Shown in pieces: positions 1-64,000 of a stretch of DNA of 64,000 nt. The stretch covers positions 6,552,476 through 6,616,475 of the forward strand of contig CAJINV010000002.1 of assembly GCA_905178155.1 (NCBI GenBank), read 5' to 3'. Made by a program: the position numbers and the translations under genes. The notes beneath the pieces are model-generated. The model was not told the origin of the DNA, ran no database searches, and saw only the letters and a list, made by a program, of their open reading frames with translations. How positions within the stretch are numbered: position 1 is the stretch's first letter; each line of letters opens with the position of its first letter. This DNA comes from Amoebophrya sp. A120. Taxonomy: Eukaryota > Protista > Dinoflagellata.

Positions 1-764
1 GACAGTGTACTCAGTCTCTATTGGTCTTCATTTGAGTACACACGTACGTATGTGAAAATCACCCGCTTTCTATTTTCTTTTCGTCAGAAGTGAAGGGCGA
101 CTTGTGTCTGCTCTTCAAACACCTTCCTTACTACATAGAATCATCGAGGAGCGGGTATGCACGTGCTCTTTGCAGGGTCCGTGTGCAAACAAGCGAAAAT
201 GACGAAAATGTTATATGATACTCCACAGTAAAAGTTTTTTTTGTTATTTCTATTTCCCGGCCATCGGCATGCCAGATGTCACGATTTTTTTGTTTTTGGC
301 ATGGGAAGTAAAAAAGACTGGCTCGAAATTAGCACTTGACGTAGGACGAAGAGCATTCCTTTCATGTATGATCGATAAGTGTGTTTTACCGTTTTGGAAG
401 AAGCAGATTCCACGACTAAGTGCCGGTGCTGTTGGCAATGTGATAAAACATTTCACATCAAGTGTTCGACATGTACGACGATCGTTAATTCCGCGGAATG
501 ACAGCTCAAGCCTTGTAGTTCTTCTTCCCGGGTGATTCGTTTCGAAAAATAGCCATCATAATTGATCTCTGCGGTAGTTTTCATATATGTCTTCTTCCGA
601 CTACGCACTGACATTGTGTTGTGCAAAAAATCAAGTAGGCCTCAGCTGCTCTGAGCGCGAGCCAAACAGAGCAGATCTGCTTCCTGGATCTAAGGGCTGT
701 ATGCTCATGTTTGTCTACTGATATTATTCTTGAGAAAATTTCAGTTTTTTACAAGTAAAAGAGA

Positions 765-3700
765 ATGCATTTCGTGTTTCTTTGTGCCTCTAGTACAACT
801 AGAGGAACGACCAGGCGGGCGACCTCCTCGTCGTCTAGTTCTGCCAAACGCTTTTTCTCCAGCGCGTCATCTGCCGTGGCAGGCAGTTCCTCCTTCGCAG
901 CCGAGTCTAACAGCAGCTTGCGCCGTAGGGCACGGAAGCTGGGTGTGAACCCAGCCGCCGCGCTATTTCAGCAGCATGATGATCAAATACTGCAGCCCCC
1001 GTCTGGAAGTAGTAGTAGAACAGGACAGAAACAGATGCAGACCAACGCCAACGATCCCAACTTGGATGCGGAATTCAACAACGAACTGAAGCGGCGTGCG
1101 CGGCCAAAGGGGAAGGAGAAATACCGAATCACGCAAGACTTTCTCGAGGCGGAAAAAGAGGAGCGAGACACGGTGCTGATGCCCAAAGACAACGTGCTCG
1201 AATCGCTGCAGAAAAAAGCGGTGGAGACCAAAGCGGAACTGAAGGCGAAGAAGATCCGCTTGCAGGAGAAGGAGCGCATTGCGCGCTCGAAGGTGGTCCC
1301 AGAACTCGGGTTCTGCAGGATCCCGCCCAGGAATGTCAACAAACGGAGTTGGTCGGAGGAAAGTTTATTGCAGGATGAAAATGATGGTTCCGGCTTCCGG
1401 CAAGAAGCAGAAGATATTAATAACGGCGACAAGTCTACTTCATCATGCACCTCCGCTCGCGAAGGACGAGAAAAGGAAAACCAAACCGCCGAAACCGGGA
1501 GTACGTTGGCTAGTGCACAGGAAGTTGCTGATGCGTATTTTGGTTCTACCAAGCGAGCGTTTCTCGGCCGCGAGGGAACATCAAGATCGACTGACCTAGG
1601 TCACGCGAGGGACAGCACAGCCGGTCGCAGAGCCGTCTCTTCTCGACCTGAGCCGGAGCCGCTGCCGTCGCAGCCGTTGGGAAGAATGACGCCAGACGTT
1701 TTGTTTTCCCGAATAAATAAGTCCGCTCCAAGTAGCAGTGCAAAACTTGTTCCACCCACCTCGGCGTGGTCTCACACCAGCATCATGAGCAGTGCAAGTG
1801 GACGAGGACAGCACCAAAAACACACCGACGACCACAATGCCGTGAAGTCGGTGGGTGGACTGGTCAGGAAATTGTGGAATTTGAACAAGAGTGGAGCTGC
1901 AGCTATTTCTGTAGCGAATCGACCACCAGCACAGAGTTCCTCCAGTTGTGGCTCAGCTTCAACATCACAAGAAATTTTCGAAATCCTAGACAGATTGAAA
2001 AACAAGCCAAAAACAGACTTCACCCTGCGCCACTTGTCGGTGTTGTTGATTTGCTGCACAAAGTCGCTGGACTTAACTTCTCCGGTCGCGCAGTCCTACA
2101 GTCGGTATTTTTTCGAAATTCTGCGGGATAGGATTTTGGTCGAAGTTTGGGAAAAGCAGGAAATAAAGAAGAAGATGAACACTCCTGCAGCACAACAGCC
2201 GGCGAACTTGTCGTCGACACGCGCCGCCTACAGTGCTTCTTCTACAACCGGTGCTCTGGAGAATGCATTGCAGCGCGGACTACAGGAGAGCCACTCTTTG
2301 ATGCTTCCTTCCGACGTTTTGGTGATGACGTTGCGAGCTTGTGCGAGTTTTTTGGACCCGGTTAGCTATTTGTGGAAGTTTGAAATCGAGAATCTCGACG
2401 TCAATCCCAATGCTTGTGATGGAGAAGATGATCAAGGTCTAGACCAAGAGCTCGCGACGTCACCACAAGAAAACCGAACACCAAGCACGGAAAATACTGC
2501 CTGGACAGGTTGTAGTAGTACACCACTCTCGGCACGACCAGGTGGAACAACTACAAGCACAACGCCGCCGAGCCTTTCCCTGGAGGAGCTGTCGAGGCAA
2601 ATCGCGAAAGAAAAGAAGGAGCAGATTCGGCTGACCAAAGTGAAACACGTGGAATTGTTGAAGTGCTTAGCTACCGAAGTGAAAAAGCGGCTGAATGCCG
2701 TGTTAGTCTTCAGGACAAATCTGGAAATTGCAAATGAGCAGTCCCCCGGGGTGGTGGAACAAGAAGACCACGAGCGAAAAGAGGCTCAGAATAAACAGCA
2801 AAGAAACGATCCCCACACCTGCCGTGCCGCCGAGCCAGGAGTTACCGCCCTAACCACGCCGGAACTGGTTCAAGTCGTTTCCTCATTCGCAAGGCTGAAG
2901 TTTTACGACTCGGACCTGTTCAAGGCTATCAGACGGTATACGAAGTCGCATCTCAACCAGTTTACGATCCGCCAGGCTGCGTTCTTCGCCCGCGCGATTC
3001 TGGAAAACGACCAGGAGGCAAGTTTCAGCAACTACGGGCACCGCATGCTGGCGATACGCTGCTTCTTGGAAGAGGAAATGGAAATCAATAAGCCGAGAAA
3101 TCGGTTTTTGGAAATGATTTTGGAAGCGGTCTTTCTACACCAGGACATCAAGATGAATCATGCAGCACAAGGAGCAAAAGCGACGTCTTCTTCACCGTCT
3201 ACTTCAACCGTTGCTGACGTGGCGGATCTGATAAAAGCGATCGGCTACTATGAGTTTGAGAACGACGAAATCAAGCCAAAAGTAATCGAGTTTGCCCTTA
3301 CTATGATACCAAGCATGCCGGCGTTTGAGCTGGCACGGTGCGGCATCGCAGTCGCGGAAATGATCGAAGCGGAAGACCGGTTTTATGGTACAGACAAAAT
3401 GCAAGACAATTCTGATTTCTCATCGTCCTCTTTCCAGCTACACCCGGATTGTGATGCTGCGTCAGATTGTTCTTCTCTAGAAAGACAACGCGTACTAGGA
3501 GTCCTTGAGCTCGCGTCTGCGGTCCTAGAAGCTTGCAACGCTGTTCTTTCCGCACGTACTTCACGCTCAGTAGGCACAAGAAGAGCAGTAGAACCCTTTT
3601 CAACAACATCTTCTGCATCTTCCACACAACAGGTGACTGACGAGGGCGAGCACAACATCCAAGCCGTCGCTGGAAGAACCGTAGCGGAGGGGACGAATTT

Positions 3701-6341
3701 GTCTCCCACCCAAGTTGCGCAACTTCTGTACACCATTGGGACGCTGTCGAGGTTTCTTCACGACAGACGGACGCATGTTCTGTCCAAGGCCGCTGCAGCT
3801 GCGCGGCACGATCTGAATCTTGATACCCTCCTCGAGAAAACGTTTTTGGACGGGAAGGCCCTGTCGACTTGGTATCCAGAGAGCACCGTACTTGCAATAG
3901 CCGGATTGACGAATCTCTCCTCGTGCTTCTTGTGCGCGACAACAAATTCGAAACAGAAGAGTGTTGAGAACTGCATGGAACCGGTCGCTACGCTTCTAGA
4001 GCAGTTGCTGAAGCAGCTCCGTAGGCACGTCTGTTTTCTGACCACCGAGGAATGCTTGCTGCTGATGCAGAGCTTCAAGGACTTAGCGGTAAACTCGGCA
4101 ACAGAACACGCAGTGAAAGCGGTAGCGTCGTTGCATCCGAGAGATGATTTTTTCTCGCAAAATAAGGAAGGAGGTAAAAACGCCAGCCGGTACTTCAAGC
4201 AAGCCTGTGTCAGCTACTCGAAAAAGAACGGGCTTTTACCACTTCAGGCCGTCATGCGGGGAGAGAGTATGAAGACGGTGTGTGAAGAAGTGTCTAAACA
4301 GCTGCTCGGAAATCGCTTGGGAGGGGCTTTTGGCATGTTGGATCGGGTGGTGTTTCTCCAAGTATTGGAAACGGTGTTCGGAACCACAGAAAGGGTACAT
4401 GCCGGAAATTTTTTCTCCGCAATGCAGCTACCAAGGAGCACGACTACAACCACAGAAAGAGTTTCTGGCGGCGATAGCTGCCGGCAAAGCACATTATTAC
4501 AACCGATCGCTTTCGAGTCATGGCTTAGAAGTGTGCAGCGCCAGGTTGAACGAAGTTTCGTCCTCGGGAGATTTCTACTTCCTGGTACTAACGGTGTCGG
4601 AGAGATAAGAACGTCAGCGGCGGCGGTGGCGAAAAAGGAGAAAACGAAAAGTGAAGACACAATCCCGCAAGATGCAGCAGCTTCTGCGGAGACTAAACCA
4701 GCGTGTTTGGAAACTTTGCTGTTTGAAAGCTTGTCCAAAAAGCCAGCGGTTTTTTCCTCGAAGCAGAATGTGATTGCGTTCAAGAACAAGGCAACAGCTC
4801 TGGCGAGCAGGCCACTGATTTTCTCGTTCACCAGAACAGAAATTCTGCGCATCATGGAGGTTTTTGCAGCCGGGTTACTAGAGAAACCATACCACGGGAT
4901 GAAGAAGGAAAAGATGCAGCTACTACGCGAAGAACGTGGTGAACTACATGGTGATCAGTTGTTCCACAGCCTGATGCAATCCGATGCTGCCAGTACGAAC
5001 GAGGCTGTTCTTTCTGGTTCAAAACGGTTTGACACGTCGAAGGGCAAGGGGAGGACGACGCGGTTGTCGTTTTGTCAACTTCTGGACGCAAAGTGCTCGG
5101 AGTTTTTACCTCGTCAAGAACCGACAGAGGAAGGGCATTGCCAATTAGTTGCGACAGCAGGATCAGGAATCAAGCCTGCAATCGCCGACTTCTGGTGCCG
5201 GCTTGTCTGTGCGCTCGCGGTTCTGGGCGTACGATTAGATTGCGTTGGGAAGATTTCAGAAGCTCAGTGGCTGGAAATGATAAAGCTGCAAGATGAACAG
5301 CAGGATGAATTGCGGGGTCGAAACTTCGACGCGCGGACTGGAGAAAACAAAACCTCGCAGCATCACAGCTCTCCACCGCCTGCTGCTAGCTCTAAAACCG
5401 TTTTTGCCCTTGTGGAATTAGGACTTCTGAAGAAAACCAACCGAGTTGAAGGATTTTTGGACCAAGTAGCGAGTGGAGATGGCGATGATGATGTTTCCAG
5501 TCACTGGCTAAGATACGTTTGGTGCACGGCACAAAATGGCGGCGCGGATAAGCCGAGTGGAGCTTCGTGTTCATCAAGACGTACGGTAGAGGATATCTGC
5601 TTTTCAACAGCGACAGATTTCCTAGAACAGACATTGCTGGCACAAATACGTTTGGAGTTGAGCGCTAGATCCGCGCGGGGTGCAGCTGTAACAAGGGAAG
5701 GAAACATACAAACTAGCAGAGCAAATTCCACACCTTCGTCCCGTCCTTTATCCCGCGAAGAACGGGCGGTCCTTGCGGTGTTGGCGACGAAGGGCGTGGC
5801 GCACATTCCACAGTACAGAATTGCGATGTCTAGAAGTTCTGCAAAAGACGCTTGCAATCCGTACGGAACAACAGCAGTCTTACCTTATCGAAACGAAGTC
5901 TTGTTGATTCACGACGATATTCCGCCGGAGAGAAGTCAATGCTCTGCCAGCGGCGATAATGCTTTGGCAGAATTTCGACCTGAAAACCTCTCTCCTGTGA
6001 TTCACAAAGTGTCCCCGCCGCCCGCGAAGTGGCTCGCTGAAGTTCTTTCTTCGGAAAGACCTCCGGCTAACAGACAAGCAGAAACTGGTGGTCACGACGG
6101 TGATACGGAGGACACAGAACAAAATGGTAAGACCGCATCGGCGTCTCTGTTGACACTCCGGGAAACAACTAGGATTCAAGAGAGGCAGATCCTGGAGTAT
6201 GGTTGTACCTCTGACATCGGGGCAGCCGGTAGCACAAGCAATGTCGCGCGGGTGATCTCGATCATGCGGTCTGAAGTCAAAAAAGCCATGTTGCGACGAA
6301 AGTTGGAGGAGTTTGTAGAGGAGCGGATAATGATGTTGTAG
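765..6341 (+). CDS. Large intronless protein, probable organelle-targeted helical-repeat (HPR/OPR-like) RNA-binding protein with a possible degenerate C-terminal RAP-like region
   Basis: 1858-aa ORF. Arg/Ser-rich N-terminus (KRFFSS) resembles a mitochondrial presequence. Helical repeats such as LTTPELVQVVSSFARLKFYDSDLF, MPAFELARCGIAVA and LSPTQVAQLLYTIGTL. Functional call is by motif resemblance only. Confidence 0.55.
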   Translation: MHFVFLCASSTTRGTTRRATSSSSSSAKRFFSSASSAVAGSSSFAAESNSSLRRRARKLGVNPAAALFQQHDDQILQPPSGSSSRTGQKQMQTNANDPNLDAEFNNELKRRARPKGKEKYRITQDFLEAEKEERDTVLMPKDNVLESLQKKAVETKAELKAKKIRLQEKERIARSKVVPELGFCRIPPRNVNKRSWSEESLLQDENDGSGFRQEAEDINNGDKSTSSCTSAREGREKENQTAETGSTLASAQEVADAYFGSTKRAFLGREGTSRSTDLGHARDSTAGRRAVSSRPEPEPLPSQPLGRMTPDVLFSRINKSAPSSSAKLVPPTSAWSHTSIMSSASGRGQHQKHTDDHNAVKSVGGLVRKLWNLNKSGAAAISVANRPPAQSSSSCGSASTSQEIFEILDRLKNKPKTDFTLRHLSVLLICCTKSLDLTSPVAQSYSRYFFEILRDRILVEVWEKQEIKKKMNTPAAQQPANLSSTRAAYSASSTTGALENALQRGLQESHSLMLPSDVLVMTLRACASFLDPVSYLWKFEIENLDVNPNACDGEDDQGLDQELATSPQENRTPSTENTAWTGCSSTPLSARPGGTTTSTTPPSLSLEELSRQIAKEKKEQIRLTKVKHVELLKCLATEVKKRLNAVLVFRTNLEIANEQSPGVVEQEDHERKEAQNKQQRNDPHTCRAAEPGVTALTTPELVQVVSSFARLKFYDSDLFKAIRRYTKSHLNQFTIRQAAFFARAILENDQEASFSNYGHRMLAIRCFLEEEMEINKPRNRFLEMILEAVFLHQDIKMNHAAQGAKATSSSPSTSTVADVADLIKAIGYYEFENDEIKPKVIEFALTMIPSMPAFELARCGIAVAEMIEAEDRFYGTDKMQDNSDFSSSSFQLHPDCDAASDCSSLERQRVLGVLELASAVLEACNAVLSARTSRSVGTRRAVEPFSTTSSASSTQQVTDEGEHNIQAVAGRTVAEGTNLSPTQVAQLLYTIGTLSRFLHDRRTHVLSKAAAAARHDLNLDTLLEKTFLDGKALSTWYPESTVLAIAGLTNLSSCFLCATTNSKQKSVENCMEPVATLLEQLLKQLRRHVCFLTTEECLLLMQSFKDLAVNSATEHAVKAVASLHPRDDFFSQNKEGGKNASRYFKQACVSYSKKNGLLPLQAVMRGESMKTVCEEVSKQLLGNRLGGAFGMLDRVVFLQVLETVFGTTERVHAGNFFSAMQLPRSTTTTTERVSGGDSCRQSTLLQPIAFESWLRSVQRQVERSFVLGRFLLPGTNGVGEIRTSAAAVAKKEKTKSEDTIPQDAAASAETKPACLETLLFESLSKKPAVFSSKQNVIAFKNKATALASRPLIFSFTRTEILRIMEVFAAGLLEKPYHGMKKEKMQLLREERGELHGDQLFHSLMQSDAASTNEAVLSGSKRFDTSKGKGRTTRLSFCQLLDAKCSEFLPRQEPTEEGHCQLVATAGSGIKPAIADFWCRLVCALAVLGVRLDCVGKISEAQWLEMIKLQDEQQDELRGRNFDARTGENKTSQHHSSPPPAASSKTVFALVELGLLKKTNRVEGFLDQVASGDGDDDVSSHWLRYVWCTAQNGGADKPSGASCSSRRTVEDICFSTATDFLEQTLLAQIRLELSARSARGAAVTREGNIQTSRANSTPSSRPLSREERAVLAVLATKGVAHIPQYRIAMSRSSAKDACNPYGTTAVLPYRNEVLLIHDDIPPERSQCSASGDNALAEFRPENLSPVIHKVSPPPAKWLAEVLSSERPPANRQAETGGHDGDTEDTEQNGKTASASLLTLRETTRIQERQILEYGCTSDIGAAGSTSNVARVISIMRSEVKKAMLRRKLEEFVEERIMML

Positions 6342-7082
6342 ACACCATATTTCCGCGTACGCGTTATTTTTTCCAAAAAGTTGGTATTGTCAAAATCTAA
6401 CGACTAAAATCAAAAGAAAAAACTAACGCTGAACAAGTCGATCTATTTTTGAACCCCTGTGCTCAAGAGCGATCAAAGAAAAGTGAATTCAAAATCTCTG
6501 CTCAGTATTTCCGCATCAGAACAAGTGTTCCACTTAGCAACAGCCGCAGCGTTTTTTTTCTTTCGCACACTCATGCATTGCGGTTTCCCGGATCCGGAAT
6601 GACACACGATTTCCCTTTTATTTGTACAGAATGAATTTTTCTGCTACTTTCTTTTCAGGTGACGGCGTTTCTTTTACTGTGAACTGTATCTCCAGAAGCT
6701 TAGATTTTACTTTCTCTGGTCAGCTATTCGTTTTCTTTTTCTTTTCCAAAATCGACGCGAGCGCATTTGCTTTTTTTTGACTTTCGCAATTAATTGTTTT
6801 GAGAGTTTGGCTTTGGACTTTTTGGAACTTTATACATCGTTGTGATTTTTTGTTTTTTCCGCTCGTACACACTCAGCTCACAAGTGCTTTGACTTTGAAA
6901 CCTGTTCTAGTCTCTTTCTTCTCTCAATATTGTTGTGCACTTTATGTTTGAGGACCACAATCAGCTCTAAGATCAATATTACCATCTGAAAAGCAAAATG
7001 CAGCTTCTTTCTTTGAATTTACCGTATCTCCTTCTTTTTAAACTTTCTAAACTCCATCAGCCGAGCCACCGCAGCCTCCCCG

Positions 7083-9449
7083 GTGCACTCGGCGTTTTTT
7101 CTTCCTTCAGGTAGTCCTGCCGCGGGTGCGTATTTGGGTTGGCCTGCGTCTCTGCCGACTGCACAGCATGGATCTGGACTGTGGTCGGATCAAGCAGGCA
7201 ATTGGGAGAGAGCAACGTCAACGCCGACGCACAACGTAGCACAAGGGATTGCCGCTGGCAAAAGCCCCTCTACTTCCGCGAGCAGCAGCAGAGAATTACG
7301 GCTCTCGGCGTTTTTTCCCGAGGATGCAGCGGCAGCACCTGGAACCACTACCACACGTGAAGATGCGAACACTAAGAACCCCCCGAAAAGCCCCGGCGCG
7401 GCAAACACAACGCCAGTGGTGGAGGTGAAGCTGGATGATCACTTTCCCGAAAGGCAGAGTCCGGTGAATGCTGCTCACAGTGCGCAGCTGCAAGAGCGGC
7501 ATCCGATAGAAAAGAAAATTCGGAGTAAAAATACCGCGTCCTCCTCAGCCTCCTCTTCTCCCACAAATCATGTGCAGATGCAGAGAAAACACGTTACAGT
7601 TACAGAGATCCACGCCTGCCACTTTCCACGAGCGTCGGAAGGCATGGTGACGGGAAGAGGAGAGCGCGCCGAGGATGTGTTAACTATGGAGGAGAAAATC
7701 GCATTGGGAATCAAGACCGACCCGATTCTACAATTGTTGTGCGGGCGTCGGAAGCAGCATAACAAGCATACGGGAACACCGACGCGCGATGAAGGAGAGG
7801 ACGTAGGCAGAATTGATCAGGAGAGTCCTGTTTCTTTACGCATCAAGAGCCCTCCTATTAGTACGACCCCGGGGACTGCTCCTGCTGTTTTACCTCTGTA
7901 TTCATCTCGGTCAGCAATGCCCATAGAAGATGACGAGGCGCTCCAGCAGAACTGCTTTTACACGACCAATACAGACCCGCAGTACGTCATCCAACAACCC
8001 ACGGCAGTTGCTAGCGCTTGTGCACCGCCACCAGGTCTCGTGCACCCGGAAACCATAGCGGAAACGACCACGACGCCCACTAGTTTGGGTAGTAAAACTT
8101 CGTCTTCATCTCCGTCATCACGGGAACTACCATATCGGAACAAAGTCAACAGTGGAGGCAGTTCTGTCGCTCCGCATGTAGTTTCTCTTTTTTCCACAGC
8201 ACTGGCGAGGTCTCCTAGAAGCCTTTGTAGAGGTGGTAGAGGTGGCAGGCGGGCGGGAAATAAAGATGGGATGAGCCTGACGGGCAAGAGCAACTCCGAC
8301 ACGCTTGAGCGTCCCTCCTCTTGGAGCAGATCTGCCACGACGCCGGCACCAGAAATCCCGTCCACTACCAGGCGTGCGCGGCCAGGGGGAATCGCAAGCT
8401 ACGACCTAGAGATGACCTCCTGGTGCACCAGGAATAATCGCAACGGTGTTGAGCCTCGATCTGTTTTCGTTGGCAGGGATGTCAAAGAAGCAACGAAACA
8501 AACCTTGCAGACTTCCAACGAGCACTTTTCCATCCTCGACGCGGATCTGCTCGACCATCCGAAGGTTGTGACACCCATGAATACAACGTCCGAACGAGGA
8601 GAGCTTACGCCTGCGTCTCGCAGTACTAACGGTGTTCAGATGAATATGCAGCACCAACAGGCAGCTTCTACGTTTCGCCAGCATCGGAGAATGGCGAAGA
8701 CGTCTGTGACTTCATCGGGGTCCTCTCCGACATCTACCGGTACCGCGCAAGATAGCTTTTCGCCTTTTCGACCGGTTTCAGAAGGTGGAGGCGCATCGGC
8801 ACATAATTCGCGCATGACCAGTGACGCGATTGCGGAGTTCTGGTTGAGCGACTGTTTTCTGGAAGGGAATGAGCAATATTTTGAAGAAGGTAATAGTGAA
8901 GGTAGAGGCGGTCAAGTAGACGCACGATATTATCTTCACAACCCAGCACAGCAGGAAGAATTCCGACTAGGACCGCGGACGAACGAAAACGAAAAGACCC
9001 TGCATCTTCCGCATGACATCCAGCAACAGCACGACCTCGATCGAGCGAAGATGCGGCAGGTGTTAGACAAAACTACACTCGAGGAGCTGGTGCGCGAAGA
9101 GGCGGCGTTGGAGAAAGGGGAAACAGCACCGAGGTATGATTTTTTCGGAAAAGCGAAAACTACCAAGAGCGCCACTTTATTTGCGGAAGAAGGACGAGCA
9201 CGAGACTCTGTTTCTGCCAACACTCGCGCAGCTTCATCAACGGATCATGATACCACTACGCCATTGTCTGCACTCGAAGAGGATCCCGACTCCAAGTTTT
9301 ACCAGACTGCTGTCAACCTGCTGCTCACGCCCGCGACGGAGAGCCATGCGGATGGGGTGTTCTTCGATAAAGACCACAAGGAAGCAATCAGCTTCGACTC
9401 GGAGCCCATGTACGTGAAGGTGAATCGAGCAAGTGCTGACAGTGATTGA
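7083..9449 (+). CDS. Hypothetical low-complexity (Ser/Thr/Pro-rich) protein; 5' end uncertain
   Basis: 788-aa ORF on the same strand as all neighbours; no recognisable domain; GTG start suggests an upstream exon. Confidence 0.6.
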   Translation: MHSAFFLPSGSPAAGAYLGWPASLPTAQHGSGLWSDQAGNWERATSTPTHNVAQGIAAGKSPSTSASSSRELRLSAFFPEDAAAAPGTTTTREDANTKNPPKSPGAANTTPVVEVKLDDHFPERQSPVNAAHSAQLQERHPIEKKIRSKNTASSSASSSPTNHVQMQRKHVTVTEIHACHFPRASEGMVTGRGERAEDVLTMEEKIALGIKTDPILQLLCGRRKQHNKHTGTPTRDEGEDVGRIDQESPVSLRIKSPPISTTPGTAPAVLPLYSSRSAMPIEDDEALQQNCFYTTNTDPQYVIQQPTAVASACAPPPGLVHPETIAETTTTPTSLGSKTSSSSPSSRELPYRNKVNSGGSSVAPHVVSLFSTALARSPRSLCRGGRGGRRAGNKDGMSLTGKSNSDTLERPSSWSRSATTPAPEIPSTTRRARPGGIASYDLEMTSWCTRNNRNGVEPRSVFVGRDVKEATKQTLQTSNEHFSILDADLLDHPKVVTPMNTTSERGELTPASRSTNGVQMNMQHQQAASTFRQHRRMAKTSVTSSGSSPTSTGTAQDSFSPFRPVSEGGGASAHNSRMTSDAIAEFWLSDCFLEGNEQYFEEGNSEGRGGQVDARYYLHNPAQQEEFRLGPRTNENEKTLHLPHDIQQQHDLDRAKMRQVLDKTTLEELVREEAALEKGETAPRYDFFGKAKTTKSATLFAEEGRARDSVSANTRAASSTDHDTTTPLSALEEDPDSKFYQTAVNLLLTPATESHADGVFFDKDHKEAISFDSEPMYVKVNRASADSD

Positions 9450-10765
9450 CTGCACTCGACGTACTGGTGATGGAGGACAAGGGGACATGGACATATTTTT
9501 CTGTTTCAACGACAACGTCAAGGTCTCTGTCTTTCTCGCCGGTCGTAAGCAGTAAGCTCTTGATACATAAAACTGGGCTGCGGATCTTGATCTTGGTATG
9601 AGAGCAAATAGGTGCAGCACCATCGTGATTGGCATTTTTTTGCTACTTGTGCAAGAACTGCAACAAATTGGATCCCCGGCGTATTTCTCGATTTTGAAAC
9701 TCAGCGCGCGACTGAACCTCTTCCCCCCCCCCGCATATATGCATACACATACTATATTATTACTATTATAATTTATATTTATTATTACTATTATACCTTA
9801 TTATAATAAAAAGTATATAGTCATAATATAACATAAAAAATAAAGTAGTACTATAATACGCACGCCATAAATCTGCAATCCACCGCAACCCTCCGCAACC
9901 CTCCGCAACCCTCCGCAACCCACCGCAACCCTCCGCAACCCACCACAACCCTCCGCAACCCCCCGCAACCCTCCTCCCCCCGCTCCTCTGGTGTTTCCTT
10001 ACTCCCCCCGCTTGTTGTATGTGATCTGCTATGTATGTAGTAGCTTTGTTTTTTCTTTTTTTTTTGAAAGAGTAAAAAAAATGTATAGAGCAGAAGTAAA
10101 CTACGAGGCTTTAGCGTGCGATCTGGGTAGACCCAGAAACCAGCACAACCTTTCGCAACCCACCACAGCCCCCCGCTCCTCTGGTGTTTCCCTACTCCCC
10201 CCGCTTGTTATATGTGACGCGTTATGTATGTAGTAGCGTTGTTTCTTTTTTTTGTTTAAGAATGAAAAAAAAAAAATCTAAAGCATGAGCAGCATGCTAT
10301 GAGGCTGCAACGATCTGGGTAGATCCAGAAACCAACGCAACCCACCGCAACCCTTCGCAACCCTCCAAAACCCACCGCAACCCTCCATAACTCTCCGCGA
10401 CCCTCCTTCCCCCGCTCCTCTGGTGTTTCCTTACTCCCCCCGACGGTGATATGTGATCTGCTACGTATGTAGTAGATTTTTTTTTTTAAAGAAGCAAAAA
10501 AAAAATTTAAAGCATAAGGAGCCTACGAGGCTCCCGCGATCTGGGTAGACCCAGAAACCAGCGAAACCCCCCGCAACCCACGGCAACCCTCCGCAACCCC
10601 CCCCCAGGCTCCTCTGGTGTTTCCTTACTCCTCCCGCTTGTTATATGTGGCGCCCTACGCACCTCGTAGCGCTGTTTCTTTTTTTGTTTCAGAATGAGAA
10701 AAAGCATAAAGCACAAATAAGCTCCATACTATGAGGCTGCAGCGATCTGGGTAGATCCAGAAACC

Positions 10766-11812
10766 TATACAAGTGCTCAGCTCCCCCTCCCCCTCAAAAT
10801 ATTGATATTGGAATATTTATTTGGTTACCAAATAGCGCGCTTCTATGTCACCAAATAGTGCGCTTTTATGTCATCAAACCGTGCACGTTTCGACCTCAAA
10901 TGCGGAGCGCTTGCGTTGCTTTTTGTGCGACCAAAAGCGTCGCAAAAGTTTGCAGTCTCTCGCTATGTTGTGAAAGCTAATCGCGATGCTTTGGGCTCAC
11001 TCCCCCTCGCCAAGGCTGTCCGCTTCCCCTCATGAGGGGGAGTGGGCCCATAGCATCGCGATTAGCCATCAAAGTGTAATATTTTTTGCTCCTTTTTGGC
11101 GGTTCGCAGCTCCGAGCCCAAAAAGTCGCTGATTTGAATGACAAAAAGTGGATGATTTGAATGAAAAAGCGAGCGCTTTTTTAATTTTTTTCTAGGAGCT
11201 AGACTGCATGCTATGGGGGCGATTTGCCGGGGCCAAAGCGCTGCAATTTCCGCTAATCGCGATGCTATGGGCTCACTCCCCCTCACCAAAGCCGTCCACT
11301 TTCCCTCATGAGGGGGAGTGGGCCCATAGCATCGTGATTAGCGATCAAAGAGTAATATTTTTTGAGCTCACTTCCGAGGTCGCAAAAAAGTCGCTGATTT
11401 GACGACACAAAAAGTGGCGATTTGGCGAGCATTTGCCGGAAGTCTTGCAACTTATCAACTTACACGCAGAAGAAGGCCCGGCATTTTCTTTTGGTTGTTG
11501 CCGTCTCCTTGTTTATTCCTGACGCAGTCATCTGACCCCGATTTCTGCGCCAGGTGTGCGGAGATCACAGGCTCGACCGATCAAAGGCACGAAGACACTC
11601 CGGGTCCGCGACCTTTTGCGACGCGTTTGCTGCCACAAAACGCAACGCGATGGATCGCTGCGCATTTATCGGAGTCGAAACGTGCGCGATTTGATGGCAC
11701 AAAAGTGCAACATTTGGTGACATAAAAGCGCATTATTTGGTAACCAAATAAATTGCGAAATATTACGAAAAAGTAATATTTTGAGGGGGAGGGGGAGCTT
11801 GTCACTTGTATA
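10766..11812. mobile_element. Nested ~1.05-kb MITE-like element with TATAC...GTATA termini and 5-bp TSD
   Basis: Left tatacaagtgctcagctccccctccccctcaaaatatt, right aatattttgagggggagggggagcttgtcacttgtata; imperfect arms extend about 190 bp. TSD aaacc at 10761-10765 and 11813-11817. Removing it restores the host unit gatccagaaaccaacgcaaccc. Confidence 0.9.
10976..11342. repeat. Two copies (10976-11066 and 11252-11342) of a 91-bp long-stem hairpin
   Basis: gctaatcgcgatgct(t/a)tgggctcactccccctc ... gagggggagtgggcccatagcatcg(c/t)gattagc, giving a ~33-bp near-perfect stem in each copy. Confidence 0.88.
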
Positions 11813-12449
11813 AAACCAACGCAACCCTCCGCAACCCTCCACAACCCTCCGCCCCCCGGCGCTCCCCTGGTGTTTCTTTATTCCCCTCGCTTCTTATATG
11901 TGGCGCGCTATGGATATAACAACTCTACTGAATGAAACAAAACGCACAGCATAAATATGCTATGGGGCTGCAGCGGTCTGGGTAGATGCAGAAACCATAA
12001 CCAACGCAGCCCGCCGCAACCCACCACAACCCACCACAACCCACCACAACCCCCCGCGATCCTTCGCCCCCCGTCCCTCTGATGTTTCCTTACTCCCCCC
12101 GCTTGTTATATGTGACGCGCTATGCGTATAGCAGCTCTGTTGCCTTTTTTTTGACAGAATAAATAGCCAAGCACGCTATGAGGCTGCAGCCATCTGGGTA
12201 GACCCAGAAACCAGCGCAACCCCCCGCAACGCCCCTCCCCCCGCCCCTCTGGTGTTTCCTTGCTCCTCTGGTGTTTCCTTGCTCCCCCCGCTTGGCTTGT
12301 TGTGTGTCATCTTCTAGCTACGATGTATATAATAGCCTTGATAGATTGCTTATTTTTTTTCAGTAAGAAAAAAATATGCCACGGGGCTGCAACAATCTGG
12401 ATAGATCCAGAAGCCAACGCATCCCCTCGCAACCCCCCGCAGCGGGCGA

Positions 12450-12991
12450 GGGCGGAGGGTTGTGGTGGGTTGCGGAGGGTTGCGGTGGGTTGCGGAGGGT
12501 TGCGGAGGGTTGCGCTGGTTTCTGCATCTACCCCGATCGCCGCAGCCTCATAGTATGCTTTTACTCTTTTTCATTCTTCCAAAAAAAGAAAACAAAGCCA
12601 CGACATACATAGCAGATCACATACAACAAGCGGGGGGGGGTGAGGAAACACCAGCGGGGCGGGGGGAGGAGGGTTGCAGAGGGTGGCTGAGGGTTGCGGA
12701 GGGTTGCGGAGGGTTGCGGAGGGTTGCAGAAGGTGGCGGAGGGTGGCGGAGGGCGGCGGAGGGTGGCGGAGGGTTGCGGAGGGTTGCGGAGGGTTGCGGA
12801 GGGTTGCGGAGGGTTGCGGAGGGTTGCGGAGGGTGGCGGAGGGTGGCGGAGGGTGGCGGAGGGTTGCGGAGGGTTGCGGAGGGTTGCGGAGGGGTTGCGG
12901 AGGGTTGCGGAGGGTTGCGGAGGGTTGTGGTGGGTTGTGGTGGGTTGTGGAGGGTTGCGGCGGGTTGCGGTGGGTTGCGGTGGGTTGCGGT
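12450..12991 (-). repeat. Right-arm satellite in inverted orientation: (GGGTTGCGGA)n plus one inverted ~200-bp unit
   Basis: About 30 tandem gggttgcgga/gggtggcgga/gggttgtggt units at 12670-12991; inverted long unit at about 12515-12670. Confidence 0.92.
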
Positions 12992-13780
12992 CGGGTCGTT
13001 GTTGGTTGTTTTTGTGCTTTTGCTCTTATATAGGACAAAAATGCCAATCACGATGGTAGTGCACCTATTTGCTCTCACGCCTTGATCTTGAATATTTGTC
13101 CTCAGTTAATATGCGAAAAGCACTAGCACGAGATCTCTTCCATTTGTTTTGGACTTGGAATTCTTGAGGTACTCAAGGTTTCTAATTCTATGAATAATTA
13201 AAACGCAATATATATTTTTTATTTTTTTACAGGAAAGACTGCACCACGCCACCCACGTCAGGTCTGCGAAGCATTTTGACGCTCTATTACTCACACGATC
13301 ACAGTTTCCTACCGCTATCGCTGGAGAACGGCAAAATAGATCTATTTTACCAACGCAGTGACGAACAAGTGTTGATCAAGATTTCATATTAGACAACTGC
13401 ATAGTCAGCAGGAGATAACAGCAGATGAGCTTTCTGTGCTTTTGTTTGACTGGAGTGACAAAGGATCGATCAGTTTGTTTCTCCGTGTTCTACGAGCATG
13501 TGGTCTTGATTTTATGGATTTTTTTCTTTTTCACACTGCAGGACTGTGAGCTTTTCTTGTATGGATGCAGCAGGGTTTTTGGTGTGCAAGTCGTTTTTTG
13601 GTGTGCAGCGTTGCTCTAATTTGAAGTAGGCGGTAATCACAGATAGTACCACGCGGAGAAGTTCAATTACGCGTTAAATGCAAAGTTTTGAAGTTTTTTT
13701 TTTCGTTGTGACGAAACGTGGAATTTTTACAAATGCAACTGCAACTGTTTCGCTTTTTGAAGACTAAGTAATACTGAAAT

Positions 13781-14047
13781 TTGATTTTTCGAACACTTTT
13801 ATCACTTACTGTCTTAGATAATATCTCTTGCCATGACAAACGAATTAACCGCATTTATCTTTGTAGATGCCTTACATGTGGATTTAGTTATGTTGGTAAG
13901 TCATCTGATTTTACATCAAAAAACTCAAAATACCGTCGGCCAGATGCTCACACTCGTCATTGTTTCCACTATGATGATGCATCTCCCTTTTATTATCATT
14001 ATCGACAGTATGAGCGCCATGTTATTTCCTTTCAAACAATCTGTTAT
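13781..14047 (+). pseudogene. N-terminal half of PLE GIY-YIG endonuclease (CCHH type)
   Basis: SCHDKRINRIYLCRCLTCGFSYVGKS...RRPDAH...FYYHYRQYERH fits the PLE EN pattern C-x-N-x-IY-x3-C-x2-C-x3-YVG...R-x3-H...YxH...H. It is cut at 14047 by the transposon TIR. Confidence 0.85.
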
Positions 14048-14537
14048 GAGGTTCGATTCCCAAGTCAAGTAAATTTAGTAAATTGAAATTATTTTTTTGA
14101 AAGTGCGAAAAGGGAAACGGGGTGCGGCAGCGGTGCGAAGTCTTTCGGTCTGGTAAAGATTTGGGATACGGAAGCCGCCCCGGATTAGTCGAGCTGCGCA
14201 GCTTACTATGATCGAGGTCGTCGTCGTAAATAGTTTCGCCAATAGTATTCCCTCGAGAGAGTCGTTGCAAATTCGAAATCGCGAACAACTTGTGACTGGT
14301 ACCAGAAGCGGATAAATGAGGGTCGGCGGAACTCGGCAGCAAAGGGATTTTTTGAAAAATGCTCATGCTCGGACTCGTTCTGCAACTCCCCGCGTTGCAA
14401 TCATGATGTGAATGCAAAATGAATGCAGTAGTTTTTTTTTTCTGATATCTGTGTTGCAAATGCCACCCACTACTAGAATTGCCTTCGGTCAGTTTTGCTT
14501 TCATAAGCGTCGCGGTCGTCGCCCTTCTCCTTCCAGC

Positions 14538-17500
14538 ATGGATGGCGAACGATTCAAGACCGCCATCTACGAGCCGGCAAAGGGCTATGCTATGGGGGCG
14601 CTTATGTTCGCGGCCTCCTTGCCTTTTGCTGCGTTTTCCACGTCCGCCTCGCTGCTCCTCGGATTTGACGTGTCGAAATCTGCTCTCCTCCGCCTCCGGG
14701 AGAGGTCGGTGGAATACATCAAGCGGCACCAGAAGGAGCGGCTCCGGGCTGCCGCAAGTTCCGACGACATCACGCCGGTGGTAATACGACTGGGCCACGA
14801 TGGCACGCCGCTTGGCTTAACCGTATCAAAAGCTACGGGAACCGGCATTACGAGGGGCCGGCACAACCACAACGGCGAAGATATGGCGATGGTCACAAAT
14901 ACCGCCCACATGTGTGGGCGCAGCGCATTTCTGATCATTTTGGTATGCTATGCGATTATCATCACAGAAATGCACTGCGCTCGGGCCTTGGGCGGGGTAT
15001 TTGATTGTCCCTCCATAAGAGTACACGTCTGTACGGCCACTGCCTGCGTCGGAGCGGGCACAGCTTGGGCCAAGATTCGAATTCCGGTGGACCTGGTGCT
15101 CCTCGCGAAGAAGAAGGCAGGGGACATCTGGCCGCGGCTGCAGGCGGTCTTGGAGGAGGTCGAGCGACTGGCGTCAAACGTGGGGGGCCGCCGACCAGTA
15201 GTGGTGCTCAACACACAAGACTCGGGGGGCGCAGGTCGGAAGCTGAAGAAGATCTTGCGGCGTTGGGCACGTTTGAAGGACGAGCGGAGATCACGACGCA
15301 CCGCGGCCATGACCCTCTACTGCGCGCACCATTTTATCCAATTGGGATTTCTAGATGAGGCCAAACGAGCCCTCGGTGGGAATAGCAGCGCGAAAGACTG
15401 GGCCCACAAGCTCTACGTGTTTACGCGCAAACTCGTGTATCATAGGTGTGATCTGCTCGAGGAATTGGAGGAATGGGTGGGAAAGATGTTGATCAAGCCC
15501 ACTACCCAAGCAGCAGCGCTGATGCAGCATCCGGGTGGCGGGCCCGCGGGCTCCGTTGAGGTGCTGGACGAAACAGGAGCACTTTTTCGACTTCTCGGCC
15601 GCGGCGATAGTGACCGAAGCAAACAGGCCGCAGACGGTGTCGGCTGGAAGTCGTCAGCGGTCAGGTACGACAACTTCAACTCGAAACTCATTGCCAACTC
15701 CAAGGAAGAAGCCGTGGAAACCCTGAAGCAGCTGCTAGCGCGAATTCAGGTCGGGAGCGAGAGCCGTTGGCTGACCTTGGGTCGTTCTTGTGTGGCGATC
15801 CTCCTCTTGTCGGCGCTTGGGGGCCGTTGTCTCGTCGCGAGGAAGAGCGACGGATTTCGGGAGTCGGTTCGGAAGCAGTGGGGAGAGATGGTTGACGAGC
15901 GGATGCTGACGTATGCTTCTGAAATCCAAGCGGCAGTAAGACGCCTCAGCGCGAAGAGTGTGGCCTGCGTCAGGGCATTGGCTCTCACGCAGACTAGTGC
16001 TTTGCGGTGTCGTTTGCCGCTTTGATTTCTCATTTCATATTGAAGTAGCGGTGATCGCGCGGCCGTGCGATGTGGTCATGGAGGAGACGCTTCGGCGGGA
16101 TACACTTTTACCGGGCGAGACGCTCAGGGCCAGGCTGTATGAGTTGCAGCAATTGGCCTGGACGGAGGTGCTGGACATTTTACACATCCTGGGGCCATTG
16201 TCTGATCGGTTGGATGTATCTGCTCTGGCTGGTTCCGTCGTTCGTGCCGCAATGCGTGTGAGCCAACGGTTACTGCGGATAGACGCGGACGGGATTCTAC
16301 TTCCCCTCCTTGACTTGGTGGACGAGACGCAGCATCACGCCACGACTCCAGCTTTCCGGGCGCTCGAGATCGGGGAAGATTGGGAAGGGATTCAGGGGCT
16401 GTCGGACGTCCAGCTTGTCCAAGTTGCCAAGGCTGTAGCCGCGGTTTTGACCATCGGGACACGCCACGAAGAATCCCAACATGCTATCTCAGCCCGGAAA
16501 GTCGGCCTGAATACGCATCGAAGGACGATAGAAGGTCTGTCGCAAGAAGTCCTAATCCCCCAGTTTTCGGCCGCCTTGGTTTCGGAATACACGCTGTCGG
16601 CGTTGAAGCAGTTGAAGAAGACCAAGCAGCCCCGGCCCCAGAACGCCAGCACGCGCTCACTTTTCATCGGGAAGGAGGTGAGGGAGGCAACTTGGCGCAC
16701 AATTGTGAATAATCCGGAGGTATCAAATGCGAAAACGTCTGGGTCTGGAAGAGTGCAGGAGTTTGTCATGCAGATTTTGCATGACCCTGAGGTCTGTGAT
16801 GCGTGTTGTAGCATGAGAGATTCTGCGAGGGCTTTCTGATGCTCATATCGCATGAGAACAGCCCTCTCCGCGTAGCAAAAATTGCACCTCTGTTGCTGTT
16901 CATGCAATACAAATCTTTTCTAGAATCCAACGCCAGCATCACAAGTTGCAACCTTCTAGACCCAGACATTTTTGCAATGCATAGAGGGCGGTTGACAAAT
17001 CCTTTGGGAAGTCCCGGCAGGTCCAGGCGAAGGAAACTTTCACGGCCGCGGCGGAAAAATGGGCGAGAATGTCCGAAGCAGATAAGGCGAAGTACGAGCC
17101 GCTCCGCATATGAATTTCAAAACAGTCACTGCCCCATGCAAGATTGTCATGCTGATTTGCATCTGGAATTGCATCCTGAATTTAGAAGCAGCACTGCCAC
17201 AGGCGAGAACTTGTGATGGTTTTGAGATTCATACGCAAAGCGACAAAAGACGGGCGGTGCCCGTTCGAGTGGGATTGCCGCTAGTAACGTGGCGAGCAGG
17301 GCAAGCGAAACTTCCGGCAGCGTGGTCCTGCCGCGGCCCGGTCAGATCCGCATTGGCGCCGACGGCAAGGCGAAGTGGGAAGCCGGTGGAGCAGGTTCAT
17401 CCGCTGGAAATACCAAACCACAAGCACACAAGACAGCGCAGCAGCACGTCGCGCCACCTCTTTCTGCTGAACGACCTGCGGGTGAGTCTTTGGAAGCTAA

Positions 17501-19055
17501 GCTTGGCCGACCAGATCTTCCCATTCCGCTCGAGAAATTGCAGGGCTACTGGACGGAAAGCCAGGAAGAAATTTCTCTTGCGCGGACTTCTTCGTGCGCA
17601 GCACCCCTCTCCTGGAACGGGACTTCAGTGCAGGCGGCATATGATCGCTCTGCTTTTGCCGCTGAAGAAGGGCCGTCCAAGATCGTGCGGATGATATTAC
17701 ATGCGGAAGACGGGCGCGATTCCGGGAACATTGGGGCGATCGTCTTCGGGAAAGATCCGGAGGAAGAGGGCGTTGCACTAAAGAGCAACCAGAGTGGCCG
17801 TCTTGAACAGCCACGCAGCCAGGTCTTGGTGAGCAAGATCTTCACTCTGGCGCCCTGTGAGGGCCATTGCAGGTCCATTGTCTTTCAGGAGTTGGAGCAC
17901 CGTCCGTCGCACAACAAACAGTATGAATTTCACGCCGCCCTTCCCGCCGCCCCAAGCACAACCGGCAGTAGGTTTGAAGAGGTTTTTGCCAATTTCGACG
18001 ATGGGCAGGACGTCTGGTACGCCCCCCTGCGATTCGATCTCGTCAGCAGCACCTTCGTGTTTGACTGGTTGGAGGGGCGGTCCTTGTTCGACATGCTCAA
18101 CGACTTCGCATGCAGTGATGAGGAGGATGGCGGGGATGACGAATCTGGTAGCTCCAGCTCGGAGGAAGAGCAGTCGAGCGAGGAAGACGAGGAAATAGCC
18201 GCTTTGCTCCGCGCAAAAGCGGCGCGGAATAAGGAGGTAGAGCAATTTTACGCCGATCCGACAATAGTCAACAAAACAGCGCCGGTGGGGTACAGCACTT
18301 CTTCCAGGAGAAAGGGCGGCGCCGCGGGCAAGTCCACTCCCGCTGCCGCCGCGTCGGCTTCGGCCAATGCCCCGGGAGGTGGGGCGCCACAGCAGTCAAC
18401 GGTGGGGCAGCGCAAGTACAAGGGCGACGCCGGGTACGAGGATGACGCCGAAAACTTGCACGCGCAGCTGCTCGCTGCGCGGGAGCAGCTCGACGAGATC
18501 CCGGCCGCCGCAACCGACCGCCACGGGTATTCCACCCGCCTAGGCGGCGGACTTTGGCTCCGCGCAAATACGCGGGTAGGGGCATCCGGGCACAAGGCCT
18601 GGATGCCAGATGGCGGAATATGCTACGACCGGGTCATCACATTCGGGCCTCCGGAGCTTCATCGTCGTTTCGGCTTACCGCTCAGCAAAACAATCGACCT
18701 GCACAAGTTCGGGGGAGTAACAGTCGCGAAGCACCTAGGGGCGGTATGGGCGGAGGCCTGTCAGTTTGTTGTCCGTGAGCTGCAGAAGAACGTCGTGCCG
18801 GTCGAGTACGAAAATTTCGAAGAGGTGCGAAAACGGGTGGAGGAAGCAATTCTTATTTCGCGGGAATATCTCCGCGTCGTGACAGATGAGCCCGATGCGC
18901 AGGAACTGCAGGAGGCGGCAGGCCGGGAGCAGCCCCTCAGCAGCATCTCTGTGCAGCAGCGCGCGGAAGCTGCAGTGACGAGTGATTTAGTGTTATCAAT
19001 CGCAAAGCACATGCATGCCAAAGCAAAAGAACAGAAGAAGTTAGTAGGGTCGTAG
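14538..19055 (+). CDS. Multi-exon DDE-type transposase with CxxH and RW motifs, an HMG-box-like segment and an acidic C-terminal extension
   Basis: VIRLGHDGTP (D at 14799), VVLNTQDSGG (D at 15219), LYCAHHFIQLG (CxxH at 15321), SESRWLTLG (15762), GTRHEESQHA (candidate E near 16468). Exon 16985-17107 reads AAAEKWARMSEADKAKYE. ORFs 14412-16025, 15958-16839 and 17289-19055 join after removing inserts; exact exon borders are uncertain. Confidence 0.72.
14918..14980. repeat. Short IR-bounded insert (putative non-canonical intron) in the transposase gene
   Basis: gcgcagcgcatttctg (14918-14933) versus cagaaatgcactgcgc (14965-14980), 15/16 inverted match around an AT-rich core. Confidence 0.65.
16721..16983. 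mobile_element. TAT...ATA introner (263 bp) in the transposase gene
   Basis: 31-bp imperfect TIR tatcaaatgcgaaaacgtctgggtctggaag; flanking repeat gagg. Same TIR family as 22972 and 53281. Confidence 0.85.
17109..17233. mobile_element. TAT...ATA introner (125 bp) in the transposase gene
   Basis: tatgaatttcaaaac / gttttgagattcata inverted repeat; flanking repeat cgca. Confidence 0.8.
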
Positions 19056-19219
19056 TTTATTAGCTGAAGCAGATAACTACCCTCCTCGGCATGGTTGGGC
19101 CCTTCCGTGTCCTGCCAGATTTCTTTCAGTAAGAAGCGCCGTCGCGGCTGCTTGCGCGGTGGCAGTCTAAATCGCCTCTGCCTGGCCCCGCGCCAATGTT
19201 CACTCCTCGGAGCTGTCGA

Positions 19220-19700
19220 TGAGAGACGCAAAAAAAAATCTGTCGCGCGCCACGAAAAAAAAATAGACCGCGTCGGCCCGGGCCCGCGCCGATTTTTTTT
19301 CTCCTCCCGCGCGGAAAAAAAAAAAACGCGCAGAAAAAAAAAGCGCCTCGCACCCAGAAAAACCGGCGGCAGCCGGTTTTTTTTGGTGCGCAGACCAAAA
19401 AGTAAATTGAATAAATTGAGATTTTAAGGTCCTGTTTCCGGGGCAAAGGAAATCCTTCCCAAAACGCCTGTGCCCTAAAATCGGTCCCTTTTTTTTCAAT
19501 TTATTCAATTTACTTTTTCACCGGGCAGTTTTTTTTCGGCCAGTTTTTTTTTTCCGGTGGACCCGCCGATTTTTTTTTCCTGCGTGGATTTTTTTCTGCG
19601 GTGAAATTTCGGTTCTTTTTTTCTGGGCGCTACGGGCGCCAGCCTCAGAAATTGGCTCTCCCGGGACCCCGGCCAAAATTTTGCTTCGCGTCCGCGGCTC
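19220..19700. other. Intergenic A-tract/T-tract mirror region centred on a perfect 23-bp inverted repeat that resembles the transposon TIR
   Basis: aaaaagtaaattgaataaattga at 19397-19419 and its exact reverse complement at 19496-19518. Mostly A-runs to the left and T-runs to the right, separated by GC-rich spacers. Confidence 0.75.
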
Positions 19701-19942
19701 GCTAGCCCGTGAAAAATAATCGCGTGTGAGAGCCCGAGCGAATTTGTCGTCGTAGTGCAAAGTTGGTAGTAGCGCTCGAAGTCGTATGTCGATATTGAGT
19801 AGAACAATTTGCAAACTGGCACAAGCACTGCGTCTCAAACAGGCAGAAGTAGAAATAAACACATCTAGACGCAAAAAGCACCCTAGTAGCTCACCCCTTA
19901 AGACCCACCTACCTGCCTCTGCCCAGTAGAAAACGTGGCAAA

Positions 19943-22900
19943 ATGGACAGAGGATCGATCGCCAAGGCGGTCGTCAACAAGCAGACAAAGAAGGCCAAGG
20001 CCAAGCAGGACCGCAAGGAGCGGGCCCCGATGACCAACAAAGCCATCGAGGAGGCCCTGCGCGGCAAGGGGCATGCGGTGAACCAGCACAACATCGCGAT
20101 CTACCGCCGGTTGAAGGGCAACTTGCAAAAGGTCGGCAAGCATGGACACACGATCATGAACCTGTTCAACAAGGACAAAGACACAATACGCGAATGCAAA
20201 AAGCTTCCGCGTGTTCCACTCAGTACGCATGACAGATATGCATGACAGACGCATGACAGATAGCGACATTTGGACACCAGAGGGCACACACGGAAGTTTT
20301 TAGCCCCATAGCCCGGAAACTTGATCTGGGACGACAACAAGGTGGACGGGTACTGGGCCACCCGGACAAAAAAAATCAAGACCCTGCCGTGGAAAACGAT
20401 GGGGAAAAGGCTGACCAAGTTGTACAACGACCTGGCGCCCAAGGAGAAGCTGAACCGCATGCCCTTCGTGTTTTTGGCGATGCCGCCCGGTGGTGAGCAG
20501 CTGGCATCCGAATCCCCGAGCCCCCTGAGTGGGATGCAGGATGAAGAGGAGCTGTCCGACGCCTCCGTCGCGGGAGGTGGTGATGATGACGAGGGTGAGG
20601 TGGAGAAGAATGACGAGGTCAGCAGCGACGGGCTTTCCGAGGAGTTGGATTTCAACGAAGACGGTGACGCTTTCGATGAGAATAATTCGAGTGTGGTCGT
20701 CGAGCAGGGCCTGCTCGAGGGGGCCGGTGAATACGAGGGTGATATCAATGCTGGTCAGGTTAGTCGACAACTGCTTGCATGAAGTTCCCGCATGAAAATG
20801 CCGCTTTTCTTCATTGCCCTGACCAGCATCGATTTTGCGTTGCATATTCAGCAGGACGTGGTCGAAGGAGGAGATGCTGGCGGGGGCGATGTCGACATGA
20901 TGGATGTGGGGTATAGTGGGTTGCTCTCGTGATTCTATATGGAAGTGTTCAGATTTGTCATGCGAGTTTTCGGATTTGTAATGCGTGTCGGCACCTTGTC
21001 GCAAATGAGTCTCCGTCTCAATTTCATTTTCAGATTTGACGACGGTGGAAATTCTACGGACGCTTCCAGTGGGTTGCAGCAGTTGCTTGGTGGGGCCAAG
21101 GTGATGCCGTCTTCTTCTTCCTCCACCCGGATCAAAAACAACAATCTGGATTTGAGCGGGAACTCCGCGAGCAGCAAGCAGAATTCCTCCTCAACCTCTC
21201 TCGGCGGGGCCCTCGGAGCTCTTACGACCTACAGCAACTCTTCCAGCACTAACATCAATTCTACCACCACGGAAGTAGAGTGCCGGCATGTTGTTCCGAA
21301 GGTGGTCACGGCCGAATTGTGGGAAGACGATGAGTTGCAGCAGATGAAGAACGCGGTGCACGCGATGTGCAAAAGCATTGGCAGCGTCGGAGTGGAGGAC
21401 GTCGCGCCGCTGTTCAAGTTCGCGGAGCACTATGAGAGCGGCATGATGATCCTGGAGAAGTTCTTTCGCAAAGGGTGGGGATTAGAAATCTTCGCCGAGC
21501 AGACCTACCCCCTGCGGGCGTTCAAGGAGCTGCAGTGGTTGGCGTGGTGTGATTACAACAAGCCGGGGTTTCGGCCGCCCGTCCTGGCCAACGATTTTCC
21601 CGCTCCGTCCTGGCTCTCCGAGCATGACGCCGGGATGCAGCGGGCGATGGATGAGGCAGAGGTGCTGGTGTACACCGAAGTCGTGCTGGAATCTATTCGG
21701 AGCAATAAAATCGAAGACGCCAAGCAACAAATGAGCATGATCATGATGGAGATGGGAAGTTCCTACCAGTTGGCCCTGCAGGAAGTGGCTTCGACCCGCG
21801 CCTGGATGGAATTTCTTCCGGTCCAGGTCATGCACATTGCGATCGTGGAATCCTTGAAGAAGTACGACCTGACCATCGTGGGGGAAAACCACTACCCCTC
21901 CTACCTGATGAACGACCGGACGTGGGTGAACATCGGCGTGGAGACGACTGCCAGCGATTTGATCGACGCCGCGCACGAAATTTCCAACATGCCGAAGGCC
22001 CAGGTTCCGTTCGAGGAGTTTCACCGGAAGGTCTCCGACATGCTGTCCAAGCTGGTGGAAACTGCTATGGAGCGGTTAGAGTCGCAGGTGGATGCCGTCC
22101 TGAATGCGAAGACCTATATGGACCTGCACTGGAAGGCTGAGTATATATGATTTTTTAGTATTATTGTTGAAGGTGTTTATCTGTGCCAGAGTCTGCAACG
22201 GCCCGTGTGAAGCATGACGCTTGCCCTATTATGATCAAGGAAGGAGAAGGCTTAAGAACTTACAGCGCCAGTTGCCCGCTTGTATGTGCGAGCAGGCCTA
22301 TTGAGGGGCGGGGGAAGTCTCAAAATGGCAAGCGCTCCAGCCTTGCGCGCGCTTTTCCCTATCCCCACGCTGTTGCTCTTGGGTTCGGCATATCTGGGGC
22401 TTTCGGAGACTGGCCAAGAAGTTCATCTCCGTTCTCAGTCAACACAAATGGGCAGGGGCCGAACATTGCGCATTTTGTCCCGCTCTTGCCGCGAGGCCAG
22501 TGCAAGTTCGAGACCTTTGCCTAGCCTGCAGCTGCCTGGAGCGCGGGGAATTTTTCTCATATCCTAAATCCATAAACGAAAACACCAGGTCTACCACCGT
22601 CCGCAAAAACCTCGAGATGGCCGTAAATGTTTTCGAGAAGGGTAGTGTGAAGCATGACCGCGCGGCCCGCGCGATCTACTACTGCAAGTTCCAGGAGGGC
22701 GCCCTGAGCGAGGAAGCCACGCAGGCGGCTGCGGACTCCCAGCTGTTGGCGACGGACTTCGCGTACAAAGCGGCGATGGACCGGTACTTGGGGTACACCA
22801 GGATTACAGGGGAGGGAAAAAACGAACTGGATAAGATGCTGAACTACTCGGAATCCGACTGGAAGGCCGAACAGGACACGGACATTCTGACGCTGATGAT

Positions 22901-23555
22901 TGACCGGGCCGACAAGTTTCGCGCAACCATCCCGAAGTTTCTCGCCGCCAGCCAGGTCTCGAATCTCGCGGTATCAATTGCAAAAATGTCTGGGTTTGGA
23001 AGAATGCAAGATTTGTGATGCAGGTTTTCCATGGCCCATAAGGTCTGGAATGCGAGACCCAGCATGACAGATTCTTTGAGGTCTCCACCATGCCTTTCCT
23101 GCATGAGAAACTCCCTCTCAACTTGGTCAAAAGGGGACAGCTTTTGGCACTCATGCAACACAGATTTCTGCATGATTCGGATTTAGCATGACAAGTTGCA
23201 ATCTTCCAGACCCGGGCACTTTTGCAATCCATACGCGGCGTTGTCGAACAACATTTCGGACGAGTTGATCCAGCGGAAGCGGAACGAAAAGGTGGACGAA
23301 GGCAAGAAGAAGGCCGTCCGCTCCCGCGAGGAGAAGGAGGAAAATAAGGGGTTGCTGCCGGCGACGAAGAACCAGAAAAAGGAGCAGAAGGAGCGCCTGG
23401 AGAACGCCAAGCGGTTGGCGAAACAGGAGGAGGAGAAGAAGAAAAACGCGGCGGCGAGTTCCTCCAGCTCTTCGTCGAATGTCGTGAGTCGTGGTGGTGG
23501 CAGCAGGAACAAGGACCTCTTCCTCGAGGCCCTCAAAAACGCGAAGAAGAAATAA
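19943..23555 (+). CDS. Second transposon-borne gene, multi-exon, unknown function
   Basis: GC3-rich ORF segments 19943-~20190, 20321-~20745, ~21034-22140, ~22340-22971 and 23239-23555, separated by IR-bounded or AT-rich inserts. Basic N- and C-termini, acidic stretch. Confidence 0.6.
20743..20833. repeat. IR-bounded putative non-canonical intron
   Basis: atcaatgctggtcagg (20744-20759) versus cctgaccagcatcgat (20818-20833), 15/16 inverted match; contains the stop that ends ORF 20321-20782. Confidence 0.65.
22972..23233. mobile_element. TAT...ATA introner (262 bp), 5-bp TSD cgcgg
   Basis: tatcaattgcaaaaatgtctgggtttggaag / cttccagacccgggcacttttgcaatccata; cgcgg at 22967-22971 and 23234-23238. 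Element plus 5 bp is 267 nt, joining ORFs 22500 and 23196 in frame. Confidence 0.9.
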
Positions 23556-24884
23556 GGACTGGGGTTTTGATCAATTAGCTTCTGCATCTACAACTACAAA
23601 AATTTTGCAATCCAAATGTAACGCTCTTGATGTATTTTTCTTGCATGGCAAACCTCTCGTTGTTTAGACAAGCAGCGGCACCGCGACTCCGGTGTCTCGT
23701 AGTGGTCAGCAATCCTCGTATGTCGTAGATATCTATCCTAGGAATGAAAATCTGTAGCTTCAGATCCTCGCGTGTCATGCTTGAATTTCCGACAGTCTCG
23801 CACTCAGAGTTTCGGTGAACGTTACTCCGCCCACCGAGTCGGGATGGTTTCAGTGAGCTAATCTTTATATTCACAGCGACTATATTATTCCGGTCTGTAG
23901 CCGGCCAGCTTCGAACTTCTTATTTTTACTCAGCCTGCCGCCCCGCTATTACGCCGCTTGTAGTTCTAGCAATTCAAATCTCGGACCGCGGACTCCACGC
24001 AATCGGCGCAGGTTGTTTTAATTTTGACCGAGAGCTTCTCTTTGTTTCTTGCCGGTGTTGGCTCGTATCTTTCGCGCGTCCCGTTGGATGTGTTGACTAG
24101 AAAGTACCAGTACAGGAATTATTTCAGCTTGAATTGTTATCGCAAAAGGTAAAGTGTTGATATCTAGCAGTCCGCTTCCCACTAGGTGGGCCCTAGAAAA
24201 TTTCCCGAGACCGCAACAGCTCAGCAAAACAATTTTCACCTTGATTGATGCAAAACAAATTTGAAGAATTAGAAAGCCCCAGTCCACGAAGACCGTAAGT
24301 CCAGTGACACCCAGAGAAACGAACTCGAGGATCTCCAAGAACCGGACGAAAATGTTTGAACTTCTTTTTCTGACTCCTTATCAATTCCAAGTAGCACCGT
24401 GCTACATGCACCGAAGGCAATTCGGCATCAAGGTGGGTCTGTTCTGGTATTTGCAACGCACACACGTAGGCATGAGTGGGGTTTCTCCAAAAAGACCGCA
24501 GATATTGATACTCAAATCAAATAAAAGCACACAGCAGGAGGTGCGGCGACGTCGGGACGTCAATGTATGGGCAGGTCTCCACCCTCCGCCGAGGTGGCAG
24601 AATTGCGGACGACGCGACTGCCGTGTGGGCGGCAGCAGCAGCAGTAGCACTTCTAATACCAGTAGTAGCGCGTCCTTCTAATAGCAGTAACCCTAACTAC
24701 CAGCAGTAGCCGTTGGGTGTGGCAGTAGTCGGAGACTTTGGGAACAATCGAGGGGGACAAACAGGAGGAAGCAACAGGCGGAAGCAGCAGCCGCGGGGTT
24801 ACATAATACCATCATGTCGAAAAAGTGTCGTCAAATTTTTAATTTCAATTTACTCAATATACTTGACTTGGGAAATCGGACCTC

Positions 24885-26245
24885 TTAAAATCTGCATTAC
24901 AGATCCTACAAAAAATGCTTCTATTTTTCCAAATCAAAGCCACCTCGATTGTGTTGAGAATTTCTTTATGTACTCTATTGGTACCTTTTTTCCTCTAGGA
25001 GGCAATTCTCAAGTTTTGAATATCTTAACCGGTAAACAAATATATCCACGTCGTGGCTTTTGGAATTCATTTTTGGCATTTCTATTTTACACATATGAAA
25101 ATGCTGAGCAAACCAAAAAAGAAATGCAGCAAGTAATTAACAATAAACGAAAACTAAAAAATAATGATAAAAGTTTTTTGGAAAAAGTTTGCAGCGACAG
25201 CTCCAGCATCCCACCTGCGTCCAATCCAGCCTCCGATGCCACCCGTGCAGCCATGTCTGCACCTCACAAGATTGGAAAGCTTGTGATACCTGCACCAGCA
25301 ACAGGCAATGGTAAAAACACTCCATGTAGTGTTTCGCAAGATGAAAAATCGAGGCCAAGCAATCGTACAGCCACATGCAGTGCGATGCCGAGATCTGGCG
25401 CAGGCACTTTGGAAACGACGACGAGTACATGCAAAAATATGCCATGTAGTGCTACGCCCTTTCTGGTCTCGAGATCTTGCAATAGTGCGCCATGTAGTGC
25501 TACGCCTTTTACGACTACGAGAACTACCAATCGCACGTTGGAGAGTGTTACGAGTTCAAGCAATAGTACTCCATGCCGTGCTACGCCAACTACGCTATCC
25601 AGGACATGCATTACAACGCTGGAGACACAGACGAGACCTAGCAATAGTGCCCCATGTTGTGCAACGCCTTTTGCGACTGCGAGGACTTGCAATAGCACGC
25701 TGGAGACAACTAATACGGCTTCGAGTTCTTGCAAAAGTGCGATGGAGACACAATCGAGACCTTGCAATAGTACCCCATGCAGTGCTACGCCCTTACCGGT
25801 TTCGAGTTCTTGCAATAGTACGATGGAGACATCTACGACGTCATCGAGTTCTAACATCAGGACGCTAGAGACACTCTCGAGGTCTTGCAATAGTACCATG
25901 TGCAGTGCTACTTCCACTACGATTGCGAGAACTTGCAATAATACGAGGGAGCCATCTATCATGGTTCCGAGCTCAAGCACTAACACACTGGAGACTAAAT
26001 CAAGACCATCCGCTTCATCGCGCTCAGATATAAAAAACGGAAATACAACTGCTACTACCACTAAAAGACCAATAACGTCCGAAGCAGGCTGCTCTATTCC
26101 CCCGCTGAAACGAAAACTCGGGGGAGGAACCGATTGGAGAAGCGACCTTTTATTTTCCGAAAACTTTCATAAAAAGAGCTTCTGTACGACCTGCAGCCAC
26201 CATCACAACAAAACCAGCCGCGAAAGCCAGCACTGGAAATATTAA
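24885..26245 (+). pseudogene. PLE polyprotein segment 2: C-terminal half of GIY-YIG plus Cys/Ser/Thr repeat region
   Basis: LDCVENFFMYSIGTFFPLGGN matches the GIY-YIG end motif (E-x2-W/F-x3-L/I-x-T-x2-P-x-G-x-N). Same frame as the 13781 half. Confidence 0.8.
25320..25990 (+). repeat. Coding minisatellite (SRxCNSxPCSATP / CNSTLET modules)
   Basis: caatagt-type motif at about 25480, 25561, 25642, 25690, 25765, 25813, 25888 and 25936 (spacings 81, 48 and 75 nt, all multiples of 3). Confidence 0.85.
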
Positions 26246-29200
26246 TCATAATAGTAATGCGGTAAAACTAATTACAGAAAACAAAATCATTGTGCCCGGA
26301 AACACTTCTGCTCCAGACATGTTAGACGACGACACTCCGGAAAAAATCAATGATATTTTGGTAGCTCAAAATATGAAGTCTGACTCGCTCGACCAAGGAG
26401 CTGCTGCTTCTGCTCTTCAATCCGCGCACCTGCGAGCTTTCAACCTAGACTCAACTGATGCCGACACAATCATCCCGCAGTCTTCTCAACACAGTGAGCC
26501 GACGACGATCAAAACGCCCACTCTGCAAGAAAAACCTCCACGCACACACGCGCGACCTGCAGATGCTTTTCACGAGCGTTCTGATATGCCGCTGGTGCCG
26601 GAATTCAAAATGCTATTTTGTCTGGGACGGAAAAACACGCGAGTAGTAGTCCAGCATGTAGCGAATATGTGGACTGAACAAGAACGAAAAGCGACGCGGA
26701 AAAAAGCAGAGCTCGAGGATACGAGGCACAAGATGAAGTTGCTGGCTCTTTTGTTTGCAAAGCGGATTCATGGTGCCTCCGAATCCCTCAAATCGTTTGC
26801 AGCTGGTAGAGAAAAAGTCTCCAGCAGCAAAATCGTCCCGCCTCCAATTCCGGGCTTAGCGCGGCGATTGAAGCATCAGATAGCCTGCGCCTACGACCAC
26901 TTCCAAGATTTCACTGCAGACCAGAAGCCGGTGGCTACGGGGAAAGTTCCATCTTCCGCCGTGCCTGTTTTTAGCAACAATTCGTCCACAGCCGACGAAT
27001 ACACTCCTGCATACCAAGAAACGCACCCGAAAAAGCTTAAGTGCCACCTCTCCAAACAGTCATGCCTTGCGACGAAAACGACTAGTGGAGCCAGAGCTTC
27101 TGTTTCAAACATCCAAGCGGAAAGTCCACCGATCCCAGGACGTTTGCAGCCAGAAGGTGGAGTAGAAACCAAGCCACTAATCCGAAAACGTCCCCAGATT
27201 GAAACATTGCTTCCGCCGCTGCCTGAAGATGATGAACACGATGTCGGAATATCGAGGTTTATACACGTTGACGAAGAGGTGCAGCACGACCAAAATCGAC
27301 ACGAAAATGCTGCTGCTTCTCAATCTTCAATGATTCTGCCAGCGGTAGATGTTCAGCGCGCTCCTGTAAGTGAAGATGAAGTCAGTGCTTCCTCCTGTGT
27401 CCTAGAAGCTTCTACGACGCCAGCATCTACTTCCCTATTCGTCGACTCAAGCATAAGCCAGCGCATTCTGCCCATCGTTGATCCAGATACTGCTTCTGAC
27501 TTCTCCGCCTCACAGGAATTTTTTGAAAACGAGCAAGACAAACCACTTCCCAGTTGCCGGGGGGAAGCTAAAGCTAGTCGCTCAGCAGAAGAATTGATAT
27601 TCGGTGAGCAGTTGGCTGCTGTGCGGGCTCAGAAGAACAAAAAAGCAGTAGCTTCTGTACACCAAATTACACACCGTCGCACATCTACAGCAGCAATAAA
27701 GTGTGGAAATTTCAAGAGCCGTCTCTACGTCCAGCAGAGCATCGCTTTTTGGGAAGCTTGGCTTACGGAAACCGACATCGAAACAGTAATAAAATCAAAA
27801 CCCAATTGCTGGCGGCTAATAATCCAGACGGTTGTGTTGTTTTTTCCCAAAACCGAACACGGGATAGCCACCCTACAGCAACAACTTCTGAGATCACAAA
27901 AAATCTCTTCTCACTTGAAGGAAGCGATATTCGACGCCATGCACTTCGGAGCTGCAGACAAACCTAAGCCACCACGTCCACCCGGCTCCTTCAAGTCTCC
28001 GATCGTTTTGCTGTGGCATAGCCCGACTGTGGAAAAGGCGAATATAGCCGGAATTTTGAAAGCAGCCAACCTGCACGAGAAGTGCATGATCTCATGGGCC
28101 TATAATACACCCGAAAGCGTCGGACTTTTCAACGCGCGGCATTTGGTACAGAAGAAATTTCACAAGTGTGATCTTTTGTGCAGTTGTGCCTACTACCGTG
28201 GAATTTTGAACGAAAAGTATTTCGTTCGCGGCCACCTCTGCATTGCCCCGGACGAGTTCGGGCAGTTGTTGTGCAAGGACGACGCGCGCGTCTGGTGTCG
28301 GGACATACGTATGCTCGACGATGCATTTCGCTCCGCCATGCCGTACTCCACCGAGACCCTCTTCGAACGTGTGCAGCAAGGATTTGACGCTGTTGCACTT
28401 GCACAAATCAGAAACGAAGTAGGCGAAAGGATCGAGACTTTCCAGAAAACAAATCCAGCGGCGTACGCAAAGTTAGCAGCTTCCGAGGATCTCGAGGAGA
28501 TGAGGGATTTGATAACTAGAGCGCAGTCTCGCGGCCTGGTGGATTGCCGCGCGGACAAGATCAGCAATCCGTTCAGGATCTGCAGGGCACTACTATCAGT
28601 AGTAGTTCGTGACCTTTGCGGAGTAGTGACTTTTACAAGTCTAAATGCTGCAAACAAAGCAACAAAAGCAAAACAAAAAGAACAAACCGAAGACCCTGCT
28701 GTTGCTTTTCAGAAATCAGTTTCGGCGAAGCAGTCTCCATCAGCCGTGTCCATCGAATCCCTACCCGGTCACGTAGAAACTCCATCCCAGCCGTTCCTCC
28801 CGAACCAGATGAGAATTAGCCAAGATGGGGCCATGGCTTTGAACCTGACCTACGTGAACCACAAGGCCCGGCCCACTCTGAAATTCCGGGAAAGTGAAGC
28901 TGTTTCTGTTGCAAGCTCTCTTTTGGTTGCTGATGCCTACCGGAAACTAAGCGACGAAGTAACCGCTAACAACTTCTTCTGCTGCCCCCTCTTCTCAAGC
29001 ATGAACGTGTACGAGGACAAAGTTCTTTACGTTGCGAATTCAAGCTTCTTCGTAGTGCAACTTTGTGGGTGGATAATGAGAGACGTCTATCTCCCGCAGC
29101 ATCACAGCGTCGATAGATCTTCCATAAATATTCGCAACTTGGACCACCTCGTGGCCAACGACAACATCGCTCGGAATCCAATCGAGTTGCTGAAGCCGTT

Positions 29201-31283
29201 GTTGCAGAAAAAGTTGCGTCTGGGGTACAAGTACGACAAAGAAGCAAGTACGTACTTTCGTCGGAGAGGAAAACAGCGCGGAGCCAAAAAACGCAAAAAG
29301 GAAAAACCTCACAACTACAAATCAGTGATGCAGTCGTACAAGCGGGGTCCGCAGTCGCGACCTAATGCAAGATGGTGTAAAAAACGGAGCAACATCATCA
29401 GCAAGCTTCCTTCCGAATCTCCGCCAGAAATAAAAAACTCTGCTGCTACCGGTGCCAAGTTCTCCATCCGACCGCTGATGCAGGTTATCGGAGCTTCAGC
29501 AAAATGGAGCTTATCATCTGCTGCAGCTAGCCTCCGAGCATCGAAAGACGAAAATGCAGGGTGGAGCCAGCATGATTTGGATGCCGCCATTGCTAATTCG
29601 CTAGCAGATCAAGCAACTTTGGACTTGCAGACTCAGCGTCTACGCCAGCGCGTGCAAGAAGCGGGCTTCAAGATACTACCTGTTGAAGAAGATGGCAACT
29701 GCTGTCTCAGAGCGATATCGCAGTCGTTGCACAATTCCCAAGTGCATCACGAGTACTACCGCATGCGTGGCATCCAGCACCTCATCGACAATCGCAACCA
29801 TTATCAAAATTTCCTCCAAGAAGATCCAGCGTTTCCAACTTCCGACGAAACCTGGCGCAACTACATCCAGTGCATGGCGGTTGCCGGCTGCTGGGCTGAT
29901 CATGTTATCCTGAGTGCAGTTGCAGCTAGCGGAAATATCATCTTCAAGCTGATAACAACATACGAGGACGATGCTCCGATTGTTGTTAAGGGGCCACAAG
30001 CCAGCGCTGCTTCCTCATCACCTCGAATGGTAACCCTAGCGTTCCGCGCGGAGGTGCATTATGATGCTGGAGAGCCCCTCCCCGCAAATACCGCGATGCC
30101 AGTTCATGCGGATGCCGTGGGAGAGGACAACGTTGAAGGCAGAGCAGCGGTGGACATCGACATACGCGAAAATGCAGAAGTAGTGAAACCTGGAGCCGCC
30201 CAAGCAATTTTCGAAGACGCAATGAAAGCAGCAAATAAAGCACTAAGAGCAGAGTACGCGAGAAGCCTTGCTCGAAAACATCAAAAGCAATTACGCGGCG
30301 GTGGTTTCGGATCGTCAGTGCTCGCTTCACAAAAAAACAGGAAAAGCGAGGTCCTGTCCCCGGCTTCTAGCTCTGCGCGCTCGTCTTCATCATCTCCGTG
30401 TTCTACGAAAAGCGATAAGTTTCCTTTTGATTTAGTCCCATGCAAGTCGAAAGCTTCCACGTCGCAAACAGGGATACGAGCTTCGACGTCGGCCTCTCCA
30501 TCTTCAGCCACCAAGCTCCCATCACATCAGATTTTGTGTGCAGGCGCTACGACGACATCCTCATCATCGTCTGCTGTTCCGGCGGGATTAAAAAAGTCCA
30601 GTCATGTATCACAAAAAGCGCAGGCGTCCTCATCTGCCACGTCAGCATCCGCTGCTGTGTCTCATCCATCGAAAAAAGCTTCTACAGCAAAGAGCAAATC
30701 GCCAGCCACGTCCAACAGTAAGTCCGCCTTTGGAAAGCAAATCGGATTTGTTTTTTCAGCAGACTCGCGGGCGAAGTCAAAAGAAAGTGGAAGGGCGGCA
30801 GCAGTCCAGAACAATAGTGGAAAGCATGCCCATCCATACACAGCTGCGATAAAAACAAGCAACACCTCGAAGACAACGTCCGAGCCTACAAGTAAAGCAG
30901 CCTTTTCGTCATCCGTGATGAGTTGTGTTTCAAATGCAATCAGGAGCAAGGCCTCGATGGTGAATATTCCGCATACAGCATTACTCTCTTCGTCTACAAG
31001 CTTGCTGAACCACAATGCTGCGCCTGTGCCTCCCCCTCGACAACCACGGGTGGAAACGCAAAGCAAATTTGCATCGGTGCGAGAAGATGCTCTACCTGTC
31101 CATGAAGAAGACGCTCCGCAGAGACACCCTCCTCCACCACCTAAATTAATCCCGCGGCCGCACCAAAAACCCGAAGAAACAGTTGTTCCCGTGCGGAAAA
31201 TTCCTGCAGCGCAAGCCGATATTCTTCCCCCACCGAAAAAGCGTGGAGGTAAGTGGGAACGCGACCGGATAAAAAAAGTATAG
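26109..31283 (+). CDS. PLE polyprotein segment 3: CxC linker, RT N-terminal ADK motif, UIM-like motif, OTU cysteine protease, Ser-rich tail
   Basis: Frame is open from 26109. CMISWAYNTPESVGLFN...LCSCAYY...RGHLCIAPD; CRADKISNPFRICR...RDLCG; HDLDAAIANSLAD (29571); PVEEDGNCCLRAIS...CWADHVILSAVA...LAFRAEVHYDA. Confidence 0.85.
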   Translation, partial: NENSGEEPIGEATFYFPKTFIKRASVRPAATITTKPAAKASTGNINHNSNAVKLITENKIIVPGNTSAPDMLDDDTPEKINDILVAQNMKSDSLDQGAAASALQSAHLRAFNLDSTDADTIIPQSSQHSEPTTIKTPTLQEKPPRTHARPADAFHERSDMPLVPEFKMLFCLGRKNTRVVVQHVANMWTEQERKATRKKAELEDTRHKMKLLALLFAKRIHGASESLKSFAAGREKVSSSKIVPPPIPGLARRLKHQIACAYDHFQDFTADQKPVATGKVPSSAVPVFSNNSSTADEYTPAYQETHPKKLKCHLSKQSCLATKTTSGARASVSNIQAESPPIPGRLQPEGGVETKPLIRKRPQIETLLPPLPEDDEHDVGISRFIHVDEEVQHDQNRHENAAASQSSMILPAVDVQRAPVSEDEVSASSCVLEASTTPASTSLFVDSSISQRILPIVDPDTASDFSASQEFFENEQDKPLPSCRGEAKASRSAEELIFGEQLAAVRAQKNKKAVASVHQITHRRTSTAAIKCGNFKSRLYVQQSIAFWEAWLTETDIETVIKSKPNCWRLIIQTVVLFFPKTEHGIATLQQQLLRSQKISSHLKEAIFDAMHFGAADKPKPPRPPGSFKSPIVLLWHSPTVEKANIAGILKAANLHEKCMISWAYNTPESVGLFNARHLVQKKFHKCDLLCSCAYYRGILNEKYFVRGHLCIAPDEFGQLLCKDDARVWCRDIRMLDDAFRSAMPYSTETLFERVQQGFDAVALAQIRNEVGERIETFQKTNPAAYAKLAASEDLEEMRDLITRAQSRGLVDCRADKISNPFRICRALLSVVVRDLCGVVTFTSLNAANKATKAKQKEQTEDPAVAFQKSVSAKQSPSAVSIESLPGHVETPSQPFLPNQMRISQDGAMALNLTYVNHKARPTLKFRESEAVSVASSLLVADAYRKLSDEVTANNFFCCPLFSSMNVYEDKVLYVANSSFFVVQLCGWIMRDVYLPQHHSVDRSSINIRNLDHLVANDNIARNPIELLKPLLQKKLRLGYKYDKEASTYFRRRGKQRGAKKRKKEKPHNYKSVMQSYKRGPQSRPNARWCKKRSNIISKLPSESPPEIKNSAATGAKFSIRPLMQVIGASAKWSLSSAAASLRASKDENAGWSQHDLDAAIANSLADQATLDLQTQRLRQRVQEAGFKILPVEEDGNCCLRAISQSLHNSQVHHEYYRMRGIQHLIDNRNHYQNFLQEDPAFPTSDETWRNYIQCMAVAGCWADHVILSAVAASGNIIFKLITTYEDDAPIVVKGPQASAASSSPRMVTLAFRAEVHYDAGEPLPANTAMPVHADAVGEDNVEGRAAVDIDIRENAEVVKPGAAQAIFEDAMKAANKALRAEYARSLARKHQKQLRGGGFGSSVLASQKNRKSEVLSPASSSARSSSSSPCSTKSDKFPFDLVPCKSKASTSQTGIRASTSASPSSATKLPSHQILCAGATTTSSSSSAVPAGLKKSSHVSQKAQASSSATSASAAVSHPSKKASTAKSKSPATSNSKSAFGKQIGFVFSADSRAKSKESGRAAAVQNNSGKHAHPYTAAIKTSNTSKTTSEPTSKAAFSSSVMSCVSNAIRSKASMVNIPHTALLSSSTSLLNHNAAPVPPPRQPRVETQSKFASVREDALPVHEEDAPQRHPPPPPKLIPRPHQKPEETVVPVRKIPAAQADILPPPKKRGGKWERDRIKKV

Positions 31284-33087
31284 AAAATTTCAAGCCGACA
31301 TGAAGAATTTACGCACGCGAAAACACTATCTCCGCCTCTTCATGAAGCAGAGACGTATTGGAGCAATAGCGGAGAGGGTGGAACCAGAGTCACTTCCAAC
31401 CCGAAAGCCGCGCACTCAGCAAGACAACTTCGCTTCAAATTGCAATACTGTGACTACTTTCGCGGAGGACAACAGATGGTGGCGGGATAATAAGTGGTGG
31501 CTGAATTTTTACTGGAGTTCTACACGTTGGGGTGAACGCGAAAACGAGGAGCCACGCAATCCATGGGTAAATTCTTACAGCATGTATGATGGTGCTGATG
31601 TCGACTGTTTAACTAACGACCCGCGACTACGAGCAGGCCGCGATAACTTCCTGAAGATTATGTGCAACTTCTCCGAGGACGAGTTGCAGGATTTGCAAAA
31701 TTACAGCATCGAAACTGTAGACCACGCTCATGCTACGGCACAGCGGAAACAGGCAGAATTTGATACGGGTGTCCCGGACTTTTTCAACGTTCCCCTGTCG
31801 TACGATCTAAAAGAAGGAACTGATTTTGTGATGAACGTCGACCCCAACAATTTAAAACCGGGCATGTTGATAGGGGATGGTGCTTACGAGGTTTGCAATA
31901 TGGATTTAAATGCTGCTAAAAATACACTGAGGCAGCGCATCGCTCCTGCCCTCCATACAGGAATTGCAAGTGCGTCAAGACTCTCGTATTTATATCCTAG
32001 TGCTAAAATGCACAAAGCCCCCATTATTGCATTCCGCCCAATTTGTTCTGCAACGAATAAAACCCCAATAAGTGTTTTAAGTGATACATTAAAGCATGTG
32101 TTAGATTATGTTTTGCTGCAAGTACCACAGGGGTTCCGAGTGCGGGATAGTCTGGGAGCAAAAAAGAAGATAATGCAAGGAGAATATAGGTCATTTTACA
32201 AAGGTGATTCTAGTTCAGTGTGTATGTGTTTAAAACGCGGCACATTGATACGAATTCTAAATGAGCAAATCCATTTTGCATTGAAACACCACCAGCATGA
32301 TTTCTTTCTTTTTTATAAATCTGGCATGCGCGTAGCTAAAGCTCTACCATCTAAGCGCGATGGTATCCTTGCTATTTTGCGCTACAGTGACTTATTCCAA
32401 GTTATGAAATCATGGTTATGCTGTAATTATGTAAACGTAAGTGGTTTGACATTATTACAGCGTATAGGCATCCCTATGGGATTGTCGAGCGCAAACTCGA
32501 TTATAGACTGTGTACTTTGTAATTTAGAGTCACGCTTTTTAAGTGGCCTATCATCAACAGAACGACAGCGATACGCTGGCACCTGTCGTTTTGTTGATGA
32601 TGTCATTAGTGAAAGCACTAATTTTGTTTCAGCTTGGCGCTCCATATACAAGGACACGGGACTGGAATTGGAAACGGAAACGCTCGGCAGTTCTGCGGTA
32701 TTTTTGGACCTGGAGCTGACGATCGTCAAAGGGACAGCTTTTTTCAAAACTTTTTCCAAAAGCAGTTTGTTCAAGTTTGCAGTGAGTAGGTATGTAACAG
32801 GGCGATCCTGCATATCTAAAAGTACTATTTTTTCAAGTTTTTGTGGCAGTTTCCTTCGTTTTTATTCTAACAATAATTTAGCTTTTTTCTTCCTTAGAGA
32901 AGTAGCAGAGCTTATTTTGCGTATGAAGAACTTACTAAATTTTAACATTTTTCGAAAAACAATAGATATACTCCTGTCCCGCCACAACGAAAACAAGTGG
33001 CTCGATTCCGTTTCCTTCCGCCGTATCCTCTTATCTTTCTGCATGCAAGTATTGGACTATAAATTCCAGTATTTGACTACAGAATAA
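31273..33087 (+). CDS. PLE polyprotein segment 4: reverse transcriptase core and thumb
   Basis: LSYLYPSAKMHKAP..FRPICS, KGDSSS (degenerate motif A), QRIGIPMG (32458), RFVDDV (32587), AVFLDLEL, FKFAVSRY...SCISKS. No C-terminal endonuclease. Confidence 0.92.
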   Translation, partial: KKYRKFQADMKNLRTRKHYLRLFMKQRRIGAIAERVEPESLPTRKPRTQQDNFASNCNTVTTFAEDNRWWRDNKWWLNFYWSSTRWGERENEEPRNPWVNSYSMYDGADVDCLTNDPRLRAGRDNFLKIMCNFSEDELQDLQNYSIETVDHAHATAQRKQAEFDTGVPDFFNVPLSYDLKEGTDFVMNVDPNNLKPGMLIGDGAYEVCNMDLNAAKNTLRQRIAPALHTGIASASRLSYLYPSAKMHKAPIIAFRPICSATNKTPISVLSDTLKHVLDYVLLQVPQGFRVRDSLGAKKKIMQGEYRSFYKGDSSSVCMCLKRGTLIRILNEQIHFALKHHQHDFFLFYKSGMRVAKALPSKRDGILAILRYSDLFQVMKSWLCCNYVNVSGLTLLQRIGIPMGLSSANSIIDCVLCNLESRFLSGLSSTERQRYAGTCRFVDDVISESTNFVSAWRSIYKDTGLELETETLGSSAVFLDLELTIVKGTAFFKTFSKSSLFKFAVSRYVTGRSCISKSTIFSSFCGSFLRFYSNNNLAFFFLREVAELILRMKNLLNFNIFRKTIDILLSRHNENKWLDSVSFRRILLSFCMQVLDYKFQYLTTE

Positions 33088-33619
33088 CTATCCGTGGTTT
33101 GCATCCATTCCTCGAACCCCAGCTGTTTGTATTGCCCTTCTGTTTTCTATGCGTTCTTTGGTATGCCTCCTGTTAGGGCCTTTGCATGCCAGCAATGGGG
33201 GTCCAAATTCAAAAAGACTATAAATGTCTTTTCGAATCTGGACACTTGGAATGTTTGTATTGCATACTCCTTTAACCTGGGTGAGGTCTTACAAAGTCTA
33301 CAACTTTATGTCATCATCCAATGGCTTTTTTGAATATAAAATTCTGAAGGCCTCCGTCTACATCTTTAGCTTGGTTGCTTGTTCTGTTTGTCTTTCAATT
33401 CTGTCATGCACCCCGTCCTTTCTGCAATAAAATGCCAATCATCGGTCTATGTCGGTTTTGATTCTGTCATTCTTGTGCGCGTGCCATTTCTGGTTTTTTC
33501 CTCTCGGTTCTTTCTTTCCCTGCTCCGCATTCATGAGAGAGTTAGAGTTTTCGAATTTGACATCGTTTTGCTATCTAGACCTCCTATGTATCTGCATCGC
33601 CTCGTCATCGTTTTCTCGT

Positions 33620-33900
33620 AGCCGCATTACAAATATATTTTTTATCTCCATCTCATCGATCACGACGTCAATCTCGGTTTTTTGTTATTTTTAGCATTAC
33701 AAATGATCTATAGAGCTATATTATCGATCTCGACGCTCTCATCGGTTTTTTGTTCGTTCTAGCATTACAAATGATCAGTAGCTCTCATTTTTCGATCTCG
33801 ACGTTCTTTGCTCGCTATTTCTGCACAAATATAGGTTTTGCTAGATCTACCATATCGATCATGTTCGAAATCGATCTCGTTCTCGTACCTTGGTCGCTAT
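33620..33900 (+). repeat. Degenerate ~68-70-bp tandem repeat (3-4 copies) downstream of the RT
   Basis: gcattacaaat...tcgatc(a/t)cgacg...tcggttttttgtt starting at 33624, 33694 and 33762. Confidence 0.75.
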
Positions 33901-34429
33901 CGATCTCGTTTTTCGTGCCCCGAGTGAGCTTCTCCTTGCCTTCTCCCTCCTATTCCCAATTTCCTTTCTTTAAGCACGTTGTTTTCGTGGTTTTATGGTC
34001 GGTGAACCGGTACCCCTGTCCGCCATAAATATCTATGACACGTCAACAAGCGAGCACTCCCACACACTATCTCTTTCCTCTGCTTCATAGGGCAGCGAGA
34101 CTGTGTATGGTGAGACGGCAGGGGCTGAAGTGCTTCCTCTTTTTCGGTCACGAGTGAGTTTCGGTGCGTGTTTTTGTGTTGCGAGTGAACCTGAGCTGTC
34201 CAAATCTCTGTTTCTGTTCTCATGCAAAAAGGCCATTTGCATGCGTCAAAAAATTCAAACTTACTGTCATTGCGGAAATTTCTAGATGCAACTGGATGTT
34301 CCTTTGCCGCTGTATTAAGCGAGAAAATGTACTGACAGCATCGAAATTTCTATGTGATTGATAAATGCAAGATTGCCAAGTATAACACACTTTTTTACTA
34401 CCTGTGAAAATAAATAGATTTGCAAAAAA

Positions 34430-37400
34430 ATGTCACACTTCCTCTTTTTTGGAAAAGGAAAAGCCGCGTTCATCCGGACGCTCCTTGCAGTGGTATCGAC
34501 TACTGCGTCTACTTCGTTTTTCGCCTCCGGTCTAGAATTGAAACGCCTCACCACCACAAAAGCCCCGGCGAAGGCGCTACGGGGTGTGGATGGCTCTGGT
34601 GTTGTTGCAGGACTGCATGATCGTGGTGTTGTAGGTTCGCAGGCTGGTGGTCTTGTCCACGACGAGAACCCGGAGAACCGAGGAGCGGGCCAACGATCAC
34701 AAGACCAAGATGACCTCGACACAACGGCGCAGAGTTACTCACCGCAGAGAAAAAGGCCAACTGTACTAGCACCGTCTCAAGAAGAACGCCCTCCTCTACC
34801 AGTGGGGCTATTGCCTGCCGAGAGGGTCACTCTTGTGCCAGAAAGTTCTCGTGAAGACCGATCTAATGCCCCTCAGCCTGTATCACCAGGTCAAGGAGAG
34901 CATCCCCAAGGAAAGCTCGAACATCTGGCACAGTCCGCAGATCATCATCATGAAAGTCTTCCGAGGATCCGGGCAGCTGGTTTGCAGAAGCAGCAGCCAG
35001 ACCGAAATAAAGGGAAAGCAGCGGTTTCTGTTGATGGATTTCCCGAGGAACTGCAAGAGGAACCGTTTTTGGTCCCCACCGTAGTTCCTCCCTCAGCCAG
35101 TTCCGCCACCTCGAGCACCGGAAGTTTTTCCTCCACGCCCGCGCCCACGGTTTCCCAGGACGCGGCGCAACTGAATATCGATCATTTGGTGCTTCCTGCT
35201 GGTACACTTACAACCCCGCCTGAGCAATTCGTGGACGATTTTGTGGGCGACGGAGCTCATGACTCGAGGAGTCGTGGTTGGTCAGTCATGCAGCTAGAGG
35301 CAGCCAGGGGAAGGGGATCACCTACAGCAACTTTACCGTTACGACCTCGACATCATCTTGTCCCCGCAACAAGCGCTCTGTCGCTTTCCGAGTCGTTAGC
35401 TTCCTCTAGTACAGATCGAGCCACGTTTGGCCTTGGCGGAACAAGCAGAATTCATGTCCCCGAGACCACGAGGGCAAACAACTGGGCGGTGCTGAGTTAT
35501 GCACGCGGCCCTGCTCCGGCCTCTCCTGTAATCCCACCCCCACGAGTTGTACCGCCGGAGATCGCTACAGTAGAAGAGCGCGATTGGTCCAAACTTAGGT
35601 CGCGCGAGTCTGAATTTTCCGGCAAGGGATTATATGGGCAAGCGAGCAGTCGTGAGGCCGCTGAAGAGTTTGCAGCGGCGGGAAAGCAACGATATCCTGC
35701 GCAAAAGAAAAAGGACGTGTCTTCACCAAAAGCAAAACTCTGGAAGCAGCGCCCTTCCGTTCGTAAAGACACAAAGCAAAGCCAAAGTACACACAGTGAC
35801 GCAAAAGACACTTCTCCACGACCGGTTCTCCCGAGGCCCCAAAGTTTCGCGGAGGGACAGCTGTTGAAAACGCAGCCGTGTATCCCAATGAAAAATCCCA
35901 CCTCCCCATATCAAAAGGAAGTTTCTGATGCTGGATTTGCGTATACAAATCAGGTTTGTCTTGCTGTAGAGGACTGCAGGCTCCTGCCAAGCCTGAGTAG
36001 AGAGCTTTTGGCCTAGGCGCTTAGCATGAGAAACGACTATGCTGTAGGTCCAACAGCATCACAAACCGCCTGCATAATGCGGCAGAGCTTGCGGAGTTGT
36101 CTTCTTGCAAGACAGACGTGATTTGTGGTCTCAAAGCAGCAAGACAAAATAGCGGGGTCATGCCTTTTCGATATGGGGAGGGGGGATTTTTCCTCTCAAT
36201 ACCGTGTGTACGGTTTTTCCAGACGGGCGCGTGCCAATGGGGAAAGCACTGCAATTTCTACCACACGATTGATGAAAAGAAGCCCCCGGTCGACCTGCGC
36301 AAAACGAGACTCTGTCCCACCGTCTGCGACGGCAAATTTCGCGAGGGCAAGTACCCGGCTGGGTTTTGGTGTCCGGGGGCGGCGACGTGTCCCTACGCGC
36401 ACAGCGAGAAGGAGTTGCGACTGGATCCCATGGTCTACAAATCAAAAAGGTGCTTGTTTTACGCCCGTGGGCATTGCCGGAAGGGGGCAAACTGTACCCA
36501 CTATCACTCGGAGACGGAGCGAATACACTACGAACACAAAAGACAGGACATGCTTCGGGAGAAGGCCGCACAAAAGATGCAGCATGACTTTTTGGATGGT
36601 GCACGACCTGGAACGGCTGCTGGAGGTGCTTCAGCTGGTTTTTCATTCTCGCCCCCCGCAGCTCCGTCGGAAGAAGAGCGCGGCCGTCGGATGGATACCG
36701 GAGTTACTGCTTCTGCTGCGTCGTCGCGTTGGGACGGCGGCGGAAAGATGGGCTTTGCAAATCAGTTTGGTTCCGGCACTTCCGCTGTTTCTGCAGCACC
36801 TGCGACTGAAGGGCTCCAAGGTATTCTGGTGGGGCCATCAGCAGCTTCGTCGTCCAGCTCTTCCGCTACTTACTTTGAGCCATTGCATTCGAGCTCGGCG
36901 CCAGCAACAGCATCAGCACCTTACAGTCACCGCTCACTGCCACCCGGCCTGGACTTTTGCTTTCCCGCCACTGCCCGTCCGTCCTACTCCGTCACGACCT
37001 TGCCTCGCGACATCGTCGGGTTTTGTGAGAATATGCGGAAATATAGCGAAGCTCAAGACCAGGGGCAACACCGAGAACCGGCGAAGAGTTCAGGCCTTCG
37101 TCCCCCAAGCTGCTCCGCGCTGCCTTCCACGCACTTATCAGAAATTCCGCCTCAAGGAGTAGATCAACAACGTGAATCGCACCCGGCGACAGTGACAGAA
37201 AATACACCAGCAACTCCTGCTGTGGATCTCGATTTTTGTTCGCAACAGGTCGAGCTACGCACAGCCACAAGCGGTTTTTCCAGCGGCGATTCGAGCATCG
37301 GAAAATCCAGTGGCGAAAAGTCTTCCTGTGAGTGTAGTAGCTCGAGCGAGGAGCAATTTTTTTGGACCCCGGAGGGACAAGACAACGCAGCTGCGGGGAC

Positions 37401-38115
37401 GGAAGATGATGGAGAAGTTATGACCGCAGCAATGCATCAACTAGCGATTGCTCATTTCGACTTCGGGCACCAGGTTTTAGCGCAGGAGCAGGCATTATAT
37501 CAAGATGTCGACATGGATAAAGAAGAACATCGACCGAGGACCGCGTTTTCATCCCCCGAGGCGAAGACGTGCCTTGTGGTCGACTGTAAAGACGATGAAT
37601 CGAAATCGCAGCCATGGACATGCGCTGCGTTAGTCAAGGAGGAAGATGAAGGGCGTACACAGGCTTGGCCCATCAAAACAAGTAGCACCAAGTCAGGGCG
37701 GAATAAGATGAGCACGCCGTTGTTGGCGAACGCTAGCAGCAGTAAGAGCACACCCATAATGCCGAAAGCGCTAGCTGCGGCCACTGAAGCTCTTCGCTTC
37801 GCGTCGAATCTTTCACAGGCGATCCTTTCTTCAGAAGGAGCAGCAGGAAGTTCTCCTTCTGTTCCTGCAGATTCGATGCGCGGGTGTGGCTGCACGGTTC
37901 CGGGGGAGAAGAGGAGCACCACGTTTGAAACGGAACCTGTGTACTTGCGGGGTATCAAAATGGAAGAAATAATTTCTTCACTCATGGCTCGCTCCTGCAC
38001 AACAGCAACATGTGATGTGTGTCGATGTTTTTTGATGGCTTCAAAAGGCAAATTGTGTAGAGAGGTTATGGTCTTCCCCGAGTGCGCTTCCCGTTTTCTT
38101 GATGCGGTAGGTTAG
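34430..38115 (+). CDS. Tandem CCCH zinc-finger protein (3 fingers), split by one introner
   Basis: Removing 35881-36206 joins ORFs 34430 and 36097 to give LLKTQPCVRFFQTGACQWGKHCNFYH, followed by RKTRLC...CPYAH and YKSKRCLFYARGHCRKGANCTHYH. Confidence 0.85.
35881..36201. mobile_element. TAT...ATA introner (321 bp), 5-bp TSD ccgtg
   Basis: tatcccaatgaaaaatcccacctccccatatcaaaagg / ccttttcgatatggggaggggggatttttcctctcaata; ccgtg at 35876-35880 and 36202-36206. Confidence 0.92.
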
Positions 38116-38299
38116 GATGCGTGGCAAAACAAAAACGACATCATATTAATATGTATCGCCATGATGAATTACTGATTCATCATTAGCCTCTCTAATTCAG
38201 AATTAGAGAGGCGAAAACGCTGGTTGCTCCTGTGGTGAAGATTCGTTCAGTTTTCGTTGCATAGCATTCGCCTCACTCCCTCCATATCCAGCTCCGTTT

Positions 38300-39664
38300 G
38301 TGTTAGGCTCTTCTCCTGTAGTTGCGGGTCCAGATGTGATCGAAGCTCGTGAAGATCGCCCACTATTGCGTCACTTCACTCAGTTTCACACTTCCTCTCT
38401 ACCACCGCATCTTGGGCGCCAACCACATGCGGCAAACAACCTGCAGCAACCGTTGCGTCCGAAATTTGATTTGCGGTTGGAAAATTTCTTGCAAGGTGAC
38501 GGGCGGGAGGATCTTGTTGATACATCTATGCAGAATTGTCGGGATGGAGTGAAGCAACGAAACGTCGCTGTAGCTGCTTCCGCGGCGTCATCTTCTGCCT
38601 CCGGCATGATTACCAGCGTACCACCACCTGGTCACATGTCCAAGTCTGCGACTCCGAAGAAGAAACAGAATCCGAATTCCCGGCAAAATAGGCACGCCTC
38701 TCCCGATCAGCAATTAGAAACAAAGGAGGTGAACGCAGTAGGAGCATTCGCAGGACCTTTGCTTCTGCATTCACATCTAGCTGCTGCGGAGGCACCTGCA
38801 CTTTATAATGCCGCGCAACAACCACTATCTCAGCACTCGCCTCCTCGGCAACAGAGCCCTGCGTGTAGCAGTCTCGGGAGAGAGTTGGTCAGTAGAAACC
38901 ACCGATTTGAACAAGATGGGAGAGAACACCATGGACAAGCCGCAGCCGCCGTCGACGCATCTTCATCAAGTTCGGTCATTGCGAATCAGAAAAAGTCCTC
39001 TGACGCCAGCAGTACTATCAGCGTCCCTGAAAAACAACTTTGGAAAACGAAGTACTGCGAGCCGCATTTGTGCCAGTTCCGGGACAACCCGAGCGAAGCT
39101 GCAAGATGTTGCCCCTACGCGCACTCTAGAGAGGAGCTGCGGCCGCGGCCGGATTTCCGGAAGACGTCGTTGTGTGCGACGTTCGCGAAAAGTGGGTCGT
39201 GCAAGAACGGGTTGAAGTGCAGATACGCGCATTCTGCGGAGGAAAGAGCGCAGTATTTGAATGCGGATTTGAGGGGGACGAAGATTTGCGAGTTTTACGC
39301 GACGTTGGGCCGGTGCAAACACGGGAAGAATTGTATGCGATGAAACCAACGTATCGGTCAGCGTCACTCAAACGACATAAGTAAGTAGTGTTTTCAGGCA
39401 AACACTCACCGAGCACTTAATTTTTTCCCGTGCATCTTGGATAATAAATCTTGCTGCGGAGCCCGAAAACTTTCTAGAAGTGTGCCGCAGGCCCAGGCGA
39501 ATAAGAGCCAGAGCGATAGAAGTAGAGTCCAATGAAGGTTGAAAGATTGAATCCAAGTTTGCAGACGGCGCTGACAAGATTGCAAAGGCTTCATAACTTG
39601 CTCGCACTCACACATTTCAAAGGAGAAGTTTCGGTGTGCGATCTGGCTAAACGCTGATGCCTAA
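38300..39664 (+). CDS. Second tandem CCCH zinc-finger protein (ends uncertain; could be further exons of the previous gene)
   Basis: WKTKYC...CPYAH, RKTSLC...CRYAH and RGTKICEFYATLGRCKHGKNC. The last finger is completed (C-SHS-H) only if 39334-39600 is removed. Confidence 0.75.
39334..39595. mobile_element. Probable degenerate TAT...ATA introner (262 bp)
   Basis: tatg...cata termini; flanks aattg / acttg (1 mismatch); removal completes a CCCH finger. The TIR itself is weak. Confidence 0.6.
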
Positions 39665-41141
39665 AAATTAGCCAAGTACCGGAAGCAAGGAAGCGTAAAC
39701 GGCGAGCTGTGCACGAATGCGGTTTGAGGAGAACAAAGCCGCTACCTTTGTATCGTTTGTCTTACTAGTATGCGACGCATATCTATGTTTAGTCAATTGC
39801 CTAGACCTATGACGGAGACGATGGCGTCAGCAGTAGGTCAAGTCCGCCATTGCCCCAATGAGCGAAAATGTTTCGCCTTTTTTACTCGATGCAGTTGAGC
39901 AGGGAAGCTAAAATCTGATTTCCATGCATACCCTTCTGAGACAGGGATGTTTGGGGGTTGGGAAGTTTAAGGCATAATTGCCCATCCTTATCAGACCGTG
40001 AACGTGATGGGCGATCTACTTTCGGGAGATTCCGGCAAATAGGAATGTATGTACCATCGCTTTACCTGACGCGCTTTTTAGATTAGCTGTAAAACAGTAG
40101 GCATTACTGCACTAGACGTAGAGATAACAGCTTGAGGCTACACTACTCAGCATGAGATGCTGTTCCCCAGCCGAGCGGTCCTGGGCAGATTTCTCTCACG
40201 GAGTCGCAGCCGTTGCTACGATTGAAACTGGTATCGATGAAGTGTTGTAATGCCTTATAGCCATTCATTGGTACGCTCAGGTGGGACCGCGGACATTTGC
40301 GCTGAGGATTGTTGAAAATTAGCAAATTTGTGTGTAGTAAGGCCCTCCCCGCTTGGTTCGAGTGATCGTGATCCAACTAGCTCGTTCCCGGTTGCGACAG
40401 CCACTCCTGCGTGTGCGTGCTGTTTCTTTGTCACAAAAGCGCGCGTGGTGTCTTTTTGCTACTTTGTATGGATTCGCCAGCATTGTTTGGCCTTGGCGTC
40501 GGCTGTCGTTGGTGCAAACGCTTACTCGCTTGAAAGTCGGTTGCTGGTTAGAGGGAAACTTCGTTTACGAATGCTTCAGCTGCATGGGAGAGATACGAAT
40601 ACATGCGCGAGGTAGTGCCGGGGTAGTGACTTCTAGTCATCGAACTCGAAGCAGTTTACATAAATATGTTTATTACAACATCAACTTCTACTTGCTCTTG
40701 CACGAGAGATCGATATCACGAGGCCACGGTCACGACGCTCTTTGAACTTGCCCTTCGTCCTGCATACAAAAACATTTGTGCGCGTTGGGTCTTGATGGTG
40801 AAAATGTCGCTCGCTTGCTTCAGTGTTGCTTGGAGCAAAAAGGAAAATAAATCTTATCGAGATATTTCTTGGTGTGATTCGAGGCGAAGGATTCGATAAG
40901 ACAGAAATATGTCATACACATTCATTCTTTGTATTCCTTCCTCTCCTTGAGCATCGGGATCAAATATAATTCCTGGTAGCAGGAGGCGTAGGTGCTCGAC
41001 AGACCCAGAGGCAGGAGAGTTTTTGATTGGCCAGTGGTCGTTTCTATCTTTAGTGGCATCAGTAAACAAGCATGAGGTTCTTGACTGGAGAGGAAGTAGC
41101 GATGGCACTCTCGTGAAAATCCTCTCCGCAATCATATTTAG

Positions 41142-43043
41142 ATGGTGAAATCAGCACTCGCAGCTGTGCCGGCGTCTCCGCCAGAGGGTTTGACGCCGAA
41201 GGATGAACAAAACGGTGAGCAAGAGCTTGCGCTACTTGAAGCGCCGGCATCGGAGCTCGCGCTAGAACAGGTAACCGCCGCAGTTGTGAAACATGACGAC
41301 GAATGGAAAGACGGTGCAACGAAATTACTGGAAGATCATCTGGACAATTACAAGAATGACAATGAGAGGGCGGAGTACGAGAAAGTTTTTTTGCACCAGC
41401 TTCGAGTGCCGCATACTATCGAGGAGACGTTAAGAACAGTGCCATTATGGGCAGACTTGCTCGTGAACTACTTACCCGCGGCTATAGCCATTTCAGGAGT
41501 CAACCACTTTGACCCGGGCCACTCCGAAAAACGACGAATTGCAGAAGGCAGGAGGGAGACCAAGCAACAGGCCCAACAGGGCGTCGACGCAAAAAACAGA
41601 CTCCGGGGCAAGTTAGGAAAAGGCCAGAACGAGCAGGACGTAGCGACCCGAAACGCCGGGCCCGGAGCACAATACGCATTGGCCATGATCGAGGCGACCC
41701 GAAACCACGTGAAACGACTACTGACGGTAGAAGAGCAAGACGCGGCCGGGGCGAGGCACACGCTGGGGTACTTCAATCTCGATTCTCCCGCAGGCTCAGA
41801 TCGAATCGAGGAAGAGATGGACATTATATTCGACAGGATAATCTACTTTTACTACACACCGATGACGGAAGGTCTCGTTTTGAAGTTTGTGACGGAGGAA
41901 AGCAAGCAGTTCCAGTTCGGCAACAATAACTGGATCGATGTCAAAGGAAAATTAGATTTCGACTCGAACGGTAAACCGAAAGACAAACAGACGCTCATGT
42001 ATGGTGCGGAGTTTCTACAGCAATTTGGTCGACGACAGGAGATGATAGGGGATGAAAAAACGGGCGAGAGGAGACAGCAAATCATCAACAGCTGCCGGAG
42101 AAAATATTCGGGAGCAGGTGGACCTAAATCTCGTGTTGACCTCGTTCAAGACCTTTACTCGTCAGTAGAGGCCGGCCTAGTTGCGATGTGGAATTTGCAG
42201 CAGCAGTTTCCCAGCTACGGAGACCCGACGATGATTCATGAAAACGCGCTGAAGATTGTGAAAAATGACCCGGACTCTGGACACCTCATGCAATTCGAAA
42301 AGAAGCTCTGGCCCAAGATCAACACGCTTTTCAAACACGTGAACATGTTGCTGTACATTGGAAAGACCGAAGAGGAGTTGCTCGCTGTGATAAAGGAGGT
42401 GAAGGAAGATAGGAGAAATGAACTAAACCGGCTAGAGGGAGAGGCAGAGAGGAAGCGACGATCGGGACGAAACCGCCGCGCACAAGTAGACCCATTCCAG
42501 AAGAAGCAACTGTCGCAAGAAATTCGCGAAGACATCAACGACGAGTTGCTCACTAGTAGTTCGTTCGTCGAAATCACATCGCCTTCCGTCACCCTGCACA
42601 AGATCGATTCTCTGTCTGCCACACAAGGAAACCAGCTTAGCGGAACTGCAATAACTGCACAGCAAGATGAAAGGTCACCGGTACCACCAGTAGTTTCTGC
42701 GATACAGAGTGTCGAGGCAAGTTCCGTGCACCCCCAGCCATCAACAATCACTCCAGGAGTGATTGATGCCGTCGACGTAGTGCTGGGAAAGGAGGAGCCT
42801 GCGCTACCGCTCTCGGGAAGTGTTGCAAAACACGCCGAATCAACAAGAGCGGAGTCTTCAAGCCCTGTTCCGGTCTCGAGTTCCGCTGTTAGAACCCGAA
42901 CGGAAATCGACGGCACCGGCCACATCACCGGAGCAGCAGCATCGGCTGCAGGGGCTTCTGTCCCTGCACAAGCGCTAGGAGAAACGGATCTACCCAGTGG
43001 AGCAGCAGCTACGGGGCAGGTTATGGAACCGAAGAAGTCCTAA
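41142..43043 (+). CDS. Hypothetical protein (helical core, low-complexity C-terminus)
   Basis: 633-aa ATG-initiated ORF; no domain recognised. Confidence 0.7.
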   Translation: MVKSALAAVPASPPEGLTPKDEQNGEQELALLEAPASELALEQVTAAVVKHDDEWKDGATKLLEDHLDNYKNDNERAEYEKVFLHQLRVPHTIEETLRTVPLWADLLVNYLPAAIAISGVNHFDPGHSEKRRIAEGRRETKQQAQQGVDAKNRLRGKLGKGQNEQDVATRNAGPGAQYALAMIEATRNHVKRLLTVEEQDAAGARHTLGYFNLDSPAGSDRIEEEMDIIFDRIIYFYYTPMTEGLVLKFVTEESKQFQFGNNNWIDVKGKLDFDSNGKPKDKQTLMYGAEFLQQFGRRQEMIGDEKTGERRQQIINSCRRKYSGAGGPKSRVDLVQDLYSSVEAGLVAMWNLQQQFPSYGDPTMIHENALKIVKNDPDSGHLMQFEKKLWPKINTLFKHVNMLLYIGKTEEELLAVIKEVKEDRRNELNRLEGEAERKRRSGRNRRAQVDPFQKKQLSQEIREDINDELLTSSSFVEITSPSVTLHKIDSLSATQGNQLSGTAITAQQDERSPVPPVVSAIQSVEASSVHPQPSTITPGVIDAVDVVLGKEEPALPLSGSVAKHAESTRAESSSPVPVSSSAVRTRTEIDGTGHITGAAASAAGASVPAQALGETDLPSGAAATGQVMEPKKS

Positions 43044-43125
43044 TTTTGGTTTCAGTGCACCACTTCTGTACTGTGGCATAGAAATCGGCCATCTGCATCT
43101 ACAACTACGTTCGTAGGCATCGCAA

Positions 43126-45747
43126 GTGAATTGCGACTATCACGATCATGATGAGTTCTCGTCTTTGTTGCCTCGCGAAACCTTGATGAAATCATCAAAA
43201 TGTGACTTCTTTGTCCTTGCTATACTACTACTACCCTCGTCGCGATCGTCTACCAGGATAGCAGCACGCATGGAAAAAGAAAGAGCTCAGCACACAACGG
43301 GGACGGACGCAGCTGTTCTGCAGCGTCGACGTACTACGAGCATGTCGAAGTCTTTCAACCCAGACAAGCGCACCACGGACACGATTCACCCAGACCTACC
43401 ACCCCGGCAAGAAACCGCACCTCCTAGTGTTCCGCTCTACCAGCACCAGGGTTTCTTAGGCTGCATCAACTTTCTTCAAAATACCTTCAGCAGCATGGTC
43501 TTCTTCGCCAGCGGGCTTCTTTTTCACCAGAAAGAACAAAACCAGAGCGTCAACGAGCTCTTCGCGAAGATAGAGCAGCACAAAAGTTTCGCGGTTTTCG
43601 CTTTCTGTGGTATCATCGTGCTCGCTGTGATCATCTTTTCCACACTCTGCTCGGTCATCTGCCGGAACCAAGACGGGAAGAATTTCTTTTGCGGAAACAG
43701 AGGAGCAAAGCGTTGGTTGGCCGCTTGCGGACCATGGAGTCTGTGCGGAAGCAGCAGCGAAGAAAAGAGGCGCGATCGACGTGGTGAGAAGTGCACTGGT
43801 GGCCGTGGCGACGGAGAAGCAGGAGATGCAAACAGCTCCGCTGGTCGAGCAAGTGAATGTGAGAATAGTGATTGGACTAGTGATGATTCTGCGGAGGACG
43901 AAGCCATCACGTCGACGGACGAATTGGAAGTGGAAGAAAAGCGACGCCGCATACAAAAGAATGCGAATCCAAGAAGAATGGAAATAAAGAACCCGGATGA
44001 AAATGTCGAGTCCATTAATCGTTCCTCCGTGTCTCCTTGCGGACGACGATTTGCAGGCGGTCTGCGGCAACCTCTGAACAGTGGCGGGTCTTGTCGGGGA
44101 AGGAAAAGACAAGGGGAAGAACGTAAACAGGTCGGAGAAGAGAAGATCAGCAACGTTTCGCCAGATTATGGCAGTTGCAGCACAACAAAAAAGAAAGATG
44201 AGGATCCGGGCCCGCGAATTTACGACCACCACCCGATCCTGGAGTACAAGGAGTCCATCATGACGGACCCGGAATTGGGGATTTGGTACCGGAGAACCTC
44301 GTTGTTTGGGGAGGAGATCGAGGAAATCGTTTTGGATACTGGTGACAAGAACGTCGAGGACCACACGGAAGCTGGAGGGGAAGGAGAGGTAGATTTAAAG
44401 ATGAGTTTACGTATTTAATGTTTGATAATTGTTACTTCTAACTGTTCCTGTTTCTCTTCAATTTTCTCAACAATCAATCGCTTGAACAGGCCGAACACGA
44501 TAGAAATGCCACCACATCGGAACAAGGGAGGCACATGTTGGTAGTTGACGAAGAAGCAAACAACGGGAAGATGGACATGGTCCTCGACAAAGCAGTGCCC
44601 GCTACTAGTACGTCCTCCAACTCGTCCTCTTTTGTCACGCTATCAAAGCACCAGAGCATTGTGCTTCAGAAATTCGTCGCGGGTAGTGCTACTGCGTCGA
44701 AATTGAGCCAACTGGTCTTCAAGCGGCGGCAGTGCAGCACGACAGCATCGCCATTCTCGCAGCATGCCCGGAATGGAAATGGGTTGAAAATGTTGAAAAC
44801 CCTTACCGACGGCTCTTCCATTTCCCCTATTGCGAACAAGAAGCGGATTCTGATTGATCCGGAATCTTTGGAACGGTTTGTCGTCGAAAATGACGGAGAA
44901 ATACCGGGAGGAAAATTCAAATTACTGGGAAAGGTACAGACAGCTGTTTCTGTTGCATTGATTGAGAACGCTAAAAAGATACACAACAATGTACGAAAAA
45001 TTTCATTGGACCTGTAGTTGCATATGCATGAGGTTGAGGACGAGCAAGTCCACTGATTTGGTATTCGCAAGACAAAAAGAAAACCTTCCTAGGTGCTTAC
45101 CGGAAGCGACATCGGCTCCGACTTCAGCGGCAACACGGATCACGTCGCAGCCACACAAAATGTCGCCTGTTCTGACATTGCAGGCGATGCTGGCGGGCTG
45201 TGTGTTGCTACGTTTGCTGGCGACAAAAACGAGTTGAAAGACGATATGATCGAGGATGCCACGAAATGTGGGAGTGGCAGAGGTGATGAGGACGGAGCAG
45301 CGCAGGTAAGGAAGTTTTTAACAAAGTACGGGGCTACTTCAAGAGCTTGAGGATACGCAAACCCACTCCATAGACCTGATCCTGAAAATACAAGTTGTTC
45401 ATGACTGGTCTTTGTTTTATCAGGTCACCGTCGTCGTCCTCAGCGAGGAGGAGGATTTGTCCGCAGTGGAGGAAGCGCAACAAGAAAGCAGCGCGGCCGG
45501 GAGCAGGAGTTGTGATCAAGATGACTGTAATTCCGCCGCGGTGGAATTGGACACGACCATTCCGTCGTCCTCGACTTCCTCCTCGAGTACCGGCGACGAC
45601 GAGAACGGTTTCAATCCAGCAGACCTGCCCATGCAGTTCGTTCATCCCGCCCCCGTACGCGTACCCGACTCGTGCTGCAGCGTCTTTATTCCATCGTCTG
45701 CTACCATCGATGATGGTTCTCTACCAAACGTGGACTCACCCGTGTAA
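43126..45747 (+). CDS. Hypothetical membrane protein, 4 exons with canonical GT-AG introns
   Basis: Hydrophobic segment FAVFAFCGIIVLAVIIFSTLCSVIC. Introns 44389-44489, 44934-45092 and 45306-45423 join ORFs 43126, 44535, 45093 and 45412 in frame. Confidence 0.65.
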
Positions 45748-46714
45748 ATTGATGAAGTTCTTCCAATGTTTCGTTTTGGCTATGTTTATGTTTTGGTCTC
45801 ACCAACAGTTTCACAAATTCAAATTGGAGTTTGAGCTCGATAGAACTCTCTTTGTATCAAGACGCTATCGCATACGCATTCGCAGTTTTAGCACCCGCCT
45901 TCCTGACGTATTAGAAATACGGTTCCACCTTCTGAAAACCAAGAAGCAGCACAGCATCCTCGACGTGTGTTTCGATTGTATATGTATGATCACTCGCAAT
46001 GAAAAAGAAATATCAATATTTGGCGCTTTGCTCCTCCAACTTTAGTTTCATTGTACATGAATGTATGAGCCCCTGATAGAAAACCAAGCGGAGATATCCT
46101 CTCCCCGCGGAGATGACTGAGTTTCGCTCTTGTACCAATCGTTTCTCACTGAAAGCAGTGTATGTTGTACCAAAAGACACTTGAAAATAGATCAATCAGT
46201 TTTGCGTTTCCGAGAAATTTGTTGCAATTGGCTCCTTGTACAAAACAGACGAAAAATAAACAGCGGAAGGTGAAACGAAGTGCTGCAGCCAGTCGGGCGA
46301 ATGCGAATATGAGATTGCATTTCCAATTTGTGAATGTCCGAGTTCCTCGGTCAGAACCAGAACAAGCCTGTTGGCCACCACGGATCACGGCTCCGCCGAC
46401 CAGAAACAAAGGCTGTTTTTTCGAGATCTACTTTTTCTTTCCACCGTCCTTGCAGAACCTTCATTGTTTCTTAACAAAGGTCGTTCTCGCTTTTGGTTTC
46501 TGTGGGTGGCCGCGATCTTTTGTGCAGACTCAGAAGATCCAGTGTAGTTTCAGCTCCAGTGTAGTCTGTGCCGTTTTTCTGTTCCTGGAAGTAGGTGAGA
46601 TCCCGGTTATTGTTCGGATCAAGATTTCTTGCTCGAATGCACAGAAGAGCTCCGCTTCGTCATTGTATTGCTGCAAATCGTATTCCAGATTATAAGACAA
46701 CCACAAGAAAAAAG

Positions 46715-47910
46715 ATGCGAGTGCGACTCCTCTCCCTCTGGCTGGGCATCCGACTCCTCCTCACAAACACCCTGTTGGACCCGCAATGCCTACTCTCAGG
46801 GTCTCACGCGATACGACTCACCTCCTATTTCAATGGCAGTTTGATGGCGGGGGGAAACGTGCCCTACCTGGCCTCCAACCGCCCCGCAAACAACTCAGCG
46901 CTAGTCTTACCGTCACATGCGGGGCCCGCGAGCAGCCAGAACAGCAGCATTTGGTTCTTCCCAAACGGTGTTTCCGGCGTTCCTGAAAGGCCGAGACCAG
47001 GAGACGCGGGGGGCTATCCGTACTCCCCATTAGGCGGGGCGCAAAGTGTTGTACCTGTCGCAGCGACGCAGCACGTAGGCTCAACTTCAACTTCACAGGA
47101 ACCGATTATGACAACCTCTTCCAGCGCCAATGTCCCGACACCATCACACCAGTCAGCACCAGGGACGAGAATAGTGAGCCCGCTGAGACAGCTGGCGAGA
47201 GGTTTGTTCTCATTTCAGGGCCAGGAGCGGAGCAGTCTTTTAGACCTTTCGCCGTTCGCGACGACGTCGAGTCGGAACAGCAGCCGGGAAGTGGCAGACC
47301 ACCAGAGCGGCGGGATATGAGAGAGCGCAACTCCCCCGCACTCTTTATTAAGTATGCAAAAAGCCAAATCCGGTCGTTCGTGCCTTTTTTGACTGCTTGC
47401 ATGACAAATTCCGGAAGCCCAAACAGCACAACTGCAAGCTTCGCAGGAAGTTGTCATGCACAGGCTCTGTGTAACTGTTCTGTAATTCGTGGGTGTAGTT
47501 CCTATTGCTGTCTACGCCCCCCTTCAGTGAGGGGGAGGGGGAGGACTTGCACACTTTCATACAGGAGTAGAGTCGTGCTGCGACACGAAGATGCGAGTAG
47601 AAGCAACGCGACTCCCGTGACAAGAAGCCAAGGGCGCCCCTGCAGTAAGCCTGATGCGCTCTTTATGGTTTGCGCTGCCGGTCTGTCGCTTGGTGTGAGT
47701 GCCATCTTGCGACTCGAATGGGGCAGCGGACGCGGTCCCGCGCAGATGTACGCCGGAGCAGTGGGAGATACGCAGAGCGCAAGCTACGACTCCGTGTGGA
47801 ACACACTGATGAATACCCCGGAGTTGCTACCCTGTTTGAAAAACGCCTGCCCGCGGTCGGCCGACTTCTCGTCATGCAAGTTTGCATGCGGAGAAAATAA
47901 AAAGAAATGA
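46715..47910 (+). CDS. Hypothetical protein with signal-peptide-like N-terminus and Cys-rich C-terminus, split by one introner
   Basis: MRVRLLSLWLGIRLLL start; removing 47316-47566 joins ORF 46595 to ORF 47317 in frame. Confidence 0.6.
47316..47561. mobile_element. TAT...ATA introner (246 bp), TSD cggga/cagga
   Basis: tatgagagagcgcaactccccc / gggggaggacttgcacactttcata; element plus 5 bp restores the frame. Confidence 0.75.
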
Positions 47911-47981
47911 AATGATTGAAAGTGTGCATGTGCCGATGTCAACATGCGAATCTCCACAACTTCTACACCTATGTATAGTAG

Positions 47982-50900
47982 TTGTCGACAATTTTTTTCC
48001 AAGAGCAGACTTCCCATGATCCTGACTCCGGCCGGGCATCGGCACGTTTTTCCACAGGACATTTTCGAGAAACCACCGCGGACAACGCGCTGGACCTGCT
48101 CCAGCTTGCGGCGGACCAGCCGTCGGAGGTTTATAGCGTGTTCTGGCAGAACGTGTACCCCTACGAGGAGATCATGGACTTTTTCATCGAAGCAGCCTAC
48201 CGAGGGTTCGCCGAGAAATTCCGGAACGACCCGAAAACCGGACTGCCCTACCACCGCCTGCTGGAATCGCTGCCCTGGAAATTTTTCCGCGAAGAGCCAG
48301 TGCCGCTGACGGGCGAGGAGTGGAGCCAGATTTACCACGCCTGGGCCAAACAAGTGCAAAGCGCGGGTGAAATGATGAACGACCAGGACGATTACTTCGA
48401 GGTCGCGGGCGATGATGCAGATCGAGAAGGCGATGCTGAACAATTGGAGCAAGATTTGGGATTAGTAGTGGGACGAGGTAAAAAGTCCTTGCCCTTGTTA
48501 CACGAAGATGGAAGCAGTTCATCGTCCCCTGGAGGTGGCGGTGGTACCATGAACGACAGCAGTGACCACGGTAGCCGCAGCTCCACCTCCTCTTCCGTTC
48601 GGGCCTCTCCCTCTCCTGCATTCGTCACCTCCAGCATCGACCGTTTGCTGATGGACAAAATGCGCGCCTCGAATGAATACACGATGATGTACTATGCCGC
48701 TTTAGCGCTGGAGCGGGAAAATTCGCAGTGTTTGAAAGAACAAGAAGATAACGTGTCGACTGCAAGTGGGGCGGTAGTTTCTGGATCCTCTGGAAAGGAA
48801 CACGAGGAAGATGATCGTCCCCTACTCCTGCGATACGCAGCGAACTATCCGCCTTCGGGTAGCGAAAATGACGGTTCTGCACCGCGGCGTCCTCCAAAGG
48901 AGCGGCAGCCGGACTACGCGTGGTACTACCTGGCAAGCAACTGGGGCGGTTCTTCAGCGCTGAAAGAAGATGTATCCGGGGAAAAAGTAGCAAGGTAGCA
49001 AGAGCGTGCAGCTACGTGTGCCTCGCGCAGCTAAAGCGATAGCGATACGTTTTGCGAAACTACTTTAATGCCTCAGAAAGTGATTCAAAGGTAGCTCGTG
49101 TTGACACTGAGCTGGAGGTTGAGCTGCATGTGTCTTAGGTATGGTCTTTTGAATTTTTTGCATTGATCAAGTGAGGGAACATTAAAATGATCCGTACCTG
49201 GCCAGTGTGGATAAAGAAGGGAGCGCGCCAGACCAGTCCCCTCTCGTGATCCGGCTTATGCATAACTTTTCTTGCAAGCTGCACGTAGCCTGAAAAGTAG
49301 AAGATGCGACGCTTTTGAAACTACTGCATATCATCCGATAAAGAACAATTTTTTTCGAGAGATGACGGAGAAGATGATAAAAAAGCACGCATTGACGAGT
49401 CCCGAGTATGACGAAGGTGCGGTTTGCCGCGGGTATAGAGGAAGGATGAGTGGCTCTGCTGCCACGACCTCCGCGGGGCCAGGTACAAGAACTGTCGAAG
49501 AAACGCCCCTGAACACAAAGAAGAAGAAGCCCTTCCTGCAAGGAGATTCCGGCCCCAGGGACCAAAACCACGACAGCGCCGCATTGCTGAAAACTACCAG
49601 CACCGACAGCTTTGCAGTTGCCAGGGCGTGGGAAGAGTTGAAAGAAAAAATCGTTGAGCAGACGCGACTTCGGTACTCGGGTCTGATTCAGGATTTGCGG
49701 TCCGAGTGGCAGTTTTGTTGCAACGTGGGCGTGACCATGGCGAATTGGTTGCTCACCCGGGGGAACTACGCCTTTCAAGCCTCGGAACAAAACTGGCGGG
49801 AGCTGCGCAGGGGCGGGTCGACTCCCAAGGGCGGGGTCCCTTTGGAAACGCAATTCCCGCTGCTGGATCTACACGCCGAGTACTTCTATGAAACCATGAA
49901 GAGAAATAGCGCTTTGTTTGACGAAGAGCGGGGAAGTAGAAGTGGAACAACACAGGGTCGTCGTGATGAAAACGGTAATATGGTACAAGTACAACCACAA
50001 ATGGATGAAGTTGCTGTGAAAACCCCCCTCGAACAGTTTATACAAGAAGTGTACTCATCGAAGAAGACGACCGATGAAGTGGATGTTGAGAGGGAAGACT
50101 TCACCGCCTTCACGGTCGTGGTCTCGTTCTACCATTTGGGAACCGGGGCCGGCAGCACCGAAAAGTTCATCGAGACCTTTCACCCGTATGAACTGCAAAA
50201 GTATCGTACTCGTATAAATGCATTACAAATTTCCTCAGCATGAGACAGGAAATTTGTAATGCAGACGTACCTTAAGAAAAAGATTGGTAATGCATGGTTG
50301 CAATACGAGTGCGATACTTTTGCACAGGATAACCTGCCGCACGCCGCAATGTCCGATTTGGATCCGATCCTGGCGGACGAAAGTAGTTGGAAAACAACTA
50401 CCGAGTCAATATTGGACGAGAACGACACCGCAGCGAAGGATGTTCTTGAACAACTCGCAAAGGAAACGAGCGGCGTTTTCGACAAGACGAAGTACCCTGA
50501 TACGCTCGTGAAATCCTGGCCCCACCTTCTCACCTTCGGCCGCGTCAAGGACCAGATTTTCCTCTTCGACCAGTCGGCCTTTCTGGGCATGCTCACCAAG
50601 CGCAAGCAAGGGGCGGACGCGGTGAACCCCACGCCCCAGGAGCTCTCGAGCGCTGCGGGGAGGGTGCCTTGGAAGTGGAGGCCGCGGTTGGTGCGGCTCT
50701 CAGACCAGGACTTTGCCGACATGTTTTTGGACGACAGTGTGAAAACATCAACATCAACTCTGCGGCAAGAAGAAGAAGAAGTTGTACGCACAGAAGGACC
50801 TCCACAGCCCGGCAGGCTCGCGAATTCGCTTTCGTCTTCATCTAGCCCGGGGAAAACGTCTTTCTCCGCCCCGGTGAATCCCTTCCTCCAAGCGCCCATA

Positions 50901-51598
50901 GGCGGTAGCGCGGCCAAGCTGGAACGGTTGTGGACGTTCCTCGCCGAAATAAACACGATGAAGAGCAGCGAGCCGAGCAGAACTACTTTCTCTGATTCTG
51001 CGTTATTTTCAGAGGAAAAAAGAACAGATGTGGAAAAAGAAATGTGGAAATTGGCCACCGAGGCAGCGTCGGAAGATTTATGCTTCAGGAAAATTTTAAT
51101 TTTTAGTGTCTTTCGACCCGTTTGCATGCCAGGAGAGAATCAAAAACTTCAATTTTTTGTCATGTGTCTGAGTAGGCCAGTGCGCTGTCGCAGCTAGTGC
51201 GTCTGTGTATGCAGACAAATCGGCTCAATAGGTACTTACATCGTATCGGTTTGTATCCGAACTGGGCGATCAAGTTTTCTTATTAATCCTCTTGTACTTG
51301 AAGTCGAAAACGAGAATGTTGATTTTCCTTGCTATACCGCGGTTATATGAAGCTCCAGGATGTGTTTGGTGTGGAGGCAAGCGCGACCGCAGTGCTTCAT
51401 GAACCCGGCGGGTCACTTGCGGAAGTGGCGAAAAATGTGAAGAAGGTGCAGCGGCTGAAGAAAGCCTGGAATAAGTTTGCCTGGAACGGTGTCGTACCCG
51501 AGAAAGCACTTGGGATCACGGGGGTTGCGCTACCCTTCATCCAGCGGATCTACAAAATACCAGTGTTGTCCTCGAATAAGAGGCGCCCAAGAAAGTGA
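47982..51598 (+). CDS. Multi-exon hypothetical protein
   Basis: ORFs 47982, 49272, 50259 and 51329 are linked by an intron near 48995-49170 and by IR inserts at 49257-49330, 50187-50331 and 51079-51336. No domain recognised. Confidence 0.55.
50187..50331. mobile_element. TAT...ATA introner (145 bp) with internal 17-bp hairpin
   Basis: tatgaactgcaaaagtatcgtactcgta / tacgagtgcgatacttttgcacaggata; TSD acccg/acctg; internal tgcattacaaatttcct (50219-50235) and aggaaatttgtaatgca (50247-50263). Same family as 63097. Confidence 0.88.
51079..51336. mobile_element. Degenerate TAT...ATA introner (258 bp)
   Basis: aggaaaat...tttcgac / gtcgaaaa...attttcct inverted match. No TSD is left, but element plus 5 (or 2) nt restores the frame. 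Confidence 0.55.
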
Positions 51599-52555
51599 CT
51601 TTTTGAAGTCCGACTCGGCGGCTTGGGTTTGCGAAAAACATTCCAGAGAATACAGTTCCATTTCCCTCAAGATTTATCCAAACAGTTTGTCTTTGTGTTT
51701 GTGTCAGTGAAGAGGAATAGAAGATGATGATTTTGTTTTCCGATTCGTTTCCACTTGACTTTCGGCTTGCCGGGACATAGAATACCTATCTGATTTCGGC
51801 CCCGCACAGGAATAGTTGCGGACGGCCGGTACGGAGAAAAAATGAAGAACGCCCTTCTCCCCTATCTGCGAAACATAATTAAGTACTTTTTTTTTGGTTT
51901 TGGCGGTAACAGCAAACTTTATTGAAATTGAGAACAAAGAATCAACAGGAACACACCTTTTGCGAAGAGGACTTCTTTTCTTGAGGGTCTTGACATGGTT
52001 TATTCTTGAGAGTACAGCAAAACCATCGATACAATCGTAAGAAGAAAAAGAAAGCCAAATTATGACGCGCAAGAGTTTTGTACTTCGATGTTCCACAGAA
52101 GAATCGTTTCGAGCAGCACAGATATCCAGGTTTGATCGGCGGCTTGCGTTGTGCATACACTCAAATAGCCTCTCGTTTCTAGCAATAGCATCTACATCGG
52201 CGTCCTGGTGGTAGTCACGTAGGAAAATTTCAAGAGCTGGTGCCTGAAGAGAGCAGGGTATGGCGATCTTCATGGTCAGCCACGGTCGTCGTGTATTTGC
52301 ATCCTGACATACTGAGAGCAGTCAGAGTGTGCGAGAGATGGATTGATCGTACTGTCGTGTCTTTGAATAAAGAACAAGCTCGAAAGGAAGCAGGGTCGTT
52401 TCGTGGTCATTTTGCAATTTTTGCGACTCGACTTCGAGTGGCATGATGAATCGCAGAAGCGAACAAGAAGTACTTATCAAAGAAGAACAAAGGCAAGAAC
52501 ACAAGGACAAGCATCAAGGAGAAGTATTATCGGGAGAAGAATATTCAAGAAAAAG

Positions 52556-53035
52556 ATGGGAATATTCTCGGCGGCGCAGTACTGCCTGAGCCACGAACAG
52601 TACCTGGGTTCGACATGTTTCGCCGACGTGGATCCGCACGGCATAGCTGGCACGACTGCTCGTGCGACTCGGGGAAGAACCTCCTTCTACGATGCGGGAC
52701 AACAAGAACGTCGGAACTACAGTTTTGCCGACGAGGTAAAAAATCCGGTCGTGCCATGGCAAGATATCAATATTCTCGGAAGTAGTAGTGGTCCTCGTCG
52801 TGCATCAACAGCTTCGAAAAACAGCACCATGGGGAAGATCATGACACTGAAGTTGACAAACCCGAAACACCACCTCTACACGAATTTCCTGACGTTCAAC
52901 AAACCTTTCATCTATCCGAGCGCACACGATGAACAGCTCGTCGGCCCTCTGCCTCATGGTCATGTGATGTCAGGCGAAAACCGCGTCGCTGCCTGTTTGT
53001 CCTTTGGCACTGTTTCTTGCAGGAAATCAAGGTAG
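52556..53035 (+). CDS. Hypothetical protein or exon
   Basis: ATG-initiated part of ORF 52403-53035 with coding-like composition; no domain recognised. Confidence 0.4.
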   Translation: MGIFSAAQYCLSHEQYLGSTCFADVDPHGIAGTTARATRGRTSFYDAGQQERRNYSFADEVKNPVVPWQDINILGSSSGPRRASTASKNSTMGKIMTLKLTNPKHHLYTNFLTFNKPFIYPSAHDEQLVGPLPHGHVMSGENRVAACLSFGTVSCRKSR

Positions 53036-53217
53036 TTTGTTGATATTCGGGACCGCAATATTTTTAAAGTAAGAGCTAGAGCACCACGTACGGTGTTGGT
53101 GTTCAGCACCGCGTGTAGAACTAGAACCGACGTTATCGAGATGCGAAAGCTCCCATGTTGGTGGTGCTTGTTCTGCTGCTGCAGAAGAGGCCAACATGAT
53201 GCAAATGAGGAAGGGGC

Positions 53218-54377
53218 GGGGATGAAGTTGTTGTGCAAGCGCATATCATCGACGCCGAGGCCAGTAATACGTACGACAGTTATCAAATGTAAAAATGTCT
53301 GGGTCTGGAAACTTGTGATGCTGGGTGGCGTATCATGAGGAAGCCATAAGTGCTGGCTCAGCATGACAAGTTTCTGAGCTTCTAGGTGTTGCCTATTCAG
53401 CATGACAAACTGCGTTTTTGCACGACAGGAAAGTGGGGCTCTTGGGTAAGTAACCTGCATGACAGGTTTAAGTGTCATGCCAGATAAGCATGACAAATCG
53501 CGCATTCTTCCAGACCCAGACATTTTTACACTTGATAACAGTGGCGCTAACCCGATGTTCGGGGCGAAGCGCGCCCTGGACCCCGGGGGCTATCCTGTGT
53601 AAAAACGTCCCCATACCAGAGTCAAATTGGGGACTTTGCAACACAAACCTTGAAGTTTTGGGAAGCACGCATGACAAATTGTAGGCTGTAGTGTAGTGCA
53701 GTTTAGCAAACAAAGCCGCATAACAAATCCATCTCCATATCCTGTTTACAGCATTACAAGTTCCAAAATACAACGGGAAATGCCTCTCATCGGGATGCGC
53801 ATTACAAACGCTCTTGTGCTTGCAGATCTGCATGACAACTCTGCGGTGGGGATGTTTTTACACAGGATAGGGGCGGCTACTGGGTCAGTGACGGGCAGCA
53901 CGGGAAGGAAGAAGTGATCAGCATCCAGGCATCCTTGAAGCACCGCCACCGAAGCAACGGCGTCAGGATCAACTGGGCCTATGCCCCGGGAATGGTAAAA
54001 ATGAAAGACCGCACATTTCTTCGTCTTCCTAGAAGATAGAGCGCACTTATTTATTCGCGTGTTATTGCGATGCAGCACCAGCACAGTCCTGCAACTTGGC
54101 TTCACTTCACTTCAGTAAAAGTTGATGACGGGAACAAGGCGAACTTGTTCAACTGATATTATTTCTCTCTGTCTATACTCAGGTCCGCGTGCGGGTTTCG
54201 TCCGACGGAAAGCATTTCTCCGACAGCGTTTGCTGGACAAAGACGACCGTGCCGGACGAAAGCTACGAGCAGGTGCTAGAGTTCGACCGTCCGCGAAACA
54301 TCATGGCGGTCCGGATTGACATGAAGCAGCCCAGATCGTACAAGTATTTCGGAATCAACCAGATGTCGTTACGCTGA
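53218..54377 (+). CDS. Discoidin (F5/8 type C)-like domain protein resembling the N-terminal domain of apicomplexan CCp/LAP proteins; not visible in the ORF track; 5' end unresolved
   Basis: Removing 53281-53542, 53591-53874 and GT-AG intron 53995-54182 gives GDEVVVQAHIIDAEASNTYDSGANPMFGAKRALDPGGGYWVSDGQHGKEEVISIQASLKHRHRSNGVRINWAYAPGMVRVRVSSDGKHFSDSVCWTK...FDRPRNIMAVRIDMKQPRSYKYFGINQMSLR. Confidence 0.75.
53281..53537. mobile_element. TAT...ATA introner (257 bp), 5-bp TSD acagt
   Basis: tatcaaatgtaaaaatgtctgggtctggaa / ttccagacccagacatttttacacttgata (29/30); acagt at 53276-53280 and 53538-53542. Confidence 0.93.
53591..53869. mobile_element. TAT...ATA introner (279 bp), 5-bp TSD ggggc
   Basis: tatcctgtgtaaaaacgtcccca / tggggatgtttttacacaggata (22/23); ggggc at 53586-53590 and 53870-53874. 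Confidence 0.93.
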
Positions 54378-55039
54378 AGGAGGTGAAAAAAGCGACCGTA
54401 TAATATTATCGATCCGGTTTTTATTTATTGCAATGAGGTGTAAGACTAAGAGTAAGGCGGTCTCAGGAGTTCTTGCCTGTAGTTGCAACCTAATCTGGTT
54501 GGTATTCTTTTGCTTGATTTTCATTTTGCCCTCCCTCGCCTTACAAGCATGCTCTGCAAGAGCTGCGCAGCAAAGAAGTGTCGCTGGTGACCGCATTCCG
54601 TTTCTTGACAGGACAAGAAGCAAGTACAATTACCTAGTGTCGAAGATAGACTTCGCTTTTGCACCAGCTGCGCCGATGACTACTGGAATTAGAGAATACA
54701 CGACAACTCCAATAAAGATGAAAAGAATCACCAGCCAGCGCTTCGCGCTTTTTCTTGCCTGCAGTGTTTGTTTGCAAGGAGCTCGGCTTTTGCTTCCAGC
54801 ACGTGAAGATGCGGGATCAGGAAAGGATTGATAAAATCTTTAAATGGACTCGGTGCAACTTCTGGCAACGCATACAGCTTTGTTCCCCAGGTTGCACTTG
54901 CATCTTTACCGGCTCGAGTTTCGGTTTCCCTTCGAGTTGTTGTGGCTTTAGTTTGCCGTCGGTGGTCTGTATCTATTTTTTCATTGTTCTTTCAAGCGAA
55001 ACCGCAGCATATTCATTTTCCGGCGGCTCCGCACCTTCA

Positions 55040-57841
55040 ATGTCCTCTCCGTATTCATCATCCCAGCTGCAAGAGCAGCAGCAAACGCCGCTACTGGTGC
55101 AGGCGGGTCATAATGCAGTAGAAGGCGCAAGTTCATCACGTGGGAGCATAAGTTTAGCGACCAAGAGCGAACAGCATCCACGAGCTGAGTCGATGACTGA
55201 AGAAGACGCGACCACCATCTTGGCCGCACCGCAGAGCCACACCTCGCCTGAAGTCCCTCCGGGGGTCGGGGTCAGCACGACAAAAAGGAACAAAATCAGC
55301 TTCACCGCGGTGGTGATTTGTATCCTGAAAGCAAACGTTGGTCCGGGGGTGTTATACTTGCCGAAAGCGTGTGCCCGCTGCGCCGCAGGTCTGGCGAGTT
55401 TTGGGTCTGGCTTGAACTTCAAGACTGGAGTTGGTACTGAAAAGAACGAGGAGCGGAGTTTCGGGGATGGTATCGGCGTGGGGCGAGGAACAAACCCTGG
55501 TGACGATGGAAGCAATTATGTTTCTCAAGGCGACGGAACGTCAACGACTAGGCTTCCGCCCTTCGTCTTTACCGGCGAGCTCTTGTTTGTCGTTATGGTG
55601 TTCGCGTTCGGGCTACTCGCAACCTTTTGCATTCTGATGCTGTTGAAGGCGAGGAGAAAGGTGCACGAAGAGATGCCTGGTCGTGGAAGCGAGAACGCTA
55701 CTGGCGACAGCGCCAAAGCACATCCAGCAACCTCAACACATTCCAGGCCACCCAACTACGATGAAATGTGGAACTTCCTGATGATAGACCACAGAGATAT
55801 CGACGGGGGCCATGCGGAAACGAGTGAGCCGGCTCGTAGTTCTGCGTCCAGTCGTCCAATTGCAGCAAATCCAACTACCCGCGACGAGCAGCGCTACTAT
55901 GGTCTACTACAGAAGGTCCTCAAACCACTGGTAATCGTTTCGATCTGCCTTTGTCAATTTGGCCTGTGCGTCACTTACTACATTGTGACCACGAATTTGC
56001 TGCGGTCCGCGCTGACAGGTCTTGGTGTTATCAGAGACGGGAACACGACGAACAACGACACCGCGGACCAGAGTGCAGCTGACGGAAGTGATATCCTTTC
56101 GTTTTTCGCTTTCATTTTTGTCATCACCACACCGTTGACGTTTATCCGTTCCGTGGCGAAATTGGCGCCGTGTGTCGTTCTCGCAGACGTAAGCATCGGG
56201 ATCGGAATTTTTGCGTTGGTCGCATTGCTAGTGAGACGGAAGGTCGCGGCGCCGCCGCAAGAACACGACGAGCTGTCTCGACAGGATGTGATGCTTCTCC
56301 AGCAACTCAAGAGCCAAGAGGTCGTAGTACCAATTCTACATCAGAGCGAGGTCCTACCACATGATCCTTGTCAGCTGTTTCCCGCCACGACCAGCAACAG
56401 TGCCACGCCAGAATCCCCCTTTCACTCAGAACAAAAGAATTCCTTCGCCGACGTTTTCATCGCGCTGGGCACCATCTGTTTCGCGTTCGAGGGGATCTGC
56501 TGTGTCATCCCCACCTACGACGCGATGAAGGACCCGGAGAGGGATTTCCCGCTTGCGGTGAAGACCGCGGTGCTGATAACCTCGTTGATCTTTGCCCTGG
56601 TTGGCACGCTGGGATACTCAGTTTTTGGCGACGGGGTGGAGGACATTGTGCTGCTGAATTTCAACGAGATGATGCGTGACAGTGGACGTGTTGCAACCTC
56701 TGGCAGAATCACAAAAACCAGTGGTGAAAACATCAGGTCTCAACATAGCCACGGCGCTAGCAGTGATGGTGGCCTTACCGCGTCTTCAGCCGGACCACTG
56801 CATGACACATACACCCACCACCACGTCGAGCAAACGGTGGTGGCTGTGATCCAGATTGCGTACTCCATCGGGATTTTGCTCACTTACCCGTTTCAAATGC
56901 TCCCGGCAGTGCAGTTGCTGGAGGAGAAGATTGCATTTTTTTGGATTGGACGGAAAATTCAACCCGCACAGGAGCATCTCGACGGCTATATCGAGGTGGT
57001 TGCGGAAGGCGGCAGCGGGGAGGAGACCAGGGAAGGAAGCGGAGCGAACGAAACTGCTGGAATACCAGCAGCGGGACAGGAAAATAAACACATCTCTCGA
57101 ACTGTTTCTAGTACGGAGAGTGCAAGAAGAACAGACCTCACCACGCCCCCGCCTGCAAATCGAAGAACTCTAGCGGCGCCGTCTTTTGGCACCAGCACCG
57201 CTTCAGTGACTGTTGAAAGGCGATCCGCATCGTCATTCCTCTCGCGCGCTAGCACCCCTGGGGAATACCTCGTGGTGCCGTTGATCGGCGGTGGAGGTCA
57301 GGAGGAGGAGATGGAAGGTGAAATCTACGACCAGTCCTCAAGCAACGCTTCCGGGTCTGCTGCGTCCTCCTCCGCGGACATACAGAATTTTGCTGGAGCA
57401 GCTGCAACTGGAGTAGAAGATCTTGAAGAGAATCCACTACGACCTCCCGCAGAGGAGACAAACACGACTTTGGAACGAGCGACCAGCCGACTAACGTCCA
57501 GAAGTTCTGGCCGCGCAGCACGCAGTAGTTCGGCTAGTCGGAGAAAAACTTTGGTGGAGAAGTTACCAAAGGCGCTTTTCCGGACGATACTATGCATTTT
57601 CTTCGCTTTTACTGCTTTCATCTTCTTCCAGCGCTTTGAAATTTTGGTTTCCTTGATTGGTTCGTTTTGCGGGGTACCTTTGGCCTTTGTGTACCCAGTT
57701 TTGCTGCACTGGAAAAGCGAAAAGGGGATGAGAAGTAGCATGACAGTTTCGGAGGGAGCGATTTTGGCAGTGGGGATTTTCAATTTTGCGGTGGTGTCCT
57801 GGATCAATTTGGAAAAGATGATCGACTCGTTTTTGCGTTGA
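55040..57841 (+). CDS. Amino acid transporter, AAAP/SLC36-like (Aa_trans) family, with long hydrophilic loop insertions
   Basis: ILKANVGPGVLYLPKA, CQFGLCVTYYIV, FAFEGICCVIPTYDAMKDP, LLTYPFQMLPA and LVSLIGSFCGVPLAFVYP; multiple transmembrane segments. Confidence 0.88.
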   Translation: MSSPYSSSQLQEQQQTPLLVQAGHNAVEGASSSRGSISLATKSEQHPRAESMTEEDATTILAAPQSHTSPEVPPGVGVSTTKRNKISFTAVVICILKANVGPGVLYLPKACARCAAGLASFGSGLNFKTGVGTEKNEERSFGDGIGVGRGTNPGDDGSNYVSQGDGTSTTRLPPFVFTGELLFVVMVFAFGLLATFCILMLLKARRKVHEEMPGRGSENATGDSAKAHPATSTHSRPPNYDEMWNFLMIDHRDIDGGHAETSEPARSSASSRPIAANPTTRDEQRYYGLLQKVLKPLVIVSICLCQFGLCVTYYIVTTNLLRSALTGLGVIRDGNTTNNDTADQSAADGSDILSFFAFIFVITTPLTFIRSVAKLAPCVVLADVSIGIGIFALVALLVRRKVAAPPQEHDELSRQDVMLLQQLKSQEVVVPILHQSEVLPHDPCQLFPATTSNSATPESPFHSEQKNSFADVFIALGTICFAFEGICCVIPTYDAMKDPERDFPLAVKTAVLITSLIFALVGTLGYSVFGDGVEDIVLLNFNEMMRDSGRVATSGRITKTSGENIRSQHSHGASSDGGLTASSAGPLHDTYTHHHVEQTVVAVIQIAYSIGILLTYPFQMLPAVQLLEEKIAFFWIGRKIQPAQEHLDGYIEVVAEGGSGEETREGSGANETAGIPAAGQENKHISRTVSSTESARRTDLTTPPPANRRTLAAPSFGTSTASVTVERRSASSFLSRASTPGEYLVVPLIGGGGQEEEMEGEIYDQSSSNASGSAASSSADIQNFAGAAATGVEDLEENPLRPPAEETNTTLERATSRLTSRSSGRAARSSSASRRKTLVEKLPKALFRTILCIFFAFTAFIFFQRFEILVSLIGSFCGVPLAFVYPVLLHWKSEKGMRSSMTVSEGAILAVGIFNFAVVSWINLEKMIDSFLR

Positions 57842-58587
57842 GAATACAGTTGTAGAAAACGCTCCCTCGCACAGTAGCGCATTACTGACTAGTTTGCAGA
57901 ACACCTTTCTCTCGTCGAAAAGAAGCGCGGACGCGAGCTAGTTTTGTTGTGTTTTCGCCAAGCGAGAGATATCGCAGTGAACTTCGGTTGTACAACTGCT
58001 CAAATAGCGTCTTGAGTTTCGGTTTCGCTATCGGTATGCGCGCCGTCGCGTCAAGAAGATCGAATCGGTCATGCTTCTGCAGCGACTTGCATGTTCGGTT
58101 TTTACAGCAGATACAGAGTACTTATCTCGAAGAAATAAAGCAGGCTTGGCCACTGAACCTAGTGCGCCTGCTGAGCGTGTGTTTGTCTGTTGTAATTAAG
58201 TAGTAATTTTTCCAAAAGGCGTTTCAGCTTTCCTTTCGTCTCAAGATATTCTGGACTCGGTGAACAGAGCCCCCCCAGAGTATTGTGTGTACTTTTGGAA
58301 CTGCAACTGCTGTCTACTGCTCTGCTTCGACAATAGCGCTCACTAAAGAGTAACGCGAATACAATTCACTTACTATCTAGAGGATAATCAAAGTCCTCAA
58401 ACCCACACCTTGAATTGAATTTCTACTTTTTGTGCGTCCTAGTCCTGCCGCGCAAAAAAACCTAGAATTTCCTGTTGATAGGTAAGGGTCTTCTTCTTCA
58501 GCGTGCGACAGCATTCGAATCCATTCTACTGCAAGTGGAATTTTCTGTATAAGTTTAAGTGCTCATCGTCGTCCCCTACTTTATACA

Positions 58588-59688
58588 ATGGTGCCTCGCG
58601 AACAACAACATGACCGAATGCGTCAAGCTCGAGACAATGTTGAAGGCGCGGCGAGAGCGCTTGTAGAACAACATCGACGACAGCTTCTGAACCGGCACGC
58701 CCTGCCGCCGGGGGCGATCCCGGGCGGGGTTATGCCTTTCGAACTGCAGGCGCGTTTTGGCCCCCGGGTAGAACAAAATGGATTACGCGTTCTGGCGATC
58801 CCGAGAGCTGCCCCGCTGGCGGCGGCGGGCGCTGCGGGGCGGGTACAACAAAATGGACTACGCGCTCTGGTGAACCCGCAAGCCCTGCCGGCGGTTGCGG
58901 GGGCTTGGCAGCAGGTAGAACAAAATCGACTACGCGCTCTGAACCCGCAAGCCCCGGCGGCGGCGGGGGCGGCGGACGCTGAAGAGCAGACCCAGGGGGA
59001 GGAACAGCCTGCGGTTGAGAATCTGCAGCCAGTCCTGCCCGGGGTAAAATTGATTGCCCCCGGCGTTCCGGTTCTTGGGCGCGGCACGACCGCGGAGAAG
59101 CTCCGCAGCAAGCTAACTGATTCTGAATTCGAGCGCGCCCCGCGCGTGGCTCGTCGTAAGTTTGTGAATCTGCAAGTGAATACCTGGAATCTGTGTGCTG
59201 CGAAAAAGAAGGGCTACGCAGAGCACGGGGGCATGGACGCTCCCGTGAAGGGAATCATCATGCAGTTTCTAGGGGACGCACCGGTCGACGGAGATCAGAG
59301 CCCCCAACTGTCGCGCACGTACCTTCGGGAACTGATGACAGAAGGCAAGCGAAGGAAGGTGAAAGCCGTTCTAGACAAGATGTTGCCAGAATGCAAAAAC
59401 GAGGCGGCGCGCGGAAATCCCGGAACCACCTTTAAGTTTCGAGACATTGCAATTCCGCTTGGTTTAAAACCTGTCGAGAGTTCAGCGCCGGTGGACGAGC
59501 AGTGGTGGGGATGGCTTCTTCGTTTCTTACCGACACTCCGGGAACAGATTCACTCGGCGGGGCTCGAGCTGACACTTGTCCCCGTTGATGGAGGGATCCT
59601 TCGCCCGGCCGGATCTCAGGCAGCTCCTGACGAGGCTGAAGAAAGAAAAAACAAGGGGAAAAGCGAAATTCGCATTAGTTGGAAGTAG
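58588..59688 (+). CDS. Unknown-family protein, paralogue 1 of 3
   Basis: 366-aa ORF; shared core VKLIAP...KLRSKL...ERAPRVARRKFVNLQVNTWNLC...HGGMDAPVKGIIMQFLGD; N-terminal VEQNGLR repeats. Confidence 0.8.
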   Translation: MVPREQQHDRMRQARDNVEGAARALVEQHRRQLLNRHALPPGAIPGGVMPFELQARFGPRVEQNGLRVLAIPRAAPLAAAGAAGRVQQNGLRALVNPQALPAVAGAWQQVEQNRLRALNPQAPAAAGAADAEEQTQGEEQPAVENLQPVLPGVKLIAPGVPVLGRGTTAEKLRSKLTDSEFERAPRVARRKFVNLQVNTWNLCAAKKKGYAEHGGMDAPVKGIIMQFLGDAPVDGDQSPQLSRTYLRELMTEGKRRKVKAVLDKMLPECKNEAARGNPGTTFKFRDIAIPLGLKPVESSAPVDEQWWGWLLRFLPTLREQIHSAGLELTLVPVDGGILRPAGSQAAPDEAEERKNKGKSEIRISWK

Positions 59689-60754
59689 GTAGCAGCTCAG
59701 TAAGTACTAAGTTTGTAGCGCGTACACTTGCTGCGCGGTCGTGCAAAGGAAGGCGATCTTCACGACCTATCACGTGTTCATCATGTCAGTTCGTCTAGTT
59801 TTCAATTTCAACATCATGTCATTTCGATACTATCTATTAAGATTTACTAGTAGGACCTTCGCAGCGACGATGCGAGTTTCAAAAAATCTAAGTGCGTCAT
59901 CGATTTCAAGAGAAATCCCCAGACAGCTGAATTGCTCGGAAGCAGGTACTTATTGTATTACAACTGTTGGACGGTAGGAGCAAGTGCATGGATGTGTTGA
60001 GCCTGATAAAGAAAAAGTCTCATTTTTGTAGAGATATGCTACCGGTAACGGTATTGTCTCCTCGAGTAGATGCTTTGACGAGCTTAGATCATCTCTTTTT
60101 TGTTGAGTAGCAAAGAGAAGTTTCTTTCTCAGTAGAGGAAAGCAACATCGAAAAGTACTACATTAAAAAACTTGGGTTCGATGTTTTCTGGTAGCAGCCG
60201 CATCAAGTAGAGAGACGATGACCACGAGTATTTGTCGGTGTGTGACAAGTAGCTTTAGGTACTAGGTTGGAGCATATGCAGGCAAAGGCAGGTGGAACGA
60301 AGTTCAAGCACTGATGTCGGTTCTTTTTTCGCAGTCGCTTGAAACGATCGGCACGCGGTCATTTAGAAAGAAAAAGTGACGCAATGGTTGGGTTGCTTGG
60401 GAAGGTCTTTATTCTTGCGTCATCCTTTCGGTGGTAAACAATTCGGAAAAGTTCTCAAAATGTTATTGAGCCATTCATAGAAAAGCCAGGACTAACGGTG
60501 AAGGTGAACCTACAGATCCCCTTTCATCCAGTGCTCGAGATCGGGTTCATGACTGCCAAATCGATGGTGAGAGTGTGAATCAATATACCGAGGGTAGCTC
60601 ATCTTCTGGACGTCGTGGCTTGTTGCACACACTAAAGAACAAGGGAGTTCTCTTTACGAGATTTACGAACCTTTCTTTGACAGCTAATTGCCGTCCTCCC
60701 ACGTAGGAAGTGCCGCGTGTCTCTTCTTTTTCTTTCTCTCAGCCACAACAAACC

Positions 60755-61531
60755 ATGCCTCCGCGTCCACGAGGTGACAATCTGCTACAAGAAGCCGCGG
60801 GCAGCGGGGAGCAGCCTCAAGGGCAGGAACATCACCCCATCACTGGAGATGATCTGCCTCAGCCGCCGGTAAAATTGGTTGCACCCAGTGTTCCAGTTTT
60901 TGGCGAGGGTGTGACAGCGACCAAGCTTCGCAGCAAGCTGCGTCAATTAGAAATCGAGCGCGCTCCTCGTGTGGCTCGCCGCAAGTATGCGAACCTGCAG
61001 GTCAACACGTGGAATCTGTGTGAGGCGAAGAAGCGGAAGTGTGAGGCGCACGGCGGCATTGACGCGCCCGTGAAGGGGATCATCATGCAGTTCATTGGAG
61101 ACGCGCCTGCGGATTCTGAGCCCAGTGATCCGAAGTTTTCCGCCGAGTATATGCAGCAGGTTGCTGCTGCATCGAAGCGCAAGCAGGCGAAAGCGGTCAT
61201 GGATTCCATGGTCGGCAAGATGAAGGAGTGCGCATCGAACGGGAATCGTGCGTGCACGCTCAGATACGGTGATGTTCCAGCGATCAAAACGCAAGTTTTG
61301 ACTCCTCAGAAGCCGGAGCAAGCTGTCGACAATTGGTGGGAGTGGCTTTTCCAGTTTTTACCGACTCTCCGAGAACAGATCACCGCAGCGGGATTCGAGG
61401 TTGAGGTTGTCCCAGTTGTGCCTCAGCCGCCTCTTGACGAGGGGCGCCAAAATTTGGCAGGAGCAGCCCAACGGCTGCGGAACGCTCGGAGCAAGTCGCA
61501 AGAGGACAGTGAACTTGTGCTGGCGTGGTGA
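60755..61531 (+). CDS. Unknown-family protein, paralogue 2 of 3
   Basis: Same core (ERAPRVARRKYANLQVNTWNLC...HGGIDAPVKGIIMQFIGD) and WWEWLFQFLPTLREQI. Confidence 0.8.
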   Translation: MPPRPRGDNLLQEAAGSGEQPQGQEHHPITGDDLPQPPVKLVAPSVPVFGEGVTATKLRSKLRQLEIERAPRVARRKYANLQVNTWNLCEAKKRKCEAHGGIDAPVKGIIMQFIGDAPADSEPSDPKFSAEYMQQVAAASKRKQAKAVMDSMVGKMKECASNGNRACTLRYGDVPAIKTQVLTPQKPEQAVDNWWEWLFQFLPTLREQITAAGFEVEVVPVVPQPPLDEGRQNLAGAAQRLRNARSKSQEDSELVLAW

Positions 61532-62343
61532 CGAGGGTGCTAACAGGGCGGGCGCCGGCGACGACGGGTGCAGGAGGAGCACGTAGCTGTAGTTCCTAAG
61601 TACGATCTCATTTTTTCATGTTGTCCTTTCCTGGATCTTTGCGTTTTTGTTCCACTTCCACCAATTCGATCTACTTTCTTACTACAGAGCGCAATATTGA
61701 CGTTTTTTTTTTGCGGTCAAGTATCACAACACGCAGAGCGGCATTTTAGGTAGGTGAATGAAGAGCGCTGCTCATACGACTATCCGATCAAGGTGAGCGA
61801 ACGCATGATCATCTACTTTCTGATATCCATAAACCGCAGTTTCACAGTGTGGGTGCGGCCATTTTGATCCATGCAGTTTTGCGCGTTAGAAGCAACTTAC
61901 TTCCGAGATATTGGAAGATCGTCATTGTTCATGGTGTCTTCCGGCATGATCTTGAGCATTTTCTGGCGACAAGACTTGAGGATAATTGTTCGACGCGTCG
62001 ATCTACTTCTTTTGTCATTGCCCTCTTCCTTCCAGATGAGATGATCTTCGCGCAATATTCTTGTCATTGAAAAAGCTGTCGCTATTTCGATTTATCATGT
62101 GCTTCTCTGATGTTCTTGTTCAAGCAAACATTTGCACTTGCTTCCGAGCTTGATGTCTTGACTCACAATGATCAATCCTACAGCCAATGATGGATCCTCT
62201 TGTACGCTGCGACTCAATCTTCAAAATACTATACCGTAAATCTAAATTCTCTGATTGTGTGTCTATGAACCTGGTCATCTCCGAACAAGACAAAGGAAAG
62301 TAATTCTGAAATAACGTTCTTCACTTCTAAATACAACATCAAC

Positions 62344-63418
62344 ATGCCGGCGCTCCAACACGATGAAACCCGTGCCGATGGCACACGACGAAACCGCGCC
62401 GCACCACTCGTAGCCGCAGGCGACGGCTACTTCCAAGGATCGGAACTCGACAAATTCGATTTGACCCAGCCACGCGTGAAGCTGATCACCCCGCAGGTGC
62501 GCTTATCAAACAACGAGAATACACGGCAGCGCTCTACAACTGCCAAGCACTTGCGCGACCGGCTGATCGATTTTGAACACGAGCGTGCCCCCCGTCTCGG
62601 CCTGCGCAAGTTTCACAATCTGGCCGTGAACGCCTGGAACCTGTGCGCTGCGAAGCGAACCAATTACACTGCGCACGGCGGCATGGACGCGCCCGTCAAG
62701 CTGAAAATCCTGCAGTTTCTGGGTGATGTCCCGCCGGACCAGAACCTCCCCTGGGAGTTTTCGGCCTCGCACCTGCGGGTTGTGACCGAGGGGCAGCGGA
62801 ACATGAAAATTTGCAAGATGATCGAGACGATTTTGAAGGAGTGCAAGACGCAGGCACTGAAGGGCCACCACGGGTGCGACCTGGTGTTTCGGGATCATTG
62901 CGAGACGTTCATTGCCAGAACCAACTACGAGGGGCCCAACGCCCCCTGGAATCGGGGGAAGCGCCAGTACTGGGCGTGCCTGTTCGAAAGCCTTCCCGAG
63001 CTCCGCGACCGGATTGCGGAGGCCGGCTTCACGATTCGTACGCCCTCGAAGAACCTGCCGCGCGAGCTGAACAGCGAGTTGCACCTGTATTGGCTGTATG
63101 CATTGCAAAAGTATCGTACGTAGTAGAAATAGCATTACAAATTTTTCCAGAAGGAAAATAAAATGGAATTTGTAATGCTGAATAAGCTAAGAAACCAGAT
63201 TTGTCATGCATGACTGCAATCACTTTTAGTTTTACTACGAGTACGAGTACGATGCTTTTGCACAGGATAGGCTGCCGCACGGCCAGGAACCTCCTGATAC
63301 AAACTCGGGCTCGGAGGATGAGCAGGTCGGACGGGCTGCGGCTCCGGTCGGACGGGCTGCGGCTCCGGTCGCGCAGGCGGCCCGTCAGGTCGTATGGCGG
63401 TCTCAGGCCTTACCTTGA
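62344..63418 (+). CDS. Unknown-family protein, paralogue 3 of 3, with an introner near the 3' end
   Basis: ERAPRLGLRKFHNLAVNAWNLC...HGGMDAPVKLKILQFLGD. Removing 63097-63274 extends the ORF (LYWL|PHGQEPP...QALP*) to 63418. Confidence 0.8.
63097..63269. mobile_element. TAT...ATA introner (173 bp), 5-bp TSD ggctg
   Basis: tatgcattgcaaaagtatcgtac / gtacgatgcttttgcacaggata; ggctg at 63092-63096 and 63270-63274; internal agcattacaaatt/aatttgtaatgct hairpin. Confidence 0.9.
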
Positions 63419-63678
63419 GTGCTGTATTTGCATAGATGATTTTGTGATGCAAGAGTAGCAAAAGTGGAAGGAGCAGAGGGCTCGTCTTGCGTCAAGTATA
63501 GATTTTTGGGCAAGGACAATTTCAATGCCATTTAGCGCTTCGAGCACTTGCACTTCCTAGCACCAGGCGAAATAGCTTGATCGATGAAAAGGGGATCGGT
63601 TTGATTTTGCACATTATTTTTTACCAGCGAGCAAAGTAAAACGCCTGAGAGTTTTTGTTTCATACTTCGCGGATCAAC

Positions 63679-63918
63679 ATGCTTCCTCGGACGAGTCAGC
63701 CTCTGAATCGTCCCACTCGGAAGCGCGACGCGCTCATCGGAACGAGCATCAACGGCGGCACGTACAACCACGGACGCGGACTTTTTATCCACGCGACGAG
63801 GACCACCGAAGACCACACCAGCCCCCGCAACCAGCCGTCCTACGGGAACGCGAACGAGGTCCAAGACAACGACATCAACCCGAGTAGGTTGTCGTGGTCA
63901 TTTGATGTAACAGGTTGA
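63679..63918 (+). CDS. Possible first exon of a further gene
   Basis: ATG-initiated short ORF near the window end; no domain recognised. Confidence 0.3.
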   Translation: MLPRTSQPLNRPTRKRDALIGTSINGGTYNHGRGLFIHATRTTEDHTSPRNQPSYGNANEVQDNDINPSRLSWSFDVTG

Positions 63919-64000
63919 CCGGATTGTTGAATCGTCGAAAATGAAGGCAATATTGCAATGTCGCAGATGAGGACCTGTTGGACAGGTTTTGCTCTCGTGA

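What the first reader, a model, noticed from the sequence alone, without database searches (positions are those of the whole stretch)
14030..24900. GIY-YIG endonuclease cut in two by a 10.8-kb TIR transposon
Seen: ...HVISFQTICY ends exactly at the left TIR (14048), and KICITDPTKN...VENFFMYSIGTFFPLGGN resumes just after the right TIR (24884) in the same frame. Deleting 14048-24886 (10,839 nt) yields one continuous nuclease domain. This explains why the RT appears endonuclease-less. It also orders events: the PLE came first, then the DNA transposon.
Basis: partly seen in the sequence, partly recalled or inferred. Interest (0 to 1): 0.8.

Follow-up and report, generated by a model that had tools for sequence, protein, structure and literature searches.

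The report
Nested transposon splits retroelement endonuclease
A 10.8-kb, two-gene, likely cut-and-paste transposon sits inside the DNA-cutting gene of an unusually long Penelope-like retroelement, probably in the marine parasite Amoebophrya; the nesting is ordinary, but it exposes a retroelement type not found in print for dinoflagellates and a transposon family that profile searches miss.

Summary
The insert is 14044-24888 (10,845 bp, ~58-bp imperfect inverted repeats). Removing the element plus one copy restores the frame. The order, retroelement first and transposon second, follows.

The insertion is only part of why the RT looks endonuclease-less. This is an N-terminal-endonuclease (Naiad/Chlamys-type) Penelope-like element: 25 of 37 long RT relatives scanned carry GIY-YIG at the N-terminus, none at the C-terminus. 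It spans ~8.5 kb of coding sequence, has two frame breaks and carries an OTU protease domain.

The insert encodes a ~1,200-aa protein with DDE/CxxH-like motifs and an HMG-box-like segment, plus a second spliced gene. The same pair sits in an ion-channel gene model of another Amoebophrya strain. Its superfamily is unresolved: no profile or fold match.

Verdict: new variant of known kinds, moderate interest.

The parts
13778..14043 (+). N-terminal half of the PLE GIY-YIG endonuclease (GIY-like and YIG-like motifs, CxxC, conserved R and H, CCHH histidines). No ATG in this frame after the stop at 13775, so the start is unlocated.
   Evidence: Pfam PF01541 E 0.032; profile of relatives 27.5 bits; full-length profile positions 70-131
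14038..14043 (+). Left copy of the 6-bp target-site duplication AATCTG
14044..14101 (+). Left terminal inverted repeat (~58 bp, imperfect), beginning TTATGAGG
14538..19055 (+). Gene 1, ~1,200 aa, several introns inferred from homology; predicted DDE transposase. Candidate D (14799), D (15219), CxxH (15321), RW (15765), E (~16468); HMG-box-like segment 16600-17110; long unknown C-terminal part.
   Evidence: Collinear with P0153 over its residues 1-1168 at 33-48% identity; motif positions; HMG_box_2 E 0.0029, below cut-off; no other Pfam, NCBIfam, PDB or fold match
16721..16983 (.). Short hairpin-ended introner-type element inside gene 1; removal of 268 nt joins the two HMG-like pieces in frame
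   Evidence: thousands of contigs pile up here
19397..19518 (.). Intergenic palindrome whose 23-bp perfect arms resemble the inner part of the terminal repeats; possible transposase-binding sites (inferred)
19943..23555 (+). Gene 2, spliced, function unknown; RNA-like contigs end at 24381
   Evidence: Skips 20186-20314, 22141-22588, 22967-23233 in run X3; 576-codon spliced frame; 23% identity over 460 aa to P0155, E 8e-40
22972..23233 (.). Second introner-type element with 5-bp direct repeat CGCGG, absent from the RNA-like contig
24831..24888 (-). Right terminal inverted repeat
24889..24894 (+). Right copy of the target-site duplication AATCTG
24889..26245 (+). C-terminal half of the endonuclease (conserved E and N), K/R-rich block, then a low-complexity repeat tract; frame ends at 26245
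   Evidence: Profile positions 149-227, E 8e-4; repeats D7
26109..31283 (+). 1,724-codon frame: Naiad-like linker, CxC-like motif (28179), GxKY-like motif (29220), OTU-like cysteine protease (29691-30065), low-complexity tract
   Evidence: Pfam OTU 25.5 bits, above cut-off 23.3; profile positions 251-357 weak, E 0.023; motif positions
31273..33087 (+). Penelope-like reverse transcriptase with thumb, 604 codons; no endonuclease behind it
   Evidence: 308 relatives at E<=0.001; full-length profile 157 bits; Atlas clusters with HTH_animal/RVT_1 at 0.92-0.95
33088..34260 (+). 3' region repeated elsewhere in the genome; likely the PLE 3' end (boundary not fixed)
   Evidence: Summed contig depth up to 868 vs 42 in run X1

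Best explanation
A 10,845-bp element with inverted ends and a 6-bp target duplication interrupts the N-terminal GIY-YIG endonuclease of a Penelope-like retroelement, and was likely inserted by its own predicted cut-and-paste (DDE) transposase, likely disabling this retroelement copy. Shown: ends, duplication, frame restoration, one endonuclease domain across the gap, collinear order endonuclease-linker-RT, two genes in the insert, splicing of gene 2 in RNA-like contigs. Inferred: gene 1 is a CxxH-type DDE transposase (hAT/P/MuDR/Kolobok/Dada group) that binds the repeats, perhaps helped by its HMG-box-like segment, and makes a 6-bp staggered cut; gene 2 is an accessory protein carried with it. 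The retroelement would have moved as other endonuclease-bearing PLEs do, its nuclease nicking target DNA to prime the RT. Its OTU domain would act as a deubiquitinase or polyprotein protease. The two +1 frame breaks are either decay or non-canonical introns.
For: Ends and duplication. Domain score and controls. Composition match of the halves. One profile of full-length relatives maps in order across the four frames (positions 70-131, 149-227, 251-357, 529-915). 25 of 37 long RT relatives scanned have N-terminal GIY-YIG and none a C-terminal one. P0002, named Amoebophrya by its source, matches both the 1,724-codon frame and the RT frame, tying them together. An RNA-like contig joins 25153 to 32767, so endonuclease and RT regions lie in one transcript. 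Mobility of the insert: P0154, an Amoebophrya AT5.2 gene model, holds gene 1 then gene 2 in the same order directly behind a truncated ion-channel domain. A sister right end (11 differences in 75 nt) with a different flank occurs in X3 and X5. The CxxH motif marks hAT, Kolobok, P, MuDR and Dada transposases (PMC3706591, passages).
Against: No empty-site copy was seen; the target sequence is reconstructed. Gene 1 has no profile, PDB or fold match, and both models were poor (pLDDT 37.6 and 39.3), so 'transposase' rests on motif order and context. The middle link of the PLE is weak: the linker match has E 0.023 and a CxC profile did not detect the motif (E 3.7, rank 13 among 953 frames). No pseudo-LTR match between the 5' and 3' flanks. 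The 25153-32767 joint is one contig in one of three runs of one sample, and those runs are only guessed to be RNA. An 8-bp duplication with one mismatch and uneven ends gives the same empty site and cannot be excluded (read from the flanks).
Confidence: 0.8

Rival explanations
1. The insert is 14048-24884 and targets TTAA or TA (Kolobok-, Sola3- or Tc1-like; target rules recalled), and AATCTG on both sides is chance.
For: TTAA follows the right GAGG/CCTC core and TTAT precedes the left; an exact TA pair exists at 14047/24885.
Against: Needs a mutated duplication or mismatched tip, plus a chance 6-mer (about 0.9%). Leaves the endonuclease out of frame (112 codons; 24.3 bits). The sister end is followed by TTGA, not TTAA.
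Confidence: 0.06
2. The split endonuclease belongs to a separate, upstream, truncated PLE; the OTU frame and RT belong to a neighbour or a chimera.
For: About 6 kb and two frame breaks separate endonuclease and RT; the linker evidence is weak; PLEs form partial tandems (PMC8557442 section 6); GC differs along the element (0.33, 0.48-0.50, 0.42).
Against: Collinear domain order; N-terminal endonuclease is the rule among the RT's relatives; no second RT in the listed frames of the window; the RNA-like joint links both regions.
Confidence: 0.1
3. The insert is real but non-autonomous or moved by another chemistry; gene 1 is cargo, not a DDE transposase.
For: No match in Pfam, NCBIfam, PDB sequence, Foldseek, VIA-align or Atlas above 0.76. 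Gene 1 had almost no RNA-like cover in X3.
Against: The candidate D, D, CxxH, RW and E motifs are kept in a 40-48% identical homolog, in the expected order and on predicted strands and helices (low confidence). Both genes travel together to a different site in another strain.
Confidence: 0.15
4. The whole insert is removed from RNA like the host's hairpin introners, so the endonuclease is restored at transcript level.
For: One RNA-like contig in X4 matches 24889-25102 and its last 13 letters do not fit beyond 24889, exactly where an empty junction would leave the alignment. Introners are removed from gene 2. A 7.6-kb skip with inverted repeats near its ends exists in the same locus.
Against: The 13 letters were not shown and could be adapter or error (depth 2.9). 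X3 has a contig running unspliced across the right repeat (24680-25153). Gene 2 transcripts end at 24381, inside the insert. The left half had no RNA-like cover in X3.
Confidence: 0.07

Closest known systems
Naiad/Chlamys Penelope-like elements (Craig et al. 2021, PMC8557442; abstract, passages and sections 5, 6, 9 read)
   Same: N-terminal GIY-YIG, C-terminal RT; conserved R, H, E, N; CCHH as in Naiads; K/R-rich block after the endonuclease; CxC-like and GxKY-like motifs; no hammerhead found; frameshift-prone linker is described for Naiads; a Josephin-like protease is described in one Chlamys family.
   Different: Host is likely an alveolate ('alveolat' and 'dinoflag' occur 0 times in that paper's main text); CCHH-type endonuclease outside animals; ~8.5 kb coding span vs 3.4-4.4 kb (Naiad) and 3.3-8.2 kb (Chlamys); OTU domain inserted between the GxKY-like motif and the RT; three frames; DKA appears at most as DHA.
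hAT6 group of hAT transposons (as described in PMC12730594, passages)
   Same: Terminal inverted repeats, 6-bp target duplication, candidate DDE with CxxH and an RW motif (RW recalled as hAT-like).
   Different: No hAT profile or fold match; two genes; HMG-box-like segment; ends begin TTA.
IS3EU and Dada (PMC12730594, PMC3706591; passages)
   Same: 6-bp target duplication; Dada shares the C/DxxH motif.
   Different: IS3EU ends are TAYGG..CCRTA, not seen here. Dada lacks terminal repeats and targets small-RNA genes; this element has repeats and sits in a coding sequence.
Amoebophrya introner elements (Farhat et al. 2021, PMC7789003; passages and section 10 read)
   Same: Two such short elements sit inside the insert's genes; all are inverted-repeat elements with short direct repeats.
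   Different: The insert is 40 times longer, encodes proteins, and has other ends and a 6-bp rather than 3-5-bp repeat, so it is not their obvious master element.

Membership tests
Naiad/Chlamys PLE | GIY-YIG endonuclease N-terminal to a PLE-type RT | tested here: met
Naiad/Chlamys PLE | Conserved R, H, E, N beyond the GIY-YIG core | tested here: met
   alignment
Naiad | CCHH motif in the endonuclease (absent in Chlamys) | tested here: met
   Two Cys inside the core and two His aligned with relatives
Naiad | CX2-5CxxC linker upstream of GIY | tested here: inconclusive
   Only one Cys in frame; the 5' exon or start is unlocated
Naiad/Chlamys PLE | CxC motif between endonuclease and RT | tested here: inconclusive
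   Look-alike at 28179 right after a weak linker match, but profile E 3.7
Naiad/Chlamys PLE | GxKF/Y and DK(A) motifs | tested here: inconclusive
   GxKY-like at 29220 and DHA at ~31720, by eye only
Naiad/Chlamys PLE | Insertion-in-fingers domain between RT3 and RT4 | tested here: inconclusive
   Aligns without a deletion to the profile of N-terminal-EN relatives; no canonical PLE was on hand for contrast
Naiad/Chlamys PLE | No canonical hammerhead ribozyme | tested here: met
   No Rfam hammerhead in 12900-34800; a loose pattern matched once, inside the RT frame
Naiad/Chlamys PLE | Single ORF | tested here: not met
   Three frames in this copy; both breaks are in the DNA contigs. Frameshifts in the linker are described for decayed Naiads.
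Naiad/Chlamys PLE | Pseudo-LTR or tandem structure | tested here: inconclusive
   No 5'-3' match in the window; 3' region is repeated elsewhere
Naiad/Chlamys PLE | RT falls in the Naiad/Chlamys clade | tested here: inconclusive
   Quick tree without named references or outgroup: groups with P0003, P0004, P0006, P0016 (SH-aLRT 98), long branch 2.47
Naiad/Chlamys PLE | Microsatellite target preference | not tested
   Element ends not fixed
hAT6 | 6-bp target duplication and terminal inverted repeats | tested here: met
   (one copy only)
hAT6 | hAT-type DDE transposase by profile or fold | tested here: inconclusive
   Motifs kept in P0153; no profile hit, models too poor
IS3EU | Ends TAYGG..CCRTA | tested here: not met
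Dada | No terminal inverted repeats; inserts in small-RNA genes | tested here: not met
Kolobok | TTAA target duplication (recalled) | tested here: not met
   TTAT left, TTAA right, TTGA in the sister end; frame not restored
Amoebophrya introners | Short, non-coding, 3-5-nt direct repeat, removed from mRNA | tested here: not met
   Insert is 10.8 kb, coding, 6-bp repeat; removal from RNA only hinted

The most novel reading that the evidence does not exclude
The insert is a member of an undescribed two-gene transposon lineage (CxxH-DDE plus HMG box, TTA ends, 6-bp duplication) that is precisely removed from RNA as a 10.8-kb autonomous introner, so the interrupted OTU-bearing Naiad-like retroelement still makes its endonuclease. 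The first half alone, a new transposon lineage, I put near 0.3; the probability given is for the whole.
Probability: 0.07. Interest if true: 0.8.

Novelty: new variant of a known kind. Interest (0 to 1): 0.42.

Why it matters
A transposon inside a retrotransposon is ordinary. Two by-products are of use to specialists. First, N-terminal-endonuclease Penelope-like elements were described from animals, green plants and slime moulds. A CCHH-type one in a likely alveolate, with relatives in three source-named Amoebophrya strains, widens the clade and bears on whether the CCHH nuclease is an animal innovation. Its OTU domain, with UCH domains in 2 of the 37 long relatives scanned, adds cases of deubiquitinase capture by retroelements. 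That theme is known: Josephin in Chlamys and Dualen, OTU in a Symbiodinium LINE. Second, Farhat et al. found only two putative transposases in one Amoebophrya genome and none in the other, and used this to rule out general transposase-driven intron spread. A two-gene TIR family invisible to profiles, present in at least two strains, suggests that such searches miss divergent transposases, although this element's ends do not match the introners.

Tried and rejected
No whole genome is held for this window, so copies could not be counted by script. Word-based search with the RT found only the window's own protein; with gene 1 at near length, nothing. No related loci in metagenome contigs (0 of 67 and 0 of 26 pattern matches confirmed) or viral contigs (0 of 4). 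PDB sequence searches gave nothing for the RT or gene 1. Two AlphaFold models of the gene 1 homolog were low-confidence, and Foldseek and VIA-align returned only generic helical matches: uninformative, not evidence against a DDE fold. Atlas search of gene 1 scored 0.76, a lead at most. Rfam gave one chance-level hit. The bacterial promoter scan does not apply to a eukaryote. No RNA holder was listed on record. Run X8, same species label, covered only the introner repeats. Lack of RNA-like cover over 25154-32000 and over gene 1 is not used as evidence of silence. A head-to-tail pair of elements meeting at 19400-19520 was considered and rejected: the inner arms face the wrong way and lack the terminal 15-mer. 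A CxC profile failed. The careful tree did not finish. Look-ups of earlier findings by place, words and sequence were empty. Not-in-print claims rest on paper searches, of which I saw listings and abstract starts; Repbase and supplements were not seen and may hold such elements.

Full report
What was checked. Inverted repeats are there: 14044-14091 pairs with 24888-24840 at 89.8% over 49 nt, about 58 nt with the weaker tail. A scan of end positions and duplication lengths found one exact duplication of 6 bp, AATCTG, at 14038-14043 and 24889-24894, directly outside the arms. Its chance is about 0.9% after allowing for ~20 registers. The element is therefore 14044-24888, 10,845 bp. An 8-bp duplication with one mismatch and uneven ends gives the same empty site and is not excluded.

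The join. Removing element plus one copy (10,851 nt) opens a 538-codon frame. A TTAA or TA model closes after 112 codons. Pfam sees the left half only weakly (E 0.032). I built a profile from 25 endonuclease domains of proteins found through the RT, so the test is not circular. The best of 588 control joins scored 31.5. Both halves have GC 0.33-0.35 and GC3 0.24-0.25, against 0.57-0.59 and 0.65-0.80 for the insert's genes. Contigs of run X1 bridge both junctions without a difference; X1 may be the window's source.

The retroelement. The 604-codon frame at 31273-33087 has 308 relatives at E<=0.001, of which 150 were listed. I scanned 37 of the 42 listed relatives over 700 aa, plus three short top hits. 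Of the 37, 25 have GIY-YIG within the first ~265 residues (21 above the curated cut-off) and none has it at the C-terminus. One profile of full-length relatives maps in order onto the left half (positions 70-131), the right half (149-227), the 1,724-codon frame (251-357, weak, E 0.023) and the RT (529-915, 157 bits). This is the permuted Naiad/Chlamys layout of Craig et al. 2021 (PMC8557442; abstract, passages and sections 5, 6, 9 read), with the CCHH motif that marks Naiads. Without the insert the coding span is 8,459 nt. It carries an OTU domain above the Pfam cut-off between a GxKY-like motif and the RT. The CxC motif is only a look-alike (profile E 3.7). Two +1 frame breaks are in the DNA. 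The closest relatives are named Amoebophrya by their sources (P0002, 69% identical; P0003, P0006, P0016), and an unfinished quick tree of 34 rows groups the RT with P0003, P0004, P0006 and P0016 at SH-aLRT 98 on a long branch. With the introner-type introns this makes Amoebophrya the likely host genus (inference).

The insert. Gene 1 (14538-19055) is collinear with P0153 (1,209 aa) at 33-48% identity. Both keep D, D, CxxH, RW and E motifs in the order expected of the CxxH group of DDE transposases (PMC3706591, passages; the RW and E contexts are recalled). An HMG-box-like segment follows (E 0.0029, below cut-off), split by a short introner-type element whose 268-nt removal restores the frame. 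No profile, PDB or fold search confirmed a transposase, and both models were poor. Gene 2 (19943-23555) is spliced in RNA-like contigs and matches P0155 (E 8e-40). P0154, an Amoebophrya AT5.2 gene model, holds both genes in the same order right behind a truncated ion-channel domain: the pair sits at a different site in another strain. A sister right end with a different flank appears in X3 and X5. Known 6-bp makers are hAT6, IS3EU and Dada. The ends exclude IS3EU, and the repeats exclude Dada. hAT-like is the best guess, membership unproven.

RNA hints. X3-X5 are one sample and only guessed to be RNA, though they skip introns. One X3 contig joins 25153 to 32767, skipping 7,613 nt; X3 and X5 join 33087 to 33271. 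Both skips end in AG on the minus strand, which favours an antisense transcript. The long skip is also in frame on the plus strand and has imperfect inverted repeats near its ends, so the strand is open and a template-switch artefact is possible. One X4 contig stops at 24889 with 13 unshown letters, where a precise empty junction would stop. Adapter is an equally simple reading, and another contig runs unspliced across the right repeat.

How it most likely works. The retroelement inserted first. A two-gene transposon then cut 6 bp apart inside its endonuclease gene and left the duplication, likely ending this copy's ability to move by itself. The RT would look endonuclease-less regardless, because in this clade the nuclease is N-terminal.

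Novelty. Nesting is ordinary. My paper searches (listings only) showed no report of an N-terminal-endonuclease PLE in dinoflagellates or of an OTU-bearing PLE. A 2024 review has no whole-word mention of Penelope (PMC11453091, passages). Repbase and supplements were not seen. Deubiquitinase capture by retroelements is known (passages). Farhat et al. found few or no transposases in these genomes, and earlier unreviewed notes on this genome report other profile-invisible hAT-like elements, so this is likely one of several. Verdict: new variant of known kinds, interest 0.42.

Noticed in passing
window 9595-13081: A 3.5-kb inverted-repeat element with GG..CC tips, an exact 8-bp duplication TTGATCTT (9587-9594, 13082-13089) and arrays of a 10-bp unit; looks like a non-autonomous Merlin-type element (Merlin features recalled). 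It ends about 700 bp upstream of the endonuclease.
   Followed up: partly
window 25154-32766: 7,613-nt skip in one RNA-like contig, with imperfect ~45-nt inverted repeats 12-15 nt inside each end; on the plus strand it fuses the endonuclease C-half in frame to the RT thumb.
   Followed up: partly
window 29492-31357 vs P0002: The sister protein P0002 jumps from before the OTU region to the start of the RT frame; either its gene model has an intron there or the sister lacks the OTU insert.
   Followed up: no
P0062, P0115: Two RT relatives carry a C-terminal UCH deubiquitinase (E 4e-10, 4e-31), a second kind of deubiquitinase in this PLE group.
   Followed up: no
window 32241-33131: Run X1 holds diverged RT copies (about 82-91% alike), so related PLE families exist in the genome.
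   Followed up: no
window 53281-53537: Third introner-type element of the same kind, with 5-bp direct repeat ACAGT.
   Followed up: no
window 58486-63123: Three tandem paralogous frames (400, 274 and 284 codons) sharing a conserved block, family unknown.
   Followed up: no
window 36025-39343: Two neighbouring frames with repeated CCCH-type zinc-finger motifs, by eye.
   Followed up: no
window 19349-19390 and 19200-19700: A 42-nt palindrome and A/T-tract, CG-rich low-complexity DNA between the insert's two genes.
   Followed up: no

What the first reader, a model, noticed from the sequence alone, without database searches (positions are those of the whole stretch)
13781..33087. Giant Naiad-type Penelope-like retroelement carrying its own UIM-like + OTU deubiquitinase module inside the RT
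Seen: four separate ORF pieces read collinearly as GIY-YIG (CCHH type), Cys/Ser/Thr repeats, CxC linker, ADK motif, UIM-like HDLDAAIANSLAD, OTU (EDGNC...WADH...VHYD; D, C and H all intact), Ser-rich spacer and RT (PMG, FVDD, FLDL). Known: N-terminal EN, CxC and C-terminal RT define the Naiad/Chlamys PLE clade. CCHH-bearing Naiads are described from invertebrates, while Chlamys (algae, spike mosses, slime moulds) lack CCHH. OTU domains are known cargo in some other TE groups, but I know of none in a PLE. Inference: this is a ~2,800-aa PLE polyprotein in an alveolate-like host, with a ~3.2-kb insertion (28620-31870) where homologues have only a short loop. The OTU may process the polyprotein or strip ubiquitin to evade host control.
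Basis: partly seen in the sequence, partly recalled or inferred. Interest (0 to 1): 0.92.

Follow-up and report, generated by a model that had tools for sequence, protein, structure and literature searches.

The report
Dead Penelope-like retroelement carrying OTU deubiquitinase
A broken, single full-length copy of a Penelope-like jumping gene in a parasitic dinoflagellate carries a genuine ubiquitin-removing (OTU) enzyme domain between its nuclease and its reverse transcriptase. That combination has not been described for this class, but it is seen here only once.

Summary
Four collinear reading-frame pieces (13781-14047, 24887-26245, 26292-31283, 31300-33087) encode these parts in order:
- a GIY-YIG endonuclease with the CCHH pattern, cut in two by a 10.8-kb inverted-repeat transposon;
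- Cys/Ser/Thr tandem repeats;
- a CxC block;
- a DK motif;
- a UIM-like helix and an OTU domain;
- a Ser-rich spacer;
- a reverse transcriptase (RT).

The OTU domain is confirmed at three levels: Pfam above its cut-off, human OTUD3/5/1 by sequence at about 1e-8, and the predicted fold.

The RT's best database relatives are 850-1300-aa proteins. Every one in which an endonuclease can be seen has it at the N terminus. The element therefore belongs to the N-terminal-endonuclease (Naiad/Chlamys) group of Penelope-like elements (PLEs). Placement as Naiad versus Chlamys is unresolved.

- The OTU-specific segment (29528-31325) has no second copy in the genome.
- The only other copy spanning that junction, a deeply diverged fragment, lacks it.
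- A second, intact Amoebophrya family has about 745 aa of different sequence at the same site.
- This copy is dead. An independent contig confirms both frameshifts, and no RNA reads were found.

Deubiquitinase cargo looks recurrent in this class. One clade of Naiad-type PLEs from metagenomes carries a C-terminal USP domain, and a LINE-like ORF in this genome carries a UIM-like motif plus OTU.

Verdict: a new variant of a known kind, of moderate interest.

The parts
13781..14047 (+). N-terminal half of the GIY-YIG endonuclease. GIY is at about 13853, CxxC at 13868-13879 and YVG at 13889-13897, followed by R..H and two His (CCHH pattern).
   Evidence: Pfam GIY-YIG E 0.042. Naiad endonuclease profile 20.7 bits. 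Residues align.
14048..24884 (.). 10.8-kb transposon with terminal inverted repeats that interrupts the endonuclease. It is not part of the retroelement.
   Evidence: Inverted repeat 14057-14100 / 24831-24874, 86% complementary. Sequence read. GC is 0.55 here against 0.46-0.50 in the element from 24885 onward.
24887..25010 (+). C-terminal half of the GIY-YIG endonuclease (catalytic E at 24956, P.GGN with N at 25004).
   Evidence: The profile score rises from 20.7 to 33.0 bits when this piece is joined to 13781-14047 with an X.
25470..26007 (+). Tandem repeats (81 and 123 nt) that encode the Cys/Ser/Thr-rich repeats.
   Evidence: Tandem Repeats Finder scores 245-351. Translation.
26109..26245 (+). 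Zone of the first frameshift. Both frames are open here. An LGG motif lies at 26117-26125.
   Evidence: ORF coordinates. An independent contig is identical over this stretch. Motif position.
27990..28650 (+). Conserved linker with the CxC motif (CSC at 28179) and the DK motif (28548, Cys 7 residues after the position that is A in the Naiad DKA motif).
   Evidence: blastp to family B, E 2.9e-7. Spacing of 126 aa equals that of the Naiad profile. The DK alignment is weak.
28651..29527 (+). First part of the giant DK-to-RT1 insert. It includes a basic, NLS-like block, and 29160-29527 is shared with contig C158.
   Evidence: tblastn to C158: 47% identity over 126 aa, E 1e-34. DNA breakpoint at 29527.
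29528..31325 (+). Segment unique to this copy, containing in order: UIM-like helix 29571-29609; OTU core about 29640-30068 (D 29691, C 29700, H 30057); LRGG 30291-30302; Ser-rich spacer about 30310-31200; RGG 31242-31250.
   Evidence: No other copy in the genome.
31270..31283 (+). Second frameshift, at an A7 run. The RT frame is +1 relative to the OTU frame.
   Evidence: Sequence. An independent contig shows no indel here.
31300..33087 (+). Reverse-transcriptase ORF. A Trp-rich block before the RT (31357-31560) is shared with C158. The RT core is 31867-32991: RT1 KMHK at 32005, motif B at 32467-32481, motif C (VDD) at 32596-32601, motif E (FLDL) at 32701-32712.
   Evidence: Naiad profile 141 bits, E 1.3e-44. 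Profile search gave 1768 hits. Alignments A1 and A2.
33088..34251 (+). 3' untranslated region. It has a 68-nt tandem repeat at 33655-33804 and a terminal hairpin at 34221-34243 (stem arms contain CATG). Similarity to other copies ends at about 34251.
   Evidence: blastn to the 5'-truncated copies. Sequences read. Tandem repeat.

Best explanation
What it is. This is the only full-length copy of a low-copy Penelope-like retroelement family ('family A') of the parasite's genome, and it is dead. The family belongs to the PLE group with an N-terminal GIY-YIG endonuclease (Naiad/Chlamys).

The insert. Amoebophrya PLEs share a hugely expanded, variable linker between the conserved DK motif and RT motif 1. 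In this lineage a ready-made UIM-like + OTU deubiquitinase module, with a Ser-rich tail, was incorporated in frame into that linker. It is of the cellular OTUD1/3/5 type. Its source was most likely a host or other transposon-borne OTU gene of the same genome.

Likely action (inferred). While the element was active, the OTU acted as a deubiquitinase. It removed ubiquitin from the element's own protein or ribonucleoprotein particle (RNP), or from host factors at the integration site, and so protected the element from ubiquitin-dependent degradation or restriction. The same role has been proposed for Josephin, OTU and Ulp1 domains of other transposons.

Shown: the domain identities, their order, the insert position, that the segment is a singleton, and that the copy is broken.

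Inferred: that the module travelled with an active element, and what it did.
For: Class of the element:
- The RT profile finds 1768 proteins. Every top hit in which an endonuclease is visible has it at the N terminus.
- The consensus of the hits shows CxC, DKA followed by a Cys 8 residues on, PKxHK, RYIDD and FLDL. These match the diagnostics in PMC8557442.
- The endonuclease is split by the transposon and aligns across the break.

Insert position:
- The insert is at the same profile position in family A and family B.

OTU module:
- The OTU is confirmed by Pfam, by sequence against solved structures and by fold.
- The UIM-like + OTU pairing is shared by a LINE-like ORF and by other OTU loci in the genome.
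- The closest paralogue is a split locus on contig C22, 48% identical.

Signs that the module belonged to a working ORF:
- The segment is in frame with the upstream PLE sequence.
- It is stop-free through to the end of the 1663-codon ORF.
- RT copies diverged under purifying selection, with dN/dS 0.10 and 0.24, so the family was an evolving, active lineage.

Other deubiquitinase cargo in this class:
- A USP clade among Naiad-type PLEs.
- A Josephin-like motif in Chlamys-1_cBra (PMC8557442).
Against: - There is only one copy of the OTU segment in the genome.
- The only other copy across the junction lacks it.
- All other family A copies are truncated downstream of it, so transposition of an OTU-bearing element is not demonstrated.
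- The copy has a transposon in its endonuclease and two real frameshifts. One frameshift lies within the OTU-specific segment, close to its 3' edge.
- No RNA reads were found, although it was not shown that the organism is present in those runs.
- No homologue with this order of domains was found outside the genome.
Confidence: 0.55

Rival explanations
1. One-off chimera. The UIM-OTU-Ser-rich segment entered this one genomic copy, or a dead-end lineage, by recombination, template switching or a secondary insertion. It never served the retroelement, and the intact catalytic residues merely reflect a recent origin from a working gene.
For: - The segment is a singleton, and C158 lacks it.
- The frameshift lies about 45 nt from the segment's 3' edge.
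- The net extra length relative to C158 is 1 modulo 3. That is what a segment whose length is not a multiple of three would give.
- This locus did receive another insertion, the 10.8-kb transposon.
Against: - No target duplication or poly(A) tail was seen at the edges.
- The 5' junction is in frame and on the same strand, which has a prior of about 1 in 6.
- The frame difference is equally explained by a one-base change in the A7 run.
- C158 is so diverged that synonymous changes are saturated, so it says little about this subfamily.
- Other PLEs and a LINE-like ORF do carry deubiquitinases as regular cargo.
Confidence: 0.28
2. The OTU is a cis-acting processing protease. It cuts the roughly 2800-aa polyprotein after ubiquitin-like LGG, LRGG and RGG motifs. 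This frees the endonuclease-linker-OTU part, the Ser-rich spacer and the RT, much as papain-like or OTU proteases of some RNA viruses do.
For: - Four [LR]GG motifs occur in 2799 aa. Three lie between domains, at 26117, 30291 (an exact LRGG about 80 aa after the catalytic His) and 31242.
- In shuffles, LRGG appears anywhere with P = 0.019, and four or more [LR]GG with P = 0.001.
- OTU-less family B has none.
- Ordinary Naiads have 6 such motifs in 39,942 aa.
Against: - The motif choice was post hoc.
- Most cellular OTUD enzymes cut isopeptide bonds, not peptide bonds (my own knowledge).
- USP-bearing Naiads have no such motif between the RT and the USP domain.
- The LINE-like ORF with an OTU has only two [LR]GG motifs, at positions 651 and 1146, far downstream of its N-terminal OTU.
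- There is only a single sequence, so conservation of the sites cannot be tested.
Confidence: 0.12
3. The long OTU-containing ORF is a host gene domesticated from a retroelement. It is not transposon cargo.
For: It is single-copy, has a long open frame (1663 codons) and has intact OTU catalytic residues.
Against: - The ORF has PLE sequence on both sides.
- It is frameshifted against its RT, and its endonuclease is broken by a transposon.
- No gene model or homologue was found.
- No RNA reads were found in two raw RNA runs. One possible RNA run gave only two tiny low-depth contigs.
Confidence: 0.05

Closest known systems
Naiad / Chlamys Penelope-like elements (Craig et al. 2021, PMC8557442)
   Same: - N-terminal GIY-YIG endonuclease, CxC block, DK(A/x) motif and a C-terminal PLE-type RT.
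- A long spacing between RT motifs A and B, of IFD length (IFD = insertion in fingers domain).
- No hammerhead ribozyme.
- Tandem repeats and accessory domains that lengthen the element.
- The CCHH pattern in the endonuclease, as in Naiads.
   Different: - The host is an alveolate parasite. Naiads are known from invertebrates; Chlamys are known from green algae, spike moss and slime mould.
- There is an insert of about 1068 aa between the DK motif and RT motif 1.
- It carries an OTU deubiquitinase.
- The third residue of the DK motif is I, and the Cys is 7 rather than 8 residues on.
- No pseudo-LTR or microsatellite target was seen.
Chlamys-1_cBra of Chara braunii (Josephin-like motif) and Dualen non-LTR elements (Josephin domain)
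   Same: Retroelements that carry a cysteine-protease domain of a deubiquitinase class. The proposed role is to interfere with protein degradation (PMC8557442).
   Different: - The class is Josephin, not OTU.
- In Chlamys-1_cBra the motif sits in a C-terminal extension and the homology is weak. Here a clear OTU lies before the RT core.
OTU domains of Ginger1 DNA transposons and Helitrons/Helentrons (PMC2836005, PMC6431247), and a LINE ORF2p with an N-terminal OTU in Symbiodinium (PMC13405545)
   Same: The Pfam OTU domain occurs as transposon cargo. A LINE-like ORF in this same genome has the same UIM-like + OTU module.
   Different: These are different transposon classes with different transposition enzymes. 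None of them is a Penelope-like element.
Human OTUD3, OTUD5 (DUBA) and OTUD1
   Same: These are the best matches by sequence and by fold. The Cys loop (DGNC) and His loop (HYD) are aligned.
   Different: Identity is about 20%. The domain here is embedded in a retroelement polyprotein. Activity and linkage preference are unknown.

Membership tests
N-terminal-endonuclease PLEs (Naiad/Chlamys) | A PLE-type RT whose nearest relatives are N-terminal-endonuclease PLEs | tested here: met
   The profile search gave 1768 hits. Every top-150 hit in which an endonuclease is visible has it at the N terminus, and none has a C-terminal one. The RT scores 141 bits against a 42-sequence Naiad profile.
N-terminal-endonuclease PLEs (Naiad/Chlamys) | GIY-YIG endonuclease upstream of the RT in the same element | tested here: met
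   The two halves at 13781-14047 and 24887-25010 align as one domain at 33.0 bits. The order is endonuclease, linker, RT on the + strand.
N-terminal-endonuclease PLEs (Naiad/Chlamys) | CxC (zf-CDGSH-like) motif between the endonuclease and the RT | tested here: inconclusive
   CSC at 28179 lies in a block that aligns with family B (E 2.9e-7) and at the expected distance from the DK motif. It has no significant score against the Naiad profile.
N-terminal-endonuclease PLEs (Naiad/Chlamys) | DKG motif changed to DKA (Naiad) or DK+x (Chlamys) | tested here: inconclusive
   Family B has DKA with a Cys 8 residues on, and its DK block is significant (E 2e-6 to 5e-7). The window element has DKI with a Cys 7 residues on, and its alignment scores -3.8 bits.
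N-terminal-endonuclease PLEs (Naiad/Chlamys) | IFD-length region between RT motifs A and B | tested here: met
   About 86 aa lie between the motif A Asp and the motif B Gln, against about 80 in the Naiad profile. This is judged by spacing only.
N-terminal-endonuclease PLEs (Naiad/Chlamys) | No canonical hammerhead ribozyme | tested here: met
   The Rfam scan of 12000-36000 at E up to 1 found nothing.
N-terminal-endonuclease PLEs (Naiad/Chlamys) | Pseudo-LTRs or partial tandem structure, and a microsatellite target | tested here: inconclusive
   No similarity was found between 9000-14047 and 24885-35000. The 5' end of the element is not defined, and no other copy holds the 5' region.
Naiad in the strict sense | CCHH pattern inside the GIY-YIG core, plus the CX2-5CxxC linker | tested here: inconclusive
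   The CxxC and both His align in the window copy. The upstream linker finger is not readable here, because the frame opens only 16 codons before the first aligned Cys. Family B aligns to profile positions 33-179, which include it.
Naiad in the strict sense | RT nested within the metazoan Naiad clade | tested here: not met
   The Amoebophrya RTs lie on one side of a branch (SH-aLRT 93) against 51 database N-terminal-endonuclease PLEs. The window RT has a very long branch (3.4). There were no Chlamys, canonical PLE or TERT references, so the root and the sister group are unknown.
OTU deubiquitinases (Pfam PF02338, OTUD subgroup) | OTU fold with the catalytic Asp/Cys (DGNC) and His (HY) loops | tested here: met
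   (H and Y invariant in all five rows; DGNC conserved in the four rows that cover it).
OTU deubiquitinases (Pfam PF02338, OTUD subgroup) | Hydrolysis of ubiquitin conjugates | not testable with these tools
   This needs a biochemical assay.
Ubiquitin-interacting motif (UIM) | A match to a UIM profile above its threshold | tested here: inconclusive
   UIM_2 scores 14 bits against a cut-off of 21, E 0.058. The pattern is kept in three paralogues and lies in a helix.

The most novel reading that the evidence does not exclude
Penelope-like elements with an N-terminal endonuclease have repeatedly recruited deubiquitinases of different classes: OTU here, USP in a clade from metagenomes, and Josephin-like in Chara. 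In this element the OTU would double as a self-processing protease. It would cut at its own LRGG, RGG and LGG sites to separate the endonuclease module from the RT. That would be a virus-like polyprotein strategy in a non-LTR-type retroelement.
Probability: 0.12. Interest if true: 0.8.

Novelty: new variant of a known kind. Interest (0 to 1): 0.5.

Why it matters
Reach of the group. If the OTU truly travelled with the element, N-terminal-endonuclease PLEs extend to alveolates, and with a CCHH-type endonuclease. That bears on whether the CCHH pattern is ancestral to this clade. Craig et al. left that question open.

Ubiquitin as a shared pressure point. OTU would join the deubiquitinases recruited by PLEs. 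Together with the USP-bearing Naiad clade seen here, this suggests the ubiquitin system is a common pressure point for this retroelement class, as already proposed for Ginger, Helitron and Dualen elements.

A test. The LRGG site gives a cheap, direct test of self-processing.

Caveat. The case rests on one dead copy, so its weight is limited until a second copy is found.

Tried and rejected
Searches that gave nothing useful:
- Word-indexed protein searches with the RT ORF, with the block before the OTU plus the OTU, and with the family B RT returned only the window's own gene model or nothing.
- phmmer of the RT against solved structures found nothing.
- The AlphaFold model of the RT from a 5-sequence alignment was useless, with pLDDT 34.
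- The Telomerase_RBD family search of the own genome, intended to supply an outgroup, found nothing.
- The metagenome scan for the pre-OTU + OTU protein found no relative.
- Pfam on the CxC/DK block, the pre-OTU block and the Ser-rich spacer found nothing.
- Pfam on the ORFs around the C22 OTU locus found nothing, so whether it is a host gene or a transposon stays open.

The A25 locus and the source organisms of the USP-bearing PLEs could therefore not be inspected.
Loci were limited to 10 kb.
The part coordinates were derived by hand from earlier outputs instead.

Ideas considered and rejected:
- A -1 programmed ribosomal frameshift at the A7 run is rejected because the RT frame is +1, not -1.
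- A TA, TTA or 4-bp target duplication for the 10.8-kb transposon could not be settled from the flanks.

Handling of the broken frames:
- In one search the two endonuclease halves were joined with an X.
- In one search the four pieces were concatenated inside the script only to count motifs and to shuffle.
- No joined sequence was printed or saved.
Full report
**Where this is**

The window is G000:C2:6552476-6616475 of a 115.5-Mb, 401-contig genome. Earlier scan notes name it Amoebophrya A120. In agreement, the nearest outside RT relatives are annotated proteins of Amoebophrya sp. A25 and AT5.2.

**The observation**

The + strand holds four collinear open pieces:

| Piece | Coordinates | Length |
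|---|---|---|
| 1 | 13781-14086 | 101 aa |
| 2 | 24713-26245 | 510 aa |
| 3 | 26292-31283 | 1663 aa |
| 4 | 31300-33087 | 595 aa |

**Endonuclease**

Between pieces 1 and 2 lies a 10.8-kb element (14048-24884) with higher GC and 44-nt inverted ends.
- Pfam sees GIY-YIG in piece 1 only weakly (E 0.042).
- I built a profile from six database endonucleases. It scores 20.7 bits on piece 1 alone.
- It scores 33.0 bits when piece 1 (to 14047) is joined by an X to piece 2 from 24887.
- In that alignment GIY, CxxC, YVG, R..H, two His, E and the P.G.N Asn are all in register.

The endonuclease is therefore real. It has the CCHH pattern and was cut in two by a later transposon.

**Repeats and reverse transcriptase**

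Tandem repeats of 81 and 123 nt (25470-26007) encode the Cys/Ser/Thr repeats.

Pfam does not see the RT. I made a profile from the window RT, one other family A copy and three intact relatives in the genome (alignment A2).
- It found 1768 proteins at E up to 0.001 among 1.84 billion.
- The best hits outside Amoebophrya are 850-1280-aa proteins with Pfam GIY-YIG at the N terminus and the RT at the C terminus.
- In every top-150 protein in which an endonuclease can be seen, it lies within the first 350 residues. None has a C-terminal endonuclease.
- The consensus of the hits shows CxC, DKA with a Cys eight residues on, PKxHK, DFSTLYT, GIPMG, RYIDD and FLDL.

These are the diagnostics that Craig et al. 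give for Naiads: CxC, DKG changed to DKA, and the Cys eight residues after DKA (PMC8557442).

A profile of 42 full-length database proteins scores 141 bits on the window RT (E 1.3e-44, positions 530-916). No hammerhead ribozyme is present. Membership in the N-terminal-endonuclease PLE group is well supported.

**A second family, and where the insert sits**

Three loci form family B: C6:3819202-3824427, C20:592757-598345 and C18. They are 64-73% identical to each other and about 25% identical to the window in the RT. Two of them have intact ORFs of 1742 and 1863 aa.

Family B has these features:
- the endonuclease, with a match that covers the upstream linker region of the profile;
- a CxC block;
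- a significant DKA block (profile positions 486-526);
- then about 745 aa of unrelated sequence;
- then the RT resumes at profile position 533.

In the window element the CxC (28179) and DK (28548) motifs are weak on their own. They are collinear, though, and are 126 aa apart, as in the profile. The RT resumes at profile position 530, which is residue 190 of piece 4 (31867).

A giant insert at this exact site is a shared trait of Amoebophrya PLEs, not a peculiarity of this copy. Only its content differs.

**The OTU module**

- Pfam OTU passes its cut-off, at 25.5 bits on the whole ORF and 28.5 bits on the excised part.
- phmmer against solved structures finds human OTUD3 (1.7e-8), OTUD5 (3.5e-8) and OTUD1 (4.5e-6). 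DGNC aligns in the OTUD3 and OTUD5 alignments and HYD in the OTUD3 one.
- An AlphaFold model from a five-row alignment has mean pLDDT 73 and pTM 0.68.
- Foldseek returns OTUD5, OTUD3 (target-normalised TM-score 0.81, rmsd 3.0) and OTUD1 at 2.5e-8 to 1e-7, followed by viral and bacterial OTUs.
- The UIM-like peptide matches only Pfam UIM_2, below its threshold (14 against 21 bits).
- The same A...S pattern, with T for S in one row, precedes the OTU in three paralogous loci. It falls in a 31-residue helix of the model.

UIM-like + OTU is therefore a pre-existing module in this genome.

**Other OTU loci in the genome**

The genome holds few relatives of this OTU.
- The closest (48% identity) is a locus on contig C22 whose OTU is split into exon-like pieces. 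Its nature is open.
- Another relative sits at the N terminus of an intact 2273-aa ORF at C1:5003575-5010393. That ORF also has Pfam RVT_1 and, by eye, AP-endonuclease-like and RNase H-like stretches. I read it as a LINE-like element with an OTU.

A LINE ORF2p with an N-terminal OTU has been noted in Symbiodinium (PMC13405545). OTU is known cargo of Ginger1 and Helitron transposons (PMC2836005, PMC6431247). I found no paper that links OTU to a Penelope-like element. Craig et al. report only a weak Josephin-like motif in one Chara Chlamys element.

**Is the module the element's own?**

This is the weak point.
- All other family A copies are 5'-truncated at or after 31645, as expected of target-primed reverse transcription.
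- One other fragment reaches further up, the 3.5-kb contig C158.
  - In a single frame it matches the window's residues encoded by 29160-29537 (47% identity).
  - Then come ten Ser-rich codons.
  - Then it matches 31357-31560 (71% identity).
- DNA alignment sets the unique segment at 29528-31325.
- That segment has no other copy in the genome, by DNA or by protein.
- Nothing like it was found in the metagenome scan.

Several points argue against reading this as a plain refutation:
- C158 is so diverged that synonymous changes are saturated.
- The RT copies differ mostly by synonymous change, with dN/dS 0.10 over 458 codons and 0.24 over 124 codons. Family A was therefore a set of active, diverging subfamilies.
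- The segment is in frame with the upstream PLE sequence and is stop-free.
- No poly(A) tail or target duplication marks its edges.

Family B and the A25 protein lack an OTU, so parsimony favours a gain in the window's lineage. I put about 55% on cargo of a once-active subfamily and about 28% on a one-off chimera.

**State of the copy**

- The endonuclease is interrupted by the transposon.
- The frames of pieces 2/3 and 3/4 differ.
- The 3/4 shift is +1 and sits at an A7 run (31271-31277). One base fewer would join the frames.
- A Logan contig of a public run, 9660 nt at depth 42, is identical over 26000-31999 with no gaps. So the frameshifts are not errors of this assembly, although the run may come from the same DNA source.
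- Two raw RNA-seq runs gave no reads. It was not shown that the organism is in those runs.
- A third run, only guessed to be RNA, gave two tiny low-depth contigs.
- The 3' untranslated region runs to about 34251 and ends in a hairpin shared with other copies.
- The 5' end is undefined.

**Mechanism**

The best-supported reading is a trans-acting deubiquitinase that shields the element's protein or RNP, or alters ubiquitin signalling at integration sites. This is an inference from the domain family and from what has been proposed for other transposons.

A more novel reading is self-processing.
- The pieces hold four [LR]GG motifs. Three lie between domains: LGG at 26117, an exact LRGG at 30291 about 80 residues after the catalytic His, and RGG at 31242.
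- In shuffles, LRGG appears with P = 0.019 and four or more [LR]GG with P = 0.001.
- Family B has none.
- Ordinary Naiads have 6 in 39,942 aa.

The motif was chosen after looking, and USP-bearing Naiads show no such site before their USP domain. I give this reading about 12%.

**Seen on the way**

Five clusters among the top RT hits carry a full Pfam UCH (USP) domain after the RT. Some have up to twelve members, mostly 1270 aa long on contigs of about 5 kb. In the RT tree they fall in one starred clade (SH-aLRT 99). They come from metagenome assemblies of unknown organisms. Deubiquitinase cargo thus recurs in this PLE group with three different enzyme classes.

**Phylogeny**

A quick maximum-likelihood tree of 57 RTs puts the window RT, family B and two A25 proteins on one side of a branch (SH-aLRT 93), against 51 database N-terminal-endonuclease PLEs.
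- The window RT has a very long branch (3.4).
- No Chlamys, canonical PLE or telomerase sequences could be obtained, so the tree is unrooted.
- Naiad versus Chlamys placement is unresolved.
- By structure, the endonuclease is Naiad-like (CCHH), while the DK motif of the window copy is Chlamys-like.

**Verdict**

This is a new variant of a known kind: an alveolate N-terminal-endonuclease PLE with an OTU deubiquitinase in its expanded linker. It is known from one dead copy.

The scan had also noted this stretch and its transposon separately, and it had noted other PLEs and OTU-bearing transposons elsewhere in this genome. I used those notes as leads only.

Noticed in passing
Proteins P0020, P0034, P0095, P0035 and P0110, with cluster members P0157, P0170, P0176 and P0177: Naiad-type PLE proteins from metagenome assemblies carry a complete Pfam UCH/USP deubiquitinase after the RT (up to 109 bits). 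Where full length, they run N-terminal GIY-YIG, RT, USP. They form one clade in the RT tree (SH-aLRT 99). One is filed in NCBI under a Gammaproteobacteria bin. I found no paper describing this.
   Followed up: partly
G000:C1:5003575-5010393 (-), locus L032:2576-9394: An intact 2273-aa ORF has a UIM-like motif and an OTU domain at its N terminus (37.6 bits) and Pfam RVT_1 (24.7 bits, below its 29.6-bit cut-off). By eye it also has AP-endonuclease-like and RNase H-like stretches. I read it as a LINE-like retroelement with deubiquitinase cargo. A related OTU lies at C16:1274598-1276592.
   Followed up: partly
G000:C6:3819202-3824427 (-), C20:592757-598345 (+), C18:1359560-1365626 (+): Family B is a second PLE family with an N-terminal endonuclease. 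Its copies are 64-73% identical to each other, and two have intact ORFs of 1742 and 1863 aa. It has DKA followed by a Cys 8 residues on. About 745 aa of unknown, partly coiled-coil-looking sequence sit at the same site as the window's OTU insert.
   Followed up: partly
window 14048-24884: A 10.8-kb element with 44-nt terminal inverted repeats and GC 0.55 is inserted in the endonuclease. It holds several long ORFs (for example 17289-19055 and 14412-16025). Its target duplication could not be settled from the flanks.
   Followed up: no
window 34221-34243; also L024 about 5690-5660 (-) and L003 about 4055-4080: The copies end in a short hairpin whose arms contain CATG (CATGCAAA ... TTTGCATG). Similarity between copies stops a few bases after it. 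Earlier scan notes link PLE insertion in this genome to CATG-containing introner motifs. I did not test this here.
   Followed up: no
G000:C22 about 487736-488849 (L034:6736-7849): This is the closest paralogue of the window's OTU (48% identity). It is split into three exon-like pieces separated by about 250-300 nt. It may be a host OTU gene with introns or an old copy invaded by introners.
   Followed up: partly
window 26117-26125, 30291-30302, 31242-31250: Ubiquitin-tail-like LGG, LRGG and RGG motifs lie at the boundaries between domains of the polyprotein. They are enriched against shuffles (P = 0.001) and absent from OTU-less family B.
   Followed up: partly
window 33655-33804: A 68-nt tandem repeat (2.2 copies, 80% matches) lies in the 3' untranslated region.
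   Followed up: no
G000:C13:3227902-3228204 (L035:7903-8205): An isolated fragment is 45% identical to the linker stretch just upstream of the CxC motif (window 27852-28151), with no other PLE sequence around it.
   Followed up: no
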